Shown here one piece after another: positions 1 through 64,000 of a DNA stretch of 64,000 bases. This DNA is from Thermodesulfobacteriota bacterium (lineage in GTDB: Bacteria > Desulfobacterota > Desulfobacteria > Desulfobacterales > C00003060). Each line of letters opens with the position of its first letter. The stretch's first letter is position 1. The position numbers and the translations under genes were made by a program. The stretch is from positions 160,001 to 224,000 of the forward strand of contig JAXHVD010000002.1 in NCBI GenBank assembly GCA_034189385.1. Reading direction: 5' to 3'. The notes beneath the pieces were generated by a model, which worked only from the letters and a program-made list of their open reading frames with translations, did not search any database and had not been told where the DNA came from.

Positions 1-2240
1 TCAAGAACGCCCTTCAGATCGATCCCAAGTTTGCAGAGGGCTATTACATGCTCGGCATGGTGGAACTTCAGGCCAAGGAGCTGAAGAAGGCCTTTGGGGC
101 CTTGTCCAAGGCCGTAGAACTGGACCCGGACCTCCTGGATGCCCATGTGCAGCTTGGCAGGATTTTTCTTGTGGCCCAAGACAGGGATAAGGCCTTGGAG
201 AAGGCGACGCTTGTCCTGTCCAAAGACCCGGAGCATGAAGATGGCCTGCTCTTAAAGGCAGCATGGTTGGCGGCAGACCAAAAAGGGGAAGAAGCAATAC
301 CTATCTTGGAATCCGTCATTGAGAAGAATCCGAAAAAGGCCGATTCCTACCTCTTGCTCTCAAGGATCAGGCTGGGGAAAGACGATCTGGACGGGGCAGT
401 TGAGACGTTGAAGGATCTTCTGAACTACGATGACAGGCATACGGCTGCGCGCCTGATCCTCGTAGACATTTTAGAGAAAAAGAGGAATTTCATAGAGGCG
501 GAAAGAGAGTACAAGACCCTCATTGATCAGAATCCAGACAACGATAGTCTAAAACTGCTCCTGGCAAACTTTTATGATCGTACGGACAGAAGCATGGAGG
601 CAGAGGGGATCCTAAAGGACTTCATCTCTGCTGACCCTGAAGACCAAAACCTTCGTCTGGGCCTGGCCCGTTTCTACGCCAAGAAGGAACGCCACGATGC
701 TATGGTCGAGGTGCTCAAGCAAGCGGTGAAGGACCTTCCAGAGCAATATGGAGCCTATGAAGTGCTGGCCGGATACTACTTGGGGCAGAAAGAGACCGAC
801 AAGGCCACGAGCCTGCTGGACCAATTCATGGAACGGGTGGGGGAAGGTCCGAATTATCTGAAGGCCAAGCTTTTCAAGGCAACGGTTTGCTTTCGGCAGG
901 AAGAGACGGCAGAGGGGCTCCGTTTGGTGGACGAGATATTAGAGGACAATCCCAAGGACGTGAGGGCCCATGCCTTAAAGGGAGACATACTGGCCACGCA
1001 AAAAGACTTTGACGGCGCTATTGCTGAATACAGGGCCGTTCTTCACGAGGAGCCGGAAAATACGGCAGTATTGCTGAGCCTTGCAAAGGCCCATCTTTTT
1101 AACAATGAACCGGCCCTTGCAGAAGACAGCTACAAGAAGATCGTGGAGATAGACCCCAATATGATAGGGGCCCGATTCCGTTTGGCAGAGATCTATAAAC
1201 GAAAGGGCAATGTGGACGCTGCAAAGGAAGAGATGAATAAGGTCTTGGATGTTGCGCCAGACAATAGAGAGGCCTTGTCGTCTCTCGGAGATATTGCCCT
1301 TTTCGGCAAGGATCACGATGGCGCAAAGAAGTATTTCGGCCGCCTCCTGGAACTTGAACCGGCCGCTCCCCTGGTCCTTCATAGAAATGGTCTTGTAAAA
1401 TTGATGGAGAACAATGCCAAAGAAGCCTCTTCGCTCTTTGAAAGGGCCCTGGCAATAGATCCTGATTTCGTGCCTGCCTTAAACGATTTGTTGGGCCTCC
1501 TTGTGCGGGAGAAGAACCTGGAAGGGGCTATTGAAAGGTGCCGGGAGCAAATTCAAAAGAGCCCGCAAAATGCCCAGTACTACATTTCCTTGGGCAGACT
1601 CCATGCGACAGCCAAGGATGTTGATGGGGCCCGGCGGGATTTTGAGAAGGCCCTTGAGGTGAATCCCGACAGCCAAGAGGCCTTGTTCCACTTGGCCAGA
1701 CTGGAGCAATCTGTTGGTTCCGTTGACGAGGCCCTCAAGAAATATCAGGAGATTAGGGAGAAAAGGCCCGACAATCTGGGCATTGCCGTGCTCATCGCAA
1801 CGCTGTTGGATCAACAGGGGAAATACGGACAAGCCAGGGCCATCTATGAAGAGGTGCTGGAGAAAAGGCCCGATCTGTCAGTAGCGGCAAACAACCTGGC
1901 CTTTTCCTACGCAGAGTATGATCCAACGGAAGAAAACCTTGCCAAGGCAGAGAAACTCATCGCACCTTTGGTCCAAGAGGACAAGGATGCCCATAATGTG
2001 GTGGACACGGCGGCCTGGGTCTACTTTCGTCAGGGCAAACTTGAAAAGGCAAGGGATCTGCTCCTTGGGGTAGAGGAAAAGGCCAGGAGCGTTCCTGTGA
2101 TCAGCTATCACTTGGGCATGATCTATCATGGCCTGGGAGAAGATGGAAAGGCCCGTGAATACCTGCAATTGGCCCTGGACAGCGAGGAGGAATTTCTGGG
2201 CAGGGCCGTGGCGGAGAAGACGCTCAAAGAGTTGAAGTAG
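1..2240 (+). CDS. Long TPR-repeat protein (PrsT-like, typical of EPS/PEP-CTERM export loci), 5' end outside window
   Basis: Frame is open from position 3 (KNALQIDPKFAEGYYM...); many TPR units; C-terminal NNLA...DTAAWVY...YHLG motif. Confidence 0.8.
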   Translation, partial: KNALQIDPKFAEGYYMLGMVELQAKELKKAFGALSKAVELDPDLLDAHVQLGRIFLVAQDRDKALEKATLVLSKDPEHEDGLLLKAAWLAADQKGEEAIPILESVIEKNPKKADSYLLLSRIRLGKDDLDGAVETLKDLLNYDDRHTAARLILVDILEKKRNFIEAEREYKTLIDQNPDNDSLKLLLANFYDRTDRSMEAEGILKDFISADPEDQNLRLGLARFYAKKERHDAMVEVLKQAVKDLPEQYGAYEVLAGYYLGQKETDKATSLLDQFMERVGEGPNYLKAKLFKATVCFRQEETAEGLRLVDEILEDNPKDVRAHALKGDILATQKDFDGAIAEYRAVLHEEPENTAVLLSLAKAHLFNNEPALAEDSYKKIVEIDPNMIGARFRLAEIYKRKGNVDAAKEEMNKVLDVAPDNREALSSLGDIALFGKDHDGAKKYFGRLLELEPAAPLVLHRNGLVKLMENNAKEASSLFERALAIDPDFVPALNDLLGLLVREKNLEGAIERCREQIQKSPQNAQYYISLGRLHATAKDVDGARRDFEKALEVNPDSQEALFHLARLEQSVGSVDEALKKYQEIREKRPDNLGIAVLIATLLDQQGKYGQARAIYEEVLEKRPDLSVAANNLAFSYAEYDPTEENLAKAEKLIAPLVQEDKDAHNVVDTAAWVYFRQGKLEKARDLLLGVEEKARSVPVISYHLGMIYHGLGEDGKAREYLQLALDSEEEFLGRAVAEKTLKELK

Positions 2241-2294
2241 GGATTGGGAAAAACCATAGATACCTGTCCCTAGCAACGACAGGGTGACAACAAG

Positions 2295-2324
2295 AAGCCT
2301 CCATCTGTGATGGGGGCTTTTTTT
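2295..2324 (+). terminator. Rho-independent terminator
   Basis: AAGCCTCCATC-TGT-GATGGGGGCTT stem followed by a T run. Confidence 0.85.
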
Positions 2325-2533
2325 GTGCCACCGTTCATGGCTGTCCAAGTGCAGCCGCCGTCAGTTTAGACGTAAGTTTCTGATAAAATTATATTTTCGT
2401 CTCATTAAAGGCTGACGTGCTTCTTAGATGGATGGTGTGCAAGCGTCTTTCAGAAACAGGTGACGCTGTTATCCTCAGGATCATCGCAACGCTTTCGGAG
2501 ATGACCTCTCACAGGAACACGTTGCCTAAAAAG

Positions 2534-3856
2534 CTACCGTCCCACAAGGGCCTGTGAGATAAGTCCGCTGGCGTCAAAAATAGACCTGCAGGCCGTGCCC
2601 GTGCTGTTGAAGAAGAAGGCATCGTCTTGCGTGTGCATGCCTACAAGGTTTGTGCGTCCAAAGACGTTGTCAGAGGCCACCTTGCCTTTCAGATCATATC
2701 CGTGATGGGCCAGCACGATGACGTCCGGGCCCAGTGCCTTATGGGGCCCGCTGTAAAGCTCTTCTTTAAAGTATATCTTCTGGGCCACCTTGTTACCGTC
2801 ATCAAAGGTCAGCTCTTCGAGGCCTTCCTTTAACTCTTTACACACCCGCTCAGCGTCGGAGGCCTCTACGGTCCCCAAGGGATATTTCCCTTTCAGATTC
2901 ACGTAAATCCGGGAAGGGTCCATGGCAAAGGCCGTTGATCCGGGGCCGATATCCATGACAGTCTGGGGTTGTTCTTTTGCGAACTTCAGGTATCCGTTTT
3001 CCTCGAGCCAGCGATTCAGATAGACCTCGGTCTTGATCTTTGTAAACCCGTGGTCCGATAGCATGTAGAACTGGTTTCTTCCGTCCTTTGAACCCTCCAA
3101 CCCCAGGAACTGATCGTAGACGCGGCCCACAAAGGCATCCACCTTGTTATAATAATCCAAAAACGCTTGATGGTAGGGATGGCCTTCTTTTTCAAAGGCA
3201 TCCCAGAGAAAATGCATCAAACGGTCGGTGCCGGTGACTACGACAATAAAGAGATCCCAGTCGATCTCGTCCCAGAGAAAGTCGGTGGCCCGTTGGCGGC
3301 TTTCAAGGGTTGCGTCCAGGTCACGGATCAAGAAGTCATGGTCTTGGCGGGCCCGCGTGGTGTCCACGTCAATGCGATAATCCCTTTCATTTAAGGCAGG
3401 AATAAGGGACGGCGGATACACGGCCTTGTTGATGTCAATGGCCACAAAACCTGATATGAGCGCGCCATTGATCTCACGGGCAGGGTAGGTGGCCGGCATA
3501 TTGATCACCACGCTTTTCATGCCCCGGGTACCTAGCTCCTCCCACAGGGGAGGGGCCTTGAGATGCATGTAATTGGGGAAATACATCTTATAGGTTCCGG
3601 GTTGGAAGTCCATAAACCCGAAGATCCCGTGCTCGCCGGACTGGGTGCCGGTCATAAAGGACGACCAGGATACTGACGAGATCTCTGGGATGCACACACT
3701 CATTTGGCCAAAGTAGCCTGTCTCAAAGATCGCTGCCATGTTGGGAATGTGGCCTCCACGCTTCAACGCTTCCAACAGGGTGTACGGGACGCCATCTAGG
3801 CCCACGACAACCACTCGTGGTCTTTCTCTTTTTCCGAATTTGTCCAACAAACCCAT
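2534..3856 (-). CDS. Alkaline phosphatase superfamily / type I phosphodiesterase-nucleotide pyrophosphatase
   Basis: GLDG, SSVSWSSFMTG, TDRLMH, SDHGF and GMH metal-binding motifs. Confidence 0.85.
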   Translation of the reverse strand: MGLLDKFGKRERPRVVVVGLDGVPYTLLEALKRGGHIPNMAAIFETGYFGQMSVCIPEISSVSWSSFMTGTQSGEHGIFGFMDFQPGTYKMYFPNYMHLKAPPLWEELGTRGMKSVVINMPATYPAREINGALISGFVAIDINKAVYPPSLIPALNERDYRIDVDTTRARQDHDFLIRDLDATLESRQRATDFLWDEIDWDLFIVVVTGTDRLMHFLWDAFEKEGHPYHQAFLDYYNKVDAFVGRVYDQFLGLEGSKDGRNQFYMLSDHGFTKIKTEVYLNRWLEENGYLKFAKEQPQTVMDIGPGSTAFAMDPSRIYVNLKGKYPLGTVEASDAERVCKELKEGLEELTFDDGNKVAQKIYFKEELYSGPHKALGPDVIVLAHHGYDLKGKVASDNVFGRTNLVGMHTQDDAFFFNSTGTACRSIFDASGLISQALVGR

Positions 3857-3910
3857 GTCTCACTCCTTTATATGAATATGAAAAATCTGATCCTTATCCT
3901 CTCTGGGGCT

Positions 3911-4735
3911 TCACATGTAGCCCAAGGTGCGCAACTGTGCCATGATCTCTTCCTTTTCCTGACCACGGCCGGCACGTTCAGGGGTATTGTCCAGGTCTTG
4001 CTCCCAAGCCGGGATATCTGACGTCTTTATGGTGGAACCCTTGGCACCCAGTGATCGATAACCCTGGTAATAGAGTGAACAGAAGGGGATGTGATATTGG
4101 TGAATAGTATCCCAAATATCGCGCTCCCTAAAATGCAGGATCGGTTGCACCCTCATATGGTCCGGATTGGATCTTGGGCTGAAATAGTCTTCCGTCACCC
4201 TGGCTTCCTGTTCGTCCCAGCGGATGGCCGTGGAAAGGGCCTTGATCCCGGTTTTTTCCATGAACACGTTCATGGCCACCGTTTTCATCAGGTGATTTCC
4301 AATATAGGATTCAGGCTCAAAGGGGAACGACTCTTCAGTAACCCCCAGGGTTGCAATCTCCTGTCGGTTTCTTTCATTCAGATCGGCCACTCGAATGAGG
4401 TCGCCCACCTGCTGGGCCTTTTCGCTGACATCGGTGTTCTTGACAACGGCCACCTCCACGTTCCATTCGGTTTTTACGCGGTCCACCAACTCAAGTATCT
4501 CCTCGAACACCTGTCCCTCGTCGATAAACATGGCCTTTGGCATGGGCTGCCCCATATCCTTGCAAGCTTCCCGGTAAAGCCACTGCATGGTCGTACTGTC
4601 TTTGCCTCCCGTCCAGGCCGTAAAGAGCCCGTCACCGGGGAATCTCTTCAGGGCTTCTTTTATGATTTCCTTTGATTGTTCTATCTTCTCTTCCAGTGTG
4701 AGGTTCATCAATCGTTCCTGGTCTTGTTGATCCAT
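3911..4735 (-). CDS. PAPS-reductase family protein, CysD-like (sulfate adenylyltransferase subunit 2 type)
   Basis: TGGKDS PP-loop, GYRSLG and C-terminal ERAGR...LRTLGYM; start placed at ATG 4735 behind AAGGAGG. Confidence 0.75.
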   Translation of the reverse strand: MDQQDQERLMNLTLEEKIEQSKEIIKEALKRFPGDGLFTAWTGGKDSTTMQWLYREACKDMGQPMPKAMFIDEGQVFEEILELVDRVKTEWNVEVAVVKNTDVSEKAQQVGDLIRVADLNERNRQEIATLGVTEESFPFEPESYIGNHLMKTVAMNVFMEKTGIKALSTAIRWDEQEARVTEDYFSPRSNPDHMRVQPILHFRERDIWDTIHQYHIPFCSLYYQGYRSLGAKGSTIKTSDIPAWEQDLDNTPERAGRGQEKEEIMAQLRTLGYM

Positions 4736-4883
4736 AAGTCCTCCTTTAATGTCCTGGCTGGAACCGGCATCTGGACGAAACTGCAAGGGCATTATTGTTG
4801 GTCCAGAGCCACAGTCTCCCCATATGACAGTGTGGCGGTCTGTTGGGGCTGTCACGATTCCTTTTAGAGGGGTGACAGGTCGT

Positions 4884-4912
4884 TTTATATCAACGGACCG
4901 CAAAGAGGTCAA
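4884..4912 (-). promoter_or_regulatory. sigma70-like promoter for the CysD-like/phosphodiesterase operon
   Basis: TTGACC-N17-TATAAA on minus strand, with extended TGn. Confidence 0.6.
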
Positions 4913-5025
4913 TAAGGCGGTCGAGATCTAAAGAAACAATCCATAGGGGCTTGAAAGGCCCTTCATGATCGCCCTTTCCAAGGACCATTCTCCTTTATTT
5001 TTCTGAATCATCAAGGGCTTACTTT

Positions 5026-5482
5026 CACAAGTTAGCGTCTCACGGCTTGAACCGAATAAGCGAGCGCATTCTCCACAGGAGAGCTACCGCAGCCCCCGTA
5101 GGTTCTGCCTAACGGCAGTGGTTCTTCCCGTTGGCAGTGCTGGCGCGGCGCAGGTCACGGGGAGGGTTCAAAAGAGGAGCACCCTTATCAACCGTTAGAA
5201 ATAACAGCTAAAAGTGTGCTGAGGTTGCTAGAAAACGGAAGAACCCTGGTTTGAACCTTTCTGATGCAAGGGAGCCTCGGGAGTAGGAAATCCTCTTCTC
5301 TTCGGCCTCCAATGCCTTTAGTAGCTGTGCGAAGATTCTGGGTTGCAATGGCTGTAGGCCTTCGTTCAGCGAATTTCCCACCCCCTCTCTTGCCAAATCC
5401 GGGGGGTACAAGTCTTGACAGACCTACTCTTAGTGGAAGCGGGGGGTGCACCTCTTCTCAAGCCGTGAGGCGCCAACTTGAG
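5026..5482. mobile_element. Non-autonomous inverted-repeat element, family A copy 1, with nested ~120 bp insert (5051-5170)
   Basis: Ends CAAGTTAGCGTCTCACGGCTTGA / TCAAGCCGTGAGGCGCCAACTTG (21/23 inverted match); body repeated at 30919-31425. Confidence 0.75.
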
Positions 5483-5560
5483 TTCCTTTCAAAGCAAACG
5501 CCACGGAAAAGTCGATTTTTGGACCATGTTTCAATATACATGGATAATGAGCCGGTCTGT

Positions 5561-5590
5561 TTGACAAATGTGGGTGGGGCAGAGTATAAT
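5561..5590 (+). promoter_or_regulatory. sigma70 promoter upstream of first sensor kinase
   Basis: TTGACA-N18-TATAAT. Confidence 0.7.
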
Positions 5591-5784
5591 TTTGGTCAAC
5601 CAACGTATACTCAAGGGCGCCTGGACTGTGGGATGGGACCAGGGCCCTTTGCCAACTTTGGCATGTGTCATGGAGGGGGACGAAGCCCACCAGAATCTGC
5701 CCTCCGCAGCCATAAATTTCGTATGAATGTAAGTGGGTTGTCACCTTATCAGAGAGACTTTTTTCATGAACGAGGGACCCTCCC

Positions 5785-8307
5785 ATGAAGAAAGAATCAG
5801 GCTATGAGGCGCTGAAAGGCAGGAACGGGACGCCGCAAAGGGGTGCCCTTGAGGGCAAGAAGGGGCCAGAAGCCATGATTAGGCAGGACGTTGTGCTGGA
5901 AATATTGAAGGCACTGCCAGGCACACTCAATGCCGTGGACAAAGATTATAATATTCTTATGGTCGGAGGTGAGATCGCACGTACATTTCAAGGAATAGAC
6001 CAGGTCATCGGGAAGAAATGCTACTCCGTTTTCCAGAACGCAGAGAGTCCCTGTCCTTGGTGCAAGATTGACAAAGTGCTCCAAGAAGGTGCCATCATAA
6101 ATGAAATAACGACTCCTGATGACCCCAGGGAAGTATTGATAAAAGCGCCGTTGCATATTTGCCTACGCCCCCTGAAGGATAGGGATGGCAATATCATAGG
6201 AGCCTTAGAGCTTGGTACGGACATTACCGAGATAAGAGAAGCCAATAAAAAGTACCAGCGTCTCCAGGATAAGCTCAAGAAAAGTGTGGAGAGGTATCGC
6301 CGAATGTTCGAGAACATACAAGATGTGTATTACGAAGTGACCATGGATGGCACCATTTTGGAGCTCAGTCCCTCCATTGAGGACGTGCTCCAATACAAGA
6401 GAGAAGAGCTGATTGGCAAATCAACATACGATACCTACGCAGATCCGAGAGAGAGAGACGAATTGGTAAATGCCCTTAGAAAGAGTGGCACGCTCAGGGA
6501 CTACGAGATTGTTCTTAAGAATAGAGACGGCTCCCAGGTGTCTTGTTCGGTCTCCGTGCAGTTAGTCACCGATGACGAAGACCATTCGGAAAAGATCGTG
6601 GGTTCGTTGCGCAATGTGACGCAACGCAAGAGGGTGGAAGGGGAGCTATCGGATATTGCGGTCAAACAAGCGGCTATCATGGCCTCCTTTCCAGGGGTCG
6701 TAGACGTGGTCGATAGGGAGCTGAACGTCTTATGGGCAAACGAGACTGCGAGGGAGTTTGCACAAGGGGACCCCTTGGGGGAGAAATGCTATAAGGTATA
6801 TAGAGGAAGAGATAAACCCTGCGAGGACTGTCAGATTCTTGAGACATTCAAAACAGGGAAGCCAGCCCAGAGGGAGCAGAAAATAAGGCTTGCCAATGGG
6901 ACAACAGAATATTTTGATATCAAGACCAGTGTAGTGAAAAGTGATAAAGACGGCAATCCGACTCAGGTCCTGGAATGTGCTACCAACATTACTGAGCGCA
7001 AGCGAGCAGAAAAGGCGCTGCAGAAGGCTCACGAAGAGTTGGAAAGGCAGGTGGAGAGAAGGACGGCGGAACTGGTCAAAGCCAACAAAAAATTGAAGCA
7101 TGAGATAGAGGCGGGGCAGCGGCGAGATGCGGCGTTGCGGGAGAGTACTCACCGGTTGCAACTTGTTTATGAGCAATCCCTTGCCTATGCACAAGAGCTC
7201 AGGCAAGGAATCGTTGACCGTGAGAGGGTAGAGAAAGCGCTGCGGGAGTCTGAAGCAAGATTGCAGTTAATACTCCAGACCATACCAACTGGTTTGTTTA
7301 TGGTCGATTTAGATAGACAGATCACTTACTGGAACAAAGAAGCGGAGAAGATTACGGGACTGCGGGCGGAAGATGCCGTTGGAAAGCAGTGCCTTGAAGC
7401 CTTTGATTGTGCGGACTGTAGGCAAGGATGCCCTCTTTTTGATGCCGAAGCGGGCGAGCCATTGCAGGAAGAGTCTACGATCTATGTGGGCGGCAAGAAA
7501 ATCCTAATTTCGAGATATGGACACCTTCTCAAGAATGTGTCAGGGCGCGCCGTTGGTGGTGTGCAAACTTTCATTGAGATCACCGAGCGCAAGCGCGCTG
7601 AGCAGGCCCTTGTTACCTCCCATGACAAACTCCAGTCTCTGGCATCGGAATTGTCCCTGGCCGAAGAGCGGGAACGGCGCCGTGTTGCCAGCGAAGTGCA
7701 CGACTGTTGTAGTCAGAACTTGGCTTTTGTCAAGTTAAGATTGGGAGCCTTGAGAGCATCGACTGCCTCCAGTGATCTTGCCGCAGCCTTGGAAGAAATC
7801 CTGGAACTGGTTGATGAGAGCATCGAAAACACACGATCCTTGATTTCTGAACTTGGTTCTCCAATTCTCTACGAATTGGGATTTGTGCCAGCAGTGGAAT
7901 GGCTCTGCCAACAGACTCAGAAGCGGCACGGCATCGTGGTAGACTTTGAGGATGACGGCCAGGCCAAGCCGCTAAGTGATGATGTCCGAGTGCTCTTATT
8001 TCAGGCCGTGCGCGAGGTGTTGATCAACATTGTCAAGCACGCCGAAACGCAGATTGCTAGGGTGTCTATTGCCAGAGTTGACGATCAGGTGCGAGTTGAA
8101 GTGCAAGATGATGGGGTTGGATTCGAGAGCACTGAAATTGGCCCCAGTCTGGACACAACAGGGAGGTTTGGTCTATTCAGCATCCGGATGCGATTGGAGC
8201 CACTGGGCGGACAGATGGTGGTGGATTCTAAACCTGACCGCGGCACTCAGGTCACTTTAAGGGCTCCGCTGGAGCACGTCGGGGGCAAGGAGGGAAGGGT
8301 GCCATGA
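5785..8307 (+). CDS. Cytoplasmic multi-PAS sensor histidine kinase (HisKA_3/NarX-type)
   Basis: Four PAS/PAC-like units, EERERRRVASEVHD H-box, N-box EVLINIVKHA, DDGVGF; no TM segment. Confidence 0.9.
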   Translation: MKKESGYEALKGRNGTPQRGALEGKKGPEAMIRQDVVLEILKALPGTLNAVDKDYNILMVGGEIARTFQGIDQVIGKKCYSVFQNAESPCPWCKIDKVLQEGAIINEITTPDDPREVLIKAPLHICLRPLKDRDGNIIGALELGTDITEIREANKKYQRLQDKLKKSVERYRRMFENIQDVYYEVTMDGTILELSPSIEDVLQYKREELIGKSTYDTYADPRERDELVNALRKSGTLRDYEIVLKNRDGSQVSCSVSVQLVTDDEDHSEKIVGSLRNVTQRKRVEGELSDIAVKQAAIMASFPGVVDVVDRELNVLWANETAREFAQGDPLGEKCYKVYRGRDKPCEDCQILETFKTGKPAQREQKIRLANGTTEYFDIKTSVVKSDKDGNPTQVLECATNITERKRAEKALQKAHEELERQVERRTAELVKANKKLKHEIEAGQRRDAALRESTHRLQLVYEQSLAYAQELRQGIVDRERVEKALRESEARLQLILQTIPTGLFMVDLDRQITYWNKEAEKITGLRAEDAVGKQCLEAFDCADCRQGCPLFDAEAGEPLQEESTIYVGGKKILISRYGHLLKNVSGRAVGGVQTFIEITERKRAEQALVTSHDKLQSLASELSLAEERERRRVASEVHDCCSQNLAFVKLRLGALRASTASSDLAAALEEILELVDESIENTRSLISELGSPILYELGFVPAVEWLCQQTQKRHGIVVDFEDDGQAKPLSDDVRVLLFQAVREVLINIVKHAETQIARVSIARVDDQVRVEVQDDGVGFESTEIGPSLDTTGRFGLFSIRMRLEPLGGQMVVDSKPDRGTQVTLRAPLEHVGGKEGRVP

Positions 8308-8957
8308 GCATAAGAGTTCTGCTAGCCGACGACCACAGGATCATGCGGTCAGGCCTCCGCTCCTTGCTTGAAAAGGAGTCCGACATGGAAGTTGTTGGAG
8401 AGGCAGACAACGGCCGAAGGACGGTGCAATTGGCCCGGGAGCTCTCTCCGGACGTGGTGATCATGGATATCAGTATGCCCGATTTGAACGGCATTGAGGC
8501 AAGTCGTCAGATTGTTTCCGAAGTGCCTGACGTGAAGGTGGTGGCCCTGTCCATGCATTCGGACGAGCAATTTGTTGGGCAAATGCTCGATAGCGGTGCA
8601 ACTGGCTATCTGCTGAAGGACTGTGCCCTTGAGGAATTGTGTCGCGCCATCCGCGTGGTGGTTGCGAACAAGAGCTATCTGAGCCCCGGGATAGCAGATA
8701 TCGTGGTGAAGACCTACCGGCGTGAATTGTCAAGAGCCGAGCCTGCAGGTCCCCGGGAGCTGACGCCTAGGGAACGGGAGGTCCTTCAGCTTGTGGCCGA
8801 AGGCAATAGCTCCAAGAAGATCGCCTCCCGTCTCCATGTGAGCATGAAGACGGTAGAGGCCCATCGCCACCAGATTATGGATAAGTTGGATATTCGCAGT
8901 GTAGCCGAGCTTACCAAGTATGCCATTCGCAAAGGAATCACCTCCCTGGAAACGTGA
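8304..8957 (+). CDS. NarL/LuxR-family response regulator 1
   Basis: LADDH, MDISMP, YLLKD; HTH LTPREREVLQLVAEG; ATGA overlap with kinase. Confidence 0.95.
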   Translation: MSIRVLLADDHRIMRSGLRSLLEKESDMEVVGEADNGRRTVQLARELSPDVVIMDISMPDLNGIEASRQIVSEVPDVKVVALSMHSDEQFVGQMLDSGATGYLLKDCALEELCRAIRVVVANKSYLSPGIADIVVKTYRRELSRAEPAGPRELTPREREVLQLVAEGNSSKKIASRLHVSMKTVEAHRHQIMDKLDIRSVAELTKYAIRKGITSLET

Positions 8958-9147
8958 CCATAGAGTAGCGAACATAGAAAAATAAGGGATGCCGGTGAAA
9001 AGTGGAACCGAACCCGAACCGATATTCAAAGATTCGCTGGACAGTAGAAACCTCCTTGATCGTTCAGGCAATATTTTGACCAGATCATCAACGTCCCGTT
9101 CTTACCCTTTCTACATACTAATGAGATCATTGACATTTAGACATAAG

Positions 9148-9320
9148 GTCACCGCCCGCTCCCCTTCGACATTGCTACATTCGGCCTGAGCTCATGTCGA
9201 AGGCAGAGTCGCTTGAGACGGAAAGGACACAAGGTTGATTAGCTCATTAGCTCACCAGCTTAATAGCCTGTTAACAGCGGAAAACATAAAGAAAAATAGA
9301 CTCTGCGCTCTTGGCCTTTC
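9148..9320. repeat. REP-like palindromic element, family C
   Basis: TCACCGCCCGCTCCCCTTCGAC...GTCGCTTGAGACG is the reverse complement of 58770-58818; GCGGAAAACATAA shared with 35791-35933. Confidence 0.6.
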
Positions 9321-9605
9321 GGCTCTGAGCGGCTCGACTTGAGCTCGCCGACAAGTCTCAAGGCCGAGGGGCGCCTTTGCGGTGAATCTTTGTTTCTAAA
9401 ACTAAGAGGCTATATCTAAATACTTTTTTCCGCATTCGTAAGATGAAGAGAGAGTCAAGAGACGCATCCAGGTGCAGCTCGGGGCCTGTGTCACCAATTG
9501 CAGGTCCAGAATGCTGGGCGTCTGAGGGTATATTGACGTGAGAATGCGAAGGGTTCCAGGCAGGGCGCTGGCAGCTCTTTTCCTTCACCAAAGGGGGTGT
9601 CACAG

Positions 9606-11909
9606 GTGAGCGAGCATATAAAATGTTGGGAATTTTTCGAATGTCAGCAGATCGATTGCCCTGTTTATAAGGCAAAGGAGGAGAAGTGTTGGCTCGTCTC
9701 AGGGACGTGTTGTCGAAATGAGAACCAGGGAAAATTCCTGGAAAAGATAGAGCTGTGCCTGGACTGTGAGCCCTTTAAGAGAAATGTCGATCTTGAGTCG
9801 CTGGAAGAGACACTTCAGTCGGTCAATGAGCAGTTCACCGAGTTCAGGGCCATGGTTGACGAGCGAGACAGGGAGTTGGAAGAGACAAGTATGGAGTTGG
9901 CCTTGGGCCTGTCAGAGGTCTTCGAGGCACTGAAAAACATTGCCTCAGGAAACCCTGCAGTCAGACTTTCTGAGGGCTCGCAACTGCCGTTGCTTGAAAA
10001 GCTGAAGGAGCTGGTCAACGAGACAGCGAGCAATCTCGGGGAAATCGTTGATCTTTCCCACGAGTTTGCCATGGGCCTCGCCGAGCACTTCGACGCATTG
10101 CACCGGGTCTCAACGGGTGATTTAGACGCGCGGGTGAAAGGAACCTCTCAGGTAGAGCTATTGGAAAGGTTGAAAGAAGTAACGAATGACATGATCCAAA
10201 GTGTGTCAAGAGAGATTTCCAACCGTAAACGGGCAGAGGAGGAACTGCAGAAGGCTCACGACCAATTAGAAAGACGGGTGAAGGAACGGACGATCGACCT
10301 GGTCAAAGCAAACGAAGAATTGAAGCGAGAAGTAGAAAGACGTAAGCGGCGAGATAAGGCACTGAAGATAAGCAATCAACGGTTGCAGGTTGCTTATCAG
10401 CAATCCATCGCCTACGCGTCGAGGCTCACCGAGCAGATTGCTGAACGCAGGAAGGCAGAGGAGGCGCTACGGGAGTCTGAGTCAACATTGCAGTTAATAT
10501 TCAGGACCATACCAACTGGTTTGTTCATGGTCGATTTGGACAAAAAGATCACATACTGGAACAAAGAGGCGGAGAGGATTACGGGGCTGAAGGCAGAGGA
10601 CATTGTAGGCAAGGACTGTATCCTGGCCTTTCAATGTAAGGAATGTAGTTATGATTGTGCCCTTCTCGATGAAACGAAACCAATGCACCAGAAGGAGTCT
10701 ACGATAAATCTTGGTGACAGGGAAATAGTGATTCAGAAGTATGGAGATGTTATTACAGATGCCAAAGGGAAAAAGATTGGTGGTGTGAGAGCCTTCATTG
10801 ACATTACTGAGCGCAAGCGGGCAGAAGCGGCGGTGCGGGAGTCGGAACAGAAGTACATTAGCTTGGTTGAAAATTCGCTAACTGGTATCTACATTGACCA
10901 AGATGGAAGGATTGTATTTGCCAATAACAAATTTGCCGAGATTTACGGCTACCAGAAAAGGGAGTTGATCGGCATAGAGTCCTGGAAGCTGGTGCATCCT
11001 GAGGACCGGGGCTTAACGGCCGAGATGAGGCAAAAGAGGCTAATGGGAAAAGGGGTCCCAGAAGAGTACGACGCCAAGGGTTTGACAAAAGATGGGGAGA
11101 CCATATGGCTTACCAGGAGAAACATCAGAATAGAGTATAAAGGAAGGCCGGCAGTATTGGGTAACGTGGTGGTCATTACCGAGCGCAAGGAGGCAGAAGG
11201 AAAGCTTCTTAGCTATCACGAAAGACTTCGGTCTCTGGCTTCGGAATTGTCCTTGGCCGAGGAGCGCGAGCGGCGCCGTGTCGCAAATGAAGTGCATGAC
11301 CGTATTAGTCAGAACCTGGCTTTTGTAAAGATGAGGTTGGGAACTCTACAGTCATCGACTGCCAGCGGCGGTCTCAAGGAATCAGTGGACGAAATGCTCG
11401 AGCTAATGGATGAGACCATCCAAAACACACGATCCCTTATTTCTGAACTGGGTTCGCCGATTCTCTATGAGCTCGGATTTGTGCCTGCAGTGGAGTGGCT
11501 CACCCAACAAACCCAGAGACAGCATGGCATCGTGGTAGCCTTTCAGGATGACGATAAGCTCAAGCCCCTAAGAGATGATGTCGCTGTCCTCTTATTTCAG
11601 GCAGCGCGCGAGTTGCTGGTCAACATTGTCAAGCACGCCCAAGCGCGCCATGCAAAGGTATCCATTACGAGAGAAAATGATAAGGTGCAAGTGGACGTGG
11701 AAGATGACGGCGTTGGATTCGACTGTGTCGAAATTGGCTCCAGTGTATGCACAAGCGGTGAATTTGGCTTGTTCAGTATCCAGGAGCGATTGTATCCTCT
11801 TGGCGGGCGCATGGACATGGAATCCAAACGCGGTGAAGGGACCCGGGTATCCCTGGTGGCCCCGCTGGAACGTGAGGAAGGACAGAGAGAGGAGAAAGTG
11901 GTGTTATGA
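9606..11909 (+). CDS. Sensor histidine kinase with N-terminal Cys-rich CW-type domain, HAMP-like segments, PAS domains and HisKA_3
   Basis: CWEFFEC...CP...CWLVSGTCC...CLDC; HDRISQNL H-box; DDGVGF; GTG 9606 is best spaced from AAGGGGG (track start 9597). Confidence 0.88.
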   Translation: MSEHIKCWEFFECQQIDCPVYKAKEEKCWLVSGTCCRNENQGKFLEKIELCLDCEPFKRNVDLESLEETLQSVNEQFTEFRAMVDERDRELEETSMELALGLSEVFEALKNIASGNPAVRLSEGSQLPLLEKLKELVNETASNLGEIVDLSHEFAMGLAEHFDALHRVSTGDLDARVKGTSQVELLERLKEVTNDMIQSVSREISNRKRAEEELQKAHDQLERRVKERTIDLVKANEELKREVERRKRRDKALKISNQRLQVAYQQSIAYASRLTEQIAERRKAEEALRESESTLQLIFRTIPTGLFMVDLDKKITYWNKEAERITGLKAEDIVGKDCILAFQCKECSYDCALLDETKPMHQKESTINLGDREIVIQKYGDVITDAKGKKIGGVRAFIDITERKRAEAAVRESEQKYISLVENSLTGIYIDQDGRIVFANNKFAEIYGYQKRELIGIESWKLVHPEDRGLTAEMRQKRLMGKGVPEEYDAKGLTKDGETIWLTRRNIRIEYKGRPAVLGNVVVITERKEAEGKLLSYHERLRSLASELSLAEERERRRVANEVHDRISQNLAFVKMRLGTLQSSTASGGLKESVDEMLELMDETIQNTRSLISELGSPILYELGFVPAVEWLTQQTQRQHGIVVAFQDDDKLKPLRDDVAVLLFQAARELLVNIVKHAQARHAKVSITRENDKVQVDVEDDGVGFDCVEIGSSVCTSGEFGLFSIQERLYPLGGRMDMESKRGEGTRVSLVAPLEREEGQREEKVVL

Positions 11910-12562
11910 GCATAAGGGTTCTGCTAGCCGACGACCACACGATCATGCGGTCAGGCCTTCGCTCCTTGCTTGAAAAGGAGTCCGACATGGAAGTTGTTGG
12001 AGAGGCAGACAACGGCCGAAGGACAGTGCAATTGGCCCGGGAGCTCTCTCCGGACGTGGTGATCATGGATATCAGTATGCCCGATTTGAACGGCATCGAG
12101 GCAAGTCGCCAGATTGTTTCCGACGTGCCTGACGTGAAGGTGGTGGCCCTGTCCATGCATTCGGACGAGCAATTTGTTGCGCAAATGCTCGATAGCGGTG
12201 CAACTGGCTATCTGCTGAAGGACTGTGCCCTTGAGGAATTGTGTCGCGCCATCCGCGTCGTGGTTGCGAACAAGAGCTATCTGAGCCCCGGGATAGCAGG
12301 TGTCGTTGTTGAAACCTACCGGCGGCGTGAACGGGCAAGGGGCGAACCTCGCCGTTTCCGCGAGCTGACGCCCAGGGAACGGGAGGTCCTTCAGCTTGTG
12401 GCCGAAGGCAAGAGTTCCAAGGAGATCGCCTCCCTTCTCCATGTGAGCATAAAGACGGTAGAGGCCCATCGCCACCAAATGATGGATAAATTGAATATTC
12501 GCAGTGTAGCCGAGCTCACCAAGTATGCGATTCGCAAAGGAATAACCTCTCTCGATACCTGA
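11906..12562 (+). CDS. NarL/LuxR-family response regulator 2 (near-identical to regulator 1)
   Basis: Receiver + LuxR HTH; ATGA overlap with kinase 2. Confidence 0.95.
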   Translation: MSIRVLLADDHTIMRSGLRSLLEKESDMEVVGEADNGRRTVQLARELSPDVVIMDISMPDLNGIEASRQIVSDVPDVKVVALSMHSDEQFVAQMLDSGATGYLLKDCALEELCRAIRVVVANKSYLSPGIAGVVVETYRRRERARGEPRRFRELTPREREVLQLVAEGKSSKEIASLLHVSIKTVEAHRHQMMDKLNIRSVAELTKYAIRKGITSLDT

Positions 12563-12607
12563 CCACTCAGTAGCAGGTCAAAGGCAGTCTCAGCTGCTCC
12601 CCTCAAG

Positions 12608-12698
12608 ATCAGTAGTTTCCCCGGCTCGAAATGGGGGTATTTCCAGCCCCAAAATCCGTGATTTCCACAATTGCGCCCTGGTACAATGGGTGTATAAA
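12608..12698 (+). promoter_or_regulatory. Three-box operator + promoter, copy 1 (before regulator 3)
   Basis: Boxes at 12608/12631/12654, TTGCGC 12671, TATAAA 12693. Confidence 0.65.
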
Positions 12699-12969
12699 AA
12701 GGTAAAGCACGGAAAGGCCAAGGATAATGCCCTAAACCTTGGCAATGATATCTATTTAAATAGGGGGCTTGTCTCAAAAATTCCGTCGCAGCCGATGAAG
12801 AAAGTGCTGTCTAAAGAGGTTGCCCTGAGGGATTGGCTATGGGCTGCAGAGCATGGAATCATCAGCGGAGCGCGGGCAGAAGAAGGGCTTCTCACTTGTG
12901 ATGAAAAACGCCCGTCACGTTGATGGCGGCCCTGAAATACAAGAGGAGAAAGAGGGAGGAAAAGGTGCC

Positions 12970-13623
12970 ATGAGCATAAAGATATTGCTGGCAGACGATC
13001 ATAAGATCATGCGATCAGGCCTCCGCTCCTTGGTTGAAAGAGAACCCGACATGGAAGTGGTAGGCGAGGCAGAGAACGGACGGATGACCGTGCAGTTGGC
13101 CCGAAGACACTCTCCGGACGTGGTCATTATGGATATCGCTATGCCCGATCTAAACGGCATTGAGGCAAGTCGTCAGATTGTCTCCGAAGTGCCTGACGTG
13201 AAGGTGGTGGCCCTATCCATGCATGCAGGGGAGCATTTCGTTTCCGGAATGCTGGGTGCTGGAGCGTCGGGCTACCTTCTGAAGGACTGTGCCCTTGAGG
13301 AATTATGTCTGGCCATCCGCGCCGTGGTTTCGAACCAGAGTTATCTGAGCCCCAAGATTGCAGGGATCGTGGTCAAAGGCTACCGGCGTGAGCTGGAAAG
13401 GGCCGAGCCCTCTAGTCCCTCGGCACTGACATCGAGGGAACGGGAGGTCCTTCAGCTTGTGGCTGAAGGCAAGAGCTCCAAGAAGATCGCCTCCCGCCTC
13501 CACGTGAGCGTGAAGACCATAGAGGCGCACCGCCACCAAATCATGAGTAAGTTGAATCTTCACACTGTGGCTGAGCTTACGAAATATGCCATTGTCCAAG
13601 GGATACTGTGCCTCGAGGCGTGA
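12970..13623 (+). CDS. NarL/LuxR-family response regulator 3 (no adjacent kinase)
   Basis: MSIKILLADDH start homologous to regulators 1 and 2; receiver + HTH. Confidence 0.93.
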   Translation: MSIKILLADDHKIMRSGLRSLVEREPDMEVVGEAENGRMTVQLARRHSPDVVIMDIAMPDLNGIEASRQIVSEVPDVKVVALSMHAGEHFVSGMLGAGASGYLLKDCALEELCLAIRAVVSNQSYLSPKIAGIVVKGYRRELERAEPSSPSALTSREREVLQLVAEGKSSKKIASRLHVSVKTIEAHRHQIMSKLNLHTVAELTKYAIVQGILCLEA

Positions 13624-13663
13624 CCCCATGGCCACGGGCAGGGTTTACTTGAAGTCTGTGTAG

Positions 13664-13754
13664 ATCAGGCGCTTTCCACTGAGAAAATCAGGTCCTTTAC
13701 GACGAGAAATTGGTAATTCCCATAATTGCATCCTTTTAAAAACCGCGGTAAGCA
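13664..13754 (+). promoter_or_regulatory. Three-box operator + promoter, copy 2
   Basis: Boxes at 13664/13687/13709, TTGCAT 13726. Confidence 0.65.
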
Positions 13755-13862
13755 AAAAAAGAGCCTGGTGCATGTATCTTGTCAAGTCGTTGAAAGGGAC
13801 CTCCACCTCATCTTGGGATCTATCGTTCGGACAGAGGGGACAACAAGGGGCGAGGCTTCACA

Positions 13863-14057
13863 GTGGTAAATACCATCTTAAAGATTCAACATCGTTTTAA
13901 CCCGCTTCACGTATATTGCCGGTTGGTAGAAAGGGGGCTGAATAAGGACTTATCGATATCAATATGTAAGTATTACAGTATCTTCATCTACAGTTGGCTT
14001 GCTTACCTCACTGTCGTGGGGGTAGAGGTTTGCAAGCTTATGAAGCGAGTGAGTTGA
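13863..14057 (+). CDS. Small hypothetical protein (QHxxNPLHVYCRL motif)
   Basis: 64 aa ORF downstream of operator copy 2; motif resembles small proteins recalled from sulfate reducers (not verified). Confidence 0.55.
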   Translation: MVNTILKIQHRFNPLHVYCRLVERGLNKDLSISICKYYSIFIYSWLAYLTVVGVEVCKLMKRVS

Positions 14058-14417
14058 CCGCCGCCTTGGTCTTGGTCGGCTTTAACATGTGTTCTCTTTG
14101 AAGGCCATTACAGGCCATGCGCGGGAGATTTTCCTTTTTTTTGTGTTTTTTCTATCAAATCATCGTCATCCTCTCTGATCACCTCGCGGCCTATCCTTCA
14201 TACTCGAACACGAACGCCTGCTCCGTGGTCTACTATATTTAGTGCCTGCTAACACAGCAAACTACAGTATATAGTTGACATTGCCTCCTATAGGTGGTAA
14301 CAGGGCCCCAAAAGGGGCCCTTGTGCATAGAAGGCACTTGTCTATGATGGTCAGAGGGCCCCTTTCCCCGCCGATCCAGAGATTTCAGGTCCATGTGAAC
14401 ATTATGAAAATTGAGGG

Positions 14418-14810
14418 ATGGACTACATGATCAAGAGGAAAGAGAGCGTTGAACGAAGGAAAGACAAACGGTTTGAGGTCCAGGAGGGAACCTTTGCGGT
14501 GTTCACACCCCATTTCAGCAATTGGGGGCAAGTGATAGATATAAGCAGGCATGGACTTGCCTTTCGCTATACGGGTAAGGGCCTGCCGAAAAACATGCCA
14601 TCTCAGCTAGGCATATCCATAGCCGATATTGGCTTTTATCTGGGCCGGATGCCATTCAAGGTCATTTCGGATTTTGAAATAGCGAGCGCGGGCTCTCACC
14701 GCTTGTCAATGGCAAGGCAATGTGGGGTGGAATTTGGCGAGCTGACTCCTGGTCAGATATCGCAGTTGGAATTTATTATCTCGAACTACACTCAAACTCA
14801 GGGCTATTGA
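14418..14810 (+). CDS. PilZ-domain protein (putative c-di-GMP receptor)
   Basis: RRKDKR (RxxxR) and DISRHG (DxSxxG) motifs. Confidence 0.85.
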   Translation: MDYMIKRKESVERRKDKRFEVQEGTFAVFTPHFSNWGQVIDISRHGLAFRYTGKGLPKNMPSQLGISIADIGFYLGRMPFKVISDFEIASAGSHRLSMARQCGVEFGELTPGQISQLEFIISNYTQTQGY

Positions 14811-15252
14811 TCTTTTCCATGATCAGCTTGATCACTTCCGGTATTTTGCTTTCGATTTCAGGGCTTAACTCCATCGCTGGGGTGCGAACATCCTTGGGCA
14901 CAACGCCGATAAACAAGGTTTCCGGACACTTGCCACTGGCCTTAATGTCGTCCAGCGTTTCAATGAGATGATATTTGCCTACGTCGGTCACTCCATTGAC
15001 AGTTAATGGAACCTCCCCGGGGCTCAGGCACACAATGGTGCCAGGTTCGGCATCTATTTGAAATACATCGACGACGATCATTCTATCCATGCCGTCAATG
15101 ACGTGTGGAAACTCTGAGGCGGACTCGCCCACTTCTAGACATTCCACGTTTTCAGGAAGATCCATTTGCTCCAAGGCCTTGGACACGTGATAGCCGAACC
15201 CTGTGTCGCAAGTATAGGGATAGCCGGTGCACAAAATCAAAGCACGTTTCAT
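14776..15252 (-). CDS. Hydrogenase maturation endopeptidase family, divergent
   Basis: Aligns end to end with 30448-30918 (MDLPxxVE.L, IVVD, PKD...ELSPEIE..IP.VI). Confidence 0.8.
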   Translation of the reverse strand: MKRALILCTGYPYTCDTGFGYHVSKALEQMDLPENVECLEVGESASEFPHVIDGMDRMIVVDVFQIDAEPGTIVCLSPGEVPLTVNGVTDVGKYHLIETLDDIKASGKCPETLFIGVVPKDVRTPAMELSPEIESKIPEVIKLIMEKINSPEFECSSR

Positions 15253-15458
15253 TAATTCCTTCCATCCTTGTGTTGTTCGGTGTAAAAATGGTAGTAGAGC
15301 ATGGGCCAGACATTCCTGTCAACGACTTAGAAGGCTTCACGTAACATGAGATTTGCTGGTTGTCAAGGAAACCGGGCGGTGACAGGCTCAAGGTGTCAAC
15401 ATGAACAAAATCGGCGAGAATACGAAATTTTGAAAACACTTTTTAAGAGGACCTAGAC

Positions 15459-16469
15459 ATGGGAATAGATAAGATTCTTCTGGATCACGGAAGTGGAGGA
15501 AAAGCATCTCATAGCCTGATTGCTGAACTCTTGATCCCCCAGTTCGAAAACCCGATCCTTGCCGCACTGAACGACGGCGCCATCTTTGACATTGAAGCAA
15601 AGCGGCTTGCCTTTTCCACCGATACCTATGTGGTCGATCCGCTATTCTTTCCTGGTGGAAACATTGGAGACCTTGCCGTTAACGGCACCGTCAATGATCT
15701 TGCCATGTGCGGGGCAACCCCCCTTTATCTGAGTGTGGGTCTGATCATTGAAGAGGGCTTTTCCACGACGGACCTGAAAAAGATACTCGAAACAATGAAA
15801 CAAGCGGCAGCCAAGGCCCATGTCCTGATTGTCACCGGCGATACAAAGGTGGTGCCGAGGGGGGTAGCAGACAAGATATTCATTAACACCTCGGGAGTTG
15901 GAGTGATCCCAGAGGAGACAACGATTTCCGGGCACAACGCCCGTCCTGGGGATAAGGTTATCATCAGCGGTACTATTGCGGACCATGGTATTACCGTCCT
16001 GACCCAAAGAGAAGGGATGGCCTTTGAGTCCCCGATCCAAAGCGATACTGCGCCTCTAAACCACCTGGTACGGGAAATGATGGCTTCAAGTGACCAGATT
16101 CACGCCTTAAGAGATCCGACCAGAGGGGGGGTCGGAACCTCGCTGAACGAGATTGCCATCCAGTCCAAGGTGGGAATAGAGATCTACGAGGAAGCCGTCC
16201 CCATGCGAGAAGAGGTTTCAGGAGTATGCGAACTTCTGGGCTTCGATCCCCTCTATATTGCCAATGAAGGAAAACTCCTGTGCTTTGTGGCACCGGACGA
16301 CGCTGAAAAGGTGTTGGCAACGATGAGAGCCAACGAATTCGGAAAAGAAGCCAGTATCATCGGCAGGGTCGTTGCCGATTCTCCGGCCAAGGTCTCTATG
16401 AAAACCCCTATTGGGGGGATCCGAATTGTGGACATGCTTGCGGGAGAACAACTCCCCCGTATTTGCTGA
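15459..16469 (+). CDS. hypE: Hydrogenase maturation carbamoyl dehydratase
   Basis: HGSGG, GTVNDLAM, TGDTKVV, RDPTRGG, C-terminal PRIC. Confidence 0.97.
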   Translation: MGIDKILLDHGSGGKASHSLIAELLIPQFENPILAALNDGAIFDIEAKRLAFSTDTYVVDPLFFPGGNIGDLAVNGTVNDLAMCGATPLYLSVGLIIEEGFSTTDLKKILETMKQAAAKAHVLIVTGDTKVVPRGVADKIFINTSGVGVIPEETTISGHNARPGDKVIISGTIADHGITVLTQREGMAFESPIQSDTAPLNHLVREMMASSDQIHALRDPTRGGVGTSLNEIAIQSKVGIEIYEEAVPMREEVSGVCELLGFDPLYIANEGKLLCFVAPDDAEKVLATMRANEFGKEASIIGRVVADSPAKVSMKTPIGGIRIVDMLAGEQLPRIC

Positions 16470-16558
16470 GTCTTGATGGCATCTTATTCTTCTCCAATCG
16501 GAAAAAATACGCATTATCTGTCCTAAACATGACCAAGTTTGCCGGACAGAGGGATTAG

Positions 16559-16648
16559 ATCCATGGTTTTCCGATGAATAAACCAGTAGTCTTCAGCGCA
16601 AAAATCAGTAATTCTCACAATTGCGCTGGCAGACAGTGAAGCTATGAT
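16559..16648 (+). promoter_or_regulatory. Three-box operator + promoter, copy 3 (before hypA)
   Basis: Boxes at 16559/16582/16604, TTGCGC 16621, TATGAT 16643. Confidence 0.65.
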
Positions 16649-16699
16649 GAGAGAAGAAAGTAGAGAAATCTTCACATCAGCCATTGACAGACACCATTT

Positions 16700-17041
16700 A
16701 TGCACGAGTTATCGATTACGCAGGGTGTATTGCAAATAGTCCTTGACGAGGCCACCAAGCATTCGATTTCTAAAGTGAGCCTGGTGAAATTGAAGATAGG
16801 AGAGCTCTCGGGCATCGAGACGTCCTCTCTTACCTTCTGCTTTGAACTTCTGACTAAAGATACTCTGGTAGAGGGGGCAGATCTTGAAATAGATGTGGTC
16901 CCTATCAAACGAAAATGCCCCAACTGTCATGAGGTTTTTGAGTGTGATCATTTTTCATTTGTTTGCCCAGCCTGTTCAAGTGTCAACACAGAGCTGATCA
17001 CTGGCAGAGAGCTTTATGTGGAACACATTGAAGGCGAGTAA
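16700..17041 (+). CDS. hypA: Hydrogenase nickel metallochaperone
   Basis: MHELSI, CPNC...CPAC, GREL. Confidence 0.97.
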   Translation: MHELSITQGVLQIVLDEATKHSISKVSLVKLKIGELSGIETSSLTFCFELLTKDTLVEGADLEIDVVPIKRKCPNCHEVFECDHFSFVCPACSSVNTELITGRELYVEHIEGE

Positions 17042-17114
17042 AGAATCCTGGCCCGAAGGACCAGGCTTTGATTTGCCCCTGAAAGGGGCTGTTTTCTGAA
17101 TACTGGACAAGTTC

Positions 17115-17238
17115 AAAGTGCCTGAAGTGAGCTAAAGTGCCTAAAGTGATGGAAGTCGCTTCGCTCCATTCTTTTATATAATTGGCACAATTCCTTAACT
17201 TTAGCGCACGTTAGTGCACTTAAAACTTTAGGCACTCT
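17115..17238. repeat. Imperfect palindrome built of AAAGTGCCT-like units
   Basis: AAAGTGCCTGAAGTGAGCTAAAGTGCCTAAAGT ... ACTTTAGCGCAC...ACTTTAGGCACT. Confidence 0.6.
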
Positions 17239-17325
17239 TAACGATATTTGGCAAAGCCAGTTTACTCTGACCTGGCCCAAAGGACCAGGTTTTCTGGGAC
17301 GGAATAAAGAATAGGAGGTCACTGT

Positions 17326-17997
17326 ATGAAGATACCGGTGATAAGAAAAATCTTGGAGGCGAATGATCATATAGCGGAAGAAAACCGAAAGATATTCGCT
17401 GAAAACGGGATTTTCGTTTTGAATCTCATGAGTTCGCCGGGAGCAGGTAAAACATCGCTTCTTGAAAGGACGATAGACGCCCTTCATAAGGATTTGCGAA
17501 TAGGGGTGATAGAGGGAGACGTCCAGACCAGCATTGATGCAAAGAAGATTTCAAAAAAGGGTGTTCCTACGGTCCAGATCAACACCGATGAGGCCTGTCA
17601 TTTAGATGGAAATATGATTAGGGCCACCTTGGATTCCTTTGATCTTAAATCCCTTGATCTTTTGATCATAGAAAATGTTGGCAATTTGGTCTGTCCTGCT
17701 GAATTTGATACAGGAGAAAACCATAAGGTCGTGGTCCTGAGTATCCCCGAGGGAGATGACAAGCCAGCGAAGTACCCTCTCATGTTTCATGAATCAAAGG
17801 TCCTACTGATCAACAAGATAGATCTGGTGCCTTATGTCGACTGTAGCATCAATAAGATTAAGAAATCTGCCCTGAAGATCAATCCTGACCTTGAAATATT
17901 TGAAGTCTCCTGTAAGACTCAGGAAGGCCTTTCCCAATGGTATGAGTGGATAAAGAAAAAGGTTCATGCATACACTCGAAGAAAGTCCAAGAGGTAG
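17326..17997 (+). CDS. hypB: Hydrogenase nickel-insertion GTPase
   Basis: SSPGAGKT, ACHLD, ENVGNLVCPAEF, NKID. Confidence 0.97.
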   Translation: MKIPVIRKILEANDHIAEENRKIFAENGIFVLNLMSSPGAGKTSLLERTIDALHKDLRIGVIEGDVQTSIDAKKISKKGVPTVQINTDEACHLDGNMIRATLDSFDLKSLDLLIIENVGNLVCPAEFDTGENHKVVVLSIPEGDDKPAKYPLMFHESKVLLINKIDLVPYVDCSINKIKKSALKINPDLEIFEVSCKTQEGLSQWYEWIKKKVHAYTRRKSKR

Positions 17998-20290
17998 AGC
18001 CAAGGCCACGATTCAAGGCATTGTGCAGGGTGTGGGCTTTAGGCCATTCGTATACCAACTTGCCCAGGAAAGACAATTCAAAGGGTACGTAGCCAACACG
18101 GCTTTTGGCGTCGATCTTGAGGTCGAAGGGAATCTGGCGGCTATTGAAGATTTTCTTCGAGACATTGAGGCGAAGAAGCCACCTCTGGCAGAGATTACCC
18201 TGTTTGAAACTGTTTTCCTTCCTTTGAAATCCTACCAAGAGTTTACCATTGAAGAGAGTAGATCTGATACAGAGCGTTCGGTCTTGATATCACCTGATAC
18301 AAGCATTTGTGACGACTGCCTCAGTGAATTGCTCGATCCGTCAGATAGGCGCTACAGATATCCTTTTATCAACTGCACGAACTGTGGACCCAGGTATACC
18401 ATCATTAAAGACATTCCCTATGACAGGGATAAGACCACCATGAAAGTCTTTAAGATGTGCAAGGCCTGCAATAAAGAGTACCGTGATCCCTTGAACCGAA
18501 GATTCCATGCCCAACCCAATGCATGCTGGGATTGTGGCCCCAGGGTCCGTTTATACGATCACAAGAGAGACGTCATCCCTTGCGATGACCCTATTAAGGA
18601 GACCGTCAGACTGCTCAAAGAGGGTCATATACTGGCCATCAAAGGGTTAGGCGGATTTCACCTTGCAGTGGATGCGACCCGTGACGAGGCAGTAGCGCGC
18701 TTGCGGCGAAGGAAGCATAGGGAAGAGAAACCCTTTGCCGTCATGTCTAGAGACATGGAGTCCGTTAGAAGATATGCCCATGTGACCAGGGACGAAGAGG
18801 AACTCCTCACATCGTCAAGAAGGCCTATTGTATTGTTGAGGAAAAAAGAGGGCCACGAACTCTCTCAAGGGGTATCACCGAGAAACAAGAACGTTGGGGT
18901 GATGCTTCCCTATACGCCCCTTCACTATCTGATCTTTGAGGGGGATTTTCTGGCATTGGTGATGACAAGCGGCAACATGACCGAGGAGCCCATTGTCATC
19001 GACAATGACGATGCCTTTGACAGGCTTTCATCCATTGCAGACTATGTGCTCGTACACAACAGAGACATATGTTTGAGGAGTGACGACTCTGTTTTAAGGG
19101 TTGTCGACGGTGTGGCCAGACAGATGAGGAGGTCCCGCGGTTATGTGCCTGTCCCTGTATTTCTGAAATGGGAGGCAGAGCCTGTCTTGGCTTGTGGGGC
19201 AGATCTAAAAAACACCATATGCCTCACCAAGGGGAATTGTGCCTTTTTAAGCCAACACGTAGGCGACGTGGAAAACCTGGAGACCTTAGATTTCCTAAAA
19301 TTGACTGTAGGCCATCTCAAGCGGATTCTAGAGATTGATCCTAGGATCATTGCCTATGATCTCCATCCGGGGTACCACAGTACCCATTTTGCCCTGGAGC
19401 AAAAGGATATCCAGCTCATCGGGGTTCAACATCATCATGCCCACATTGCGAGCTGCATGGCGGAAAATGGCGTGGATGAAACGGTGATAGGACTGTCCCT
19501 AGACGGCACCGGCTATGGTCTGGATGGCAGGATTTGGGGCGGAGAGGTGTTGCTGTGTAATCTGCGTGACTTCGAGAGGGTGTGCCACTTTGATGATGTC
19601 CCCATGCCCGGAGGCACCGCTGCCATCAAGGAGCCGTGGCGCATGGCGATCAGTTATCTTTATCATGCCTATGACGGGCAATTCATGGATCTTGAACTGG
19701 ATTTCTTGAAGTCATTGGATGAAAAGGAGGTCAAGGTCATTCTGAAGATGATAGAACACGGGATTAACTCTCCCTTCACATCGAGCCTGGGCAGGCTTTT
19801 TGATGGCATTGCCGCACTGATTGGTCTGAGACAGAGGGTCAAGTATGAAGGACAGGCTGCTATGGAATTGGAGATGGCGATTGAGGAGAACAGAGATTCT
19901 CTCTACCCTTACGAAATCAGCGGCCAAGACCCGAGTATGATCTTCAGGCATGAACCGATCATCAAGGGGGTGGTAAGAGATCTCCAAAGAGGATTGTCTC
20001 AGGGTAGCATCAGCGCCAAGTTTCACTATACCTTATTAGAGATGTTAAGTGAGATATGTATCAGAATCAGAGAAAAGAGGAGTCTGAACGCCGTTGCCTT
20101 AAGCGGCGGGGTCTTTCAAAATGCCTTTCTCCTCGAGGGTCTGACCAAGAGGCTCCACGATAAAGGTTTTGAAGTCTATACCCATTCTAAGGTGCCCACG
20201 AACGACGGCGGAATCTCCTTGGGCCAGGCCGTGATTGCCGATGCCCTGTCTAAAGGGGAGCCCATCTCTTCTGAAAAACTGGGTTCATGA
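17966..20290 (+). CDS. hypF: Carbamoyltransferase
   Basis: VQGVGFRPF, CxxC zinc fingers, KGLGGFHL, QHHHAH, NDGGISLGQ. Confidence 0.97.
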   Translation: MHTLEESPRGRAKATIQGIVQGVGFRPFVYQLAQERQFKGYVANTAFGVDLEVEGNLAAIEDFLRDIEAKKPPLAEITLFETVFLPLKSYQEFTIEESRSDTERSVLISPDTSICDDCLSELLDPSDRRYRYPFINCTNCGPRYTIIKDIPYDRDKTTMKVFKMCKACNKEYRDPLNRRFHAQPNACWDCGPRVRLYDHKRDVIPCDDPIKETVRLLKEGHILAIKGLGGFHLAVDATRDEAVARLRRRKHREEKPFAVMSRDMESVRRYAHVTRDEEELLTSSRRPIVLLRKKEGHELSQGVSPRNKNVGVMLPYTPLHYLIFEGDFLALVMTSGNMTEEPIVIDNDDAFDRLSSIADYVLVHNRDICLRSDDSVLRVVDGVARQMRRSRGYVPVPVFLKWEAEPVLACGADLKNTICLTKGNCAFLSQHVGDVENLETLDFLKLTVGHLKRILEIDPRIIAYDLHPGYHSTHFALEQKDIQLIGVQHHHAHIASCMAENGVDETVIGLSLDGTGYGLDGRIWGGEVLLCNLRDFERVCHFDDVPMPGGTAAIKEPWRMAISYLYHAYDGQFMDLELDFLKSLDEKEVKVILKMIEHGINSPFTSSLGRLFDGIAALIGLRQRVKYEGQAAMELEMAIEENRDSLYPYEISGQDPSMIFRHEPIIKGVVRDLQRGLSQGSISAKFHYTLLEMLSEICIRIREKRSLNAVALSGGVFQNAFLLEGLTKRLHDKGFEVYTHSKVPTNDGGISLGQAVIADALSKGEPISSEKLGS

Positions 20291-20327
20291 AGAGGTCACT
20301 CTCCAGCCTTCTTCAAGAACCCAGGTC

Positions 20328-21608
20328 TTACTCACTCCTCTGCAGGGTCAGGCCATACTCCTTTTCTACACTGGCTGCCATCACCACGGCCTTGTCTATT
20401 TCATCATAGGCAAAGGTGTCGTTTTTCAATACCAGGTGGGGTGCTTTGTCGTCGAACTGCAAGCCAAACTTGTCGGCCTTTGAGTAAAGCTCGGTCCCTG
20501 GGAGGACATGGAGAATACTAAAGACGATCGTTGTGGGTTTGAGTTCCATCATGGCCTTGACGGACCTGCAAAACCTGAAGAAATTGTCCCCTGGAAGCCC
20601 GATAATGAGATCGGTCAATACCTCAATGCCGGCATCAAGTAAGAGTGTGATACCCCGGTTGAACTTTTCCTTTCGGTAGTAACGATTCACATTGTTTAGG
20701 GTGGTGGCGTTCACCGTTTGCGGGCCCGTTTCCACGCTCAAGACATTTGCCTCTTTCAATAGCTGAATCGTTTCTTCATCAATCAGCTCAGTCATGACCT
20801 CCACCGTGCGCAAGCCGGCACCAAAGCTATTGGCATGAGAAAACATCTGGGCCAACCTCCTGAGCCTATTCTTCTTCAGGTTAAACACCGAATCGACGAC
20901 GTGGAAACTGCGGATGTGAGGGTTGCTCATGATCAATTCGATTTCTTGCTTTACCCGTTCCTCAGGGAAAAACCTGAGCCTTGGAAAGTTCTTTCCTTCA
21001 AAGCAAAAGGCGCACTGATAAGGGCATCCGCGGAATGTCTCAAGATAGGTCACCTCATCTGTGGGTGTGAGAATTCCAGTCAAGTAAGGTGATGGGATAT
21101 CCCCCAGATCGTCTATAAGGGGCCTGTCTTCGGTGCTCACGACCCGGCCGTTTTTCCGATAGGTAATCCCCTTAATAGATGCCAGTGAATCGCCCCCGCC
21201 CACGTATGACCGCACCAACTCCTGAAAGGTAACCTCCCCTTCTCCGCGGACAATGACGTCCACTGCTGGATGCCCCATCATGTATTTCTCTGCTGCCGGT
21301 CCAACCTCAGGTCCACCGAAAATGATCTTCATTTCCGGATAGAGCTGCTTCAATAATCTGGAAAGATCCAGAATCTTATCCATATTCCAGCAATAACAGG
21401 AAAACCCCACGACATCGGGCTTTTCTTTGGAAAGATAGCAAAGGGCCTGTCGCACGTCGTGGATCTCTGCGTCAAAATCCACGATCTGAATGAGGGCGCC
21501 ACGGCGAATCAAGGGATCTTTTTCTGCGTACGCTTTCAGATATCCGGCCGCCAGAGAAAAATGATTGGACCAGTTGAATCCCATTAAGGTGACCTTAACC
21601 TTGTCCAT
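20328..21608 (-). CDS. B12-binding-domain radical SAM protein
   Basis: VGFSCYCWN, GGPEV, RGEGE, RGCPYQCAFC; start ATG 21608 (track 21629). Confidence 0.88.
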   Translation of the reverse strand: MDKVKVTLMGFNWSNHFSLAAGYLKAYAEKDPLIRRGALIQIVDFDAEIHDVRQALCYLSKEKPDVVGFSCYCWNMDKILDLSRLLKQLYPEMKIIFGGPEVGPAAEKYMMGHPAVDVIVRGEGEVTFQELVRSYVGGGDSLASIKGITYRKNGRVVSTEDRPLIDDLGDIPSPYLTGILTPTDEVTYLETFRGCPYQCAFCFEGKNFPRLRFFPEERVKQEIELIMSNPHIRSFHVVDSVFNLKKNRLRRLAQMFSHANSFGAGLRTVEVMTELIDEETIQLLKEANVLSVETGPQTVNATTLNNVNRYYRKEKFNRGITLLLDAGIEVLTDLIIGLPGDNFFRFCRSVKAMMELKPTTIVFSILHVLPGTELYSKADKFGLQFDDKAPHLVLKNDTFAYDEIDKAVVMAASVEKEYGLTLQRSE

Positions 21609-22488
21609 TGCCCCCTGTCCCACCCTCATTTAGCTCCATGAGGATCCTCATATCCTCTATATGCCTGCTCTTTGGAACGGGCATGAGGTGATCGTGTCCA
21701 AAGTGATCCAAATAGCCCCTGTCCATGCCCGGACAGACGTCGTCATAGACGCATCTCTTACAATCTTCGGATTTCTTGTACGCGCCGTAAGGCGTGCCAT
21801 ATATTTCTGACACGTGGTGTTCCATGCCTGTCATGGCGCAGAGAGGAATTCCTCTTGTCACGATCCATACCCTGTTCAAGATAGCCCCGCTGATGGCATT
21901 CTGAATGTAGGGCAGTGCCTTGGACATCTCCAGCCCACTATCGTCATAGGAGAGGATGATACGATCCACTTGATAGGGAATGAAGCTCAAGGCGATGGGG
22001 CCAACATCTTCATAATTGTGCCTTGATATGGGTATTCTCAAGCTGATGAAGGCGCTGAAAGGGGCTTGATCAAGGGTGGTGATGGTGCGCAGGTTGATGA
22101 CCCCCTGCACGGTTTCTTGCAGACTCCCACTCACCTGAGTCACATCATCGTGGATATCGGGCCGATAGTGATGGACCTTTATTTCAAAGAAGTAACATCC
22201 AGACTCTACGGTTTTGACGGCAGTATGGCCATCGGCAAAGGCCCTGGCGTTGGTCAGAAGCTTGATCCTTTTAAAACCCTGATCACGAGCAGTATCCAAG
22301 ATACTGAAAAAATCTCTCCTAAGAGTGGGCTCTCCCCCGCAGAGTTCTAAGCTGTCCACGCCGTCGTTTCGGGTCAACTGGGCCGCTATTTCCGAAAGCT
22401 CAGGATCATCGGGCCTGTTGCTCTTGCGACAGTAAAGGCAGCTATTGTTACACTGACTGCCCACATAGACCCTTTTGTATATCAGCAC
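21595..22488 (-). CDS. Radical SAM protein with C-terminal Cys cluster (HxsC-like architecture)
   Basis: CNNSCLYC, GGEPT, IPLC, CKRC-x5-CPG. Confidence 0.8.
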   Translation of the reverse strand: MLIYKRVYVGSQCNNSCLYCRKSNRPDDPELSEIAAQLTRNDGVDSLELCGGEPTLRRDFFSILDTARDQGFKRIKLLTNARAFADGHTAVKTVESGCYFFEIKVHHYRPDIHDDVTQVSGSLQETVQGVINLRTITTLDQAPFSAFISLRIPISRHNYEDVGPIALSFIPYQVDRIILSYDDSGLEMSKALPYIQNAISGAILNRVWIVTRGIPLCAMTGMEHHVSEIYGTPYGAYKKSEDCKRCVYDDVCPGMDRGYLDHFGHDHLMPVPKSRHIEDMRILMELNEGGTGGNGQG

Positions 22489-22535
22489 TTGAAACTCCCA
22501 TATGTGGAGAAATCAGCCCCTTTTCCTGGCCACAC

Positions 22536-22815
22536 CTAGTGTCATGAACCAGAAATAACTGTCATTAGTCACTGTGCCGCCGAAAGCCTTTTACGTGCGA
22601 CATTGAGTATTTTCGGAATCAGAGGTCAGCTGAGTGAAGCGTTAGGAATCATAAACTGTTTGATCCGCCGCGGCGGAGAGTTATAGCGCTGACGCTTCAC
22701 TTCGTGCATGATTCAGCGCAGCGAAGCTGACTTCCCGGAAATGCTCACGGAGCCCGGAAAATGGCTTTATGGCGGCAGTCTATTTCTTAAAGGGACTTCT
22801 GAGACACGACACTAG
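22536..22815. mobile_element. Non-autonomous element family B copy 1 (CTAG-bounded)
   Basis: Ends CTAGTGTCATG / CACGACACTAG; reverse complement of 23604-23906. Confidence 0.8.
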
Positions 22816-23153
22816 TGGTCCTCCGTTGGTTCTTCTTCTGCATCTAATATTTCTTTCTCATAAACCTCTAAGCCCTTCACAACGTCATGGAGGCTGCTAT
22901 CTTCAGGAAGTCTTTCCGACAAACTCTTGATCTTGCCCCTGATGCATGCTTCGCAGGCCACCAGAAGCTCTTCCTCAAGTGCAGGTGCAGGGAGCATAGA
23001 ACAGGCCGGGCAGATAGCAATACGATCAGGGCCCAGCCAGATCTCGTCTGGGTATCCTTTTGCCACGTGCTCACAGGCCAACCACATCACCTGCTCTCCA
23101 TGTCTTGGGCACTCGCCCATCTTCTTGTCGAAGTCTTCCGCCTTAAACGTCAT
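22812..23153 (-). CDS. Small Cys/His-rich hypothetical protein (possible metal binding)
   Basis: CPRH, CEH, CPAC, CEAC; AGGGAGG RBS. Confidence 0.7.
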   Translation of the reverse strand: MTFKAEDFDKKMGECPRHGEQVMWLACEHVAKGYPDEIWLGPDRIAICPACSMLPAPALEEELLVACEACIRGKIKSLSERLPEDSSLHDVVKGLEVYEKEILDAEEEPTEDH

Positions 23154-23230
23154 GCTTTCCCTCCCTTGTTAATAGCCTGCCCATTCAACGTTTGATGTTG
23201 GACGTTCGATGTTCAAGGTTCATCTTCATG

Positions 23231-23527
23231 TTACTTATCTTTCGCCTTACACGGGACTCGATACATCACCCAGGCGTCGCCCGTTTCTATGTCCCACGTT
23301 TCGTAACGCTCAATCGTTGCCCCCTCTAGGAGCGGCTCTGAGCCCTTTTCCTCCATTTCTGCTACGAGTTCGCCTATCTCTTTTTCAAAATCAACGTCCC
23401 CATCTTCGCTAAATAGGTGCTTGGGAATCTTGAAGGCCTTGCCGCGATAGACCGTCGGATCCCCTGTCTGTTGCTCTGTGACGCCCTTTTGAGTAGGATA
23501 GTAAGCGACTGTGACTTTGTGCCCCAT
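23231..23527 (-). CDS. Small acidic hypothetical protein
   Basis: 98 aa, AAGGAGG RBS, co-oriented with neighbours. Confidence 0.65.
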   Translation of the reverse strand: MGHKVTVAYYPTQKGVTEQQTGDPTVYRGKAFKIPKHLFSEDGDVDFEKEIGELVAEMEEKGSEPLLEGATIERYETWDIETGDAWVMYRVPCKAKDK

Positions 23528-23603
23528 GATGCCCTCCTTTTCTTCACGTTTTCACCGATACCACCAAAGAAGGGATGCTACGAAAGGTGGCTGGCGCCTT
23601 TAT

Positions 23604-23906
23604 CTAGTGTCGTGTCTTAGAAGTGCTTTTAAGAAGTAGAGTGCCGCCTTCAAGCCATTTTCCGGGCTCCGTGAGCATTTCCGGGACGTCAGCTTCGCTT
23701 CGCTGAATCATGCACGAAGTGGCTCTTTTCAAGCCATGAGGCGCAACCGTCAGCGCTATAACTCTCCGCCAGGGCGGATCAAACAGTTTATGATTCTTAG
23801 CGCTTCACTCAGCTGACCTCTGATTCCGAAAATGCTCAATGTCGCACGTAAAAGGCTTTCGGCTACACAGTGACTAATGACACTTATTTCTGGTTCATGC
23901 TACTAG
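23604..23906. mobile_element. Non-autonomous element family B copy 2 (opposite orientation to copy 1)
   Basis: Ends CTAGTGTCGTG / CATGCTACTAG. Confidence 0.8.
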
Positions 23907-23915
23907 GATCACGAT

Positions 23916-25001
23916 TTAGAACTGGCTGTACTTGTAATAGGCAGCACAGGTCCCCTCACTGGATACCATGCAGGGACCTACGGGATTTTCAGGCGTGCAA
24001 ACAGTTTGGAAGAGCTTGCATTCCTTGGGTGTCTTAACACCACGGAGGATGTCGCCGCATTTGCACCCGGGCGGCTCAGGGCAGTCCGGAACCTCCAGGT
24101 CGAACAGGGCATCTGCATCAAAGCTCCTATAGGCCTCTCGCAGGGCAAGTCCACTCTTCGGAATGACTCCAAGACCTCGCCACGGTGCGTCACAAGGCTC
24201 AAAGACCCGGAACAGGGTTTTCATGGCATTCACATTGCCCTCAGGTGCTACTGCCCGTCGGTATTGAATTTCCACTCGGGCTTCGCCCGCTTCTATTTGG
24301 CTTACCAGCATAGAGATTCCCTGCAAGATGTCCAGAGGTTCAAAGCCCACAACAACACAGGGGGTATGATAGTTGGCGGCCACCAGCTCATAGGAGGCCG
24401 TTCCAATAACCGTAGTCACATGCCCGGGGCAGATAAACCCGCTGACATCCAGCTCCCCTCCCGAAAGGAGGGCATCCATGGCCGGCGGAAGGAGTTTGTG
24501 AGACGAGAGGACCGAAAAGTTCTTGATCCCTTCCACTTCGGCCGCCACTACAGCAGCAGCAATGGTGGGAGCCGTTGTCTCAAATCCCACTCCGAGAAAT
24601 ACCACTTTTTTTTCGGGGTGTTGCCGGGCAATCTCCAGGGCATCCATCGTCGAATAGACCATGCGCACGTCAGCACCCAAACTCTTTTCATGTTGCAATG
24701 ACGACTTAGACCCAGGCACCCGGATCATGTCCCCGAAGGTCGTCACAATCACACCCGGTATCTGCGCGAGTTTGAGCGCTTTATCGATGTCGCGGGCAGC
24801 GGTGACGCACACCGGACAACCAGGGCCTGAGATCAGAGCCACGTGTTCAGGCAGGACCTCACGGATACCGTATTTGAAGATGGCCACCGTGTGCGTGCCG
24901 CAAACTTCCATGAACCGGGCCGGCTTTTGGGACGTGGCCTTAATACGGTCCGCCATCTTGAGGGCCACAGAGGCATCCCGGTATTCACTCAGGTATTTCA
25001 T
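23916..25001 (-). CDS. hypD: Hydrogenase maturation Fe-S protein
   Basis: MEVCGTH, GPGCPVC, GFETT, PGHV, GPCMVSSEGTCAAYY. Confidence 0.97.
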   Translation of the reverse strand: MKYLSEYRDASVALKMADRIKATSQKPARFMEVCGTHTVAIFKYGIREVLPEHVALISGPGCPVCVTAARDIDKALKLAQIPGVIVTTFGDMIRVPGSKSSLQHEKSLGADVRMVYSTMDALEIARQHPEKKVVFLGVGFETTAPTIAAAVVAAEVEGIKNFSVLSSHKLLPPAMDALLSGGELDVSGFICPGHVTTVIGTASYELVAANYHTPCVVVGFEPLDILQGISMLVSQIEAGEARVEIQYRRAVAPEGNVNAMKTLFRVFEPCDAPWRGLGVIPKSGLALREAYRSFDADALFDLEVPDCPEPPGCKCGDILRGVKTPKECKLFQTVCTPENPVGPCMVSSEGTCAAYYKYSQF

Positions 25002-25218
25002 CAATCACCCCCATCTCTTTCCAAAGCTCCAGGGTGATTCGAGCTTCCTCGGGATCAATCCTATGAAGAGCAAAACCAGCATGAATGATCACATAGTCTC
25101 CAACCTCGGGCCTTTCATCCACAATGTCCAGACGGGCATCTTTCGTGACACCAGCCAGTTCGGCGCGGATGGTGTCCCCCTCCACTTCAATCACTTTCAT
25201 CGGTGCTGCCACGCACAT
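24985..25218 (-). CDS. hypC: Hydrogenase maturation chaperone
   Basis: MCVAAP N-terminus, VGDYVIIHAGFA. Confidence 0.96.
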   Translation of the reverse strand: MCVAAPMKVIEVEGDTIRAELAGVTKDARLDIVDERPEVGDYVIIHAGFALHRIDPEEARITLELWKEMGVIDEIPE

Positions 25219-25279
25219 GAGATCATCCCTCCTACCTTATTTGCGAGAGTTTTGCATCACTCTTCCGGAACCTGTTATT

Positions 25280-25308
25280 ATTGTACGACGCACCAGAGCA
25301 AGTGTCAA
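25280..25308 (-). promoter_or_regulatory. sigma70 promoter for hypCD
   Basis: TTGACA-N17-TACAAT on minus strand. Confidence 0.75.
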
Positions 25309-25328
25309 ATGAGTTTATGCACCCAGAT

Positions 25329-25549
25329 CTAGCGTCGTGTTAAAAAGTAGAGTGCCCGCCTTCAAGCCATTTTCCGGGCTCCGTGAGCCTTTCCAGCACG
25401 TCAGCTTCGCTCCGCTGAATCATGCACGAAGTGGCTCTTTTCAAGTCGTCAGGCGCAACCGTTAGCGCTATAACTCGGGCCTACGGCCTCAAATCCCGAC
25501 GTGTCGGGACTGCACAGTGACTAATGACACTTCTGGTTCATGACACTAG
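25329..25549. mobile_element. Non-autonomous element family B copy 3 (internally deleted)
   Basis: Ends CTAGCGTCGTG / CATGACACTAG; body matches copy 2. Confidence 0.78.
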
Positions 25550-25597
25550 CGGCCGCTGACAATGGGTTAGGGGAAGCCGCCCCGAGGACTTGCCCCG

Positions 25598-25689
25598 CCC
25601 AGTAGTTATCCGGTGGTAAAATCAGGCCTTTTAGGGCGCAAAACCGGGACAACTCCCTATTGTATCATCGTTTAGTATTCGCTAATAAT
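25598..25689 (+). promoter_or_regulatory. Three-box operator + promoter, copy 4 (upstream of hydrogenase genes)
   Basis: Boxes at 25598/25621/25643, TTGTAT 25660. Confidence 0.6.
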
Positions 25690-26367
25690 CGGTCATGCTC
25701 TGAACCCTAGGTTGTATCGTGTGATCTTCGGTCATGATCCGAACGTATCTTGAGCTCTTTGAACCAACTCTGCCGACCCGTTTACAGGAGTTCTGGGGTG
25801 TCTTGTATGGCATCAGGCAATACCAGGGAGTACGTATTTCAAATTGAAAACATACCTAGAGAAGCAAAAAAGTTTTGGTAAGACAGGTTGCAACAGGAGT
25901 CATGTAGGATGAGGGAATGGGAAATTGTACAAAATAACGCACTGTTATCAATAGAAAAATCATGGCGGGCCCCGGGCTCGCGGCACGTCCCGGTGTGGGG
26001 TTGCTATTCTGTGTTCTTTGAGATTAGGATCAAATTTGATTGGAAATAGAATCGGTGCGAATCCATTTTGCTCACTCCGTGAGCATGTTAGCAGCGTCTG
26101 CTTAACTCTGGTAGGTCACGAAAAGTCCGGCCTCGTGGCCCTACAAAAGTCAGCGACTCGCAACGCTTCAGTCGAGCAGGCGTCTTAGTCTTAAAAGGGT
26201 AGCATGTTTTTCGCAATTGGCCGTGGCTTTTGTGCTGTTGCTATTTTCTTAATGAAAGGGGGTGAAACACCAAGAGATGGAAAGAGCCTTTCCTGTGTGC
26301 CCTTGTGCACAAAGGAAGGACCCTTGTAACCTTTAGACATAGTTTGACAAAGGGGGGAGACACAACA

Positions 26368-27603
26368 ATGAATATTACCAGAAGGCAATTTTTGCACTAC
26401 TGCACTGCCTCTGCCGCCGCCCTGGGCCTCAGCCAGATGGATCTCTTGAAGCTGGAAAAGGCCTTGGCGACACCGCAGACAGGCTGCGGCAGCCCGACAC
26501 CTTCGGTGATCTGGATGACTGGCCAGGCATGCTCCGGATGCCAGACATCGCTGCTGAACCGGGTGGTGGATACTGGTGGCACGGGCTACTATGATGCAGA
26601 TTTGTTGAATGCCCTTACCGGCGGCGCATTTCCTCAAGGGGTCCCCAGCGATCCTATTCCGGAATTGAACGTGGTAAACGACGTGGCGGATCTGCTGGTG
26701 GGCGATGCCGTTGGCACCCTGGTGCCGGCCATCACCCCAAGGGGCCTCACGTGGGCGCCATTTTCGAATGGTTACGTCACGCTGGAGTGGCTGACCACGG
26801 TGAACGCCGGCGCCGGCGACATTAATGTCCAGCACATCAAGAACATCGTCAATACCGGCGGTTTTTTTCTGTTGCTGGACGGCTCGATTCCTGTGTTAGA
26901 TGAGAATTTCTGTCTCGTCTTTGATAACGAGGTGAATGACGGTGTGGGAGGGACCAAGATCATTTCCAGCCTTCCGCTCGGGCCGATTACCCTGTCTGAT
27001 GCCCTCAGGTGGATGATACCACAGGCAGCTGCCTGCATCAGCGTGGGCACATGTTCTGCCTTTGGAGGCATCCCGTCCGGCAAGAAGAACAAGACGGGCG
27101 CCATAGGGCTTCAGCAATTCATGAGCGATAATTCGCTTTCCAAGCCGTTGATCAATGTGCCCGGCTGTCCGCCTCATCCGGACTGGATCGTCTATCCGGT
27201 GGCACAGATCCTGATTCACGGCCTGCCGTCCGTACTGGCTCCAGGTTGGCTGGACGCCTGGGGCAGGCCAGCAGCGACTTTCGGCAATCAGCCCTTCTGC
27301 TCAGCGGCAGGTTCTTCCTGTGCGAACCACCCGTCCATGGGTGCGGGCTTTGCCCAACACCTGGGTGACGACGGTTGCCAGGGGAACATGGGCTGTAAGG
27401 GGCCCATCACCTTTGGGGATTGCCCTTCCCGTCAGAAGAACGTGTTCGACGACGGCACAGTGAACAACTGGTGTTCTGCCGGCTCCCGAGGGCCCAATAT
27501 CGCCCAGGCCCGGCACGTTTGCCAGAGTTGTATTCAACCGGACTTTCCGGATCCACCAACATCCCCATTCTACGAGCCGGCATCCGGCGCTAGCCCGGTT
27601 TAA
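26368..27603 (+). CDS. [NiFe] hydrogenase small subunit, Tat-exported, group 1a (HysB)-like
   Basis: TRRQFL twin-Arg signal; CSGC, GTCSAFGGIP, PGCPPHP, GCKGP, NWC, CQSC..PDFP; no C-terminal TM anchor. Confidence 0.93.
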   Translation: MNITRRQFLHYCTASAAALGLSQMDLLKLEKALATPQTGCGSPTPSVIWMTGQACSGCQTSLLNRVVDTGGTGYYDADLLNALTGGAFPQGVPSDPIPELNVVNDVADLLVGDAVGTLVPAITPRGLTWAPFSNGYVTLEWLTTVNAGAGDINVQHIKNIVNTGGFFLLLDGSIPVLDENFCLVFDNEVNDGVGGTKIISSLPLGPITLSDALRWMIPQAAACISVGTCSAFGGIPSGKKNKTGAIGLQQFMSDNSLSKPLINVPGCPPHPDWIVYPVAQILIHGLPSVLAPGWLDAWGRPAATFGNQPFCSAAGSSCANHPSMGAGFAQHLGDDGCQGNMGCKGPITFGDCPSRQKNVFDDGTVNNWCSAGSRGPNIAQARHVCQSCIQPDFPDPPTSPFYEPASGASPV

Positions 27604-27618
27604 AGGAGGTGAAATAGC

Positions 27619-29958
27619 ATGGCAACACTAAGAATAGCACCTGTTAATAGAATCGAAGGACATATGGATGTCTCGGCCACGACCGATGTGAACAAGGTCG
27701 TCACTCACGTAGACAACGAGGTAGTCATGTTCCGCGGCCTTGAAAATGTCATGGTCAAGCGGGACCCGCGGGACGCACCCATTATCACGCCACGTACCTG
27801 AGGCGTCTGACCGATTACACATGGCTCGGCGAGCCATAAAGCGGTTGGAGAGGCCTATGGGTTCAAGGTGGACTACTCTCACTCAAACACTGGTGGCTAT
27901 CCAGGCGGACCTGCCGATTTTTGGGCAAACAACGCCAGCGGAACGCCCACCATCAACAAACTGTATGAGGATGTTCCGGCCAATGGCGTATTGCTCAGAA
28001 ACCTGGCCATGGCGTCCAACTACCTCATGTCCCACATTCTGCATTTCTACCATCTGGTAGCCTTGGATTATGTGGATGTAAACGGCACGGGGCTGATCCC
28101 GAAAGGGTTCCTCTGCCCGAACTATGACAGTAACTACTACGCCAGGGGGATCGACCCTGTCTTGCAGACAGGCGGTCTCGGAGCGCCGGCGTACACGGTC
28201 AACAATGCCCCTGTGGCGAACCCAAACGTTCCCGCAGGCGTTGCCGGCGATCTCACCCCCTACCTTGCAGGACAGTATGTGCGCGCCTTAAAGGCGCGCC
28301 GGATGGCCCATCAGCTCGGCGCCATCTTTGCGGGCAAGATGCCCCATGCCTCCTGTTTCACACCGGGGTGCGTAACGACTAAGTCGTACGATCCCACGCC
28401 GGGCGGCTCTGACGCTGCCGTGGTGAACAAGGTTCACGAGCTACTCTACGGTGGGCCCGGATTTGACGCGACCGCCCCGGGTGCACTCACCATGTCCAAC
28501 CCCCATCCGGAAAGCCTCATGGGCTTTATCGGAAAGCCCAGCGATTTCTGGAATTGGGCTGCGGACGCCAGTGGATCCACAGGCGGTTTGGGCTTTGGCT
28601 TTGCGCCCGAGTTTCTCCCGCCATGGGCAGCCGCTGGTGCGGCAACCGCAGGACCACTGGCCGGCCTCCTTGGGTCAGGGCCGTGGACACACGGCGGCAC
28701 CTTCATGTTTGATACGGTGGCCGCTGCCCACTGCTTCCCCGAGTACTTCTGGATCGGTTCCGGCTACGGCCGTTACCTGGCCTGGGGGATCTTTGAGGGG
28801 GCAGCCCCAGGGCACCCGGACGAAAGGCTCCTGACCAGGGGTCGGGTCCACACGCCGCTGGCGCCCAATCCTCCGGGGACACCCTACGCATATGACTACA
28901 AGCATCATGGTGCGGACCACTTGAAGGCCAAGGAGTTTACCACAAACTCCTGGTACTATGATCCCGCGGGGATCGACTACGGGCGGCACATGTGGAAGGG
29001 CAAGACCAAGCCGAGGTCCCGTGCGACCAAGCCCAGTGCCTACACCTTTGCCAAGACCCCGCGCTACAAAAACAATGCGAGCACGGCTGCCTGGGAGATT
29101 GCCGATCATCCCAACGCCGCCTATCTTCCCTACGAGGTGGGACCGCTTGCCAGGATGATATCCAATGCCTCTCTGCTGACCACACCGGGCGGCCCAGCCA
29201 CAGCAGGCGAAGTGGTTGCCGTGGACAGCGGGGCCTTTGGGTGTTACTACCCGGGTATCCTCGCAGATGTGGATGCCGTTCTGGCTCCCGCAGGTGTCGG
29301 AGGACCATCGCCCATTGGCGTGTTCCCGGGCAGGGGAGTCAACATGACAGCGCACATCACCTTTCTGGCCGGTGCGGGCGTTTTCTACCTGCCGCCAAAC
29401 GCCTTCTCACCACAGGTATTGGGGAACGGTTTCCACAGCGACTACATGGGCGGTGCCACGCTGGACAGGATCGCGGCCAGGACCCTGGAGACGTACTACG
29501 TGGGGGCGCAGATGCTCAACTGGTTTAACGCCCTTAACCCAGCCGCCCAGTCCAACAAGACCCTGTTCTTTGACTATAGCGGCTTCACGAACAAGACAGC
29601 GCCCAAGAAGGCGAAAGGCGCAGGCCTGACTGAGGCCCCAAGGGGCGCTCTCGGGCACTGGATCAAGATCGGCAAGCCTGACGGGACTTGGAAGGGCAAG
29701 ACGGAAAGGTACCAGATCATCACGCCCACGGCCTGGAACATCAGCCCCAAGGATGCCGTTAATGCGACAGAGAAGACCCTGGGTCTGATGGGTCCCATTG
29801 AAAGGTGCATCTGGGGTACCCCTGTGGTGGCCGAATCAGAGCCGATCGAGGTGTTGAGGATTATCCATTCCTTTGACCCGTGCTGTGCCTGTACGGTCCA
29901 TCTGATGAACCCGAAAAAGGAGAAGGTGGCCGAGGTCACACTCGAAGCCCTCATGTAG
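27619..29958 (+). CDS. [NiFe] hydrogenase large subunit, group 1a (HysA)-like, with two in-frame TGA (putative Sec) in the N-terminal Ni motif; 779 aa
   Basis: Track ORFs 27619-27801 and 27868-29958 share a frame; RIEGH, RDPRDA, R-T-TGA-G-V-TGA-P-I-T-H, SHILHFYHL, EAPRGALGHW, PTAWN, SFDPCCACTVH + 18 aa cleavable tail; AAGGAGG RBS. Confidence 0.9.
27811..27848 (+). promoter_or_regulatory. Putative bacterial SECIS hairpin
   Basis: ATGGCTC-GGC-GAGCCAT (27821-27837), G-first loop 17 nt after the second TGA and 26 nt after the first; lower stem CCGATT/GGTTGG. Confidence 0.75.
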
Positions 29959-30001
29959 GAATCCATTCCAACTGGAAGGGAGTTCCTTATAACCTTAAAA
30001 G

Positions 30002-30033
30002 AAAAGGGGCCATTTTATGGCCCCTTTTCTATT
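30002..30033 (+). terminator. Rho-independent terminator after the large subunit
   Basis: AAAAGGGGCCAT-TTT-ATGGCCCCTTTT. Confidence 0.85.
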
Positions 30034-30167
30034 TGATCTCACAAAGCTGGCGCGACCCGCCCGTTGAGTCCTCGCAAGCCATATCGCCATACCCATTGGA
30101 GACAGCCTGGTGTCCCAAGGAATGACTTACATAATTGGCGAGGTCGCCAAGAACGCCGGGGGGGAAT

Positions 30168-30311
30168 ATCGTAAATCCGAAATTCGAAAATCGAAGCACG
30201 AAACAAATTCGAATGACCAGAATTCCAATGAACGAAAAACTTCACAAACGTTTGAGGACATGATAATATTTAAATTTCTGTCATTGTTTCGGATTTCGTG
30301 CTTCGAGTTTA
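30168..30311. repeat. Imperfect palindrome of 7-mer units (AAATCCG/AAATTCG type)
   Basis: AAATCCGAAATTCGAAAATCGAAGCACGAAAC ... GTTTCGGATTTCGTGCTTCGAGTTT. Confidence 0.65.
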
Positions 30312-30447
30312 ATGTCTTGATGACTCTCCGCAGATCATGGATTACTTCCACGATACTGTTATGACGATGCGTGCGTTTTGGCGGGGAAACTGGTATACTA
30401 TTAATTTTATACTTGGAACGAATCCCCGATGAACAAGGAGGCAATGA

Positions 30448-30918
30448 GTGGAGAGTGATAAGCCTATACTGGTTTTGGGCGTGGGCAACCTGCTGCTGAA
30501 AGACGAAGGGGTGGGCGTCCACGTGGCCCGAAAACTCATGGAGATGGACCTGCCGTCCCATGTGGAGGTCCTGGATGGCGGCACAGGCGGCTTTGATCTG
30601 CTGGATGAGCTCGAAGGGCGCAAAAAGGTGATCGTTGTGGATACGGCGCAGGCGGGAAAGCCTGCCGGGACCATGTATCGCATGACCACAGAGGACATTG
30701 AAAAGACGGAAAAGGCCCGCATCTCTCTCCATGAGATTGACATGACCGATCTGTTGAAGCTGGCCGACCTGTTCAAGATTGAAAAGCCAGAGATCGTGAT
30801 CATCGGCATTGAACCCAAGGACATGGAGAGCGCCAGCACGGAGCTTTCTCCGGAGATCGAGGCCCTCATTCCCAAGGTGATCGACGTTGTGCTCAAGGAA
30901 ATAGGGGTAGATGAGTAG
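30448..30918 (+). CDS. Hydrogenase maturation endopeptidase (HyaD/HybD/HycI family)
   Basis: VLGVGNLLLKDEGVG, DGGT, IVVD, SLH; AAGGAGG + GTG start. Confidence 0.93.
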   Translation: MESDKPILVLGVGNLLLKDEGVGVHVARKLMEMDLPSHVEVLDGGTGGFDLLDELEGRKKVIVVDTAQAGKPAGTMYRMTTEDIEKTEKARISLHEIDMTDLLKLADLFKIEKPEIVIIGIEPKDMESASTELSPEIEALIPKVIDVVLKEIGVDE

Positions 30919-31425
30919 CACAAGTTAGCGCCTCACGGGTTGAAAAGAGGCGCGCCCCCTTATCAACCGTTAGAAATAACACCTAAAAGTGTGCTGGGGT
31001 TGCTAGAAAACGGAAGAACCCTGGTTTGAACCTTTCTGATGCAATGGGAGCCTCGGGAGTATGAAATCCGCTTCTCTTCGGCCTCCAATGCCTTTAGTAG
31101 CTGTGCGAAAATCGATGAGATCGCAAAAAGCACATTTTGCTCGCTCCGTGAGCCTTTTGGGCGCACCCGTAATGTTCGGCTAAAATGCTAAAACTCTCCG
31201 CCGCGGCGGATCAAACAGTTAGCATTTCTTAACGCCAAACATCCCAAGTGCTCTTCTCCCAAAATGCTCAATGTCGTTCGCAAAAGACTTTTTACGAGTT
31301 CATCAAAGATTGGAGGTAGGAATGGCTGTAGGCCTTCGTTCAGCGAATTTCCCCATCCCTCTTTTGCCAAATCCGGGGGGTACAAGTGTTGACAGACCTA
31401 CTATGAGTGGAAACGGGGGGTGGGA
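30919..31425. mobile_element. Family A copy 2, with a different nested insert (31114-31304); right end lost
   Basis: Matches 5026-5050 and 5171-5448; insert ends GATGAGATCGCAAAAAG / CTTTTTACGAGTTCATC. Confidence 0.75.
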
Positions 31426-31432
31426 CAGGTGA

Positions 31433-31527
31433 GTAAGTAGTTTTCCCGCCCAGAAACCGGGTATTTTCTGGGCCAGGATAGGTGATTTCCGCAATTGCGT
31501 CCTCGTACGGTTCTATGGTTCTATAAT
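31433..31527 (+). promoter_or_regulatory. Three-box operator + promoter, copy 5
   Basis: Boxes at 31433/31456/31478, TTGCGT 31495. Confidence 0.6.
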
Positions 31528-31580
31528 GATGGGACAGGGGCGCGAAGCGGGGCCGAGTTCGGTTATCAAAGGAGAAGCCA

Positions 31581-32528
31581 ATGATTTTGTTGAGGCGCAT
31601 CTTCAGTAATAGGGGAATCATCAGGTCAAAATTGGCCTGGTTGCTTGTGGTGTTGTGTGTGGTGACCGTTCTTGTTCTTGTGAGATGGCCCAAGGAAACA
31701 AGAAAGGAATCCATAAAAACTGCATCAGTTGAAGAAGCCCAAGAAGAGGTTGTTGCTAAAGTCGCTGTGGAGGAACAAGAAACACTGCGAGAGGATCCGT
31801 TACCTGAGAAGTGGCCACAGAAAGAACCCGAAGAAGTAGAAATGGATGTGGTAATGACTTTACAAGGAGTTGTAACAAACAGTGATCCTTGCATTCAGCT
31901 CCTTACTGTGGAGGGCTTTGATTTTGATACGGGACCTCTTGACGTGAGCGGTATTCGGGCCGGCGATGTCGTGAAAGCCCACTATGTTGAGAAAAGGCTA
32001 GGTCGGCGAAAGACCAATGTCTTGAAGTCGGTGGAATTCATTGCTGCTTCAGAGCAGAGTACTGCCCAGAGGGTCATACCCCAACGTGAAGAAGCGCCAT
32101 TCAGAGCCGTGGCGGAACAAGAAGAAAATGAGGAATTCATGGAAGAAGAACCGCTACCCGAACCAGAGAAAACACTGGCAACGAGGGAACTCGCCGGGAA
32201 AGAACGATTTAATGGGCAGCATAAAGAAATAGCGGGGCCGGAATCCACTCAAGAGGGACGGCCTGAGGGAGAGAAGGAATTCGCTGAAGCTGAAGAAGAA
32301 ATGTTAGAGGAGGAAGAGCAGGAAACAGACGTCACAAACACCATGGCAGGCCGGGTGACCGCTTGTGACCATTGTTTTCAGCTGATTACGGTAGGGGGCC
32401 TCGACTTCGACGGGGGGCGCCTTGACGTAAGCGGCATTCGGCCCGGCGATTATGTGGAAATAGCATATACAGAAAAGCCGTCTGGCAAGGTGATAAAATC
32501 TATTGTGGTCATTGAAAGTAACCATTGA
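31581..32528 (+). CDS. Membrane-anchored Glu-rich protein with two repeated small beta domains (DUF5666/OB-like)
   Basis: N-terminal TM; GVVT..DPCIQLLTVEGFDFD...LDVSGIRAGD and GRVT..DHCFQLITVGGLDFD...LDVSGIRPGD. Confidence 0.75.
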   Translation: MILLRRIFSNRGIIRSKLAWLLVVLCVVTVLVLVRWPKETRKESIKTASVEEAQEEVVAKVAVEEQETLREDPLPEKWPQKEPEEVEMDVVMTLQGVVTNSDPCIQLLTVEGFDFDTGPLDVSGIRAGDVVKAHYVEKRLGRRKTNVLKSVEFIAASEQSTAQRVIPQREEAPFRAVAEQEENEEFMEEEPLPEPEKTLATRELAGKERFNGQHKEIAGPESTQEGRPEGEKEFAEAEEEMLEEEEQETDVTNTMAGRVTACDHCFQLITVGGLDFDGGRLDVSGIRPGDYVEIAYTEKPSGKVIKSIVVIESNH

Positions 32529-32582
32529 GCTCACCCCCAAACTCGTCGTACTTATCTAAAACCAACCTAGCAGTCCTTTTGG

Positions 32583-32673
32583 ATTAGTAGAAGTCCCACG
32601 TAAAAATCAGGTCTTTCCAACTGCGAAATCCGTAATTCCCTGAATTGTTTCTTGGGAGCATCCGGGCTAAAAG
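32583..32673 (+). promoter_or_regulatory. Three-box operator + promoter, copy 6 (before large cytochrome)
   Basis: Boxes at 32583/32606/32628, TTGTTT 32645. Confidence 0.65.
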
Positions 32674-32809
32674 CTTAAAAGGCTAGAAAAGTGCGCTGAA
32701 TCGGCGCCTTGGCCTGTGGTTTTAATGCTCCGCGGTGTGAGTTGCGGAGGCAGCTGATGGGGTTAAACCTAACCAACCGGAATCGCTGAACGCAGAGGGA
32801 ATATCCCCA

Positions 32810-35740
32810 ATGCCCATATCCAGCAACTGGAAGAAGCATCTTTCGGTTCTTTTGCTCACGTTGACCGTGTTCGTCTTTGTGGGTGGTCGTACTCTCCTAC
32901 TGGCCGACGAGAACGATGCCCCCCACCAGACCCATCTGACCCTTGCCAGGGGCCCTGGCCTTGGAACAATTTGTACGCCTTGCCACACTGCCTCTCCTGG
33001 CATCTATGAGAATATCCGTTCCCCTTTGGCAGCTGCTTGCGTCACCTGCCACAGCCCTGGCGGACCATTTGATGGAGTGAATGACAGCGCTGTGGGCGCA
33101 GTGAACAATTGGGACAACTTGGGCGATCCAGGCGATGCTGCCGATTCCCTGATCTATGCATCATTTTATCCAGTAGATGTCAAACTGAAATCAGGAAAAG
33201 AAAAATGGTGTGCCACCTGTCACGATCAATCGGCCATGGGGGCGAACGTGATGGAGGAGTTCGAGGGATACGCAGACGACGCCGGCCTCCAGAGTAAATG
33301 GAAAGGCAAACAAGCTGCTCGCCCCGTGCAGTTGTGGTCTTACGTGCCGGACGAGCTGGGTGATTATGAGCTCGGCATCAGCGGCCAGTTTATGCGCGTA
33401 AAACTCAAGTGGGACGGATCGGCCACCTATGGCTTGGTGAAAAGAAACTTTGCCGGCTCGCCTGAGGACCCTTATTTAGATCTAGGCGGTAAGGACTACT
33501 TCGGGTTTTACATGAAGGTGGAGAACAAGGGCAAGATCAAGAAGCTTAAGGTGAAGCTGAAGCTGATGGGGCAACTTACCTGGTGTACGGCCAAGTTTAA
33601 GGTGGACGCGGCAAGCGGCTTTGTGAATGACGTGTGGCATCTGGTCTTACTGCCCAGGGCGAGTTTTGACAACGACGCCTGTTTTGATGGGCTGGTAGAC
33701 AAGATGAAGCTCGTTATCCTGGAGGGAAACCCTGGTGCGCCACCTGCGGTCACCTCTGTGTACTTTGATGCCTTTGGCTGTGACTTCACCGGAGCAAACG
33801 TGATAGGCGATAATGAGACCTACGGTTACTACAAGACAGGACACAAAGTCAACTGCACCCGCTGTCACGATCCCAGCAGCAAGCATATCGATGGCAACAG
33901 GCGCCATGTCTTTGGATATATCAAGAAGAACGCAAATCCCACCAACTTCAGGTTTTATCCTGATCCTGCCAAACAGATGCAGCTTCCTTATACGGAATAT
34001 ATTCCAGGGGCAGAGGGCTCCTTTGCCCTGTGCTATGGGTGCCATTTTGAGGAAAAGCTCATGGCGAACGAACCGGCAGAAAACCTGGAGACCAATTTTA
34101 CGGATGTAGGTTTCATCGCCGACGGGGCCCCTGATAATTTGCACTTATACCATGTAGGAGGGGAGCGCTATCCTGAAATCTCTGACCTAGAGGCCATCGT
34201 GTATCACGGCACATGCGTCCTTTGCCATGACCCCCATGGGCTGTTGAACCCAGCCATGGCCCGCAGAGAGATGGGCAATTTCATCTATTTTGACCAGAAT
34301 GGATGCGAAGTTGCCAAAGAGGAGTGGCATAACCCTGATGTAAATATGGGCGGTGCCCAGACAGAGGGATACGCCACCTATGAGCCTTTATGCTCTGAAG
34401 TTTGCCATATCAACGGGGTGCCACCGAATCCCGACTGCCAAGGGACCCATCCCTATATCAACTCTATGGGGATGGATGGGTGGTATACGCGGGGGTATGA
34501 AAGAGTCCCTCACAAACCAGGAACGGAGTTTGATCTTGACTGTTTTTTCTGCCACACGGCTGGACCTTCCCATGCTACCCACATCCAGACCAATCCAAAG
34601 GGGCCAGCGCCCCTGGCCTGTGAAGACTGCCACCTTATAAACGAAGAAACCGTTTTTCAGATGGACAGGATGGTCCAACTGGATGTCTGCAACCCCTGCC
34701 ATAGCCCTGATGGTGCCTTTGATGGGCTAGATGACACGGAGTTTGGAGCAATAAACAACTGGGATAACGGCGTCTACGACTACGAGTCCGGCGGGAACAG
34801 CTTCAGGCCTGGAAAAGAGCAGTGGTGTGTGAGCTGCCATGACGATGGCACCTCCCTTTGCGACGGTGTGAGCGCTCCTGATGTGGGCATCTTCTACACC
34901 GGTGGTCACGGGAGACCCGGTGCCAGCGTGGAATGTCTGAGCTGCCATGATGCGACACGCACCCACATCGATGGAGAGGCCAGGACATACGCCTTTGACT
35001 CCCCATCCTATGATCCCGGTCTATCTGGTGTCACATACGCCTCGGGCTATCGGCTGCTGTATGTGGGTGGGAACGTCCCGCTCATGATCCCGGCTGACGT
35101 GACGATTACTTTTGACTGCACGAGTCAAGCCATCAAAGATAACGCCTTTAAGCTGTGCTTCAACTGTCATGATTCGTACAAGTTGTTCGATAACACCCCT
35201 GGAGACGGCCTGGATACCAACTTCAAGCCGAGTCTGCCCGATCCTCCAATGGGTTACTCCTATGCCTATGGCAGTGAGTGGGACAACAATCACCGCGCCC
35301 ACCTGTTGAGCTTTGCCGGGCCATACTGGGATTCAGATTGGGACACTGGCACCATTGGCGGAACGGGCGCTGACGGACGCGAGTCTATGATCACGTGCTC
35401 CTCCTGTCACAATGTCCACGGCGCTGCTGCTGCCCAGGCAGGCTGGACCAATGAGGCCATGATCAGGGACGGAAGCCTCGCAGGAAGGACCGGATATGGC
35501 TTCAGCTACGTGGTTGAGGATGTGGCGAGCGGCGGCTACCCTATGGTGACCTCCACCGGTGCCACTCAGGCAAACAGCGTTGGTGCTGTGTTCAGAAACA
35601 ATACGGACAACATGTGCGGAGGGTCCTATTGTCACGATAGTCCCACTTCACCGCCTGGCAGCAGTTATGATGCCACGGGCATTGGCTGGGGGACCTATCT
35701 AGAATACTACCGGCCCTGGCAGGACTATTTGGGAAATTAA
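32810..35740 (+). CDS. Exported multiheme cytochrome c (13 CxxCH + one Cx3CH + one Cx4CH)
   Basis: Signal peptide; heme motifs counted in translation; internal duplicated heme module. Confidence 0.92.
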   Translation: MPISSNWKKHLSVLLLTLTVFVFVGGRTLLLADENDAPHQTHLTLARGPGLGTICTPCHTASPGIYENIRSPLAAACVTCHSPGGPFDGVNDSAVGAVNNWDNLGDPGDAADSLIYASFYPVDVKLKSGKEKWCATCHDQSAMGANVMEEFEGYADDAGLQSKWKGKQAARPVQLWSYVPDELGDYELGISGQFMRVKLKWDGSATYGLVKRNFAGSPEDPYLDLGGKDYFGFYMKVENKGKIKKLKVKLKLMGQLTWCTAKFKVDAASGFVNDVWHLVLLPRASFDNDACFDGLVDKMKLVILEGNPGAPPAVTSVYFDAFGCDFTGANVIGDNETYGYYKTGHKVNCTRCHDPSSKHIDGNRRHVFGYIKKNANPTNFRFYPDPAKQMQLPYTEYIPGAEGSFALCYGCHFEEKLMANEPAENLETNFTDVGFIADGAPDNLHLYHVGGERYPEISDLEAIVYHGTCVLCHDPHGLLNPAMARREMGNFIYFDQNGCEVAKEEWHNPDVNMGGAQTEGYATYEPLCSEVCHINGVPPNPDCQGTHPYINSMGMDGWYTRGYERVPHKPGTEFDLDCFFCHTAGPSHATHIQTNPKGPAPLACEDCHLINEETVFQMDRMVQLDVCNPCHSPDGAFDGLDDTEFGAINNWDNGVYDYESGGNSFRPGKEQWCVSCHDDGTSLCDGVSAPDVGIFYTGGHGRPGASVECLSCHDATRTHIDGEARTYAFDSPSYDPGLSGVTYASGYRLLYVGGNVPLMIPADVTITFDCTSQAIKDNAFKLCFNCHDSYKLFDNTPGDGLDTNFKPSLPDPPMGYSYAYGSEWDNNHRAHLLSFAGPYWDSDWDTGTIGGTGADGRESMITCSSCHNVHGAAAAQAGWTNEAMIRDGSLAGRTGYGFSYVVEDVASGGYPMVTSTGATQANSVGAVFRNNTDNMCGGSYCHDSPTSPPGSSYDATGIGWGTYLEYYRPWQDYLGN

Positions 35741-35790
35741 CGCGACAAGGAGTATTTAGGCATAGTCGCTTAATGGCAGAGATACATAAT

Positions 35791-35933
35791 TCACCGCAAA
35801 GGCGCAAAGAGCACAGAGTCTATTTTGCTTTATGTTTTCCGCTGAGACGGCGGAAAACATAAGAAGCCATCGCCTATGGCGAATGTCTTGGCGTTCTTTG
35901 CGTCTCAAGCGAGTGCATGCGAGCGGGCGGTGA
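35791..35933. repeat. REP-like palindromic element, family C
   Basis: TCACCGCAAAGGCGCAAAGA...TATGTTTTCCGC-TGAGACG-GCGGAAAACATA...TTCTTTGCGTC...GAGCGGGCGGTGA. Confidence 0.65.
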
Positions 35934-35956
35934 GTCTATGTCTGAAAAGAGAGTTT

Positions 35957-38254
35957 ATGTCTAAAAAGAGAAGGGAAAAGCATACGATAACGCATAGAAA
36001 AATGTTGCTCTCGGCAGCAACGGTGCTTTTTGTCTTGGCCGCAGCAGGGGCCTTGTGGGCCTTGTGCCCCCATCCTTATAACCGGCCCACGCCGACGATG
36101 GACTACGTGTCCCAAGAGATCGGCATGTTTGATGGCATATACTCGGAGTACACGGAGCAGGACTGCAGGGGCTGCCACGAGGATAGTGAGGATGCAGTGA
36201 AAAACCGGCACCACGAGACGCCCAGGGGGGACATTTGTGTGGACTGCCACGCCGAAGACCAGTCTGGCGATAAGATAATAATAAGCAACTGCCTGGGTGG
36301 CGAGTCCTGGCAATGCCACGCCACCTATGACAACGGCTGGCACCACGCCACGGATTGGGCATTTAACGAGAATTGTGTCAAATGCCACAACCCGAACCTG
36401 ATTGATGAGATCACGGAATTTTATGACTTCGCAACCTTGCCGCCGTCGCTCGTGGCGCCCACGCCCTTTTCCTGCGAGAACTGCCACTGGGAGCAGGCCA
36501 TCATGGATCAGCCCGGCGACGCCTGCAATCCAGGCCACCCTTCCACTTATGAGCATGTAGACAGTTTCGGGAACCTTGTGGGGTACCATGAATATTCCCG
36601 GTCTATCTATGACAGCCGCCTGAACCACCACATGGGAGGGGAGGGCTTTGCCCTCGGTCAGTGCTACCAGTGCCACTCCCTAGAGCCGACTGATCCAAGT
36701 TGGGACCCCTACAATCCAGAGCTTATCCGTTACTGCGAGAGGTGCCACTCCATAGAGAGGCTCCATGGGATAGAAGCCCACGTGTCAACACAGGCCGGTT
36801 GGGCACCCGTTGGGTTCCATTGGGACCCTGTAGGCAGCGTGCCGGACCCGGGTAACATTGATTGCACCGACCTTGCGCCCACGTATTACCGCACGGGCGA
36901 TGACGGTACTGGCAATGTGGAGCGACTGGACCCTTATGGTGATCCTTTTGATCCTTCCCGTTACTGGGGGCAAGTGCCTTGCAGCCCTCCCAGGACGGAG
37001 GGCTTCTACACGGCCGACGAGCACTGCCTGGCATGCCACGCAGCCGGGCTGCCGCCCTGGGTCCCGGACCCTCCTCCAGCCGTTCCATGGCTTGACACGG
37101 GCCTTGACGGCATCCATCCCAGCCACGGAAGCCCTGTGATGCTTGTCGCCCTAAGGGGAGGCAACTTTGGCGATGAGCACATCTTGGGAAGGGACGTGCA
37201 AGTGGGGATAGATCCGGGAACGGGCTGGGTCTGGATTGACGCACCCATTTATTCCTGGAGTGACACCCTGATTGAGTGGCGGCTGACTGCCGGTCTGCTG
37301 GATCCCGGAAACTACAAGGTGCGGGTGGTGACCGAGGTGGGCAAGAGCAATAGGCGCAATTTTGTAGTAAAAGATCACCCCAAGCTGCTGAGTGCCAATC
37401 CGCAAAATGGACCATGCGACACCTGGATCACCCTTTCCGGGGAATTCGGCAACCAGCAGCAGAAAATGTTTGCTGACGGCTATCACGGTGTCCATCACGT
37501 GGTGGAATTTGAGGGCCCGATTACGACCTATACGGCGCTCAGCTATGCGAACTGGAGCGATACCAGCATTGACGTGATGATTGGAAAGGGCTTCTTAGAC
37601 GAAGTAGATACCTGTGGGGAGCCCGTGGACGGGCGCAATTTTGTCCGCGATGATGGCACGGCGGTTCCTTCCGGTTCCTGCACGGGCCATATCTGTCCGG
37701 AAGAGCCCAAGGTCATAAGCTGCAACGGGATGGCCCTTGGCACCTATGAGATCTGTGTAAAGGCCATCTACTATGGAGATGACGATGGGAGCGGCACCTT
37801 GACTTGCGGCGATATCGTCTTTCACGTGGACAAGAGCGATCCTTTAGACTTTGAGCTCACCAACACCCCCTATATTAACAAGGTCAAGCCCAAGGAAAGC
37901 GAGCGGTGGTTTGAGGAGGATTGCACTTCGGCGTATCCAGGATGCTACGTCATGCACAAGAACAAGATCAAGATCATCGGTGGAAACTTTGGTCCAACGC
38001 AAGGACCTGGTGATGAGGTGCGCTTTGGAAGCCTGGTACACTACACGAAGTACTGCGGCGGCAACACGGAGAAAGGAGAGCTCCTGCCAGTCTCTTTGTG
38101 GAGCAACACCAAAATCAAGGTCAAGTTGAAGGTTGCGGCCGAGTGGGAAGGCAAGAGCAAGTATATCTGGGTCTCTAAAGGCGGTCAGTGCAGCAATCCA
38201 GTGCCGATGGGGATCTTAGAGCCCACCAGCCTGTGCGATCAGTCGTGTCCCTAA
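35957..38254 (+). CDS. OmcZ-like octaheme cytochrome c with C-terminal IPT/TIG-like domains, paralog 1
   Basis: 7 CxxCH + Cx7CH; RHH, WHH, APTP..CENCH, NHH, IRYCERCH...LHGI; then GGNFG...WSDT..IEW...YKVRV...SN; start ATG 35957 or 36002. Confidence 0.82.
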   Translation: MSKKRREKHTITHRKMLLSAATVLFVLAAAGALWALCPHPYNRPTPTMDYVSQEIGMFDGIYSEYTEQDCRGCHEDSEDAVKNRHHETPRGDICVDCHAEDQSGDKIIISNCLGGESWQCHATYDNGWHHATDWAFNENCVKCHNPNLIDEITEFYDFATLPPSLVAPTPFSCENCHWEQAIMDQPGDACNPGHPSTYEHVDSFGNLVGYHEYSRSIYDSRLNHHMGGEGFALGQCYQCHSLEPTDPSWDPYNPELIRYCERCHSIERLHGIEAHVSTQAGWAPVGFHWDPVGSVPDPGNIDCTDLAPTYYRTGDDGTGNVERLDPYGDPFDPSRYWGQVPCSPPRTEGFYTADEHCLACHAAGLPPWVPDPPPAVPWLDTGLDGIHPSHGSPVMLVALRGGNFGDEHILGRDVQVGIDPGTGWVWIDAPIYSWSDTLIEWRLTAGLLDPGNYKVRVVTEVGKSNRRNFVVKDHPKLLSANPQNGPCDTWITLSGEFGNQQQKMFADGYHGVHHVVEFEGPITTYTALSYANWSDTSIDVMIGKGFLDEVDTCGEPVDGRNFVRDDGTAVPSGSCTGHICPEEPKVISCNGMALGTYEICVKAIYYGDDDGSGTLTCGDIVFHVDKSDPLDFELTNTPYINKVKPKESERWFEEDCTSAYPGCYVMHKNKIKIIGGNFGPTQGPGDEVRFGSLVHYTKYCGGNTEKGELLPVSLWSNTKIKVKLKVAAEWEGKSKYIWVSKGGQCSNPVPMGILEPTSLCDQSCP

Positions 38255-38328
38255 TAGCCTTTCCTTTTCCCTCACTATTACAACGGTTCAGTGGCTGCCG
38301 TGAAATGATGAAGTGATGGAATGGCGGA

Positions 38329-39987
38329 ATGATGGGTTCAGAGGAAGAAAAAGAAATGATGTGCAATGGTCTCTCCCGCTTTTACCCCATTATTCCATTA
38401 TTCCATTATTCCACCACCCCAACGATTCCCACTAAAGCAAAGCCTCCAATCTCATTTTACCTTGTTTGGCTCCTTGCGTTCATGCTGTCTCTTACGGGCT
38501 GCCGTCACCAATCCGGGGGGACGAAGGAGGCTGTTGCGCAGACAGATCCAAAGGTCGTGGCCATGATCGGAGATGAGGCAATCATGAGGCAGGACCTTGA
38601 GAACGCCATGAAGCGGTTACCGCCGCGCAGAGGGGAAGGATATCGTGGCAGGGTCCTTGATCGTTTAATAAGAGTAAGGGTTTTTTCTGAGGCAGCAAAA
38701 AGGGCGGGACTGGACAAGGATCCAGAGACCCAGGGGGATCTGGAGCGGGCTCAACATGAGATCTTAGCCCGATCTTTTATTGCCAGGCATGTGGACCAGC
38801 AGGCAGTGCCGTCAGAAAAAGAGTTGAACCAGTTCTACCTGGCACAGAAGAAGCAGTTCATGATCCCCGAAGGGGTATTGATGCAGCATATCGTCGTCAA
38901 GAAAAAAGAAGAGGCCGAAGCCATATTGGGGAAGTTGAAGGAGGGGGCCTCTTTTGAGGAGCTGGCTAGGAAAAGATCGATTGCCCCTTCATGGAAAAGT
39001 GGAGGGCTCTGTGGGTGGCTCTTTAAGGGGAGGATGGAGCCGGAACTGGAGAAGGTGGCCTTTGAACTGGACAAAGCGGCACTGAGTGACGTCATAGAGA
39101 CGAACAAGGGTTTCCAGATTATCAAGGTGTTAGAGAGACGGGACAAGAGAGAGCTGGGTTTTGAAGAGGCAAAGGCAAAGATATCCCATACATTATTGGC
39201 GAAAAAGAAGAGGCAGCTTATTCATCAGTACTACAAAGAGGCAAAGGTAAAGAGAAATCCTACTGAGGCGGGCGTGCTGGCCAAAGTGGGAGACGATGCC
39301 TTGACGGGAGAGAGCCTTGCGCCCATTTTGGCCAAGGTGTCGGAAAAGGAGAGAGGAGCGATCCGGCGCCGATGGATCGACTACTTCATAGAAAAAGAGG
39401 TCTTCTCAAAGGAAGCGAGAAAGGTGGGGCTCGAAAACGATCCAGAGGTGGCCTATGAACTTGAGAGAAGAAGGGAAGAGGTCCTGGCCGATGCCTTTGC
39501 TAAACAGTTTATCACTCAGAAATACCCAATCAGTGATAGGGACATAGCGGGGTATTATCAAGCCCACCTGGAAGAGTTCCAGAGACCGTTGAGGATGAGG
39601 GTGAGATCCATACGGGTGGAGACGAGAAAAGAGGCAGAAGAGATCTTAGAAGCGCTACATGAGGGGGCTTCCTTTGAACGTCTGGCCATGAAAGAGTCCA
39701 TTCACCCTGCAGCCCCCCTGGCGGGAAATATTGGCTGGTTCGGTAAAGGAGAAAAGGACGCTGCACTGGAAAGGGCCGCCTCTTCACTGGAAAAGGGGCA
39801 GATCAGCGACATCGTAAAGACAGGGGCTGGCTACGAGATACTAAAACTGACGAACAAAAAGGGCGGTGAGGTCAGGCCCCTTGAAGAGGTGGAGAAAGGG
39901 ATAAGGATAAAATTGACGCAGCAAAGATTCGAGCGGGAAAGGCAGCATTATTATCAGGAGGCAAGGGTGAGAATCTTGGACTCATAG
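38329..39987 (+). CDS. Lipoprotein with two PpiC/parvulin PPIase domains (start uncertain)
   Basis: LTGC lipobox; two GASFE.LA...S......G..GW units. Confidence 0.88.
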   Translation: MMGSEEEKEMMCNGLSRFYPIIPLFHYSTTPTIPTKAKPPISFYLVWLLAFMLSLTGCRHQSGGTKEAVAQTDPKVVAMIGDEAIMRQDLENAMKRLPPRRGEGYRGRVLDRLIRVRVFSEAAKRAGLDKDPETQGDLERAQHEILARSFIARHVDQQAVPSEKELNQFYLAQKKQFMIPEGVLMQHIVVKKKEEAEAILGKLKEGASFEELARKRSIAPSWKSGGLCGWLFKGRMEPELEKVAFELDKAALSDVIETNKGFQIIKVLERRDKRELGFEEAKAKISHTLLAKKKRQLIHQYYKEAKVKRNPTEAGVLAKVGDDALTGESLAPILAKVSEKERGAIRRRWIDYFIEKEVFSKEARKVGLENDPEVAYELERRREEVLADAFAKQFITQKYPISDRDIAGYYQAHLEEFQRPLRMRVRSIRVETRKEAEEILEALHEGASFERLAMKESIHPAAPLAGNIGWFGKGEKDAALERAASSLEKGQISDIVKTGAGYEILKLTNKKGGEVRPLEEVEKGIRIKLTQQRFERERQHYYQEARVRILDS

Positions 39988-40047
39988 GCAGCCTGTTTTC
40001 TCTTCGCCGTTTCTTTTATAAAGAGCTGGCTTAAAACTATGGGGGTA

Positions 40048-40106
40048 TGAACCGAACAAGCGAGCGCATTGTCCACAGGAGAGCTACCGCAGCCCTCGTA
40101 GGTTCA
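40048..40106. repeat. Partial copy of the insert nested at 5048-5170
   Basis: TGAACCGAACAAGCGAGCGCATTGTCCACAGGAGAGCTACCGCAGCCCTCGTAGGTTC. Confidence 0.7.
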
Positions 40107-40519
40107 ATATCCTCGGCTGCGGGACAATGGGTTGTCAGGTCACTTAAACTAGAACCCTAATGCAACCAAAATGCGTGCCCTATCATTTGTAAGCTGGCGA
40201 TCAGCACGGCTTTTCAAGTGACACATGGAATTGTGACAGTTCTACAATGATAGAGATATAAATAGGTTTGCCGAAGTGCTTCAAAAACATTTTTCTTCGC
40301 TTGGTTTGCCACTTTTTACAGGCTCTAAGTTCGCTCCGCTAGCACTGCAAAACTCACCGCCTTCGGCGGTTCAAACAGTTCCAGTGCTAACGCTCCACTT
40401 CACTAAGAGCCTCTACAAAAGGTGTCAAAAATCGCTCAGAAAAAGTTCTGAAGCTTTTCCGGCGATGGTTATGGCTCAATTGGGGTAGAAAAACCACCAT
40501 TTCATACAGGAGGTTGCCC

Positions 40520-40855
40520 ATGTTTGGACTGGGTGTGCCGGAACTTATCATTATTGCCCTGATCATCCTGATTCTCTTCGGGGCTAAGCGTCTTCCGGGC
40601 ATTGGAACGGGACTTGGCAAGACGGTAAAAGAGGTGCGTCACATCCAGGAGGAATTGGGGGAGGACAAGGGGAAGGGAAAAAAGGCTGGGGAAAGTGACG
40701 ACCCCCCGTCAGAGGAGAGCAAGGGTCTTGAGGGCAGGCTGGCCCACTCTCTTCAACAGAAGCTCACTGGTAAGGTGATTGAACGGGTCCCTGGCATAAG
40801 GCAGGCCAAGCAACTAAAAGACAAGGCTGATAAGATCAAGAGGATTGTCAGTTGA
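40520..40855 (+). CDS. tatA: Twin-arginine translocase TatA/TatE-family subunit, long form
   Basis: MFGLGVPELIII...LFGAKRLP.IG.GLG. Confidence 0.88.
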   Translation: MFGLGVPELIIIALIILILFGAKRLPGIGTGLGKTVKEVRHIQEELGEDKGKGKKAGESDDPPSEESKGLEGRLAHSLQQKLTGKVIERVPGIRQAKQLKDKADKIKRIVS

Positions 40856-40885
40856 GGTGTTGCAGTGAGCCCCTCCGCCCTTACG

Positions 40886-40976
40886 TTCGGTGATTGCCCT
40901 GTGTAAAAATCAGGTCTTTTCACACGGAAAATGAGTGGTTCTCCCAATTGTATTCTTAGTGACGTCGGTGTAATTC
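40886..40976 (+). promoter_or_regulatory. Three-box operator + promoter, copy 7 (before third kinase)
   Basis: Boxes at 40886/40909/40931, TTGTAT 40948. Confidence 0.65.
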
Positions 40977-41087
40977 CTACATAATGGCCAAAGTAGCAGG
41001 ATGCTGGTGATTTCATGTCAAAAAAGAGGGTCTGATTCCAGGTATTCGGGGTGCATGCAGTTTTGAGGAAGACGCGGAATGTGAGGC

Positions 41088-41921
41088 ATGACACCCCCTG
41101 GAAAGGATGCATGTAGGATGGCCCAGGTTATGGACAGCAAATCGAATCTGTTTCGTCATGAGCTTTCCTGGAATCCCATGGAGGAGGCTCGCCATGATCT
41201 TAGGTATCACCTTAAGATCATAAGCGATGTGACGGAAGCCAGAATGCTACGGAGGAGAATAAGAGCCTCTGAAGAAGCCTATAGAAAACAAATTTCTCGG
41301 GAGCTCCATGATGGGATCGGTCAGGCGCTCAACACCATGGGCTTGTATGTTTCGTTAGCCAAAGAGACGTTGGGACAAAACCAGCAGGCCGTCATGGAGC
41401 ACTTGTCCAAGCTGGAATCGCTCTTGGAGCGAACGGTAGACGAAGCCCATAGGCTGGCCATGAACATGCGGCCTTCTGTGCTGGATGACATGGGCCTCGT
41501 TCCGGCCCTGCGCTTTCTCTGCAAAGATGTTGGAACCAGGACCGGTATGGACATTCATATGAGAGCAAACCTGGCGCAAAGGCTTCGTGACAGAGAGGTA
41601 GAAACAGCCCTTTATCGAATGACTCAGGAAGGCCTGTGTAATATCGAAAAACACGCAAGTGCGACCCGGAGCGTCATCAAACTGGATCAAAGGGACTCGA
41701 GGTTGATTTTACGCATTCAAGACAATGGGTCAGGTTTTGATGTGCAAGAAGCCTGGAACCGAGGCATGGGCTTGATGGGCATGCAAGAGAGGGCTTCTCT
41801 GCTGGGAGGTCAGGTGACCATCAAGTCCCAAAGAGGTCAAGGTACCGAGATAAGAATCGAAGTCTTCCATAGAAATGTGAATGGAACAGAGGTGGGGCCG
41901 TGTCCGCGCTTACTATTCTGA
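41088..41921 (+). CDS. Short HisKA_3 histidine kinase with almost no sensor region
   Basis: RELHDGIGQ, RPSVLDDMGL, NIEKHA, DNGSGF, GMGLMGMQER. Confidence 0.85.
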   Translation: MTPPGKDACRMAQVMDSKSNLFRHELSWNPMEEARHDLRYHLKIISDVTEARMLRRRIRASEEAYRKQISRELHDGIGQALNTMGLYVSLAKETLGQNQQAVMEHLSKLESLLERTVDEAHRLAMNMRPSVLDDMGLVPALRFLCKDVGTRTGMDIHMRANLAQRLRDREVETALYRMTQEGLCNIEKHASATRSVIKLDQRDSRLILRIQDNGSGFDVQEAWNRGMGLMGMQERASLLGGQVTIKSQRGQGTEIRIEVFHRNVNGTEVGPCPRLLF

Positions 41922-42577
41922 TCGCTGATGACCACACGCTCTTTCGCCAAGGGGTGATGAGTCTTTTGGAAAAACACGCCCATATCAAGGTCATCGGCGA
42001 AGCGGCTACTGGTCAGCATGCCTTGGAGCAGATGAGGAAACTAAAGCCGGACCTGGTTATTCTGGATATTTCCATGCCCGGCCTGTCAGGTCTGGACATT
42101 ATTGCCCGTATTAGAAAGATCAACCCCCGCACAAAGGTCTTGATTCTATCCATGTATGAGAACGAGGAATACCTTTATCGGGCGTTGAAGGCAGGTGCTT
42201 GTGGTTATGTCCTGAAAAAAATGGCAGCCAGGGATCTGCTTTCGTCCATTGCAGCTGCTCAAGCTGGCGAGGTGTACCTGAGCCCCTCCATGTCAACCCA
42301 CGTGGTCAAGAGGTATCTCCTGCATGACAGCCCGGAGGGAAAGGATCTGACAGACCATTTGTTGACGGCTCGAGAACGTGAAATTTTAAGACTGCTCTGC
42401 CTGGGCAAGGATAACAAACAGATCGCGGGGCTCCTTGATATCAGCTACCGCACGGCACAAACGCATCGGGCGAAGATTATGAAAAAGCTGAATGTACGCA
42501 CCTTGCCCCACCTTATCGGCTTTGCCATTCGCTCAGGGATCACGACGACGGAGGAGCTGATGTGCTGTCCGGAATGA
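41900..42577 (+). CDS. NarL/LuxR-family response regulator 4
   Basis: IADDH, LDISMP, LTAREREIL. Confidence 0.93.
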   Translation: MSALTILIADDHTLFRQGVMSLLEKHAHIKVIGEAATGQHALEQMRKLKPDLVILDISMPGLSGLDIIARIRKINPRTKVLILSMYENEEYLYRALKAGACGYVLKKMAARDLLSSIAAAQAGEVYLSPSMSTHVVKRYLLHDSPEGKDLTDHLLTAREREILRLLCLGKDNKQIAGLLDISYRTAQTHRAKIMKKLNVRTLPHLIGFAIRSGITTTEELMCCPE

Positions 42578-42994
42578 AGGGGGCTGAATCCAGGTTGAGA
42601 CCGTTACTTGAGATCTGGTTATACGACGAAATAGGTATTTCAAGGCAAAAGTGTGCTTATAGCAGGCAAAATCGTTTTGTACGAAGCGGTGCATTCGGAG
42701 TCATTTCAGCGGAGTAAATCACGGAGACAGAGGAGTAACTGATTATGATTCAAAGGAAAACAGCCGCAAGGGTGGGGATTACTTCATGGGGCTGCGGCGC
42801 CTTGCTGTCGGGTGCTTGTTGCGCTATAGGCAAAAAGGTATGAGTGAAGACATGTGTTGCGAGTCTTTTGCGAGAAGAACAATCTTAAAAAAAGCCTGAG
42901 GAAAGGGGGTGCGACTCTAGGGTTGGGGGAGGAATTTTGACTATTCTAATAGGGTGAAAACTGTGAGGGTTTTTGAAGAAGGGAGGAAGACATC

Positions 42995-45319
42995 ATGAGT
43001 AAGAGGACATGTGTATTACTTTTGGGGGCGGTGCTGCTGGTTCTTGCTGCGGCTGGAACCGTGGGGGCCCTGAATGCTGCCTACAATCGCCCGAATCCCA
43101 CCATGGACTACGTGCCCCAAGACAGGGGGATCTACGATACCATGTACTGGGAATACAGCGGTGATTGCGGTTGCCGGAGCTGCCACGGAAATAGCACGGC
43201 AGACAGACACCACTATACGCCCATTGTTTTAAGGGACAAGTTGTGTACGGTATGCCATCCCACATGTACCCCAGGTACTCCAGATTGTGAGAACGGGGTC
43301 TTGATCATCAGGGATTGCACGACCTCCGGTTGCCACAGTTGGGCTGATGCAGGACCAAAGGATGAAAAAGGAACCTTTGATCCTGCCAACGACAAAAACG
43401 GTTGGCATCACAACACGGATATGGCTGCCGCCGAGAACTGCACCGGCTGCCACAACCCAAACCTGGTTGAAGAGATCAGTGACTTTAGAGACCACCAGAT
43501 GTATCCGCCAACGGTAGTGACTCCTTCGCCCTTTTCTTGTGAGAACTGCCATTGGGAGCAAGCCCTGGTGGCCGGCACGGGTGATTGCGATAATCCGGGA
43601 CATCCATCGACCTATGACCACGTAGATAAGTGGGGAAACACTATAGGCTTCTATGAGTACAACAAGCCCATCTTCGGAAACTTTGATACCCACCACATGG
43701 GATTCAAGGGCGAGGTGGCCCAAGACTGCTCCAAGTGCCACTCTCAAGATCCTGACAACCCAAGTTGGGATCCCTATAACCCGGAGCTTGGACGCTATTG
43801 TCAGATATGCCACAGCATGCGCACCCTGCATACCATAGATCCTCATGTGGACGTCCATCCTGGGTGGTTTCCTGTCGGGTTCCATGCAAACGACAACGAT
43901 CTTGACGGCTTGATCGATGAAGATGATATCGACAGCCTAGACAATGATGGTGACGGCTATGTGGACGAAGATCCACCGGGTACGCTCGGCCCCGACCCAT
44001 TTGTCTATGCCACTTGGGATGCCTCAAGCCCTCCCGGGGTTTGTGATCCTGAGCAATACCCGGGCTACACCGCTGATATGCAGTGCTGGGGATGCCACGC
44101 CGACAATGTGCCTCCTTATGACGGAGACATTGGCTGTCAGCCTTGGATTGATACTGGTGCAGATGGCTTAATCCCCATTGCCGGTAGCTGTGGTCTGCAG
44201 GTGACCATCAGAGGCGGTTGCTTCGGCGATGAACAGATCGTGGGCCGGTCAGTGCAATTAAAAGTCGCGCCCCTCACTTGGATAGAGATGCCAGTGCACG
44301 CCTGGACAGACAACGTGATCGAGTGGGAGGTGCCGTGCTGGACCTTAGCCGCTGGAAACTACAAGGTACGCGTGGCCACGGAAGAAGGAAACAGCAATGC
44401 TTTAAACTTTACCGTAAAGGACCATCCCACGTTGACCGGTATCAGTCCCGCTGCAGGAGGCTGCGGCACGTCGATCACGCTGACTGGAAGCGGCGGGTTT
44501 GCGCCCTCTAGAAAGACAGCGCCTTCGGTGGCAGATCCCACGAATTCATACTATGGCATCTACCACACGGTAGACTTTGTCTCCTCGCAAGGCACCTATA
44601 CGGTCAACAATGACATGTTTACCGCATGGAGCGACACGAGCGTCACGCTCACGCTCCAAAAGGTCTTCGTGGACGAGGTAGATACCTGCGGCGACCCCAC
44701 GGACAAGCGAAACTTCGTCCGCGATACTGGCGCCACGGTTCCTGCCGGTGCTTGTAACGGCCATGTCTGTCCTGAAGAGCCTAAGGTGGACAACTGCGAG
44801 TGTCTGGGCCTTGGTGTCTATCAAGTGTACATGAAGGCCATCTACTACGGTGACGAAGACGGCAGCGACACCTTGACCTGCGGCGATATCATCTTCCAGG
44901 TCGAAAAGAGTGATCCCGTGCAGTTTGAGCTTGTCCAGGCCCCATTTATTAACAAGGTCAAACCCAACCCGTCTGAGCGGTTTTTCTACGAGGACTGCGG
45001 CGGCGGTTGCATTATGCTGCACAAGAACATTGTCAAGATCATCGGCTACAACTTTGGCCCAACGCAACAAGCCGGTGACGAGGTGCGCCTTGGGAGCATG
45101 ACCCAGTACGACGATAATTGTACCGGTGTCAATCCCGACGCTGGCAAACCCCTGCCGGTCAAGATGTGGAGTGCGACCAAGATCAAGGTCAAGCTGAAGG
45201 GCAAACCGGAATGGGACGGCAAGACCAAGTATCTCTGGGTCAAGAAAGCCGGTGTATGTAGCGCCCCAATGCCCGTAGGGATCTTGGATCCCATCTCTCT
45301 GTGCGGCATGTGTCCATAA
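42995..45319 (+). CDS. OmcZ-like octaheme cytochrome c with C-terminal IPT/TIG-like domains, paralog 2
   Basis: Signal peptide; 7 CxxCH + Cx4CH; GIYDT, RHH, WHH, VTPSP..CENCH, KPIFGNFDTHH, RYCQICH...LH. Confidence 0.85.
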   Translation: MSKRTCVLLLGAVLLVLAAAGTVGALNAAYNRPNPTMDYVPQDRGIYDTMYWEYSGDCGCRSCHGNSTADRHHYTPIVLRDKLCTVCHPTCTPGTPDCENGVLIIRDCTTSGCHSWADAGPKDEKGTFDPANDKNGWHHNTDMAAAENCTGCHNPNLVEEISDFRDHQMYPPTVVTPSPFSCENCHWEQALVAGTGDCDNPGHPSTYDHVDKWGNTIGFYEYNKPIFGNFDTHHMGFKGEVAQDCSKCHSQDPDNPSWDPYNPELGRYCQICHSMRTLHTIDPHVDVHPGWFPVGFHANDNDLDGLIDEDDIDSLDNDGDGYVDEDPPGTLGPDPFVYATWDASSPPGVCDPEQYPGYTADMQCWGCHADNVPPYDGDIGCQPWIDTGADGLIPIAGSCGLQVTIRGGCFGDEQIVGRSVQLKVAPLTWIEMPVHAWTDNVIEWEVPCWTLAAGNYKVRVATEEGNSNALNFTVKDHPTLTGISPAAGGCGTSITLTGSGGFAPSRKTAPSVADPTNSYYGIYHTVDFVSSQGTYTVNNDMFTAWSDTSVTLTLQKVFVDEVDTCGDPTDKRNFVRDTGATVPAGACNGHVCPEEPKVDNCECLGLGVYQVYMKAIYYGDEDGSDTLTCGDIIFQVEKSDPVQFELVQAPFINKVKPNPSERFFYEDCGGGCIMLHKNIVKIIGYNFGPTQQAGDEVRLGSMTQYDDNCTGVNPDAGKPLPVKMWSATKIKVKLKGKPEWDGKTKYLWVKKAGVCSAPMPVGILDPISLCGMCP

Positions 45320-45330
45320 TGACCCCTAAC

Positions 45331-45408
45331 CTGGAAGGAGGGGTTGATCCCTCCTTCCAGCCAGATTGAACTAAAAAGGGGGAAGGGAGCTTTCCTTCCC
45401 CCTCCTTT
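45331..45408 (+). terminator. Tandem hairpins between cytochrome and PPIase genes
   Basis: CTGGAAGGAGGG/CCCTCCTTCCAG and GGGGGAAGG/CCTTCCCCC. Confidence 0.6.
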
Positions 45409-45462
45409 CGAGCATTTTATTCGAATTTCTGATTTCCCGCTTACCTTCATGCGGGATGGGTT

Positions 45463-47139
45463 ATGAACATGAGATGGATGAAACGTTTTGAAGCCAATAT
45501 CTGGCAGCGGTTGCGCCTGATGGCTTCAAAGCACACCTCGCCCCCTGTATTTCCGTGTCTTCATAATATTCCAACGATTTCTACTGGCACGAAGCCCCTG
45601 ATTTTATGTTCCCTCATTCTGTGCATGGCTCTGTTTTTTGTTGTGGGTTGCCGTGAGGAGGCAGCCGATAGGTCGGCCCTTTTGGGAAAGAGCAAGTCAA
45701 CGGTCGTGGCCTTGATCGGTGAGGAGGAGATCACAAGAGAGGATCTTGAACAGGATCTGAAGCAGATACCGGAGCAGAAACATCAGGCTCTGCAGAAGAA
45801 GATCCTGGACGATTTGATCGAGGCCAGGGTCTTTGCCAGGGAGGCAAGAAAGGCGGGTCTTCATGAAGACCCTGAGATTATGGAATCGTTGAAAAAGACG
45901 ACAAAGGAAACGTTGGCAAGAAATTTTGTCAGGAGACATGTGGACAAAGAGGCTGAGCCCTCAGAAGAGGAACAACGGAAGTATTACGACGAACACATGG
46001 ACCAGTTCCTGGTCCCCGATGGTGTCATGCTTCGGCAGATCGTGCTGAAGGAAAAGGAGCAAGCCGAGGCGGTCCTAAAAGAGCTGAAGGAGGGGGCCCC
46101 CTTCGAGGAGCTGGCCAGAAAAAGATCGATTGGCCGCGCATGGAAGACGGGGGGGCGCCTTGGCTGGCGCTTTAAAGGGAGGATGGACCCGGCACTCGAA
46201 GAGGTGGCGTTTGGCCTGGAAAAGAGCGAGCTCAGTGACATTATTAAGACAGGGGAAGGGTATGAGATCATCGAGGTGTTGAACAAAAGCGATCAAGGTC
46301 AGAGGCCCTTTGAAGAGGCAAAGCCTCACATACGCACCGGCCTGTTTAGGGACAAAAAGAACGCCCTTGTCCATGAGTTATACAAAGAGGCCGGGGTGGA
46401 CATCGATCCCGCTGAAGATGGCGTGCTGGCCAAGGTAGGAGACGATGCCTTAACGGAAGAGACCCTTGCCCCTATCCTAGCCAAGGCTTCAGAAGAGCAA
46501 CAAAAAGAGGTCAGGCGGCGATGGGTTCAGTATTTCATAGACACAACCGTCTTCTCAAAGGAGGCAAGAAAGATCCGCCTTGAAGACGATCCCGAGGTGG
46601 CCCGGGAGATCCGAAGAAAAACAGACCGGATACTGGCCACGGCCTTTCGGAAGAGGTTTATCGGGGAAAAAACGCAGATCAGCGACAAGGAGATAGCCGA
46701 CTATTACCAGTCCCACCCTGGGCAATTTACGACTCCTCCTCTGGTAAGGGTAGAAGCCATCTTGGTCGAGACCAGGCAGGAGGCTGAAGAGATCGTGAAA
46801 GAACTAAAGGCCGGTGCCGGTTTTGCGGCCTTGGCTGCCAGGGAGTCGCTCTACCCTAATGCGGCTTCAAGGGCCGGAGAGATTGGCTGGTTTGGCAAGG
46901 GAGAAAGGGACCCTGCTCTGGAAAAGGTAGCCTTCGCCATGGAGCCTGGGAAGATCAGCGACATCATCAAGACAGAGGCAGGCTTCGAGATCATCAAATT
47001 GATGGCAAAGAGAGGCGGGGAAACTAGGCCCTTTGATGAAGTAAAGCAGGACATAGAGATGAAGTTGATGGCGCAAAAACTAGCAGAAGAAAAGGAGCGT
47101 TATTACAAGGAGGCTGGGGTCAAAATCTTAGGCTTATAA
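45463..47139 (+). CDS. Lipoprotein with two PpiC/parvulin PPIase domains, paralog 2 (start uncertain)
   Basis: VVGC lipobox; colinear with 38329-39987. Confidence 0.88.
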   Translation: MNMRWMKRFEANIWQRLRLMASKHTSPPVFPCLHNIPTISTGTKPLILCSLILCMALFFVVGCREEAADRSALLGKSKSTVVALIGEEEITREDLEQDLKQIPEQKHQALQKKILDDLIEARVFAREARKAGLHEDPEIMESLKKTTKETLARNFVRRHVDKEAEPSEEEQRKYYDEHMDQFLVPDGVMLRQIVLKEKEQAEAVLKELKEGAPFEELARKRSIGRAWKTGGRLGWRFKGRMDPALEEVAFGLEKSELSDIIKTGEGYEIIEVLNKSDQGQRPFEEAKPHIRTGLFRDKKNALVHELYKEAGVDIDPAEDGVLAKVGDDALTEETLAPILAKASEEQQKEVRRRWVQYFIDTTVFSKEARKIRLEDDPEVAREIRRKTDRILATAFRKRFIGEKTQISDKEIADYYQSHPGQFTTPPLVRVEAILVETRQEAEEIVKELKAGAGFAALAARESLYPNAASRAGEIGWFGKGERDPALEKVAFAMEPGKISDIIKTEAGFEIIKLMAKRGGETRPFDEVKQDIEMKLMAQKLAEEKERYYKEAGVKILGL

Positions 47140-47194
47140 CAGGTTTCGTTAACAAGGGGCATGGCCTGCGTTATTTGCTGGCAAGAATGGGTGA

Positions 47195-47545
47195 GTGGAA
47201 GTTTTGGTAAAGCCGACGTCGCAAATTGAAAGAAGGGCATGCAAGAGATTTGGGCTAGAACTCCCCGTGCATATCGAGTGGAAGGACGTCTCGGGGGAAG
47301 TCATAGAAAGTGAAGGGGCCACGAAGGATATGAGTGCTTCCGGTGCCTTTGTGATCTGTCAGGAGATGATTGGCGTCAAGTGCCATGTCAATCTGAAGAT
47401 CGACCTGCCGATTGCCTTGGCAGGAGCCAGAAAAAGTCTTGTATCAGCCCGCGGAAGCGTTGTCACGAAAGAGACCATGACCGAGCCTGATGAGGGCTAT
47501 GGGCACAGGATCAAGTTTGACTATTTTTCCTTCAAGAGACTCTAA
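47195..47545 (+). CDS. PilZ-domain protein
   Basis: RRACKR and DMSASG motifs. Confidence 0.75.
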   Translation: MEVLVKPTSQIERRACKRFGLELPVHIEWKDVSGEVIESEGATKDMSASGAFVICQEMIGVKCHVNLKIDLPIALAGARKSLVSARGSVVTKETMTEPDEGYGHRIKFDYFSFKRL

Positions 47546-47568
47546 AGAACCCAACTTAAGTTTATGAA

Positions 47569-49047
47569 ATGAAAATACTAACGCTCAATCCGCCATTCTT
47601 GCCCAAGTTTTCAAGAGAGCAGCGAAGCCCTGCAGTCACCAAGAGCGGGTGCCTCTACTACCCCATGTGGTTGGCCTATGCAACAGGGGTTTTGGAAGAG
47701 GCGGGGTTTGATGTAAAGCTTGTGGACGCCCCAGCCCAGGGCAAAGGGATGAACGAGGTCATTGATGCTGCAAAGACCTTTCACCCTGAAATGGTGGTCC
47801 TCGACACCAGCACGCCGAGTATATACAATGATGTGGGTGTGGCTGCAAAAATCAAAGAGGTCCTGCCGGGCTGCACCACCGTCCTTGTGGGCCCCCATGT
47901 CTCGGCACTTCCCGAAGAAACCTTAAAGCTTGATCCCGCCATCGACGTCATCGCCCGGGGAGAATACGATTATACTGTCAGGGACCTGGCTCGGGCCGTG
48001 GAAGGGGGCAAAGATTTTGAAGACGTGGCAGGGATCACATTCCAACGAAATGGCACGATCCTTCATACCCAAGACCGGCCTTTGATCGATGACCTGGACA
48101 GCATCCCGCTGGTCAGCAAGGTGTATCAGAGGCACCTCAACGTGAGAGACTATTTTTATTCCATTTGCCAGTATCCGGAAATTGCCATTATTACTGGCAG
48201 GGGGTGCCCTCACCGTTGCACCTATTGCGTCTATCCGCAGACTTTTCAAGGAAGGCGGTATCGGCCAAGAAGCGCGGAGAACGTGGTGGAGGAATTTCTA
48301 TACATTGCCGAGACGTTCCCTTTCGTCAAGGAAATCTTCATTGAGGATGACACGTTTACTGTAAACAGAAAGCGATGCCACGAGATCTGCCGAAGACTGA
48401 TCCAAGCAGGAAGCCGGATTAGCTGGACCGCTAATGCCAGGGCAGACGTAGATTTTGAGACGTTGAGGCTGATGAAAGCGGCCGGTTGCAGACTTTTGTG
48501 CGTGGGGGTGGAGAGCGGAAATCAAAGAGTCCTGAACAACATCAAGAAGGGGCTTTCCCTGGAACAGATCAGGAGGTTCTTCAGGGACGCCAAAAGGGCC
48601 AGGGTCCTTGTGCACGGCTGTTTCTTGGTGGGCAACAAGGGGGAAACCCGACAGACCCTGGAAGAGACCCTCGATTTTGCCAAAGAGTTAAATCCTGACA
48701 CGGCCCAGTTCTTTCCCCTCATGGTCTATCCCGGCACTGAGGCCTATCGATGGGCAAAGGAAGAGAATCTGATTTTGACGGAGGATTACTCACAGTGGCT
48801 GACGGAGGAGGGTTTACATCACTGTGTCATAGAGCAACCAAGCCTTTCAAACGCTGAACTGGTGGCGTTTTGTGATAGGGCCCGGCGAGAGTTCTATCTG
48901 AGGCCTGGCTATTTTGTATGGAAACTCAGGCAGGTTTTACTTCATCCTTCGGAACTGGAGAGGACGGGCAAGTCATTAAAGACCTTCGTCAAGTACTTGC
49001 TAAGGGGAACTTTCGCTCAATCTCGCTTGGTGGCGGGGAGCACGTGA
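47569..49047 (+). CDS. B12-binding radical SAM protein (HpnJ-like subfamily)
   Basis: LNPPF...YYPMWLAY, RGEYD, RGCPHRCTYC, EDDTF, GVESG. Confidence 0.88.
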   Translation: MKILTLNPPFLPKFSREQRSPAVTKSGCLYYPMWLAYATGVLEEAGFDVKLVDAPAQGKGMNEVIDAAKTFHPEMVVLDTSTPSIYNDVGVAAKIKEVLPGCTTVLVGPHVSALPEETLKLDPAIDVIARGEYDYTVRDLARAVEGGKDFEDVAGITFQRNGTILHTQDRPLIDDLDSIPLVSKVYQRHLNVRDYFYSICQYPEIAIITGRGCPHRCTYCVYPQTFQGRRYRPRSAENVVEEFLYIAETFPFVKEIFIEDDTFTVNRKRCHEICRRLIQAGSRISWTANARADVDFETLRLMKAAGCRLLCVGVESGNQRVLNNIKKGLSLEQIRRFFRDAKRARVLVHGCFLVGNKGETRQTLEETLDFAKELNPDTAQFFPLMVYPGTEAYRWAKEENLILTEDYSQWLTEEGLHHCVIEQPSLSNAELVAFCDRARREFYLRPGYFVWKLRQVLLHPSELERTGKSLKTFVKYLLRGTFAQSRLVAGST

Positions 49048-49132
49048 CTGGACGATGACGATTGAGTCGTGACCAGAAGGACGGTCCCGGCCCAGAGCGG
49101 TAGAGAAAAAAATACTTTGTGGAGTATAATTT

Positions 49133-50179
49133 ATGGATATTTCAGTGATTGTGCCGGTTTTTAATGGCGGAAAAAAGATCGGGAAGTGCGTCGACGCCCT
49201 GAAGAGGCAGAAGACTGAAAGAACCTTTGAAATCATTGTCGTTGATGACGGATCAACAGACAGGAGCCTCCACGGAGTTGAAGGGAAGGGCATCAGGGTC
49301 TTTAAGCAACCGAATCAGGGCCCTGGGGCAGCACGAAACCTCGGGGTCGAGAAGGCCCTGGGCAAGATCATCCTTTTCACAGATGCCGATTGTGAGCCCC
49401 TGGAGGATTGGATTGACCAGATGGCGTGCCCCTTGGATAAGCCCTGCACCTCGGGAGTCAAGGGGTCCTATCTCACACGACAGAAAGGCCTCATTGCCCG
49501 CTTTGTTCAACTGGAATACGAAAGCAAATACGAAAGGATGAAAAGGGACCCTTCCATTGATTTTGTTGATACCTACGCAGCGGGCTTTATTAAGGAAGAT
49601 TTCTTGAAGGTGGGAAAATACGATGCGCGATTTCCTACGCCTTCTGTAGAGGACCAGGAGTTTTCCTTTCGCATGTGGGAAAAGGGTTACCGGATGGTCT
49701 TTAATCCCGAGGCCAAGGTCTTTCACACCCATTCGGACAGCCTTTGGAACTATATGAAAAAGAAGTTTCGGATCGGGTTCTGGAAAGCCCTCGTGTTGAA
49801 AAAACACCCGCAAAAGGTCTTCAGGGATTCCCACACCCCCCAATCGTTGAAGTTGGAGATGGTCCTTGCCATGCTGTTGTTGCTTTCCTTGTCCTTATTG
49901 CCAGTAATGGGCGCAAGCCTTTCTTTTGCCCTCTTTCCCCTGGCTGCTTTTCTGATAACGACTTCTCCTTTTGTCCTGAAACTCCTCGGGAAGGACCTGC
50001 CGGTGGCCCTTTTTTCGCCATTTCTTCTCTTTGCCCGGGCCCTTTCCTTGAGTTCTGGCCTCATTGCGGGGATGTATAAATTCTATGTTGTTGACTCAAG
50101 GGTTGGCAGTGGCGTGATTGATGACCGAGAAAACGGTCTCTGTGAAAAGGAGTATATGAGAAGCATGTCTTCTCAGTGA
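49133..50179 (+). CDS. GT2 glycosyltransferase with C-terminal TM helices
   Basis: ISVIVPVFN, VVDDGSTD, GAARN, FTDADC, VED. Confidence 0.92.
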   Translation: MDISVIVPVFNGGKKIGKCVDALKRQKTERTFEIIVVDDGSTDRSLHGVEGKGIRVFKQPNQGPGAARNLGVEKALGKIILFTDADCEPLEDWIDQMACPLDKPCTSGVKGSYLTRQKGLIARFVQLEYESKYERMKRDPSIDFVDTYAAGFIKEDFLKVGKYDARFPTPSVEDQEFSFRMWEKGYRMVFNPEAKVFHTHSDSLWNYMKKKFRIGFWKALVLKKHPQKVFRDSHTPQSLKLEMVLAMLLLLSLSLLPVMGASLSFALFPLAAFLITTSPFVLKLLGKDLPVALFSPFLLFARALSLSSGLIAGMYKFYVVDSRVGSGVIDDRENGLCEKEYMRSMSSQ

Positions 50180-50197
50180 GAGAGAGGTGACAGTCGA

Positions 50198-50863
50198 ATG
50201 CTTGAAAAAAGGATATTGGACATTGTCGTTTCCAGTGTGTTGATCATCCTGGCGTTGCCAGTCATGGCCCTGGTGGCCCTGTTGGTGAAACTCGACTCCC
50301 GTGGCCCGGCCATTTTTACACAGACCCGGATCGGTCAGGACCGCCGTCGGGCCAAGGCCTCTCGAGGGGGAGCAATGGCCCCTGCCTGTGACATGAGGGA
50401 AGAGGATCTGGGCGGAAAGCCCTTTACCATATACAAGTTTCGGACCATGGTCCAGGAGGCAGAGCAGCTCTTGCCTTGCCTCGTGAATCTGGGGGCCCTT
50501 AACGAGCCCGTTTACAAGCTACAAGATGATCCCAGGGTGACCCCCTTGGGAAGTCTTCTGAGGAAGGCCAGCCTGGATGAGCTTCCGCAACTGTTCAATG
50601 TGCTGAAAGGGGACATGAGCTTGGTGGGGCCACGGCCTGAAGCCATAGAAGTCGTGCAGCTTTATGAAAAGACGCATAAGAAACGGCTCCATGCCAAGCC
50701 TGGCCTTACGGGCTTGCAACAGGTCACCTGTCGCGGAACGCAATCCATGCAACAGAGGCTGAAGTACGACCTCTATTACATCAAGCACCGCTCTCTGCTG
50801 CTTGATCTTGGGATCCTCTTTAGGACGGTATTCGTTGTCATGATGGGTACTGGGGCCTTTTGA
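50198..50863 (+). CDS. Priming sugar-phosphate transferase (bacterial sugar transferase family)
   Basis: KRILDI, YKFRTM, DPRVT, SLDELPQ, MSLVGPRP, KPGLTG. Confidence 0.93.
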   Translation: MLEKRILDIVVSSVLIILALPVMALVALLVKLDSRGPAIFTQTRIGQDRRRAKASRGGAMAPACDMREEDLGGKPFTIYKFRTMVQEAEQLLPCLVNLGALNEPVYKLQDDPRVTPLGSLLRKASLDELPQLFNVLKGDMSLVGPRPEAIEVVQLYEKTHKKRLHAKPGLTGLQQVTCRGTQSMQQRLKYDLYYIKHRSLLLDLGILFRTVFVVMMGTGAF

Positions 50864-50899
50864 GTTGGGAGTCATTTAACCAAAAAGAGTGGAGGCGAG

Positions 50900-51094
50900 A
50901 TGTTCGGAATCGGCATGCCAGAGTTGATCATCATTATGGTCATCATCCTCATCATCTTTGGAGCTGGAAAACTCCCGGAGATCGGAAGCGGTATTGGCCA
51001 AGGGATCAAGAACTTTAAAAGAGCCACGTCAGGAGAGTTGGAAGAAAATACAGAAGCAAAAGAGATAGAAGGGCTAAAAGAGGAAAGAGCATAA
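50900..51094 (+). CDS. tatA: Twin-arginine translocase TatA/TatE-family subunit
   Basis: [12 protein letters not shown]...[20 protein letters not shown]. Confidence 0.93.
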
Positions 51095-51107
51095 AAGAGG
51101 TGACGAG

Positions 51108-54100
51108 ATGGCGTCATCACATACGCGGTGGGAGGTCAGGCACGGCATCCAAATAGGTGTCGCGTCCTTCTTGTTAATCTGGGCGATCACCACAGCAGGC
51201 ATACCAAAGGCCTATGCTGTGACATACGAGCTCACTGGAGACGGATTGGGATTATCGCAAGGAAACCATGGCACCTCGTTGACGATATCGCCTGAATTGT
51301 CATTGTCCGCCCTCACCTGGGGAAACTGTTGCGGGTACCCTACAGGATACCCCGGAATCATCTATCTGCACCAGACAGACGGCACGGGCGTCCGGTGGGG
51401 AAGCACCGGATTGTCCTCAAAAAAGATCTCTGGCTGGGGAATAGGTCGCTACGAGTCGCTCATATTCGACTTTTCTTCAGGAGCAGACGCACAATCCATC
51501 ACCATCTGGATCAACGAGATTCATAAGCATGGCGGTCCATCTGGTTCTCCCGTGGACTTATGGGTCAAACCCTCTTCCGGATCGGCCTTTGAGATTGATG
51601 ATGTTTCATCATACCTTCATTATACAGATGGCGACACAGCCTACGTGGATTTTTCCGAGCTCTCCGACCTAAGCGGCGTGGGCTCCATCGAACGGGTCAT
51701 CGTAAGAGCGAACTACGGCTTTCATCTCTATATCAGTCGCATTGACTGCCAGCCTTTCACAGACGCTGACGGTGACGGCTATCCGGCAGATAATGACTGC
51801 AACGATGGCGATCCGAATATCAACCCCGGCGCCACGGAAATATGTAACGGGGTGGATGACAACTGTGACGGCGATATTGATGAAGGCTGTCCGATCTACT
51901 ACCGCGATGCCGATGGCGACGGTTTTGGGGATCCCGATGACACGACTACCGTTCCGCAGTCAGGCTATGTCAGCAATGGATCGGACTGTGACGATACCAA
52001 TGGAAGCATCTATCCCGGCGCCACCGAGTACTGTAACGGGGTGGATGACGATTGCGACGGGCAGACGGATGAAGGCTGCGCGCTGTGGTACCGTGACGGG
52101 GACGGTGATGGCTATGGCCATCTCACCGATTCGTCTACCTACCAGCACGACGATTACACCACGCACAACAACGGTGACTGCGACGACAGCGATTCTAGCA
52201 TCAATCCCGGCGCCACAGAGGTGTGTGACGGCATAGACAATAACTGCGACGGCCTGACAGATGAGGGCTGTACGATCTACTATCGAGATGGCGATGGCGA
52301 TGGTTATGGCGATTCCACGGACTCCCAGATAGCCACGAGCCCGCCATATGGCTATGTAGATAACGATGGTGACTGCGACGACAGCGATTCTAGCATCAAT
52401 CCCGGCGCCACAGAGGTGTGTGACGGCATAGACAACAACTGCGACGGCCTGACAGATGAGGGCTGTACGACCTACTATCGAGATGGCGATGGCGACGGCT
52501 ATGGCGATGTGACGGACTCCCAAATAGCCACCAGCCCGCCGTCCGGCTATGTGCCGAACTCCGATGACTGCGACGATACGGATGACACCATCTATCCTGG
52601 TGCTACCGAGGCCTGCAACGGCGTAGATGACGACTGTGATGGGGTAACGGATGAAAACTGTGCCATCATCACCTATTATAGGGATGCCGACGGTGACGGC
52701 TATGGCGATCCCATGGACTCCACTACAGGGACCACTCCCCCATCGGGCTATGTCGCTGACTCGAGCGACTGCGACGACAGCGATTCCAATGTCAATCCCG
52801 GGGCTACTGAACAGTGCAACGGCTACGATGACGACTGTGACTCGTTTACCGATGAGGGTTGCCCCCTTCTCTACTGGGATGGCGACAGCGACGGCTACGG
52901 CAATCCTGCCGGACCCACCACGAAGATTCCGCAGGCAGGCTATGTGGCTGACGCCAGTGACTGCGACGATACCAACGGGGCCATCCATCCGCTCGCGACA
53001 GAAGTGTGCAATGGCGTGGATGACAACTGTGACGGCAATACGGATGAAGGGTGTGCCACGTACTATCGGGATGCGGACGGTGACACGTACGGCGATTCTG
53101 GAGACTCTACGACGGCGACGAGTCAGCCGGCCGGTTATGTAGCCAATGCTGGTGACTGTGACGACACGAATAGTGCCATCAATCCGGGCGCGACAGAAGT
53201 TTGTAATGGTGTGGATGACAACTGTGATGGCAATACAGATGAAGGCTGCGCGACCTATTATCGGGATGCGGACGGTGACACGTACGGCGATTCTGGAGAC
53301 TCTACGACGGCGACGAGTCAGCCGGCCGGTTATGTAGCAAACGCTGGTGACTGTGACGACACGAATGGTGCCATCAATCCGGGTGCGACAGAAGTTTGTA
53401 ATGGTGTGGATGACAACTGTGATGGCAATACGGATGAAGGCTGCGCGACCTATTATCGGGATGCGGACGGTGACACGTACGGCGATCCTGGGGATTCCAC
53501 GATGGCGACGAGTCAGCCTGCGGGTTATGTAGCAAACGCTGGTGACTGTGACGACACGAATGGTGCCATCAATCCGGGTGCTACTGAAGTGTGCAATGGG
53601 GTAGATGACAACTGTGACGGCAATACGGATGAAGGGTGTGCCACTTACTATCGCGATGCGGACGGCGACACCTATGGCGATGCCGGAGACTCCACGGTGG
53701 CGACGAGCCAGCCAGCCGGCTATGTGACCGACTCCAGCGACTGCGACGACACGAATGGGGCCATCAATCCGGGTGCGACAGAAGTCTGCAACGGTGTGGA
53801 TGATAATTGCGATGGGAATACCGATGAGGGTTGCGTCACGTACTATCAGGATGCAGATAGCGACAGCTTTGGCAACTCTTCAGCCTCTCAAGTGGCCACC
53901 AGCCAGCCGGCGGGCTATGTGCCGACCCCGGGGGACTGCAACGACAATGACAATACCGTCTATCCAGGGGCCGCGGAACTCTGTGATGGCAAGGATAATG
54001 ACTGCGATACCCAGGTTGACGAGGGCTGCACCCTTCTTTACTGGGACGGCGATAGTGATGGCTGGGGAAATCCCGCTGGACCAACAAGCACAGTGCCGCA

Positions 54101-55958
54101 GTCGGGCTATGTAGCCAATGCTGGTGACTGTGACGACACCAACGGTGCCATTAATCCGGGTGCCACGGAAGTCTGCAATGGTGTGGATGACAACTGCGAC
54201 GGGACGACGGATGAGGGTTGCGCGACGTACTACCGCGATGCAGACGGCGACACCTATGGCGATGCCGGAGACACCACAGTGGCTACCAGCCAGCCAGCGG
54301 GCTATGTGACCGACTCGAGTGACTGCGACGACACCAATGGAGCGATCAACCCGGGTGCCACGGAAGTTTGCAATGGTGTGGATGACAACTGCGACGGAAA
54401 CACAGATGAGGGTTGCGCGACTTACTACCGCGATGCAGACGGCGATACCTATGGCGATGCCGGAGACACCACAGTGGCTACCAGCCAGCCAGCGGGCTAT
54501 GTGACGGATTCGAATGACTGCGACGACACCAATGGGGCCATCAATCCGGGTGCGACAGAAGTTTGTAATGGTGTGGATGACAACTGTGATGGCAATACAG
54601 ATGAAGGCTGCGCGACCTATTATCGGGATGCGGACGGTGACACGTACGGCGATTCTGCAGACTCTACGACGGCGACGAGTCAGCCGGCCGGTTATGTAGC
54701 AAACGCTGGTGACTGTGACGACACCAATGGTGCGATCAACCCGGGTGCCACGGAAGTTTGCAATGGTGTGGATGACAACTGCGACGGAAACACAGATGAG
54801 GGTTGCGCGACGTACTACCGCGATGCAGACGGCGACACCTATGGTGATGCTGGAGACTCGACCACAGCCACGAGTCAGCCAGCCGGCTATGTAACGGATT
54901 CGAGCGACTGTGACGACACCAACGGAGCCATCAACCCGGGCGCGACAGAAGTCTGCAACCTTGTAGATGACAACTGTGACGGAAACACAGATGAGGGTTG
55001 CGCGACTTACTACCGCGATGCGGACGGCGACACCTATGGTGATCCTGGAGACTGGACTACAGCTACGAGCCAGCCAGCGGGCTATGTAGCCAACGCTGGT
55101 GACTGTGACGACACGGACAGTGCCATCAACCCGGGCGCCACGGAAGTCTGCAATGGCTTGGATGACGACTGCGATGGGCAGAGCGATGAAGGGTGTCCGG
55201 CCCTGTATCAGGATGCCGATAACGACGGTTATGGAGATCCTGCCGGGCCTACAACGACCATTCCCCAGACAGGCTATGTGGCTGACGCAAGTGACTGCAA
55301 CGACAGCGACAACACGATCTACCCCGGCGCCCCTGAGGCCTGTAACGGCATAGATGACGACTGCGACGGGACGATTGACGAGGGCTGTCCTCCTGTTACG
55401 TATTACTACCGCGACGCCGACGGCGATGGTTATGGCGATCCCGGTGATTCCGTAACGACACCGACATCAGGGTACGTAGCCAATAATGACGACTGCGATG
55501 ATACGAATGACGATATTCATCTCGGGGCCACGGAACAGTGCAATGGGGTGGATGACGACTGCGATGGGGCCACAGACGAAGGTTGTGTGATCTACTACGA
55601 GGACTCTGATGGGGATGGGTATGGAGATCCTGCTTCCACAAAGACCGTAGCATCGCCTGCGCCACCACCGGGCTATGTGTCTAACAGCAGTGACTGTAAT
55701 GACAGCAACGCCCTGATCTATCCCGGCGCCCCTGAGCGGTGTAACAACAGTAAGGATGATGATTGCGATGGTCTAACGAATGAAGGCTGCATATCCGGTT
55801 TAGGCGGTGGCGGCGGCGGCGGCTTGAACTATGTGGGCGGCGTGGCCTTGCCGGTAGATAAGCTTGGCCTGCTGGCCCCCTGGGTGGGTCTGGCCGCGTT
55901 GATGACGGCCATGATCGCCTTGGCAACATGGAGGAAAAAGCGAGGCAGTATCACCTAA
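51108..55958 (+). CDS. Large acidic surface protein with ~21 Cys/Asp-rich repeats (MopE-like putative metal-binding motif + DxDxDG) and C-terminal anchor
   Basis: Signal peptide ending AYA; unit YYRDADGDTYGD...DCDDTNGAINPGATEVCNGVDDNCDGNTDEGC; TM + RKKR tail. Confidence 0.9.
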   Translation: MASSHTRWEVRHGIQIGVASFLLIWAITTAGIPKAYAVTYELTGDGLGLSQGNHGTSLTISPELSLSALTWGNCCGYPTGYPGIIYLHQTDGTGVRWGSTGLSSKKISGWGIGRYESLIFDFSSGADAQSITIWINEIHKHGGPSGSPVDLWVKPSSGSAFEIDDVSSYLHYTDGDTAYVDFSELSDLSGVGSIERVIVRANYGFHLYISRIDCQPFTDADGDGYPADNDCNDGDPNINPGATEICNGVDDNCDGDIDEGCPIYYRDADGDGFGDPDDTTTVPQSGYVSNGSDCDDTNGSIYPGATEYCNGVDDDCDGQTDEGCALWYRDGDGDGYGHLTDSSTYQHDDYTTHNNGDCDDSDSSINPGATEVCDGIDNNCDGLTDEGCTIYYRDGDGDGYGDSTDSQIATSPPYGYVDNDGDCDDSDSSINPGATEVCDGIDNNCDGLTDEGCTTYYRDGDGDGYGDVTDSQIATSPPSGYVPNSDDCDDTDDTIYPGATEACNGVDDDCDGVTDENCAIITYYRDADGDGYGDPMDSTTGTTPPSGYVADSSDCDDSDSNVNPGATEQCNGYDDDCDSFTDEGCPLLYWDGDSDGYGNPAGPTTKIPQAGYVADASDCDDTNGAIHPLATEVCNGVDDNCDGNTDEGCATYYRDADGDTYGDSGDSTTATSQPAGYVANAGDCDDTNSAINPGATEVCNGVDDNCDGNTDEGCATYYRDADGDTYGDSGDSTTATSQPAGYVANAGDCDDTNGAINPGATEVCNGVDDNCDGNTDEGCATYYRDADGDTYGDPGDSTMATSQPAGYVANAGDCDDTNGAINPGATEVCNGVDDNCDGNTDEGCATYYRDADGDTYGDAGDSTVATSQPAGYVTDSSDCDDTNGAINPGATEVCNGVDDNCDGNTDEGCVTYYQDADSDSFGNSSASQVATSQPAGYVPTPGDCNDNDNTVYPGAAELCDGKDNDCDTQVDEGCTLLYWDGDSDGWGNPAGPTSTVPQSGYVANAGDCDDTNGAINPGATEVCNGVDDNCDGTTDEGCATYYRDADGDTYGDAGDTTVATSQPAGYVTDSSDCDDTNGAINPGATEVCNGVDDNCDGNTDEGCATYYRDADGDTYGDAGDTTVATSQPAGYVTDSNDCDDTNGAINPGATEVCNGVDDNCDGNTDEGCATYYRDADGDTYGDSADSTTATSQPAGYVANAGDCDDTNGAINPGATEVCNGVDDNCDGNTDEGCATYYRDADGDTYGDAGDSTTATSQPAGYVTDSSDCDDTNGAINPGATEVCNLVDDNCDGNTDEGCATYYRDADGDTYGDPGDWTTATSQPAGYVANAGDCDDTDSAINPGATEVCNGLDDDCDGQSDEGCPALYQDADNDGYGDPAGPTTTIPQTGYVADASDCNDSDNTIYPGAPEACNGIDDDCDGTIDEGCPPVTYYYRDADGDGYGDPGDSVTTPTSGYVANNDDCDDTNDDIHLGATEQCNGVDDDCDGATDEGCVIYYEDSDGDGYGDPASTKTVASPAPPPGYVSNSSDCNDSNALIYPGAPERCNNSKDDDCDGLTNEGCISGLGGGGGGGLNYVGGVALPVDKLGLLAPWVGLAALMTAMIALATWRKKRGSIT
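51760..55790 (+). repeat. Intragenic tandem repeat, ~195 bp period, ~21 units
   Basis: Near-identical central units (53050-55190); synonymous variation between units. Confidence 0.9.
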
Positions 55959-56038
55959 CCGTTCACGGAGTGTTGGAGTACTGGAGTGATGGAGTGTTGG
56001 AACAAATGACGGACCCCGCAAGAGGATGGGAAAGAGCC

Positions 56039-56881
56039 ATGAAAGGCTGTGCAGTGTCACGCCAACAACCTCTGCCTGTCCCGAAACAGACACAGGGAGT
56101 GATACTAGGTTTTTTCTGTTTTCTCGCGTGCTTGTTTCTCCATCCGTCCGGTCAGGCATCTGACGTATACGCCGGCAAAGGGCCTTCTGCCAGGGCAGCC
56201 ATTGTGGACCATTTGAGCCTTACGGAGCCCAACCCGAGCTTTGTCAAGGCATGCAAGGCCCTATTGGAAGGGGCCGGATTTGCCGTAGATTACTATCAAG
56301 GTGAAGAGGTCACTGTGGACCTTTACAGGAATCTTCCCGCCCATGGATACAAGGTGATCGTTTTGAGGGTCCATTCGGCGTACATTCATAAGTATCTGTC
56401 CCTGGCCATGTTCACCTCTGAACCGTACAGCAAGGGGAAGTATGTCTATGAGCAGCTTCGAAACCGGGTGGCCAGTGGGCATCTTCAACCCTATGAGATA
56501 GGGGACCCCCAGCAGTTCGTCATTACGGACAAGTTTGTCCGTTTCAGCATGAAGGGCTCCTTCAATGATGCCCTCATCATGATGATGGGATGCACGGGCG
56601 TCAAGAGGTGCGCGGCAAGCGCATTCATAGAAAAAGGGGCCAAGGCATACATCGGCTGGAACGGCCTGGTTTCTGCGGGCCACACGGACAGGGCGACTAT
56701 CGAGCTACTAAAAGGCCTTCTACAGGAAAAGCAACCTATAGACCGGGCCGTGACAGAGACCATGAAAGAGGTGGGGCCTGAACCCCGGTACCAGAGCCGG
56801 TTGCTCTTTTGGCCCATTGAGGCCGGAAAGCAGACGGTGCATACGCCCCAGAACAGAATTGCTAAAGTGGCAAGCAAGTGA
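56039..56881 (+). CDS. Exported protein, possible clan CD (caspase/gingipain fold) cysteine peptidase
   Basis: Hydrophobic N-terminus; VLRVHS...LIMMMGC...GAKAYIGW pattern; start ATG 56039 (track 55928). Confidence 0.6.
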   Translation: MKGCAVSRQQPLPVPKQTQGVILGFFCFLACLFLHPSGQASDVYAGKGPSARAAIVDHLSLTEPNPSFVKACKALLEGAGFAVDYYQGEEVTVDLYRNLPAHGYKVIVLRVHSAYIHKYLSLAMFTSEPYSKGKYVYEQLRNRVASGHLQPYEIGDPQQFVITDKFVRFSMKGSFNDALIMMMGCTGVKRCAASAFIEKGAKAYIGWNGLVSAGHTDRATIELLKGLLQEKQPIDRAVTETMKEVGPEPRYQSRLLFWPIEAGKQTVHTPQNRIAKVASK

Positions 56882-57116
56882 GTCGTGTGTGCCGCTATTT
56901 GTTCCAGTGGTGATGAGGAGGTGAGTTACACAAGAGAGACGCACGGTGAAGTGATAGTGTCCATTCAGGTTTTTGATGGACCAATTTCAAGCATTTTTTG
57001 AGCATGAAGCATCGAAAGCTGGTCTTAAAAAAAATGCAGACAAAAGGAGGTGATATGGACGGGAGATGGGCTTTTCTTGCAGGGGAAAAGTTAGAAAAAA
57101 CAAAAAAGGAGGAGAA

Positions 57117-58436
57117 ATGAAAAAAGAGACAGATCTTGACAGAAGAAAGTTTTTGAAAGGCAGCGTGATCGGGGCCGGTGTACTGACCACCGGCTTTGCG
57201 ACCGGGCTGTCTTTACCGGGCACCGCCCATGCGTCGCTCCCCACGTTGCCGTTACCGTATTGTAGGATATATAACGGCTCAAGTTGGGTACCCAGTTCCG
57301 ACCCAGGGTCATACAGCCCTTCGTACAGACAGGCTGTCCTTGACCCGGATGACGTGAGGGTCATGACCTGGTGGTATTACAATTCGGGCAAGGGGTGAAT
57401 GCAGTCCTGTGTGTCAGGTTTGATGCAAGGATTCAAAGCGGCATTTGCCAGTGACAGCACGGACTGGGACTTTATTCCCTATGACATGTACATGTACGGC
57501 GGAGGCGGCATTGGCGGTTGGGGCACCCTGTGCGGGATTCCCAACGGTTGCGCGGCCTTGACGAATCTCATCGGCCTCCACGGCGCCTTGGGATCAGACA
57601 TCCTGGGCCACTATTCCAGCAGCGAGTGGCCGCCTAGGACGCTTGCGGACATGTACCACGATCCCGATCCCGTTTACGGCCCCGGTGGCTCGGGCGGCTA
57701 CACCTGGGTCAAGACACCCATGCATGATGACGACGTTTTGGCCCACGTGATTCCTTATTCACCCCTGTGCCACATATCCATCAGCAAGTGGTGCTATGCG
57801 GCGGGGGTCAACTTGGGTACCATGGGCACGGAAGGTTACCAGCACAAGAATGATCGTTGCGGCAAGATAGCCTCTGAGATGGCGGGTAAAACTGCTGAAA
57901 TGATCAATTATTACGCCCTTAACGTGGCCCGGTCAGACCCGTACGCGATCCCAGCGGCAACTGCAGACTGCTCTACCTGTCACTACACAGGCAGCGATCC
58001 CAATATAGCTCCCGCCCAGATCACCAAAATGGACTGCGCGGAGTGCCATGCGGTCACGCCCGACGCCGTTCATCAAGGCCTGAGGATGATCGTTGAAAGT
58101 GTGTGGACAGCAGACGGCTCCGGCACGCCCAAGAACACCTTTACCTCGGGTGACCCGATCCAGTACAAGGTTCGGTTCCACCTCTTGGGTGCCGGGTATT
58201 GCTACGTGAAGACCGGCGTGTCCAAAGTGAAAGACAGTGCCGGTGTCAAGATGCTGAAGCTTGTCAAGAGTGACACGTTAGTTGCAGCTACCTATGACTG
58301 GACGTGGTCTGATACCATCGACCCAACCGATGCTCTTGGCACGGCAAAGGTCATTATGCGTTTGAAGTGCTTCGACTATGAAGGTGGCAATGTCCTTGAT
58401 AATCAGGAAATGAAGTACAAGTTTACCATCGTATAA
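57117..58436 (+). CDS. Tat-exported split-Soret cytochrome / C-GCAxxG-C-C family protein with one in-frame TGA (putative Sec), two CxxCH and C-terminal beta domain; 439 aa
   Basis: DRRKFLK signal; YYNSGKG-TGA(57396)-MQS continues in frame into GGGIGGWGTLCG, LCHISISKWC, DRC, CSTCH, CAECH. Confidence 0.85.
57404..57432 (+). promoter_or_regulatory. Putative bacterial SECIS hairpin
   Basis: GTGTCA-GGTT-TGATGC with lower GTCCT/AGGAT stem; G-first loop 18 nt after TGA. Confidence 0.68.
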
Positions 58437-58615
58437 GCGCCTTCCGCAAAGAGCCTAGAGGCTTAGGAAGGCTCTTGGCATTTATCTATTGCAGCGAGGA
58501 GGGTCTGCAGTTGGGGGAACGATTGCACTTAACTCAGCAGCTGGTGTAAGAGACTGCCTGTCAGTCCCATCAGCAGCCGAGGTGGGAGTAGAGTATGGCC
58601 CTCCTTGTTCCTCAG

Positions 58616-58656
58616 GGGCGGAGCCCCCTACATATTGCGGGGCTCCGCCCTTTTTT
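58616..58656 (+). terminator. Rho-independent terminator
   Basis: GGGCGGAGCCCC...GGGGCTCCGCCC followed by TTTTTT. Confidence 0.85.
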
Positions 58657-58719
58657 CCTCCCCCTTGGAGAGGGAAAAGTGTTTCAATGTCCATGCCTGC
58701 CCGAAGGGCAAGTTGCTTT

Positions 58720-58832
58720 TTGCTTTTCGGCGTCTCAGCGAAAAGCAAAAAAAAGGATTCCTTTGCGTTCTTTGCGTCTTGAGCGACCCTGAGCAACGTC
58801 GAAGGGGAGCGGGCGGTGCATCATGACACTAG
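58720..58832. repeat. REP-like family C element plus a lone family B end (CATGACACTAG)
   Basis: TTCTTTGCGTCTTGAGCGAC...GGGGAGCGGGCGGTG matches 9148-9230 (reverse) and 35895-35933. Confidence 0.6.
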
Positions 58833-59182
58833 ATATGAATTGCCTTATAAGAAACGGATGGAAGGGGAGGTGATATTACAAGATCTTGGATGAAGGCGGT
58901 GTAGTACCGTCAGCTTAAGAAGGGGTTGGGGGACCCATTCTTAAGACGCAGGCGTTCACCGTTTTCCGTTTTCCGTTCACCGATACACGTTTCTTGGCAA
59001 AGCATGGAAATGCGAGGCTACCATAAGACCAAGCAAACGTTTTCAAAGAGGCTCCGAGAGGACCTATTTCAGGGTAGGCTGAAGGCGTAAAATTAAGAGC
59101 CTCCCCACCTACGGACAACGGATAACAGTCAACGGTGAACGGTTACATCAAGACAAACCTGCAAAACAAGAGGGGTGGAAAG

Positions 59183-59812
59183 ATGACCAGTAAGAGGAGC
59201 CTGTTGCTATTGGCCGGCTTTTTAGCGGTCTTCATCACAATGATAGGAGCAGCGAAAGCAGAAGAGGGGTTTCAGATTGACTCTGTAGTGGTCACTGATG
59301 CCTATGGTAACGAGATGGACGAATTCGAGGTCTATAACCCCGTCATGATAAAAGTGAATTATACCGTTGATGACGGGATCGCGCCCTGCTGCGTGAAGGT
59401 AATCGTGAAAGGCTTTGACCAGCGGCGTGTAAACAAACTGACTCTGGATTCTGCAGGTAGCGATACCATCACCGAGGCCCTGAATCCGACAAGATCCGGG
59501 GAGGCGAACATCAAGTGCATTTTGAAGGTGTTTAAGGACGGTGTGCTCCTGGGTAATAAGGACAAAGTCGTAAAGCACGTCACCATCATAGGTCTCCATG
59601 GTCCCGCGTGCTGGGGCTTAGAGGAATCCGAGTGCCGCAGTTGCCATGGGAATAATTTGGCAAACAGACACCACCTCACGGACACGGTTCTGAGAGACCA
59701 CCTGTGTACGGTTTGCCACCCAACATGTACGCCAGGTATTCCCAATTGTCCGAATGGGGTGCTGTTGATTAGGGATTGCCTGACGAGCGGCTGTCACACT
59801 CCGATCGATTAG
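59183..59812 (+). CDS. Small exported triheme cytochrome c with N-terminal beta domain
   Basis: Signal peptide ending AKA; CRSCH, CTVCH, CLTSGCH. Confidence 0.85.
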   Translation: MTSKRSLLLLAGFLAVFITMIGAAKAEEGFQIDSVVVTDAYGNEMDEFEVYNPVMIKVNYTVDDGIAPCCVKVIVKGFDQRRVNKLTLDSAGSDTITEALNPTRSGEANIKCILKVFKDGVLLGNKDKVVKHVTIIGLHGPACWGLEESECRSCHGNNLANRHHLTDTVLRDHLCTVCHPTCTPGIPNCPNGVLLIRDCLTSGCHTPID

Positions 59813-59862
59813 GGGTGCGTTTAAGTGGGGTTGTGATTGGGAAAATCAAGGAAGGGGAAAGA

Positions 59863-61674
59863 ATGAAAACGGATCGGTCTGCATTTTTGTTTCTGACGCT
59901 TTTGGCACTGCCCATTTTAATCCTGGTTGGCGCCCCTCATGTTTATGCGCTCGGCCATTACGGCATTCCCGGTACCCTGGACGGTTGTGATGTGTGCCAT
60001 GATTTCGCCGGTGGCTATTATGACAGCCCCACGTTGGGCAATCTTCGGTGGGTCAACTCCTCTATCGAATGGCCCTTGGGTACGGTCCACTCGCCCGTCA
60101 AGTTTACCATTTTTTCGAGCACTCTCCCTGCCGACGGGACCATGGGTGATGGCGACGACTTGACGCTGGATGGTCCCTGTGAAGTATGCCATACCACAGC
60201 AGATTACCACACCAATACAGGCGATGGAACGAACCATTTTGATGGTCAGAACTGCACGGCCTGTCATCCCCACTTTGCAAATGACATTATCAATTACTTC
60301 GAGCCCCGTTTCATTGGCACGCAATCCCATATCACCCACTGGACAGATCCAAAGGGGCCTCAACTGGGAGAGGATACCTGCACGGTGTGTCATTACGCAA
60401 GCGATTTTAGCCGGTTTGCCGACGGAGAACTCTTAGCCGACACGGCCATTTGTGATGGCTGCCATAGCCGTTACGGGGCCTATAACGGGGTGGACGATAC
60501 CACCGTCGGGGCCAAGGCCAACTGGGAGGAAGGGATCTACGAAGCGAACGGGTCCGACCTGAAACCCGGAAAAGACGATTGGTGTGCCACCTGCCATGAC
60601 AACGGGACCTCCACCGTGAATGGGGTCGATGCCCCCAATGTGATGGGCGATAACACCACCTATGGCTACAACCTGTCCGGTCACGGAGAATATGCTCTTT
60701 TGTGTAAAGACTGTCACAGCTACACTGTGTTGCACACAGACGGTGATGCAAGAACGTACGCGGCTGCAAGCAATAACTACCGGGACGGGTACAGGCTGAA
60801 CGAAGACATGGCTGTTCCCCGAAATGGTGAGATCCATCCGCAAGCCTTCAGGCTTTGCACCAACTGCCATACCTATACAGACATCACCGGGCCCACAAGC
60901 AACTTCAGGGATGATGGAAAGGGCCTGCAGTTTCATGAAATGCACCTCAACTGGTGGCCTGCCTTTATTTGTGCGGACTCGGATTTTGATGGTGTAGGCT
61001 GCAGTTCAGGGATCTGTAAGGATTCTGCCATGACTTGTATCAACTGTCACAATGTTCATGGGTCGCCCACAGCGCCTATGATCCGCCACGGAGAGCTGAT
61101 GAGCACTCCGGGTACGAGTGACAAAGTGCCTGCTTTGGATTTCCGTTGGTATAAGGCAGACGGTACGACGCAGACAACGGTACTGGAGGAGAGTCTTTAT
61201 GGTGGTCTGATTTGCGGGCTGATGCCCGATGTCTCGGTGAACCATGTCTGCTCTGGTTGCCACACCACCGCGCAGTTAAAGTGGTACAGAACCCCTGGAG
61301 GCCCTCTGGGCGTCACGGTGGAAGCGGTGTGGACCAGTACCCTGGCCGATGTCACCAAGACGGTATTTGCTCCCAATGAAGATATCCGGTATCACGCGCG
61401 TTTTAAGATTGTCGGGTCAGGCTCATACTTTGTGAAGGCCGCTGATTCAAAGGCAAAGAGCACTTCCGGGATATTTTGGAAAACCGAACTCGATCCAAAA
61501 AAGTTGACCCTCTCTGAAGGCACCTATGAGTGGACCTGGGATGAGGCCATTCCGGGAACGGCCACCCCAGGTTCAGGGGCAAAGCTCGTTGTTCTTATGA
61601 AGATGTTTGACGCCCCGGGAGGCACCTTACTGAGTAAAGAGAAAAAGACTGCAACCTTTAGCATCGCCCCATAG
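59863..61674 (+). CDS. Exported decaheme cytochrome c with C-terminal beta domain
   Basis: Signal peptide ending VYA; 10 CxxCH; start ATG 59863 behind AAGGGG. Confidence 0.92.
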   Translation: MKTDRSAFLFLTLLALPILILVGAPHVYALGHYGIPGTLDGCDVCHDFAGGYYDSPTLGNLRWVNSSIEWPLGTVHSPVKFTIFSSTLPADGTMGDGDDLTLDGPCEVCHTTADYHTNTGDGTNHFDGQNCTACHPHFANDIINYFEPRFIGTQSHITHWTDPKGPQLGEDTCTVCHYASDFSRFADGELLADTAICDGCHSRYGAYNGVDDTTVGAKANWEEGIYEANGSDLKPGKDDWCATCHDNGTSTVNGVDAPNVMGDNTTYGYNLSGHGEYALLCKDCHSYTVLHTDGDARTYAAASNNYRDGYRLNEDMAVPRNGEIHPQAFRLCTNCHTYTDITGPTSNFRDDGKGLQFHEMHLNWWPAFICADSDFDGVGCSSGICKDSAMTCINCHNVHGSPTAPMIRHGELMSTPGTSDKVPALDFRWYKADGTTQTTVLEESLYGGLICGLMPDVSVNHVCSGCHTTAQLKWYRTPGGPLGVTVEAVWTSTLADVTKTVFAPNEDIRYHARFKIVGSGSYFVKAADSKAKSTSGIFWKTELDPKKLTLSEGTYEWTWDEAIPGTATPGSGAKLVVLMKMFDAPGGTLLSKEKKTATFSIAP

Positions 61675-61971
61675 AAGAGAGGCGTGAACTTTGCATGTCT
61701 TCTAGCCATGGGGCCATATGTCCAGAACGAATCGTCACAGGGCGGTTCAACTGGCAACGCGAGGGCCATTCCTGTAGCTGCAATCGGCTCTCCATCACTC
61801 CACTACTCCAAGCCCCCATGCTGAGCAAAGAGCATTTTCATGCATGTGGTGTGCATGTGTGAGTAACAGATCCTTTGCGTTGATGCGTCCACATCCCTGC
61901 CCGGGCATGCTTTACAGATCCTACACATGGGGGATAAGCCCGAACTACCAGATATTGCAAAGTCTTCTCAT

Positions 61972-62000
61972 TTGACACGCCAGTCAGTTTTCGCTATAGT
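61972..62000 (+). promoter_or_regulatory. sigma70 promoter
   Basis: TTGACA-N17-TATAGT. Confidence 0.7.
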
Positions 62001-62061
62001 CCGCGCACGGAAAAACAAGTGCTTGTCACTTCAATACTGATTTTGTTCTCGGAGTGAACGA

Positions 62062-63894
62062 ATGGATTTCGTCTTTATATCCATGCCCTATTCGAAGTTT
62101 GATTCCAAATGGTTCGCCCATGTTCCCAACATCAATCTGGGTATGGTGGAAGCCTTCTTGACGAACAAGGGAAAACGGGCAAAGAGCTTTCATTTCCACC
62201 TGAAGTTCTTGGCCCATTTGAGGGGGTTTGATCCAGAGATTCGAGATAATTTGGTCAAGCTGTCAGACCCATTTGGAGTGGAATACCTGGGCTTGGACTA
62301 TCTGTTTGCATCCCTTCTCTTTGAAGAAAGGTACTCCCTATCAAGGGAGCGGTTTGAAGAGCGCCTCCACGCCATTGGATTGACGTTGAACGACTTTGAG
62401 GCCTTGCGGGAGGTCGCAAGGGCATTTATCGAAGACGTCTTTTCCGAGCTCTTGCCATACCTGGAAGGAACAAGGCTTGTTGGTTTTAGCTGTTCTCACT
62501 ATCAACTGAGCGGTACCTTGCTCATGTGCTCCAAGATAAAGAATGCCTGCCCCGATACCCTGACTTTGGTGGGTGGGAAGGACTGTTCGGGTGCCTTTGC
62601 GCCTGAGTTACTGTCTAACACAGACTTGGTGGATTTTGTAGGCATCGGCGAGTGCGAAGTCACCATCGCGAGTGTACTGGATCATGTCCATGATCGGAAA
62701 AAGCCTCTCTATAACGTCGTCTACAGGGACGCAGGGGGTGGAATAGGCAAATCGGAATCAAAGGAGAACCTTTCCCTTCAGTCGCTTCCCTTTCCAGCAT
62801 ATGATCTTGAAGATTTTTCCATAGAGGCACAAGAAGTTATCTTACCGATTGAGCTGGGGAGGGGGTGTCCGTGGGGAAAATGCACGTTTTGCCCGGACAA
62901 ATCGTACAACATCCGATGTCAGTCAAAGACTGCACACCAAGTCACGACAGAGATAGAGCACTACCAGCAACTCTCAAGAGACCTCAGAAATTTCATCATC
63001 CTGGATTCCGATGCCCTGAAAATCCCAAAGATGATCATAGAGCTGTCAAAGTCTCTGGAAGGAAAGGGCCTGTCCTTTCACTTCGCAGAATTTCGGGCAG
63101 AGAAGATGGGAAAGAAGGTGCTGGAGTCCCTCTTGCGCTTTGGCACCTGGGTGTCACAATTTCAAGTGGGCATTGAAACCTTTAGCGACAGGGTCTTGAA
63201 GCTGATGAAAAAAGGGGTCGGCGCCTTGAAGAATGTGGAAGTCCTGAAGATGGCCGCTGAGTCGGGAGTGCCCTTACAGTTCAATCTCTTTACGTGTTTT
63301 CCCAAGATGACGACCGAGGACCTGATGGAAAACTTAAGGGTGATGGATCTTATTACGCACTTATTGGTTACCAAAAATATCTCCATCCACCCGGCGGAAT
63401 TCTATTTGCCCACAGACTGTCCCATTTTTGAGAATATTGGGCATTACGGCCTGGAGAAACACAGTGCTTCGATCTTTTCAGACATCTTTGAGGACTTTCC
63501 CATGCCGTCTTATTCAAACTATCCATACCCCTACCAGTTTGATAATGATGAAGAGCAATTTGAGATGTCTATGATGTTCAGAAAGAAAGTAGAGGAGATT
63601 GAAAGAAAAAGCCCCGGCGAAAACTTCATTTTCTACAAGAGGGCTTCAAAGGGCCTGCAGATCGCGGCGTGCCGGGATGGGAGGCATGTGACTCATATCC
63701 TCACGCCCGGAGAGGAGGAGGTGTATCTGTCGGCCATTGAGAAGGTGCAACGAATCAGGACACTATCCAAAAAGTTGGGGGTCTCCTCAGCCGACCTCTG
63801 TTCCATGCTCGATGCATTTGAGCAAAAGGGCTTGATACTCTACTCTTCCGATAGAAAATCCTTCCTCTCCCTGGCCACAAGAGAGCGTCACTGA
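62062..63894 (+). CDS. B12-binding radical SAM protein resembling RiPP-maturation C-methyltransferases
   Basis: ISMPY N-terminus, VGFSCS..Q, GECE, RGCPWGKCTFC, QVGIETFS; C-terminal winged-helix-like segment. Confidence 0.75.
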   Translation: MDFVFISMPYSKFDSKWFAHVPNINLGMVEAFLTNKGKRAKSFHFHLKFLAHLRGFDPEIRDNLVKLSDPFGVEYLGLDYLFASLLFEERYSLSRERFEERLHAIGLTLNDFEALREVARAFIEDVFSELLPYLEGTRLVGFSCSHYQLSGTLLMCSKIKNACPDTLTLVGGKDCSGAFAPELLSNTDLVDFVGIGECEVTIASVLDHVHDRKKPLYNVVYRDAGGGIGKSESKENLSLQSLPFPAYDLEDFSIEAQEVILPIELGRGCPWGKCTFCPDKSYNIRCQSKTAHQVTTEIEHYQQLSRDLRNFIILDSDALKIPKMIIELSKSLEGKGLSFHFAEFRAEKMGKKVLESLLRFGTWVSQFQVGIETFSDRVLKLMKKGVGALKNVEVLKMAAESGVPLQFNLFTCFPKMTTEDLMENLRVMDLITHLLVTKNISIHPAEFYLPTDCPIFENIGHYGLEKHSASIFSDIFEDFPMPSYSNYPYPYQFDNDEEQFEMSMMFRKKVEEIERKSPGENFIFYKRASKGLQIAACRDGRHVTHILTPGEEEVYLSAIEKVQRIRTLSKKLGVSSADLCSMLDAFEQKGLILYSSDRKSFLSLATRERH

Positions 63895-64000
63895 AAGATA
63901 AAATGCGCGCTTTGTACCCGCTGGTTTTGCTCCATCGGGGCAACGAAAGCTAAGCCAAATCCCAGTGCGAAATCTGCCAAGTTATTCTTGGGTGAGCACT

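Follow-up and report, generated by a model that had tools for sequence, protein, structure and literature searches.

[NiFeSe] hydrogenases of the HysAB type, represented by the enzymes of D. vulgaris (2WPN) and Dm. baculatum (1CC1/4KN9), are soluble and Tat-exported, have a Cys-ligated medial cluster and carry selenocysteine (Sec) in the L2 motif of the large subunit (DPUxxC). As far as the accessible text of PMC13582414 goes, Sec at both positions of the L1 motif (UxxU) has been published for group 4 [NiFeSe] hydrogenases only, which are membrane-bound energy-converting complexes; that survey excluded group 1–3 sequences, and the only group 1 exceptions cited in the same portion are of the CXXU form (2 sequences, Baltazar 2011). 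The octaheme cytochromes OmcZ of G. sulfurreducens (7LQ5, 8D9M) and OmcZ2 of Ca. Methanoperedens (PMC9473688, PMC13748539) have a signal peptide and C-terminal Ig domains, a CX14CH heme motif, an aromatic-Gly cut site and, as genomic neighbours, a PPIase and the subtilase OzpA, with an omcZ-ozpA-prolyl-isomerase operon reported for Geobacter in the available part of a preprint (bioRxiv 10.64898/2026.07.18.739370). The MIC island of Methanococcus maripaludis OS7, according to the available sections of PMC6181927, is unstable, spans 12 kb and encodes an anchorless Tat-exported [NiFe] hydrogenase together with tatA, tatC, a maturation protease and a carbonic anhydrase, with no cytochrome named there; its enzyme may evolve H2 from outside electrons, and Tat export amounts to secretion because the host has no outer membrane. 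We found no paper describing a hydrogenase-OmcZ operon.

The window analyzed here (the whole stretch of 64,000 nucleotides) belongs to a dsrA-positive sulfate reducer of the Desulfobacteria and had been suggested to contain a self-contained, co-regulated island linking a secreted selenohydrogenase to nanowire-like cytochromes. The gene inventory of this original prediction was confirmed overall (Table 1), and what relatives conserve is a far shorter unit than the 56-kb span, made up of the motif, an omcZ-like gene, hydS, hydL, the protease and the PPIase. Judged by its sequence, the enzyme is a soluble, Tat-tagged, long-form [NiFe] hydrogenase derived from group 1a. It has the attributes of group 1, namely, L1 and L2, a cleavable tail with a protease and a 3-cluster Tat small subunit; as anticipated, it is anchorless, both subunits lacking hydrophobic windows, and there is no cytochrome b gene, the window containing no multi-TM gene and multi-TM frames only as antisense shadows. 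The small subunit most resembles those of group 1a [NiFeSe] enzymes (E = 2.8e-50 to 2WPN_A), and HysAB enzymes also account for the top Foldseek matches and the best NCBIfam models, although the scores fall far below the family cut-offs (bits/cut-off: NF033181, 323/600; NF045518, 236/780; NF045520, 199/470). As in HysAB, the medial cluster is of the Cys type (Cys rather than Pro in 16 of 17 small-subunit rows, L123 having Pro), whereas all 17 aligned small subunits have Cys in the place of the distal His ligand (one, misaligned, was judged by eye). Unlike in HysAB, Sec is predicted at both L1 positions (R-T-U-G-V-U, read through TGA), and L2 (D-P-C-C-A-C-T-V-H) is all Cys, as in all 23 clade rows, so that the DPUxxC type of Sec is absent. 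The core of the large subunit is also longer, with 615–829 aa in the clade versus 440–560 aa in other group 1 rows, and, compared with other group 1 enzymes, the long-form subunits contain more G, P and T, fewer E, K and R, and 0.81 versus 0.50 NxS/T sequons per 100 aa.

Table 1. Coordinates of the main features in the window.
Feature	Position	Strand	Remarks
2 PAS/HisKA_3 sensor kinases and 3 NarL/LuxR-type regulators	5785..13623	+	
Motif site	12628..12673	+	before third regulator
Motif site	13683..13728	+	before PilZ gene
Second hydrogenase maturation protease	14776..15252	-	
hypE, hypA, hypB, hypF	15459..20290	+	A, B, F: sole copies found in assembly
Motif site	16578..16623	+	before hypA
Radical SAM pair (HxsC-like, B12-binding)	20328..22488	-	
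hypC, hypD	23916..25218	-	sole copies found in assembly
Motif site	25617..25662	+	706 nt 5′ of small subunit
Hydrogenase small subunit (hydS)	26368..27603	+	411 aa; Tat signal RRQFL; anchorless
Long-form large subunit (hydL)	27619..29958	+	779 aa; L1/L2 motifs; cleavable C-terminal tail
2 in-frame TGA (hydL codons 61 and 64)	27799..27810	+	predicted selenocysteines, L1
Predicted SECIS	27821..27837	+	7-bp stem; 3-nt loop beginning with G
Hydrogenase maturation protease	30448..30918	+	conserved behind hydL in relatives
Motif site	31452..31497	+	before 315-aa gene; matrix match, not a seed
Motif site	32602..32647	+	before 15-heme/omcZ-a/PPIase run
15-heme exported cytochrome	32810..35740	+	13 CxxCH and 2 longer motifs
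OmcZ-family octaheme, copy a	35960..38254	+	C-terminal IPT/Ig domains
Parvulin-type PPIase with lipobox	38329..39987	+	directly behind omcZ copy a
tatA copy 1	40520..40855	+	
Motif site	40905..40950	+	before third kinase-regulator pair
Third HisKA_3 kinase and NarL/LuxR regulator	41088..42577	+	motif site upstream
OmcZ-family octaheme, copy b	42995..45319	+	3 IPT/Ig domains; 7 CxxCH and CX4CH; 3 HH pairs
Parvulin-type PPIase with lipobox	45463..47139	+	directly behind omcZ copy b
B12 radical SAM, GT2 glycosyltransferase, priming sugar transferase	47569..50863	+	
tatA copy 2	50900..51094	+	
MopE-repeat surface protein	51108..55958	+	1616 aa; 65-aa repeats; C-terminal TM; basic tail
Split-Soret-cytochrome-like diheme protein	57117..58436	+	Tat-exported; predicted Sec
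Ig-like domain and truncated 3-heme OmcZ-like start	59183..59812	+	fusion
10-heme exported cytochrome	59863..61674	+	C-terminal Ig-like domain

The 2 in-frame TGA codons of hydL occupy the terminal and bridging Ni-ligand positions in the N-terminal L1, and the predicted SECIS begins 10 nt past the second one. UxxU is present in 19 of the 23 clade tree rows, and an in-frame TGA stands at the conserved Cys in 20 of 23 close loci with readable L1, not counting the window. Using a hairpin rule set after inspection of the sequences, SECIS-like hairpins were detected in 26 of 29 distinct UxxU sequences versus 18 of 100 CxxC sequences, and the stems of different subclades differ by compensatory changes. 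With selA, selB, selC, and selD all found in the genome, these features make it very probable that Sec is inserted at both codons. The second Tat-exported selenoprotein that had been proposed turned out to be a split-Soret-like protein with its own TGA (57396–57398) and predicted hairpin (57410–57427); it matches split-Soret cytochrome c (1H21, E = 7.4e-13), from which it differs by a C-terminal Ig-like domain common to the 10-heme cytochrome, and scores under the NCBIfam cut-off (69 versus 400). PMC13188914 lists C-GCAxxG-C-C proteins that contain Sec.

Both octahemes of the window carry 8 heme motifs and 3 HH pairs, and of 100 homologues, 87 show 7 CxxCH together with exactly 3 HH. Their proposed likeness to OmcZ is borne out by profile (8D9M, E = 6.9e-20, spanning both domains) and by fold (VIA Z 10.5, rmsd 3.7 Å, 201 of 258 residues against 7LQ5); OmcZ was absent from the single-sequence phmmer and Foldseek lists and was found by profile comparison. 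The signal peptide, heme and HH content, heme-domain fold, C-terminal Ig domains and PPIase neighbour are shared with OmcZ and OmcZ2, the PPIase behind each copy recalling the Geobacter operon. By contrast, CX4CH or CX7CH replaces CX14CH, the neighbour is a hydrogenase, and the OmcZ conserved regions (PMC13748539) appear only partly matched, regions 2–4 being partly kept and region 1 not, as judged by eye. A Pro-rich linker occupies the place of the WFGN/GWAG cut site, a simple pattern for an aromatic-small-residue site after heme 8 matched none of the 100 homologues, and neither the window nor the 35 scanned loci of the hydrogenase clade showed a subtilase motif or an OzpA gene next to the octahemes. 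Octaheme paralogues in 2 other genomes (G001 and G006) do adjoin a subtilase, and the catalytic domain of the G001 enzyme has no orthologue in this assembly. The predicted heme counts (15, 8, 8, 3, and 10) are correct, but the supposed 3-heme cytochrome is an Ig-like domain joined to a cut-off octaheme start (74% identity over 61 residues), possibly a gene remnant. For the 15-heme cytochrome, which has 2 paralogues on contig C1, no solved relative was found. A homologue of the 10-heme cytochrome precedes PPIase-omcZ-hydS-hydL in 2 distant loci.

The hydrogenase-cytochrome link recurs elsewhere, with the same upstream motif. Of the 20 distinct loci for which upstream sequence is present, 17 have an omcZ-like gene directly 5′ of hydS-hydL, among them loci with a large subunit only approximately 30% identical; no such gene was found upstream of the hydrogenase in one Cys-type lineage (L096/L202) and in L082. 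Among 37 genomes of the genus, which are kin and hence not independent counts, all 8 with this small subunit also carry an OmcZ-like gene, which is present in 12 genomes; none of the other 25 has the small subunit, and 4 of the 12 have no match to this hydrogenase. In the window, neither omcZ copy adjoins the hydrogenase, the distances downstream being 6 and 13 kb, and the 2 copies fall outside the subclade of the syntenic omcZ genes; the genome copy grouping with the latter lies at a distance of approximately 170 kb, and its first IPT domain is followed by an in-frame TGA. Since the genes are adjacent in most relatives, the hydrogenase and the OmcZ-family protein likely carry electrons between H2 and the cell surface, the octaheme probably being the direct partner.

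The shared motif is a 46-bp element with 2 repeats spaced approximately 22 bp from each other and a −35-like hexamer at its end. Seven of its 14 genome-wide sites at ≥18 bits lie in the window, and a shuffled genome contains none at ≥14 bits. Thus, the motif behind the postulated shared operator is real, but its window sites are confined to 12.6–41.0 kb, with no site reaching 14 bits upstream of the sensor kinases (5785 and 9597) or across 41–62 kb, and co-regulation of the whole span finds no support beyond 41 kb. The motif precedes omcZ-hydS-hydL in 5 loci (L002, L088, L090, L093, and L094) and hydS in L082, with 7 matches in 38 clade loci versus 1 weak match in 125 other loci. Elsewhere in the genome, it precedes exopolysaccharide (Wza/Wzc) and surface-protein genes; the porin-cytochrome pair has no site. 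A homologous kinase-regulator pair precedes motif-omcZ-hydS-hydL in L002 and L094, and it appears likely that the local NarL/LuxR regulators bind the motif and control the genes that bear it.

The 2 proteases, 2 tatA genes, 2 PPIases, glycosylation cassette and repetitive surface protein of the original prediction are all in place. A homologue of the second PPIase follows the hydrogenase in the loci of 8 relatives, the radical SAM pair adjoins it in L002, L082, and L094, and a sugar transferase follows it in L104, L107, L196, and L203. The hypA–F set is present but not private, because hypA, B, C, D, and F are the sole copies found in the 90%-complete assembly and the genome has 2 other Ni hydrogenases. 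Neither is the locus self-contained: tatC (contig C45), the sel genes and the porin-cytochrome conduit all lie outside the window, the last, as foreseen, being absent from it and represented by a GSU2204/GSU2203-type porin-decaheme pair on another contig. With tatC elsewhere and no carbonic anhydrase among the 41 window proteins, the MIC-type gene set is incomplete, and the analogy with the Methanococcus corrosion island may apply to possible function only. Hallmarks of an island also appear to be missing: GC content ranges from 46% to 61% around the genome level of approximately 52%, the window has no tRNA, and no integrase was found among the 41 proteins scanned. The enzyme is patchily distributed in the genus, as a mobile island might be, but no border signs were seen, and G006 has the same chromosomal neighbours.

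We tentatively favour a reading, held with slightly less than even confidence, in which the UxxU hydrogenase has a dedicated OmcZ-type carrier that likely feeds H2 evolution at the cell envelope. Low-potential electrons would arrive through envelope cytochromes and be turned into H2 by the hydrogenase-octaheme pair. A bias towards H2 evolution is marginally favoured. According to the available text of PMC3701524, engineering the same double change, to Cys at the medial and distal clusters, into an Alteromonas enzyme raised its H2 evolution 3–4-fold, and the D. fructosovorans enzyme lost nearly all uptake with H184C, but Alteromonas H230C alone doubled uptake, so that ligand sets do not fix direction. 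On bioenergetic grounds, oxidizing H2 outside the inner membrane and sending the electrons further out would move no charge across that membrane, so that no energy would be conserved. The claim that the enzyme is secreted is not supported, because in a diderm the Tat pathway takes proteins only as far as the periplasm, and neither a type II secretin (GspD; the sole secretin found in the genome is PilQ) nor OzpA or a cleavage motif was found. Release from the cell is, on sequence evidence, doubtful; it is fairly likely that the octaheme stays uncleaved, like OmcZ50, and that the enzyme is periplasmic or associated with the outer membrane rather than free in the medium.

The same Tat export and missing cleavage apparatus, along with ancestry among group 1a uptake enzymes, would also suit periplasmic H2 uptake, in which an uncleaved OmcZ-type monomer takes the role of cytochrome c3, delivering electrons inward to complexes of the inner membrane, and the enzyme is expressed in biofilms. 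This is the strongest alternative, though an unlikely one: the genome already encodes a c3-type tetraheme cytochrome and, besides an Mvh-type hydrogenase, a second, standard periplasmic group 1 hydrogenase that keeps the His ligand; the all-Cys distal site disfavours uptake, to judge from D. fructosovorans; and 3 IPT/Ig domains and a surface-gene regulon fit a freely diffusing shuttle poorly. Distinctly unlikely is a hydrogenase that is released from the cell and attaches to polymerized OmcZ-type nanowires of the matrix, where H2 and wire electrons would be interconverted at a distance (mineral, Fe0 or partner cell). The conserved hemes, HH pairs and OmcZ fold, the composition of the large subunit, the motif before Wza/Wzc and surface-protein genes, the subtilases beside the G001 and G006 paralogues and the type IV pilus machinery of this genome point that way, but the lack of GspD, of a neighbouring or orthologous subtilase and of the cut site speaks against it. 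Mere co-regulation within an envelope or biofilm regulon, with shared PPIase and TatA helpers and no direct electron exchange, would account for the broken gene order in the window, the motif before exopolysaccharide genes and the genomes that keep omcZ without the enzyme; it is improbable given that direct adjacency persists across subclades approximately 70% different in sequence and that no genus genome was found to have the enzyme without an omcZ-like gene. Least probable is that the hydL TGA codons do not specify Sec, either because the gene is dead, which is ruled out by the confinement of TGA to the 2 Cys positions in 19 intact frames, or because they are read as Cys by tRNA-ReC, which PMC13582414, in its accessible part, warns is common in UxxU genomes: beside the one canonical tRNA-Sec of the genome, nhmmer and relaxed ARAGORN revealed no further tRNA-Sec-like gene (one may have been missed, because the assembly is 90% complete), and the second match to cysS proved to be a CysK-CysS fusion.

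If the hydrogenase-octaheme pair evolves H2 at the envelope, as we tentatively propose, this H2 would be reused by the ordinary hydrogenases for sulfate reduction. Should the distinctly unlikely extracellular arrangement nevertheless hold, a di-selenium hydrogenase, with Se bridging Ni and Fe, would sit on OmcZ-type wires in the biofilm matrix as a catalytic nanowire; uncultured sediment sulfate reducers would then interconvert the electrons of minerals, metals or partner cells and H2 away from the cell, and direct electron transfer and H2 transfer would be joined in one device.

The hydrogenase of the window and an OmcZ-type cytochrome belong to a real, conserved module with a predicted di-selenocysteine active site, lying within a wider envelope regulon. 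An omcZ-like gene immediately precedes the hydrogenase subunit genes hydS-hydL in 17 of the 20 distinct loci for which upstream sequence exists (duplicates having been weeded out by eye and L190 excluded, since its hydS begins at the contig end), confirming the predicted hydrogenase-cytochrome synteny in other genomes. The loci without omcZ directly upstream are the window, L082 and the Cys-type L096/L202. Among 37 genomes of the genus, which are kin and many of them incomplete, the small subunit was found in 8 and an OmcZ-like gene in 12, all 8 being within the 12. One relative (G020) carries an omcZ-like gene with a 123-aa hydS stump, a PPIase (parvulin-type) gene and a sugar transferase gene, a gene content from which the hydrogenase seems to have been lost by deletion. 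Against the pairing, both eight-heme OmcZ-family (octaheme) genes of the window fall outside the subclade of the syntenic copies, in a quick tree with long branches that serves only to show this difference. Furthermore, the host copy of the syntenic type, a third OmcZ-like gene that clusters with those next to the hydrogenase in relatives, lies far from the hydrogenase and is interrupted after its first IPT domain by an in-frame TGA that does not fall on a Cys position; an omcZ-like copy of another genome, G125, likewise shows one TGA. A cofactor-free complex prediction for the small subunit and the octaheme domain scored 0.00 and bears neither way. In one wetland metatranscriptome, 7% of the words were present, and contigs of up to 414 nt covered parts of hydS and hydL, mostly at below 95% identity; their coverage of the cytochromes was slight. 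Such contigs show presence of sequence rather than expression or co-expression.

The large subunit starts at position 27619, and its codons 61 and 64 are TGA at both Cys positions of the N-terminal Ni motif L1 (UxxU, two predicted selenocysteines), with the C-terminal motif L2 being all Cys. Starting 10 nt after the second TGA is a hairpin with a 7-bp stem and a loop whose first base is G. Both TGA recur in 20 of 23 close loci with a readable L1, the other 3 being one Cys-type sequence without the hairpin. In a FastTree phylogeny built from 122 large subunits of group 1, all of full length (partial genes were dropped, as were 15 loci that were duplicates or not hydrogenases), the long-form enzymes cluster on a single branch (support 95) of 23 rows, 19 of them UxxU and 4 CxxC, two of the latter identical. 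A pseudogene reading of the TGA-bearing hydL was rejected because TGA falls only on the two L1 Cys positions in 19 intact reading frames, with the same codons recurring in the close loci. A hairpin rule, defined after the sequences were seen, was passed by 26 of 29 UxxU versus 18 of 100 CxxC sequences; the three failing UxxU sequences all come from Chloroflexota and sit on another branch, and the two CxxU rows (one predicted selenocysteine) fail as well. The stems differ between subclades through compensatory changes. No tRNA-ReC was found in the 4.13-Mb host assembly (90% complete), and an Rfam search gave no match.

Among solved enzymes, the hydrogenase is closest, by sequence and fold, to group 1a [NiFeSe] hydrogenases, but it misses all three cut-offs of the corresponding family models. 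In the small subunit, the medial Cys is retained and the distal His is replaced by Cys clade-wide; for the large subunit, the AlphaFold model cannot be trusted around L1, since that part is missing from most alignment rows. The subclade closest to the host hydrogenase was found in 3 of 401 genomes of the class, all from the host's genus. Only 5 of 63 close database matches to the large subunit cover the full query, all of them Cys-type; gene callers cut these proteins at TGA, so motif-based hydrogenase surveys likely overlook the long-form enzymes. TGA in L1 was also seen in group 1 large subunits of normal length that branch separately and have a hairpin of another form; they come from Chloroflexota and one deltaproteobacterium (UxxU in L014, L020, L053 and L131; CxxU in L006 and L077), L131 being sister to the long-form clade. 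Judging from these codons, N-terminal selenocysteine in group 1 looks commoner than published.

A single-sequence PDB search and Foldseek with the octaheme returned Ig/IPT folds only, OmcZ not among them. A profile of 100 octaheme homologues matched the 473-aa chain of 8D9M, which is OmcZ (PMC9473688), across heme and Ig domains (E 6.9e-20). The predicted model, whose mean pLDDT of 80 drops in the heme domain, aligned with 7LQ5 over 201 residues in the range 35-375 (Z 10.5, rmsd 3.7 A); in the same list, all rows besides 7LQ5 and 8D9M matched Ig domains. Both window octahemes keep the three HH pairs that are the hallmark of the family (PMC13748539), and they lack the OmcZ cut site and a neighbouring OzpA, the subtilase of the Geobacter omcZ operon. 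A PPIase gene follows each window copy, as the Geobacter operon likewise has one (bioRxiv 10.64898/2026.07.18.739370). In two relatives, an omcZ-like paralogue and a subtilase gene lie head to head around the shared upstream motif, and the subtilase carries a similar IPT-type tail at its end; the family thus includes the standard nanowire arrangement. For the 10- and 15-heme cytochromes, phmmer found no solved relative, and the single match to a profile of 89 homologues was a weak, c7-like one. The 10-heme cytochrome and a split-Soret-like selenoprotein have in common a beta-rich (Ig-like) domain of ~120 aa, also recognized by eye in a 3-heme chimera, which might serve all three proteins for anchoring or sorting; it had no Pfam match and no usable ESM Atlas match.

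The shared upstream motif was modelled as a 46-bp matrix built on six window sites, which recovered a seventh. When each seed was left out in turn, only 5-12 genome sites, other seeds included, scored as well or better, and the shuffled genome contained no site at 14 bits. The motif consists of two repeats about 22 bp apart with a -35-like hexamer at the end, which is how an activator site is laid out; NarL/LuxR regulators adjoin it here and in L002 and L094, suggesting that they are the binders. In relatives, the motif sits before omcZ-hydS-hydL; of the 13 best genome sites for a matrix made from these relatives' sites, 7 fell in the window, although this is not independent, the relatives' sites having been chosen with the window matrix. 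Outside the window, the motif lies in front of a 15-heme paralogue, a Wza/Wzc pair, two genes for exported surface proteins and the polysaccharide cluster downstream. The stretch from 41 to 62 kb of the window yielded no site, leaving the predicted co-regulation of the right third of the 56-kb span unsupported.

The host, a member of the Desulfobacteria, is a sulfate reducer, as its dsrA passes the family cut-off, and the window, on contig C12, is flanked on either side by exosortase and exopolysaccharide genes. Nearly all of the gene inventory in the original prediction was recovered, except that the three-heme cytochrome is a truncated chimera. The hyp genes are not private to the hydrogenase: no other copies of hypA, B, C, D and F were found in the genome, which also encodes an Mvh-type hydrogenase and, next to rnf, a standard periplasmic group 1 enzyme, both of them Ni hydrogenases. 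Nor is the system self-contained, since tatC, selA, selB, selC, selD and a GSU2204/GSU2203 porin-decaheme pair sit on other contigs; no motif site was found at this pair. Several features stand apart (Table). The short intergenic repeats are probably small mobile or REP-like elements, and the long frame behind pilQ likely encodes a giant adhesin. The radical SAM pair and its two small neighbours may modify a protein encoded nearby. The C-terminal tail of the MopE-repeat protein, without an NCBIfam match, resembles a surface sorting signal, and the Cys/Trp-rich start of the second sensor kinase may be a 'two-CW' sensor, possibly of metal or redox state.

Table. Locations of features in the window, the host assembly (G000) and related genomes (other G numbers); C, contig; L, numbered locus
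Feature	Location	Remark
Cys-type copy without omcZ, near selD, and UxxU copy with omcZ upstream	L202:8638-12267; L001:3000-6759	G125
omcZ-like gene with hydS stump	L193:9109-16325	G020
omcZ-like paralogues beside subtilase	L194:9199-13118; L197:1-5095	G001, G006
Third OmcZ-like gene of host	L165:9381-11516	G000:C12, about 17.4-19.5 kb
16- and 25/26-heme cytochromes, NHL protein, several 5-7-heme proteins	L091:41-3175; L204:4908-18088	upstream of omcZ-hydS-hydL; two relatives
GSU2203 decaheme and GSU2204-type MtrB/PioB barrel	L173:2865-5797	G000:C63; both above family cut-offs
~120-aa domain, split-Soret-like selenoprotein	58080-58433	
~120-aa domain, 3-heme chimera	59183-59620	
~120-aa domain, 10-heme cytochrome	61249-61668	
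Three split-Soret-like paralogues	57117-58436; G000:C63:20296-21603; G000:C29:17712-18950	two with TGA and near-identical hairpin, one with Cys
pilQ, then frame of at least 4718 aa	L207:19-16000	G000:C17; lipoprotein-like start
Cysteine synthase fused to cysteinyl-tRNA-synthetase-like domain	G000:C14:40609-42909	
Short non-coding intergenic repeats	22535-22815, 23604-23907, 25340-25476; 5164-5448 with 30937-31422	86-94% identity, both orientations
Radical SAM pair and two small unknown genes	20328-23527	all four beside hydrogenase in L082, the pair also in L002, L094
MopE-repeat protein C-terminus	55850-55958	VGG..PVDK..LAPW-TM-basic tail
Cys/Trp-rich segment, second sensor kinase	9597-9780	no Pfam match

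An anchorless enzyme without a cytochrome b would require a soluble partner, and the conserved upstream omcZ-like gene would be the obvious candidate. Outward flow of electrons from H2 oxidation would save no energy; inward electrons made into H2 would be recoverable by the host's other two hydrogenases. The all-Cys relay would likewise point to H2 evolution. In an engineered enzyme, evolution rose 3-4-fold when His-to-Cys and Pro-to-Cys changes were combined, although the His change alone doubled uptake (PMC3701524). The claim of secretion is unsupported, since the outer membrane must be crossed and the sole secretin found is PilQ. Energetics, relay and PilQ as the sole secretin together favour an envelope-located, evolution-biased hydrogenase module, a reading that we hold tentatively. 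A plain periplasmic uptake enzyme is less likely, and an enzyme of the extracellular matrix bound to a nanowire less likely still. The original prediction of a 56-kb self-contained secreted system went too far.

In the open-access literature, no publication was found that describes either a UxxU enzyme of group 1 or an operon joining hydrogenase and OmcZ genes, and the module is apparently new to the literature, with the proviso that tables of OmcZ homologues in supplements may list these genes. The available text of PMC13582414, which we follow in assigning the L1 positions as terminal and bridging ligands, finds UXXU nowhere but in group 4 and, for group 1, cites two cases of CXXU; hydrogenase selenoproteins are listed with UxxC or CxxU in the available parts of PMC13188914 and PMC1976440. 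The corrosion (MIC) island of Methanococcus maripaludis is described in PMC6181927. The accessible portions of PMC10553843, PMC9012536 and PMC13638558 do not show a hydrogenase-OmcZ operon, and the word 'hydrogenase' is absent from those of the OmcZ structure papers (PMC13748539, PMC9473688 and bioRxiv 10.64898/2026.07.18.739370). The UxxU motif is extended here, as a prediction, to a soluble, exported group 1 enzyme, for which expression and crystallisation would be far easier than for group 4 complexes, so that a natural Ni-Se-Fe bridge is open to testing. OmcZ-family cytochromes gain a candidate enzyme partner, offering a direct test of whether H2 transfer is linked to direct electron transfer in sulfate reducers, a link that would bear on steel corrosion and sediment syntrophy.

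Follow-up and report, generated by a model that had tools for sequence, protein, structure and literature searches.

Two In-Frame UGA Codons in an Exported Group 1 Hydrogenase Gene Suggest a Natural Enzyme with Two N-Terminal Selenocysteine Ligands

Introduction

Within their class of H2 catalysts, [NiFeSe] hydrogenases show the highest activity and the greatest robustness to oxygen, a distinction credited to one selenium at one position. In the periplasmic Hys enzymes of D. vulgaris Hildenborough and Desulfomicrobium baculatum (5jsu, 2wpn, 1cc1, 4kl8), the single selenocysteine (Sec) occupies the first position of the C-terminal metal motif. A CXXU form of the N-terminal motif has also been reported in Group 1 (Baltazar et al., 2011, as cited in PMC13582414), and Sec has been engineered into the N-terminal motif of E. 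coli Hyd-1, where the C76U and C79U variants are described as active at 3% and 13% of the native rate, with a lowered apparent KM for H2 and almost no activity at 10% O2 (Evans et al., PNAS 2021, PMC8020662). Among Group 4 hydrogenases, sequence data have revealed a UxxU form of this motif (Takano et al., September 2026, PMC13582414), in a survey that, according to the portion of its text available to us, left out Groups 1-3 by design. We found no literature report of UxxU in Group 1 hydrogenases.

Here we describe a hydrogenase gene in which both Cys codons of the N-terminal nickel motif are UGA. The gene lies in a window of 64,000 nt, by which we mean the whole stretch of DNA that was analysed (Thermodesulfobacteriota bacterium, GCA_034189385.1, JAXHVD010000002.1:160,001-224,000, forward strand). 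The host genome is 90.4% complete, and all carriers of the two-UGA gene are metagenome-assembled genomes or metagenome contigs. The original prediction made from this DNA had regarded the arrangement as new to characterised hydrogenases. Because UxxU has already been described in Group 4, as far as the available text of PMC13582414 goes, the arrangement is new to Group 1 and to characterised enzymes of any group, but not to Group 4 sequences.

Like the UXXU Group 4 genes, in the available account of Takano et al. (2026), the window gene has UGAs at both cysteines of the N-terminal CXXC and a single downstream SECIS-like hairpin with G at the first two loop positions, in a genome with selABCD, and in both cases the enzyme is known from sequence only. 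The enzymes of that account are membrane-bound and energy-converting, whereas the window enzyme is predicted to be Tat-exported and Hys-related, with an oversized large subunit and an additional Cys in the C-terminal motif. Hys, which provides its best solved and fold relatives, shares with it a Tat signal and a C-terminal extension, and its hosts likewise use Sec; however, the window enzyme has Cys at the position of the Hys Sec, two Sec codons at the N-terminal motif instead, and a large subunit with ~290 extra residues. With the CXXU sequences of Group 1, as they are cited in PMC13582414, it would share Sec at the Ni-Fe bridging position, but those sequences hold one Sec only, whereas here the codon for the terminal ligand is UGA as well. 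In the Hyd-1 variants, Sec was put at each of these two ligand positions of a Group 1 enzyme; in contrast, they are single substitutions introduced via UAG recoding into an O2-tolerant enzyme, and the double variant was, by the available parts of that report, never made (PMC8020662).

Results and Discussion

Two UGA Codons at the N-Terminal Nickel Motif

The features of the locus are collected in Table 1. The only in-frame stops of the 779-codon frame are TGA 27799 and TGA 27808, and the region of the N-terminal Ni motif reads CGT ACC TGA GGC GTC TGA CCG ATT ACA CAT. Re-reading the sequence agrees with the original prediction that the two TGAs fall on both Cys of RxCGxCP and that the remaining frame is intact, with DPCCACTVH as its C-terminal motif. 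The role of the first of these Cys as a terminal Ni ligand is taken from the available text of PMC13582414. At the usual Sec site of the C-terminal motif the codon is TGC (29881-29883), encoding Cys755, and the HysA-type motif with Sec at its first position (DPUxxCxxH) is therefore absent from this gene; TGC or TGT stands at this site in every UxxU homolog with a readable C-terminal motif. Maturation of [NiFe] hydrogenases involves cleavage after the His of the C-terminal motif, which by extension would remove the 18-residue tail found here. Residues 760-779 of the large-subunit model have pLDDT values below 50.

Read with the standard code, the longest ORF in the large-subunit gene is 27868-29958 (696 aa, GTG start), so that a gene caller drops the N-terminal nickel motif. 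The earlier claim that gene callers cut this family is matched by the databases, where 57 of 63 close proteins start 3' of the motif. As the nickel-binding N terminus is lost in standard gene calling, the clade is invisible to hydrogenase surveys. The ORFs at 17966, 26230, 32735 and 35825 were also considered as selenoproteins and were rejected, the single TGA of each being either a real stop or located before the real start.

Table 1. Features of the hydrogenase locus, in window coordinates
Feature	Position	Strand	Basis
hypE-like maturation gene, AIR synthase-related domains	15459..16469	+	Pfam PF00586, PF02769
hypB-like nickel-insertion GTPase	17326..17997	+	Pfam PF02492
hypF carbamoyltransferase	17966..20290	+	Pfam HypF domains
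hypD	23916..25004	-	Pfam PF01924, E 5.6e-156
Hydrogenase small subunit, 411 aa, twin-arginine signal (MNITRRQFL...)	26368..27603	+	Pfam PF01058, PF14720
AGGAGG ribosome-binding site, 9 nt 5' of ATG 27619	27604..27609	+	direct sequence reading
Hydrogenase large subunit, 779 codons with read-through of two UGAs	27619..29958	+	frame read in window DNA (ATG 27619 to TAG 29956-29958); Pfam PF00374
UGA 1, codon 61, at first Cys of RxCGxCP (terminal Ni ligand)	27799..27801	+	sequence; homologs
UGA 2, codon 64, at second Cys of RxCGxCP (Ni-Fe bridging ligand)	27808..27810	+	sequence; homologs
SECIS-like hairpin, 7-bp stem AUGGCUC/GAGCCAU, loop GGC (27828-27830)	27821..27837	+	predicted fold; invariance
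C-terminal metal motif DPCCACTVH: Cys755, extra Cys756, Cys758	29875..29901	+	sequence
18-residue C-terminal extension past His761, presumed maturation endopeptidase substrate	29902..29955	+	sequence
Hydrogenase maturation endopeptidase (HycI/HybD family)	30448..30918	+	PF01750

An Oversized, Exported Group 1 Hydrogenase

The large subunit matches Pfam PF00374 with an E-value of 1.2e-83 and has the Group 1 motifs RxCGxC and DPCxxCxxH at residues 59-65 and 753-761, together with NRIEGH, which holds the conserved glutamate of RxEGH, at residues 10-15. Among solved chains, [NiFeSe] and [NiFe] enzymes of Group 1 come closest, with E-values that are alike, and the best Foldseek matches of its AF2 model (pLDDT 82.9, pTM 0.89) are [NiFeSe] hydrogenases, with target-normalised TM-scores of 0.80-0.84. 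Among NCBIfam families NF033181 gives the best score, and the protein stays below the cut-offs of the HysA-type families, in the case of NF045518 by a wide margin (235.9 vs 780 bits for NF045518, 323.2 vs 600 bits for NF033181). The closest solved relative of the small subunit is the [NiFeSe] small subunit of D. vulgaris Hildenborough (E 2.8e-50), compared with 1.8e-24 for the top non-[NiFeSe] chain, a gap of 26 orders of magnitude. The signal peptides of the window protein and of D. vulgaris HysB align, and the NWC of the small subunit aligns with the NWC of its D. vulgaris [NiFeSe] counterpart, as expected for the [NiFeSe] type; the Cys that follows the conserved medial-cluster Trp presumably gives a third [4Fe-4S].

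The PF01750 match of the adjacent endopeptidase (G000:C12:190517-190900, window 30517-30900) scores 106.6 bits, above the cut-off, and the name hypE is inferred from the hyp neighbours of that gene. No membrane or antiporter-like subunit genes lie next to the hydrogenase genes, and the enzyme does not class with the energy-converting membrane complexes of Group 4. On the basis of its predicted protein, the large subunit is an oversized Tat-exported Group 1 hydrogenase, with the Hys [NiFeSe] enzymes as its nearest solved relatives.

The UGA Pair Is Conserved under Purifying Selection

Homologs of the two-UGA gene were collected from 5 genomes and 25 further metagenome loci; 29 loci were long enough to compare and gave 24 unique stretches. 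TGA is present at both codons in 24 of these 24 stretches, from other genomes and metagenomes, and since the sequences are kin they do not count as 24 independent events. The two-TGA homologs include proteins with as little as 57% identity to the window protein, and no CxxU or UxxC form occurs among the 24. Each of the ten complete metagenome copies (756-826 codons) holds exactly these two TGAs and no further stop. Taken together, the 24 stretches and the ten complete copies exclude chance, in agreement with the earlier argument that two chance nonsense mutations on these codons are unlikely. In the genomes searched, the clade is carried by 5 of 37 species, within one Desulfobacteria genus.

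The 27 codons 5' of the UGAs are under purifying selection (pS 0.611, pN 0.085, pN/pS 0.14), and pN/pS is 0.085 over the 12 codons 3' of them; relaxed selection, which had been named in advance as grounds for doubt, is thus seen on neither side. Together with the Shine-Dalgarno site ahead of ATG 27619, this speaks for translation across the UGAs. With U read as C, 40 sequences agree without exception on R11, E13, G14, H15, C61, C64, C755, C758 and H761. Two stops within a gene of a metagenome-assembled genome could in principle mark a pseudogene, or be errors of sequencing or assembly. The probability of this appears negligible to us, as the same two codons recur in independent assemblies, from the 5 genomes as well as the 25 further metagenome loci, in frames that are otherwise intact and have low pN/pS.

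Cys-type members of the oversized clade (L022 in G028; P0014, P0040, P0045, P0051, P0055) show 53-64% identity in alignments and share the insertions of the window protein and its type of small-subunit partner. Both of their codons at the motif are TGY, however, the hairpin is missing, and the C-terminal motif is CL[AS]C where the window protein has CCAC. The anticipated alternation of TGA and TGY at the same codons is therefore found between the homologs and their Cys-type relatives, and one genome, G028, carries both the UxxU and the Cys-type forms.

In public sequencing data, three wetland libraries labelled as RNA and one DNA run from marine sediment yield contigs that span most of the gene at a likeness of at least 80%; these come mostly from relatives, the RNA-labelled libraries may hold DNA, and no conclusion about expression is drawn. 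The bin with the TGA motif is covered by these contigs, with no difference at the two TGAs among the matches listed.

A Single Invariant Hairpin Follows Both UGAs

The 17-nt hairpin downstream of the motif begins 10 nt past UGA 2 and 19 nt past UGA 1, which places its apical loop 17 nt and 26 nt from the respective codons. All 24 sequences share its codons, CAT GGC TCG GCG AGC CAT (27820-27837), without a single change (pS 0), while the flanks on either side are near saturation (pS 0.61 and 0.585), with 2-4 synonymous codons per flanking codon. The hairpin also encodes a conserved peptide, H-G-S-A-S-H, and part of its conservation therefore lies at the protein level; as judged from the alignment, this peptide constraint leaves the invariant synonymous sites unexplained. 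Compensatory changes in the stem could not be counted, as the stem never varies in the 24 sequences. The loop, GGC, opens with two G, a feature given for bacterial SECIS elements in the available text of PMC13582414. L128 has a hairpin identical to the others, yet it branches outside the main UxxU clade in the tree.

The Cys-type paralog L022 has no hairpin, and a hairpin of such geometry is present in 16 of 16 Sec-type vs 1 of 89 Cys-type downstream windows, by a criterion that was set after the hairpin had been seen and with Sec-type windows that are kin. Folding energy was discarded as SECIS evidence: the 45-nt windows past the second codon have a mean of -13.0 kcal/mol in the 16 unique Sec-type and -10.9 kcal/mol (sd 4.0) in the 89 Cys-type sequences, and 28 of the 89 equal or exceed the Sec-type mean in stability. 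Because energy does not discriminate, the case for a SECIS element rests on nucleotide invariance and hairpin geometry. A lower stem of the minimum-energy fold, in which the region of UGA 2 pairs with codons +14 to +16, was left out of the element since those codons vary freely.

The distance from the hairpin to UGA 1 bears on a different reading, in which only one UGA, most likely the second, is efficiently decoded as Sec, while the first mostly terminates or is passed by near-cognate read-through, so that full-length product would be rare or heterogeneous. The hairpin of selD in the same genome lies ~9 nt past its own UGA, comparable with the 10 nt to UGA 2, and the 19 nt from UGA 1 are about twice that spacing. 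The natural Group 1 cases cited in the available text of PMC13582414 are moreover CXXU, not UXXU. Nevertheless, UGA 1 is conserved equally with UGA 2 (24/24), the unique stretches contain neither intermediate form, and a codon that mostly terminates would make for a nearly useless gene, whereas purifying selection acts on the whole frame. Both UGAs also fall 17-26 nt from the apical loop, which fits the range of 16-37 nt that Zhang and Gladyshev reportedly use in their search model for bacterial SECIS elements. Efficient decoding of one UGA only is thus very improbable in our estimation. We know of no hydrogenase in which one hairpin has been demonstrated to serve two UGAs three codons apart.

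Selenocysteine Machinery and a Variant tRNA in One Carrier

The Sec machinery for which the original prediction had called is present in the host genome, with selA (612.6 bits), selB (370 bits), selD (388.8 bits, itself with one TGA) and a single canonical tRNA-Sec(UCA) (72.2 bits, discriminator G); selA and tRNA-Sec were also found in four of four other carrier genomes (5/5 with the host). A UGA-reading tRNA-Cys, raised earlier as a way in which Cys might be inserted, was not found in the host genome. All 18 sub-threshold hits to the tRNA-Sec model there are ordinary tRNAs (Ser, Leu, Tyr, Thr etc.), and no long tRNA-Cys was found. The concern does apply to another carrier, G011, which has a Sec-shaped tRNA of 92 nt whose anticodon is GCA and whose discriminator is U, and which bears a long extra arm (50 bits, above the Rfam tRNA-Sec threshold). 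This selC*/tRNA-ReC-like gene could place Cys at UGA. A blastn search of the host genome with this tRNA gave no match, and nothing like it was found in G006, G028 and G036, where tRNA-Trp(CCA), Ser or Leu account for the further hits to the tRNA-Sec model (E up to 1e-6). The second tRNA-Sec-model hits of the four other carriers, at 50.2 bits, are ordinary tRNA-Trp(CCA) and were rejected as candidates.

The G011 tRNA points to a rival reading for the family, with Cys at UGA: the UGAs would be recoded via SelB and SECIS, with one or both receiving Cys from selC*/tRNA-ReC, to give an all-Cys [NiFe] enzyme or a mixed population. Such tRNAs are given for ~56% of UXXU Group 4 genomes vs ~2.3% of other Sec-type genomes in the available text of PMC13582414, and here one of five carriers has one. 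Nonetheless, no variant tRNA was found in the host genome or the three carriers named above, canonical tRNA-Sec and selA occur in all five, and TGY without a hairpin would suffice for Cys, as in the Cys-type paralogs. We consequently regard Cys insertion as improbable.

A Putative Ni-Fe Site with Two Selenium Ligands

The gene very probably makes a periplasmic H2-uptake [NiFe] catalytic subunit in which both Cys of the N-terminal motif are replaced by Sec (R-T-U-G-V-U-P). A two-selenium enzyme is the most likely product because the conserved UGA pair sits at two of the four metal-binding Cys and is followed by a SECIS hairpin; these features and the Sec machinery lend genomic support to the natural enzyme with two Se ligands that was originally predicted. 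SelB with Sec-tRNA(Sec) would bind the single hairpin (27821-27837) and deliver Sec first at UGA 61 and then, three codons on, at UGA 64. The Ni-Fe(CN)2CO centre would be built by the Hyp proteins encoded nearby, the adjacent endopeptidase would trim the 18-residue C-terminal tail, and the large subunit would be exported along with the small subunit via the Tat signal of the latter. The resulting Ni site would be Se2S2, with Sec61 and Cys755 as terminal ligands, the latter at the usual Sec position, and Sec64 and Cys758 as bridging ligands to Fe, and electrons would pass through the small-subunit FeS clusters to periplasmic multihaem cytochromes.

More speculatively, and with less than even confidence, we suggest that, within the lineage from which the classical [NiFeSe] enzymes arose, one clade took selenium to both N-terminal ligands and kept sulfur at the proton-relay Cys by the conserved glutamate. 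This would give a Ni(Se)(mu-Se)(S)(mu-S)Fe site that is catalytically distinctive, with one hairpin directing two Sec insertions three codons apart. One possibility is a very high affinity for H2, suited to scavenging in anoxic sediments, by analogy with E. coli Hyd-1, in which each of the single replacements by Sec lowered the KM for H2 according to the available text of PMC8020662.

Judged from its genes, the UxxU Group 1 clade is real, and the two-selenium form is most likely one not yet described for exported Group 1 hydrogenases. Natural selenium at two other ligands, one of them bridging Ni and Fe, with sulfur at the classical site, would offer a ready-made test of the role of each chalcogen, for which the counterparts so far are, by the available parts of PMC8020662, engineered single variants only. 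The gene would likewise be a clean test case for one bacterial SECIS hairpin serving two UGAs 9 nt apart.

Of 15 complete UxxU copies, 14 have the CCAC form of the C-terminal motif, compared with none of five Cys-type copies, and its extra Cys could have co-evolved as a redox partner of the selenols.

Two in-frame TGA codons in a hydrogenase large-subunit gene

The original prediction described a hydrogenase large-subunit gene with TGA at two positions of its N-terminal nickel motif and cysteine at the usual Sec site, and the window sequence agrees with this description. From its ATG, preceded by an AGGAGG, to a terminal TAG, the frame spans 779 codons and the only in-frame stops are TGA codons 61 and 64 (UGA 1 and UGA 2), with the surrounding sequence reading R-T-U-G-V-U-P-I-T-H (hereafter UxxU). 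The C-terminal motif, D-P-C-C-A-C-T-V-H, has TGC at the Sec position of classical periplasmic [NiFeSe] hydrogenases (Hys). Under the standard code, the longest open reading frame starts at a GTG and encodes 696 aa that lack the N-terminal metal motif.

A protein search returned 63 close relatives (E 1.2e-118 or better), of which 57 start downstream of the N-terminal motif. This is what gene callers make at a TGA, some of these proteins also being cut by contig ends, and the suspicion that automated annotation hides the family was thus well founded.

Features of the hydrogenase locus and neighbouring genes (window coordinates)
Feature	Position	Strand	Remark
PAS histidine kinase and LuxR-type response regulator pair	5785-8957	+	first of two in tandem
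PAS histidine kinase and LuxR-type response regulator pair	9597-12562	+	second of two in tandem
Third response regulator	12853-13623
Second HycI-family endopeptidase	14776-15252	-	65.4 bits; adjoins hypE-like gene
Radical SAM genes (two)	20328-21629, 21595-22488	-	one with B12-binding domain; between hypF and hypD, inside maturation cluster
Hydrogenase small subunit	26368-27603		directly upstream of large subunit; twin-arginine signal
AGGAGG	27604-27609		upstream of ATG 27619
Hydrogenase large subunit	27619-29958	+	stop codon TAG at 29956-29958
UGA 1	27799-27801		codon 61
UGA 2	27808-27810		codon 64
Hairpin	27821-27837		candidate recoding signal
Longest standard-code frame	27868-29958		GTG start
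C-terminal motif	29875-29901
Cys756	29884-29886		extra cysteine
Inverted repeat and T run	29985-30035		between large-subunit stop and endopeptidase gene
HycI/HybD-family endopeptidase	30448-30918		downstream of large subunit
Multihaem c-type cytochrome	32810-35740	+	976 aa; downstream of hydrogenase
Multihaem c-type cytochrome	35876-38254	+	792 aa; downstream of hydrogenase
Further kinase	41088-41921
Multihaem c-type cytochrome	42995-45319	+	774 aa; downstream of hydrogenase

Both TGA codons are conserved and flanked by purifying selection

TGA occupies both codons in four further species of the same genus (genomes G006, G011, G028 and G036; protein identity 66-70%). A double-TGA DNA pattern matched 31 loci; one chance match (L127) was dropped and one locus with too short an upstream stretch (L114) was not used, and the remaining 29 loci gave 24 unique stretches. 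Additional gene copies came from scans of genome and metagenome contigs. TGA was present at both codons in 24/24 unique stretches, none of which had a CxxU or UxxC form, and all ten complete metagenome reading frames (756-826 codons) contained exactly two TGAs and ended in TAA or TAG. Homologs therefore keep TGA at both sites, as anticipated, and the six protein relatives that retain the conserved N-terminus all have Cys at both motif positions.

Selection was assessed by pairwise comparison of the 24 unique sequences, with codons numbered from UGA 1. The 27 upstream codons (-27 to -1) gave a pS of 0.611 and a pN of 0.085 (pN/pS 0.14), and the 12 downstream codons (+13 to +24) a pS of 0.585 and a pN of 0.050 (pN/pS 0.085), which indicates that purifying selection acts on the segment discarded by standard annotation as strongly as on the rest of the gene, and in the same frame. 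Relaxed selection, which would have spoken against the original prediction, is thus not what we observe on either side of the TGAs. In the six hairpin codons (+7 to +12) both pS and pN were 0, leaving no ratio to compute.

An invariant hairpin follows the second TGA

A perfect 7-bp hairpin (AUGGCUC-GGC-GAGCCAU) begins 10 nt after UGA 2. Its codons, CAT GGC TCG GCG AGC CAT, are identical in 24/24 sequences, whereas almost all other conserved residues within 25 codons use 2-4 synonymous codons each. The GTC between the UGAs is invariant too, and two further codons almost so: ACC before UGA 1 and the ACA that precedes the hairpin. As the stem never varies, compensatory base changes cannot be counted. 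Folding energy on its own did not separate Sec-type from Cys-type genes. A search for a perfect stem of at least 7 bp that starts 5-16 nt downstream of the second codon and closes a 3-8-nt loop beginning with GG recovered 16/16 unique Sec-type windows versus 1/89 Cys-type windows, on a definition set after the hairpin had been seen and with Sec-type windows that are kin. In selD of this genome, a selenoprotein gene in its own right, a 7-bp hairpin whose loop is G-rich follows the UGA by approximately 9 nt. UGA 2 therefore sits at the locally usual distance, with UGA 1 another 9 nt upstream. SelB with Sec-tRNA(Sec) would use a single hairpin for both UGAs.

Selenocysteine machinery of the carrier genomes

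The window's genome is a metagenome-assembled genome (MAG) of 4.13 Mb in 64 contigs, 90.4% complete. The Sec genes expected from the original prediction were found in it: selA, selB and selD, each above its curated cut-off, and one tRNA-Sec with a UCA anticodon and discriminator G. Eighteen weaker matches to the tRNA-Sec model were ordinary tRNAs such as Ser, Leu, Tyr and Thr. All four other carrier genomes have selA and tRNA-Sec.

Besides its tRNA-Sec, G011 encodes another Sec-like tRNA (L181:281-372, minus strand; G011:C4, within 43800-44500; 92 nt). Its anticodon is GCA, its discriminator base U and its extra arm long, and it scores 50 bits, above the Rfam tRNA-Sec threshold. It resembles selC*/tRNA-ReC genes, which, according to the accessible text of Takano et al. 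(2026; PMC13582414), are overrepresented among genomes that encode UXXU Group 4 hydrogenases. No such tRNA was found in the window's genome, G006, G028 or G036. Ordinary 77-nt tRNA-Trp(CCA) genes in G036, G011, G028 and G006 (L177-L180) reached 50.2 bits against the Rfam tRNA-Sec model (gathering score 47) and are easily miscounted as tRNA-Sec genes; the assembly that contains the window yielded no tRNA-Trp.

The enzyme is an oversized relative of [NiFeSe] hydrogenases

The read-through protein matches Pfam PF00374 with an E value of 1.2e-83. Its top NCBIfam models are those of [NiFeSe] large subunits, NF033181 (323.2 bits, cut-off 600) and NF045518 HysA (235.9 bits, cut-off 780), and scores under both cut-offs make it a relative of these families rather than a member. 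A sequence search of solved structures retrieved Group 1 [NiFe] and [NiFeSe] chains alike (E near 1e-47). For the small subunit, the best match among solved structures was its counterpart in the D. vulgaris Hildenborough [NiFeSe] hydrogenase (E 2.8e-50, compared with 1.8e-24 for the best non-[NiFeSe] chain). An AlphaFold2 model of the large subunit from a 40-sequence alignment was confident (mean pLDDT 82.9, pTM 0.89), and its top six Foldseek matches were the [NiFeSe] hydrogenases of Dm. baculatum and D. vulgaris, with target-normalised TM-scores of 0.80-0.84 compared with 0.67-0.78 for standard [NiFe] enzymes. The protein is approximately 290 residues longer than these enzymes, and residues ~86-116, 252-360 and 515-612 are unmatched in the HMMER alignment to solved chains.

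The two structural genes are flanked by hypE-like, hypB, hypF and hypD genes, and no gene for a cytochrome b or another membrane partner adjoins them. The three very large multihaem cytochromes gave weak Pfam matches only (paired CXXCH, cytochrome c7, MtrC/MtrF-like domain) and may be periplasmic or extracellular electron acceptors of the hydrogenase. Following the large-subunit gene, a GC-rich inverted repeat and T run (GGGGCCATTTTATGGCCCC TTTTC) looks like an intrinsic terminator or attenuator.

Predicted active site and comparison with known enzymes

The sequence data show that both UGAs and the hairpin are conserved, that the genome has a full Sec system and that the hydrogenase operon, accompanied by maturation genes, is intact. 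The double TGA is real and, as far as sequence data allow, supports the proposed natural enzyme with two Sec residues. In such an enzyme, Sec61 and Cys755 would be terminal and Sec64 and Cys758 bridging nickel ligands, the neighbouring endopeptidase would cleave an 18-residue tail, and the dimer would leave by the Tat route and pass electrons to periplasmic cytochromes c. Glutamate E13 of the RxEGH motif is invariant, so the proton-relay pair would consist of Glu and a sulfur ligand, whereas the pair in Hys uses selenium.

Double-Sec N-terminal motifs in Group 4 and single N-terminal Sec in Group 1 have already been published. The accessible text of PMC13582414 places CXXU, UXXC and UXXU N-terminal motifs, known from sequence data, in Group 4 only and gives C-terminal UXXC for naturally occurring Sec forms in Groups 1 and 3, apart from N-terminal CXXU in two sequences of Group 1 and one of Group 3 (Baltazar et al., 2011, as cited therein). 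Prokaryotic selenoproteome reviews, in their accessible parts, mention only UxxC and CxxU forms of hydrogenase subunits (PMC13188914, PMC9312934). Full-text searches covering the main text of openly available articles turned up no description of UxxU in any Group 1 hydrogenase. The present double motif belongs to the lineage nearest the classical [NiFeSe] enzymes, and their usual Sec position is here occupied by Cys, either retained or regained.

According to the accessible text of PMC8020662, engineered E. coli Hyd-1 variants with a single N-terminal Sec (C76U and C79U) are active at 3% and 13% of the native rate, respectively, with a lower KM for H2, and show hardly any activity at 10% O2; Hyd-1 with selenium at the classical position is extremely O2-tolerant and transfers protons more slowly. 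One reading is that the UxxU clade may tune H2 affinity rather than O2 tolerance.

Family tree and distribution

Maximum-likelihood analysis of 40 sequences placed the 20 rows of the oversized clade on one branch (SH-aLRT 100), within which 14 UxxU sequences, all with C-terminal D-x-C-C-A-C, form one clade (support 98). The sister of this clade is a Cys-type protein (P0014), followed by three more Cys-type sequences. A further UxxU locus, L128 (R-V-U-A-V-U, C-terminal DPCIAC), lies apart near the base, beside Cys-type P0055, so that the tree needs two changes of state. Its hairpin is identical to that of the other UxxU genes, which points either to a single origin with later reversions to Cys or to a transferred N-terminal segment. 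The extra Cys756, after the first C-terminal ligand, gives CCAC in place of CLAC or CIAC; it occurs in 14 of 15 complete UxxU copies versus none of five Cys-type copies, and has co-evolved with the UxxU state.

Searches of one genome from each of 24 other families of the order, and of 400 further genomes drawn evenly across the phylum (E 1e-60), did not find the gene; within the genus, it occurs in 5 of 37 species genomes. The species-representative collection contained only four loci above 50% identity, all in Desulfobacteria/Desulfobacterales MAGs, three of them UxxU and one the Cys paralog of G028. This genome has both forms, a UxxU gene (L018, G028:C96; 70% identity to the window protein) and a Cys-type gene (L022, G028:C1; 54%), a pair that resembles the Sec/Cys isoenzyme pairs of other Sec-using hydrogen metabolisers.
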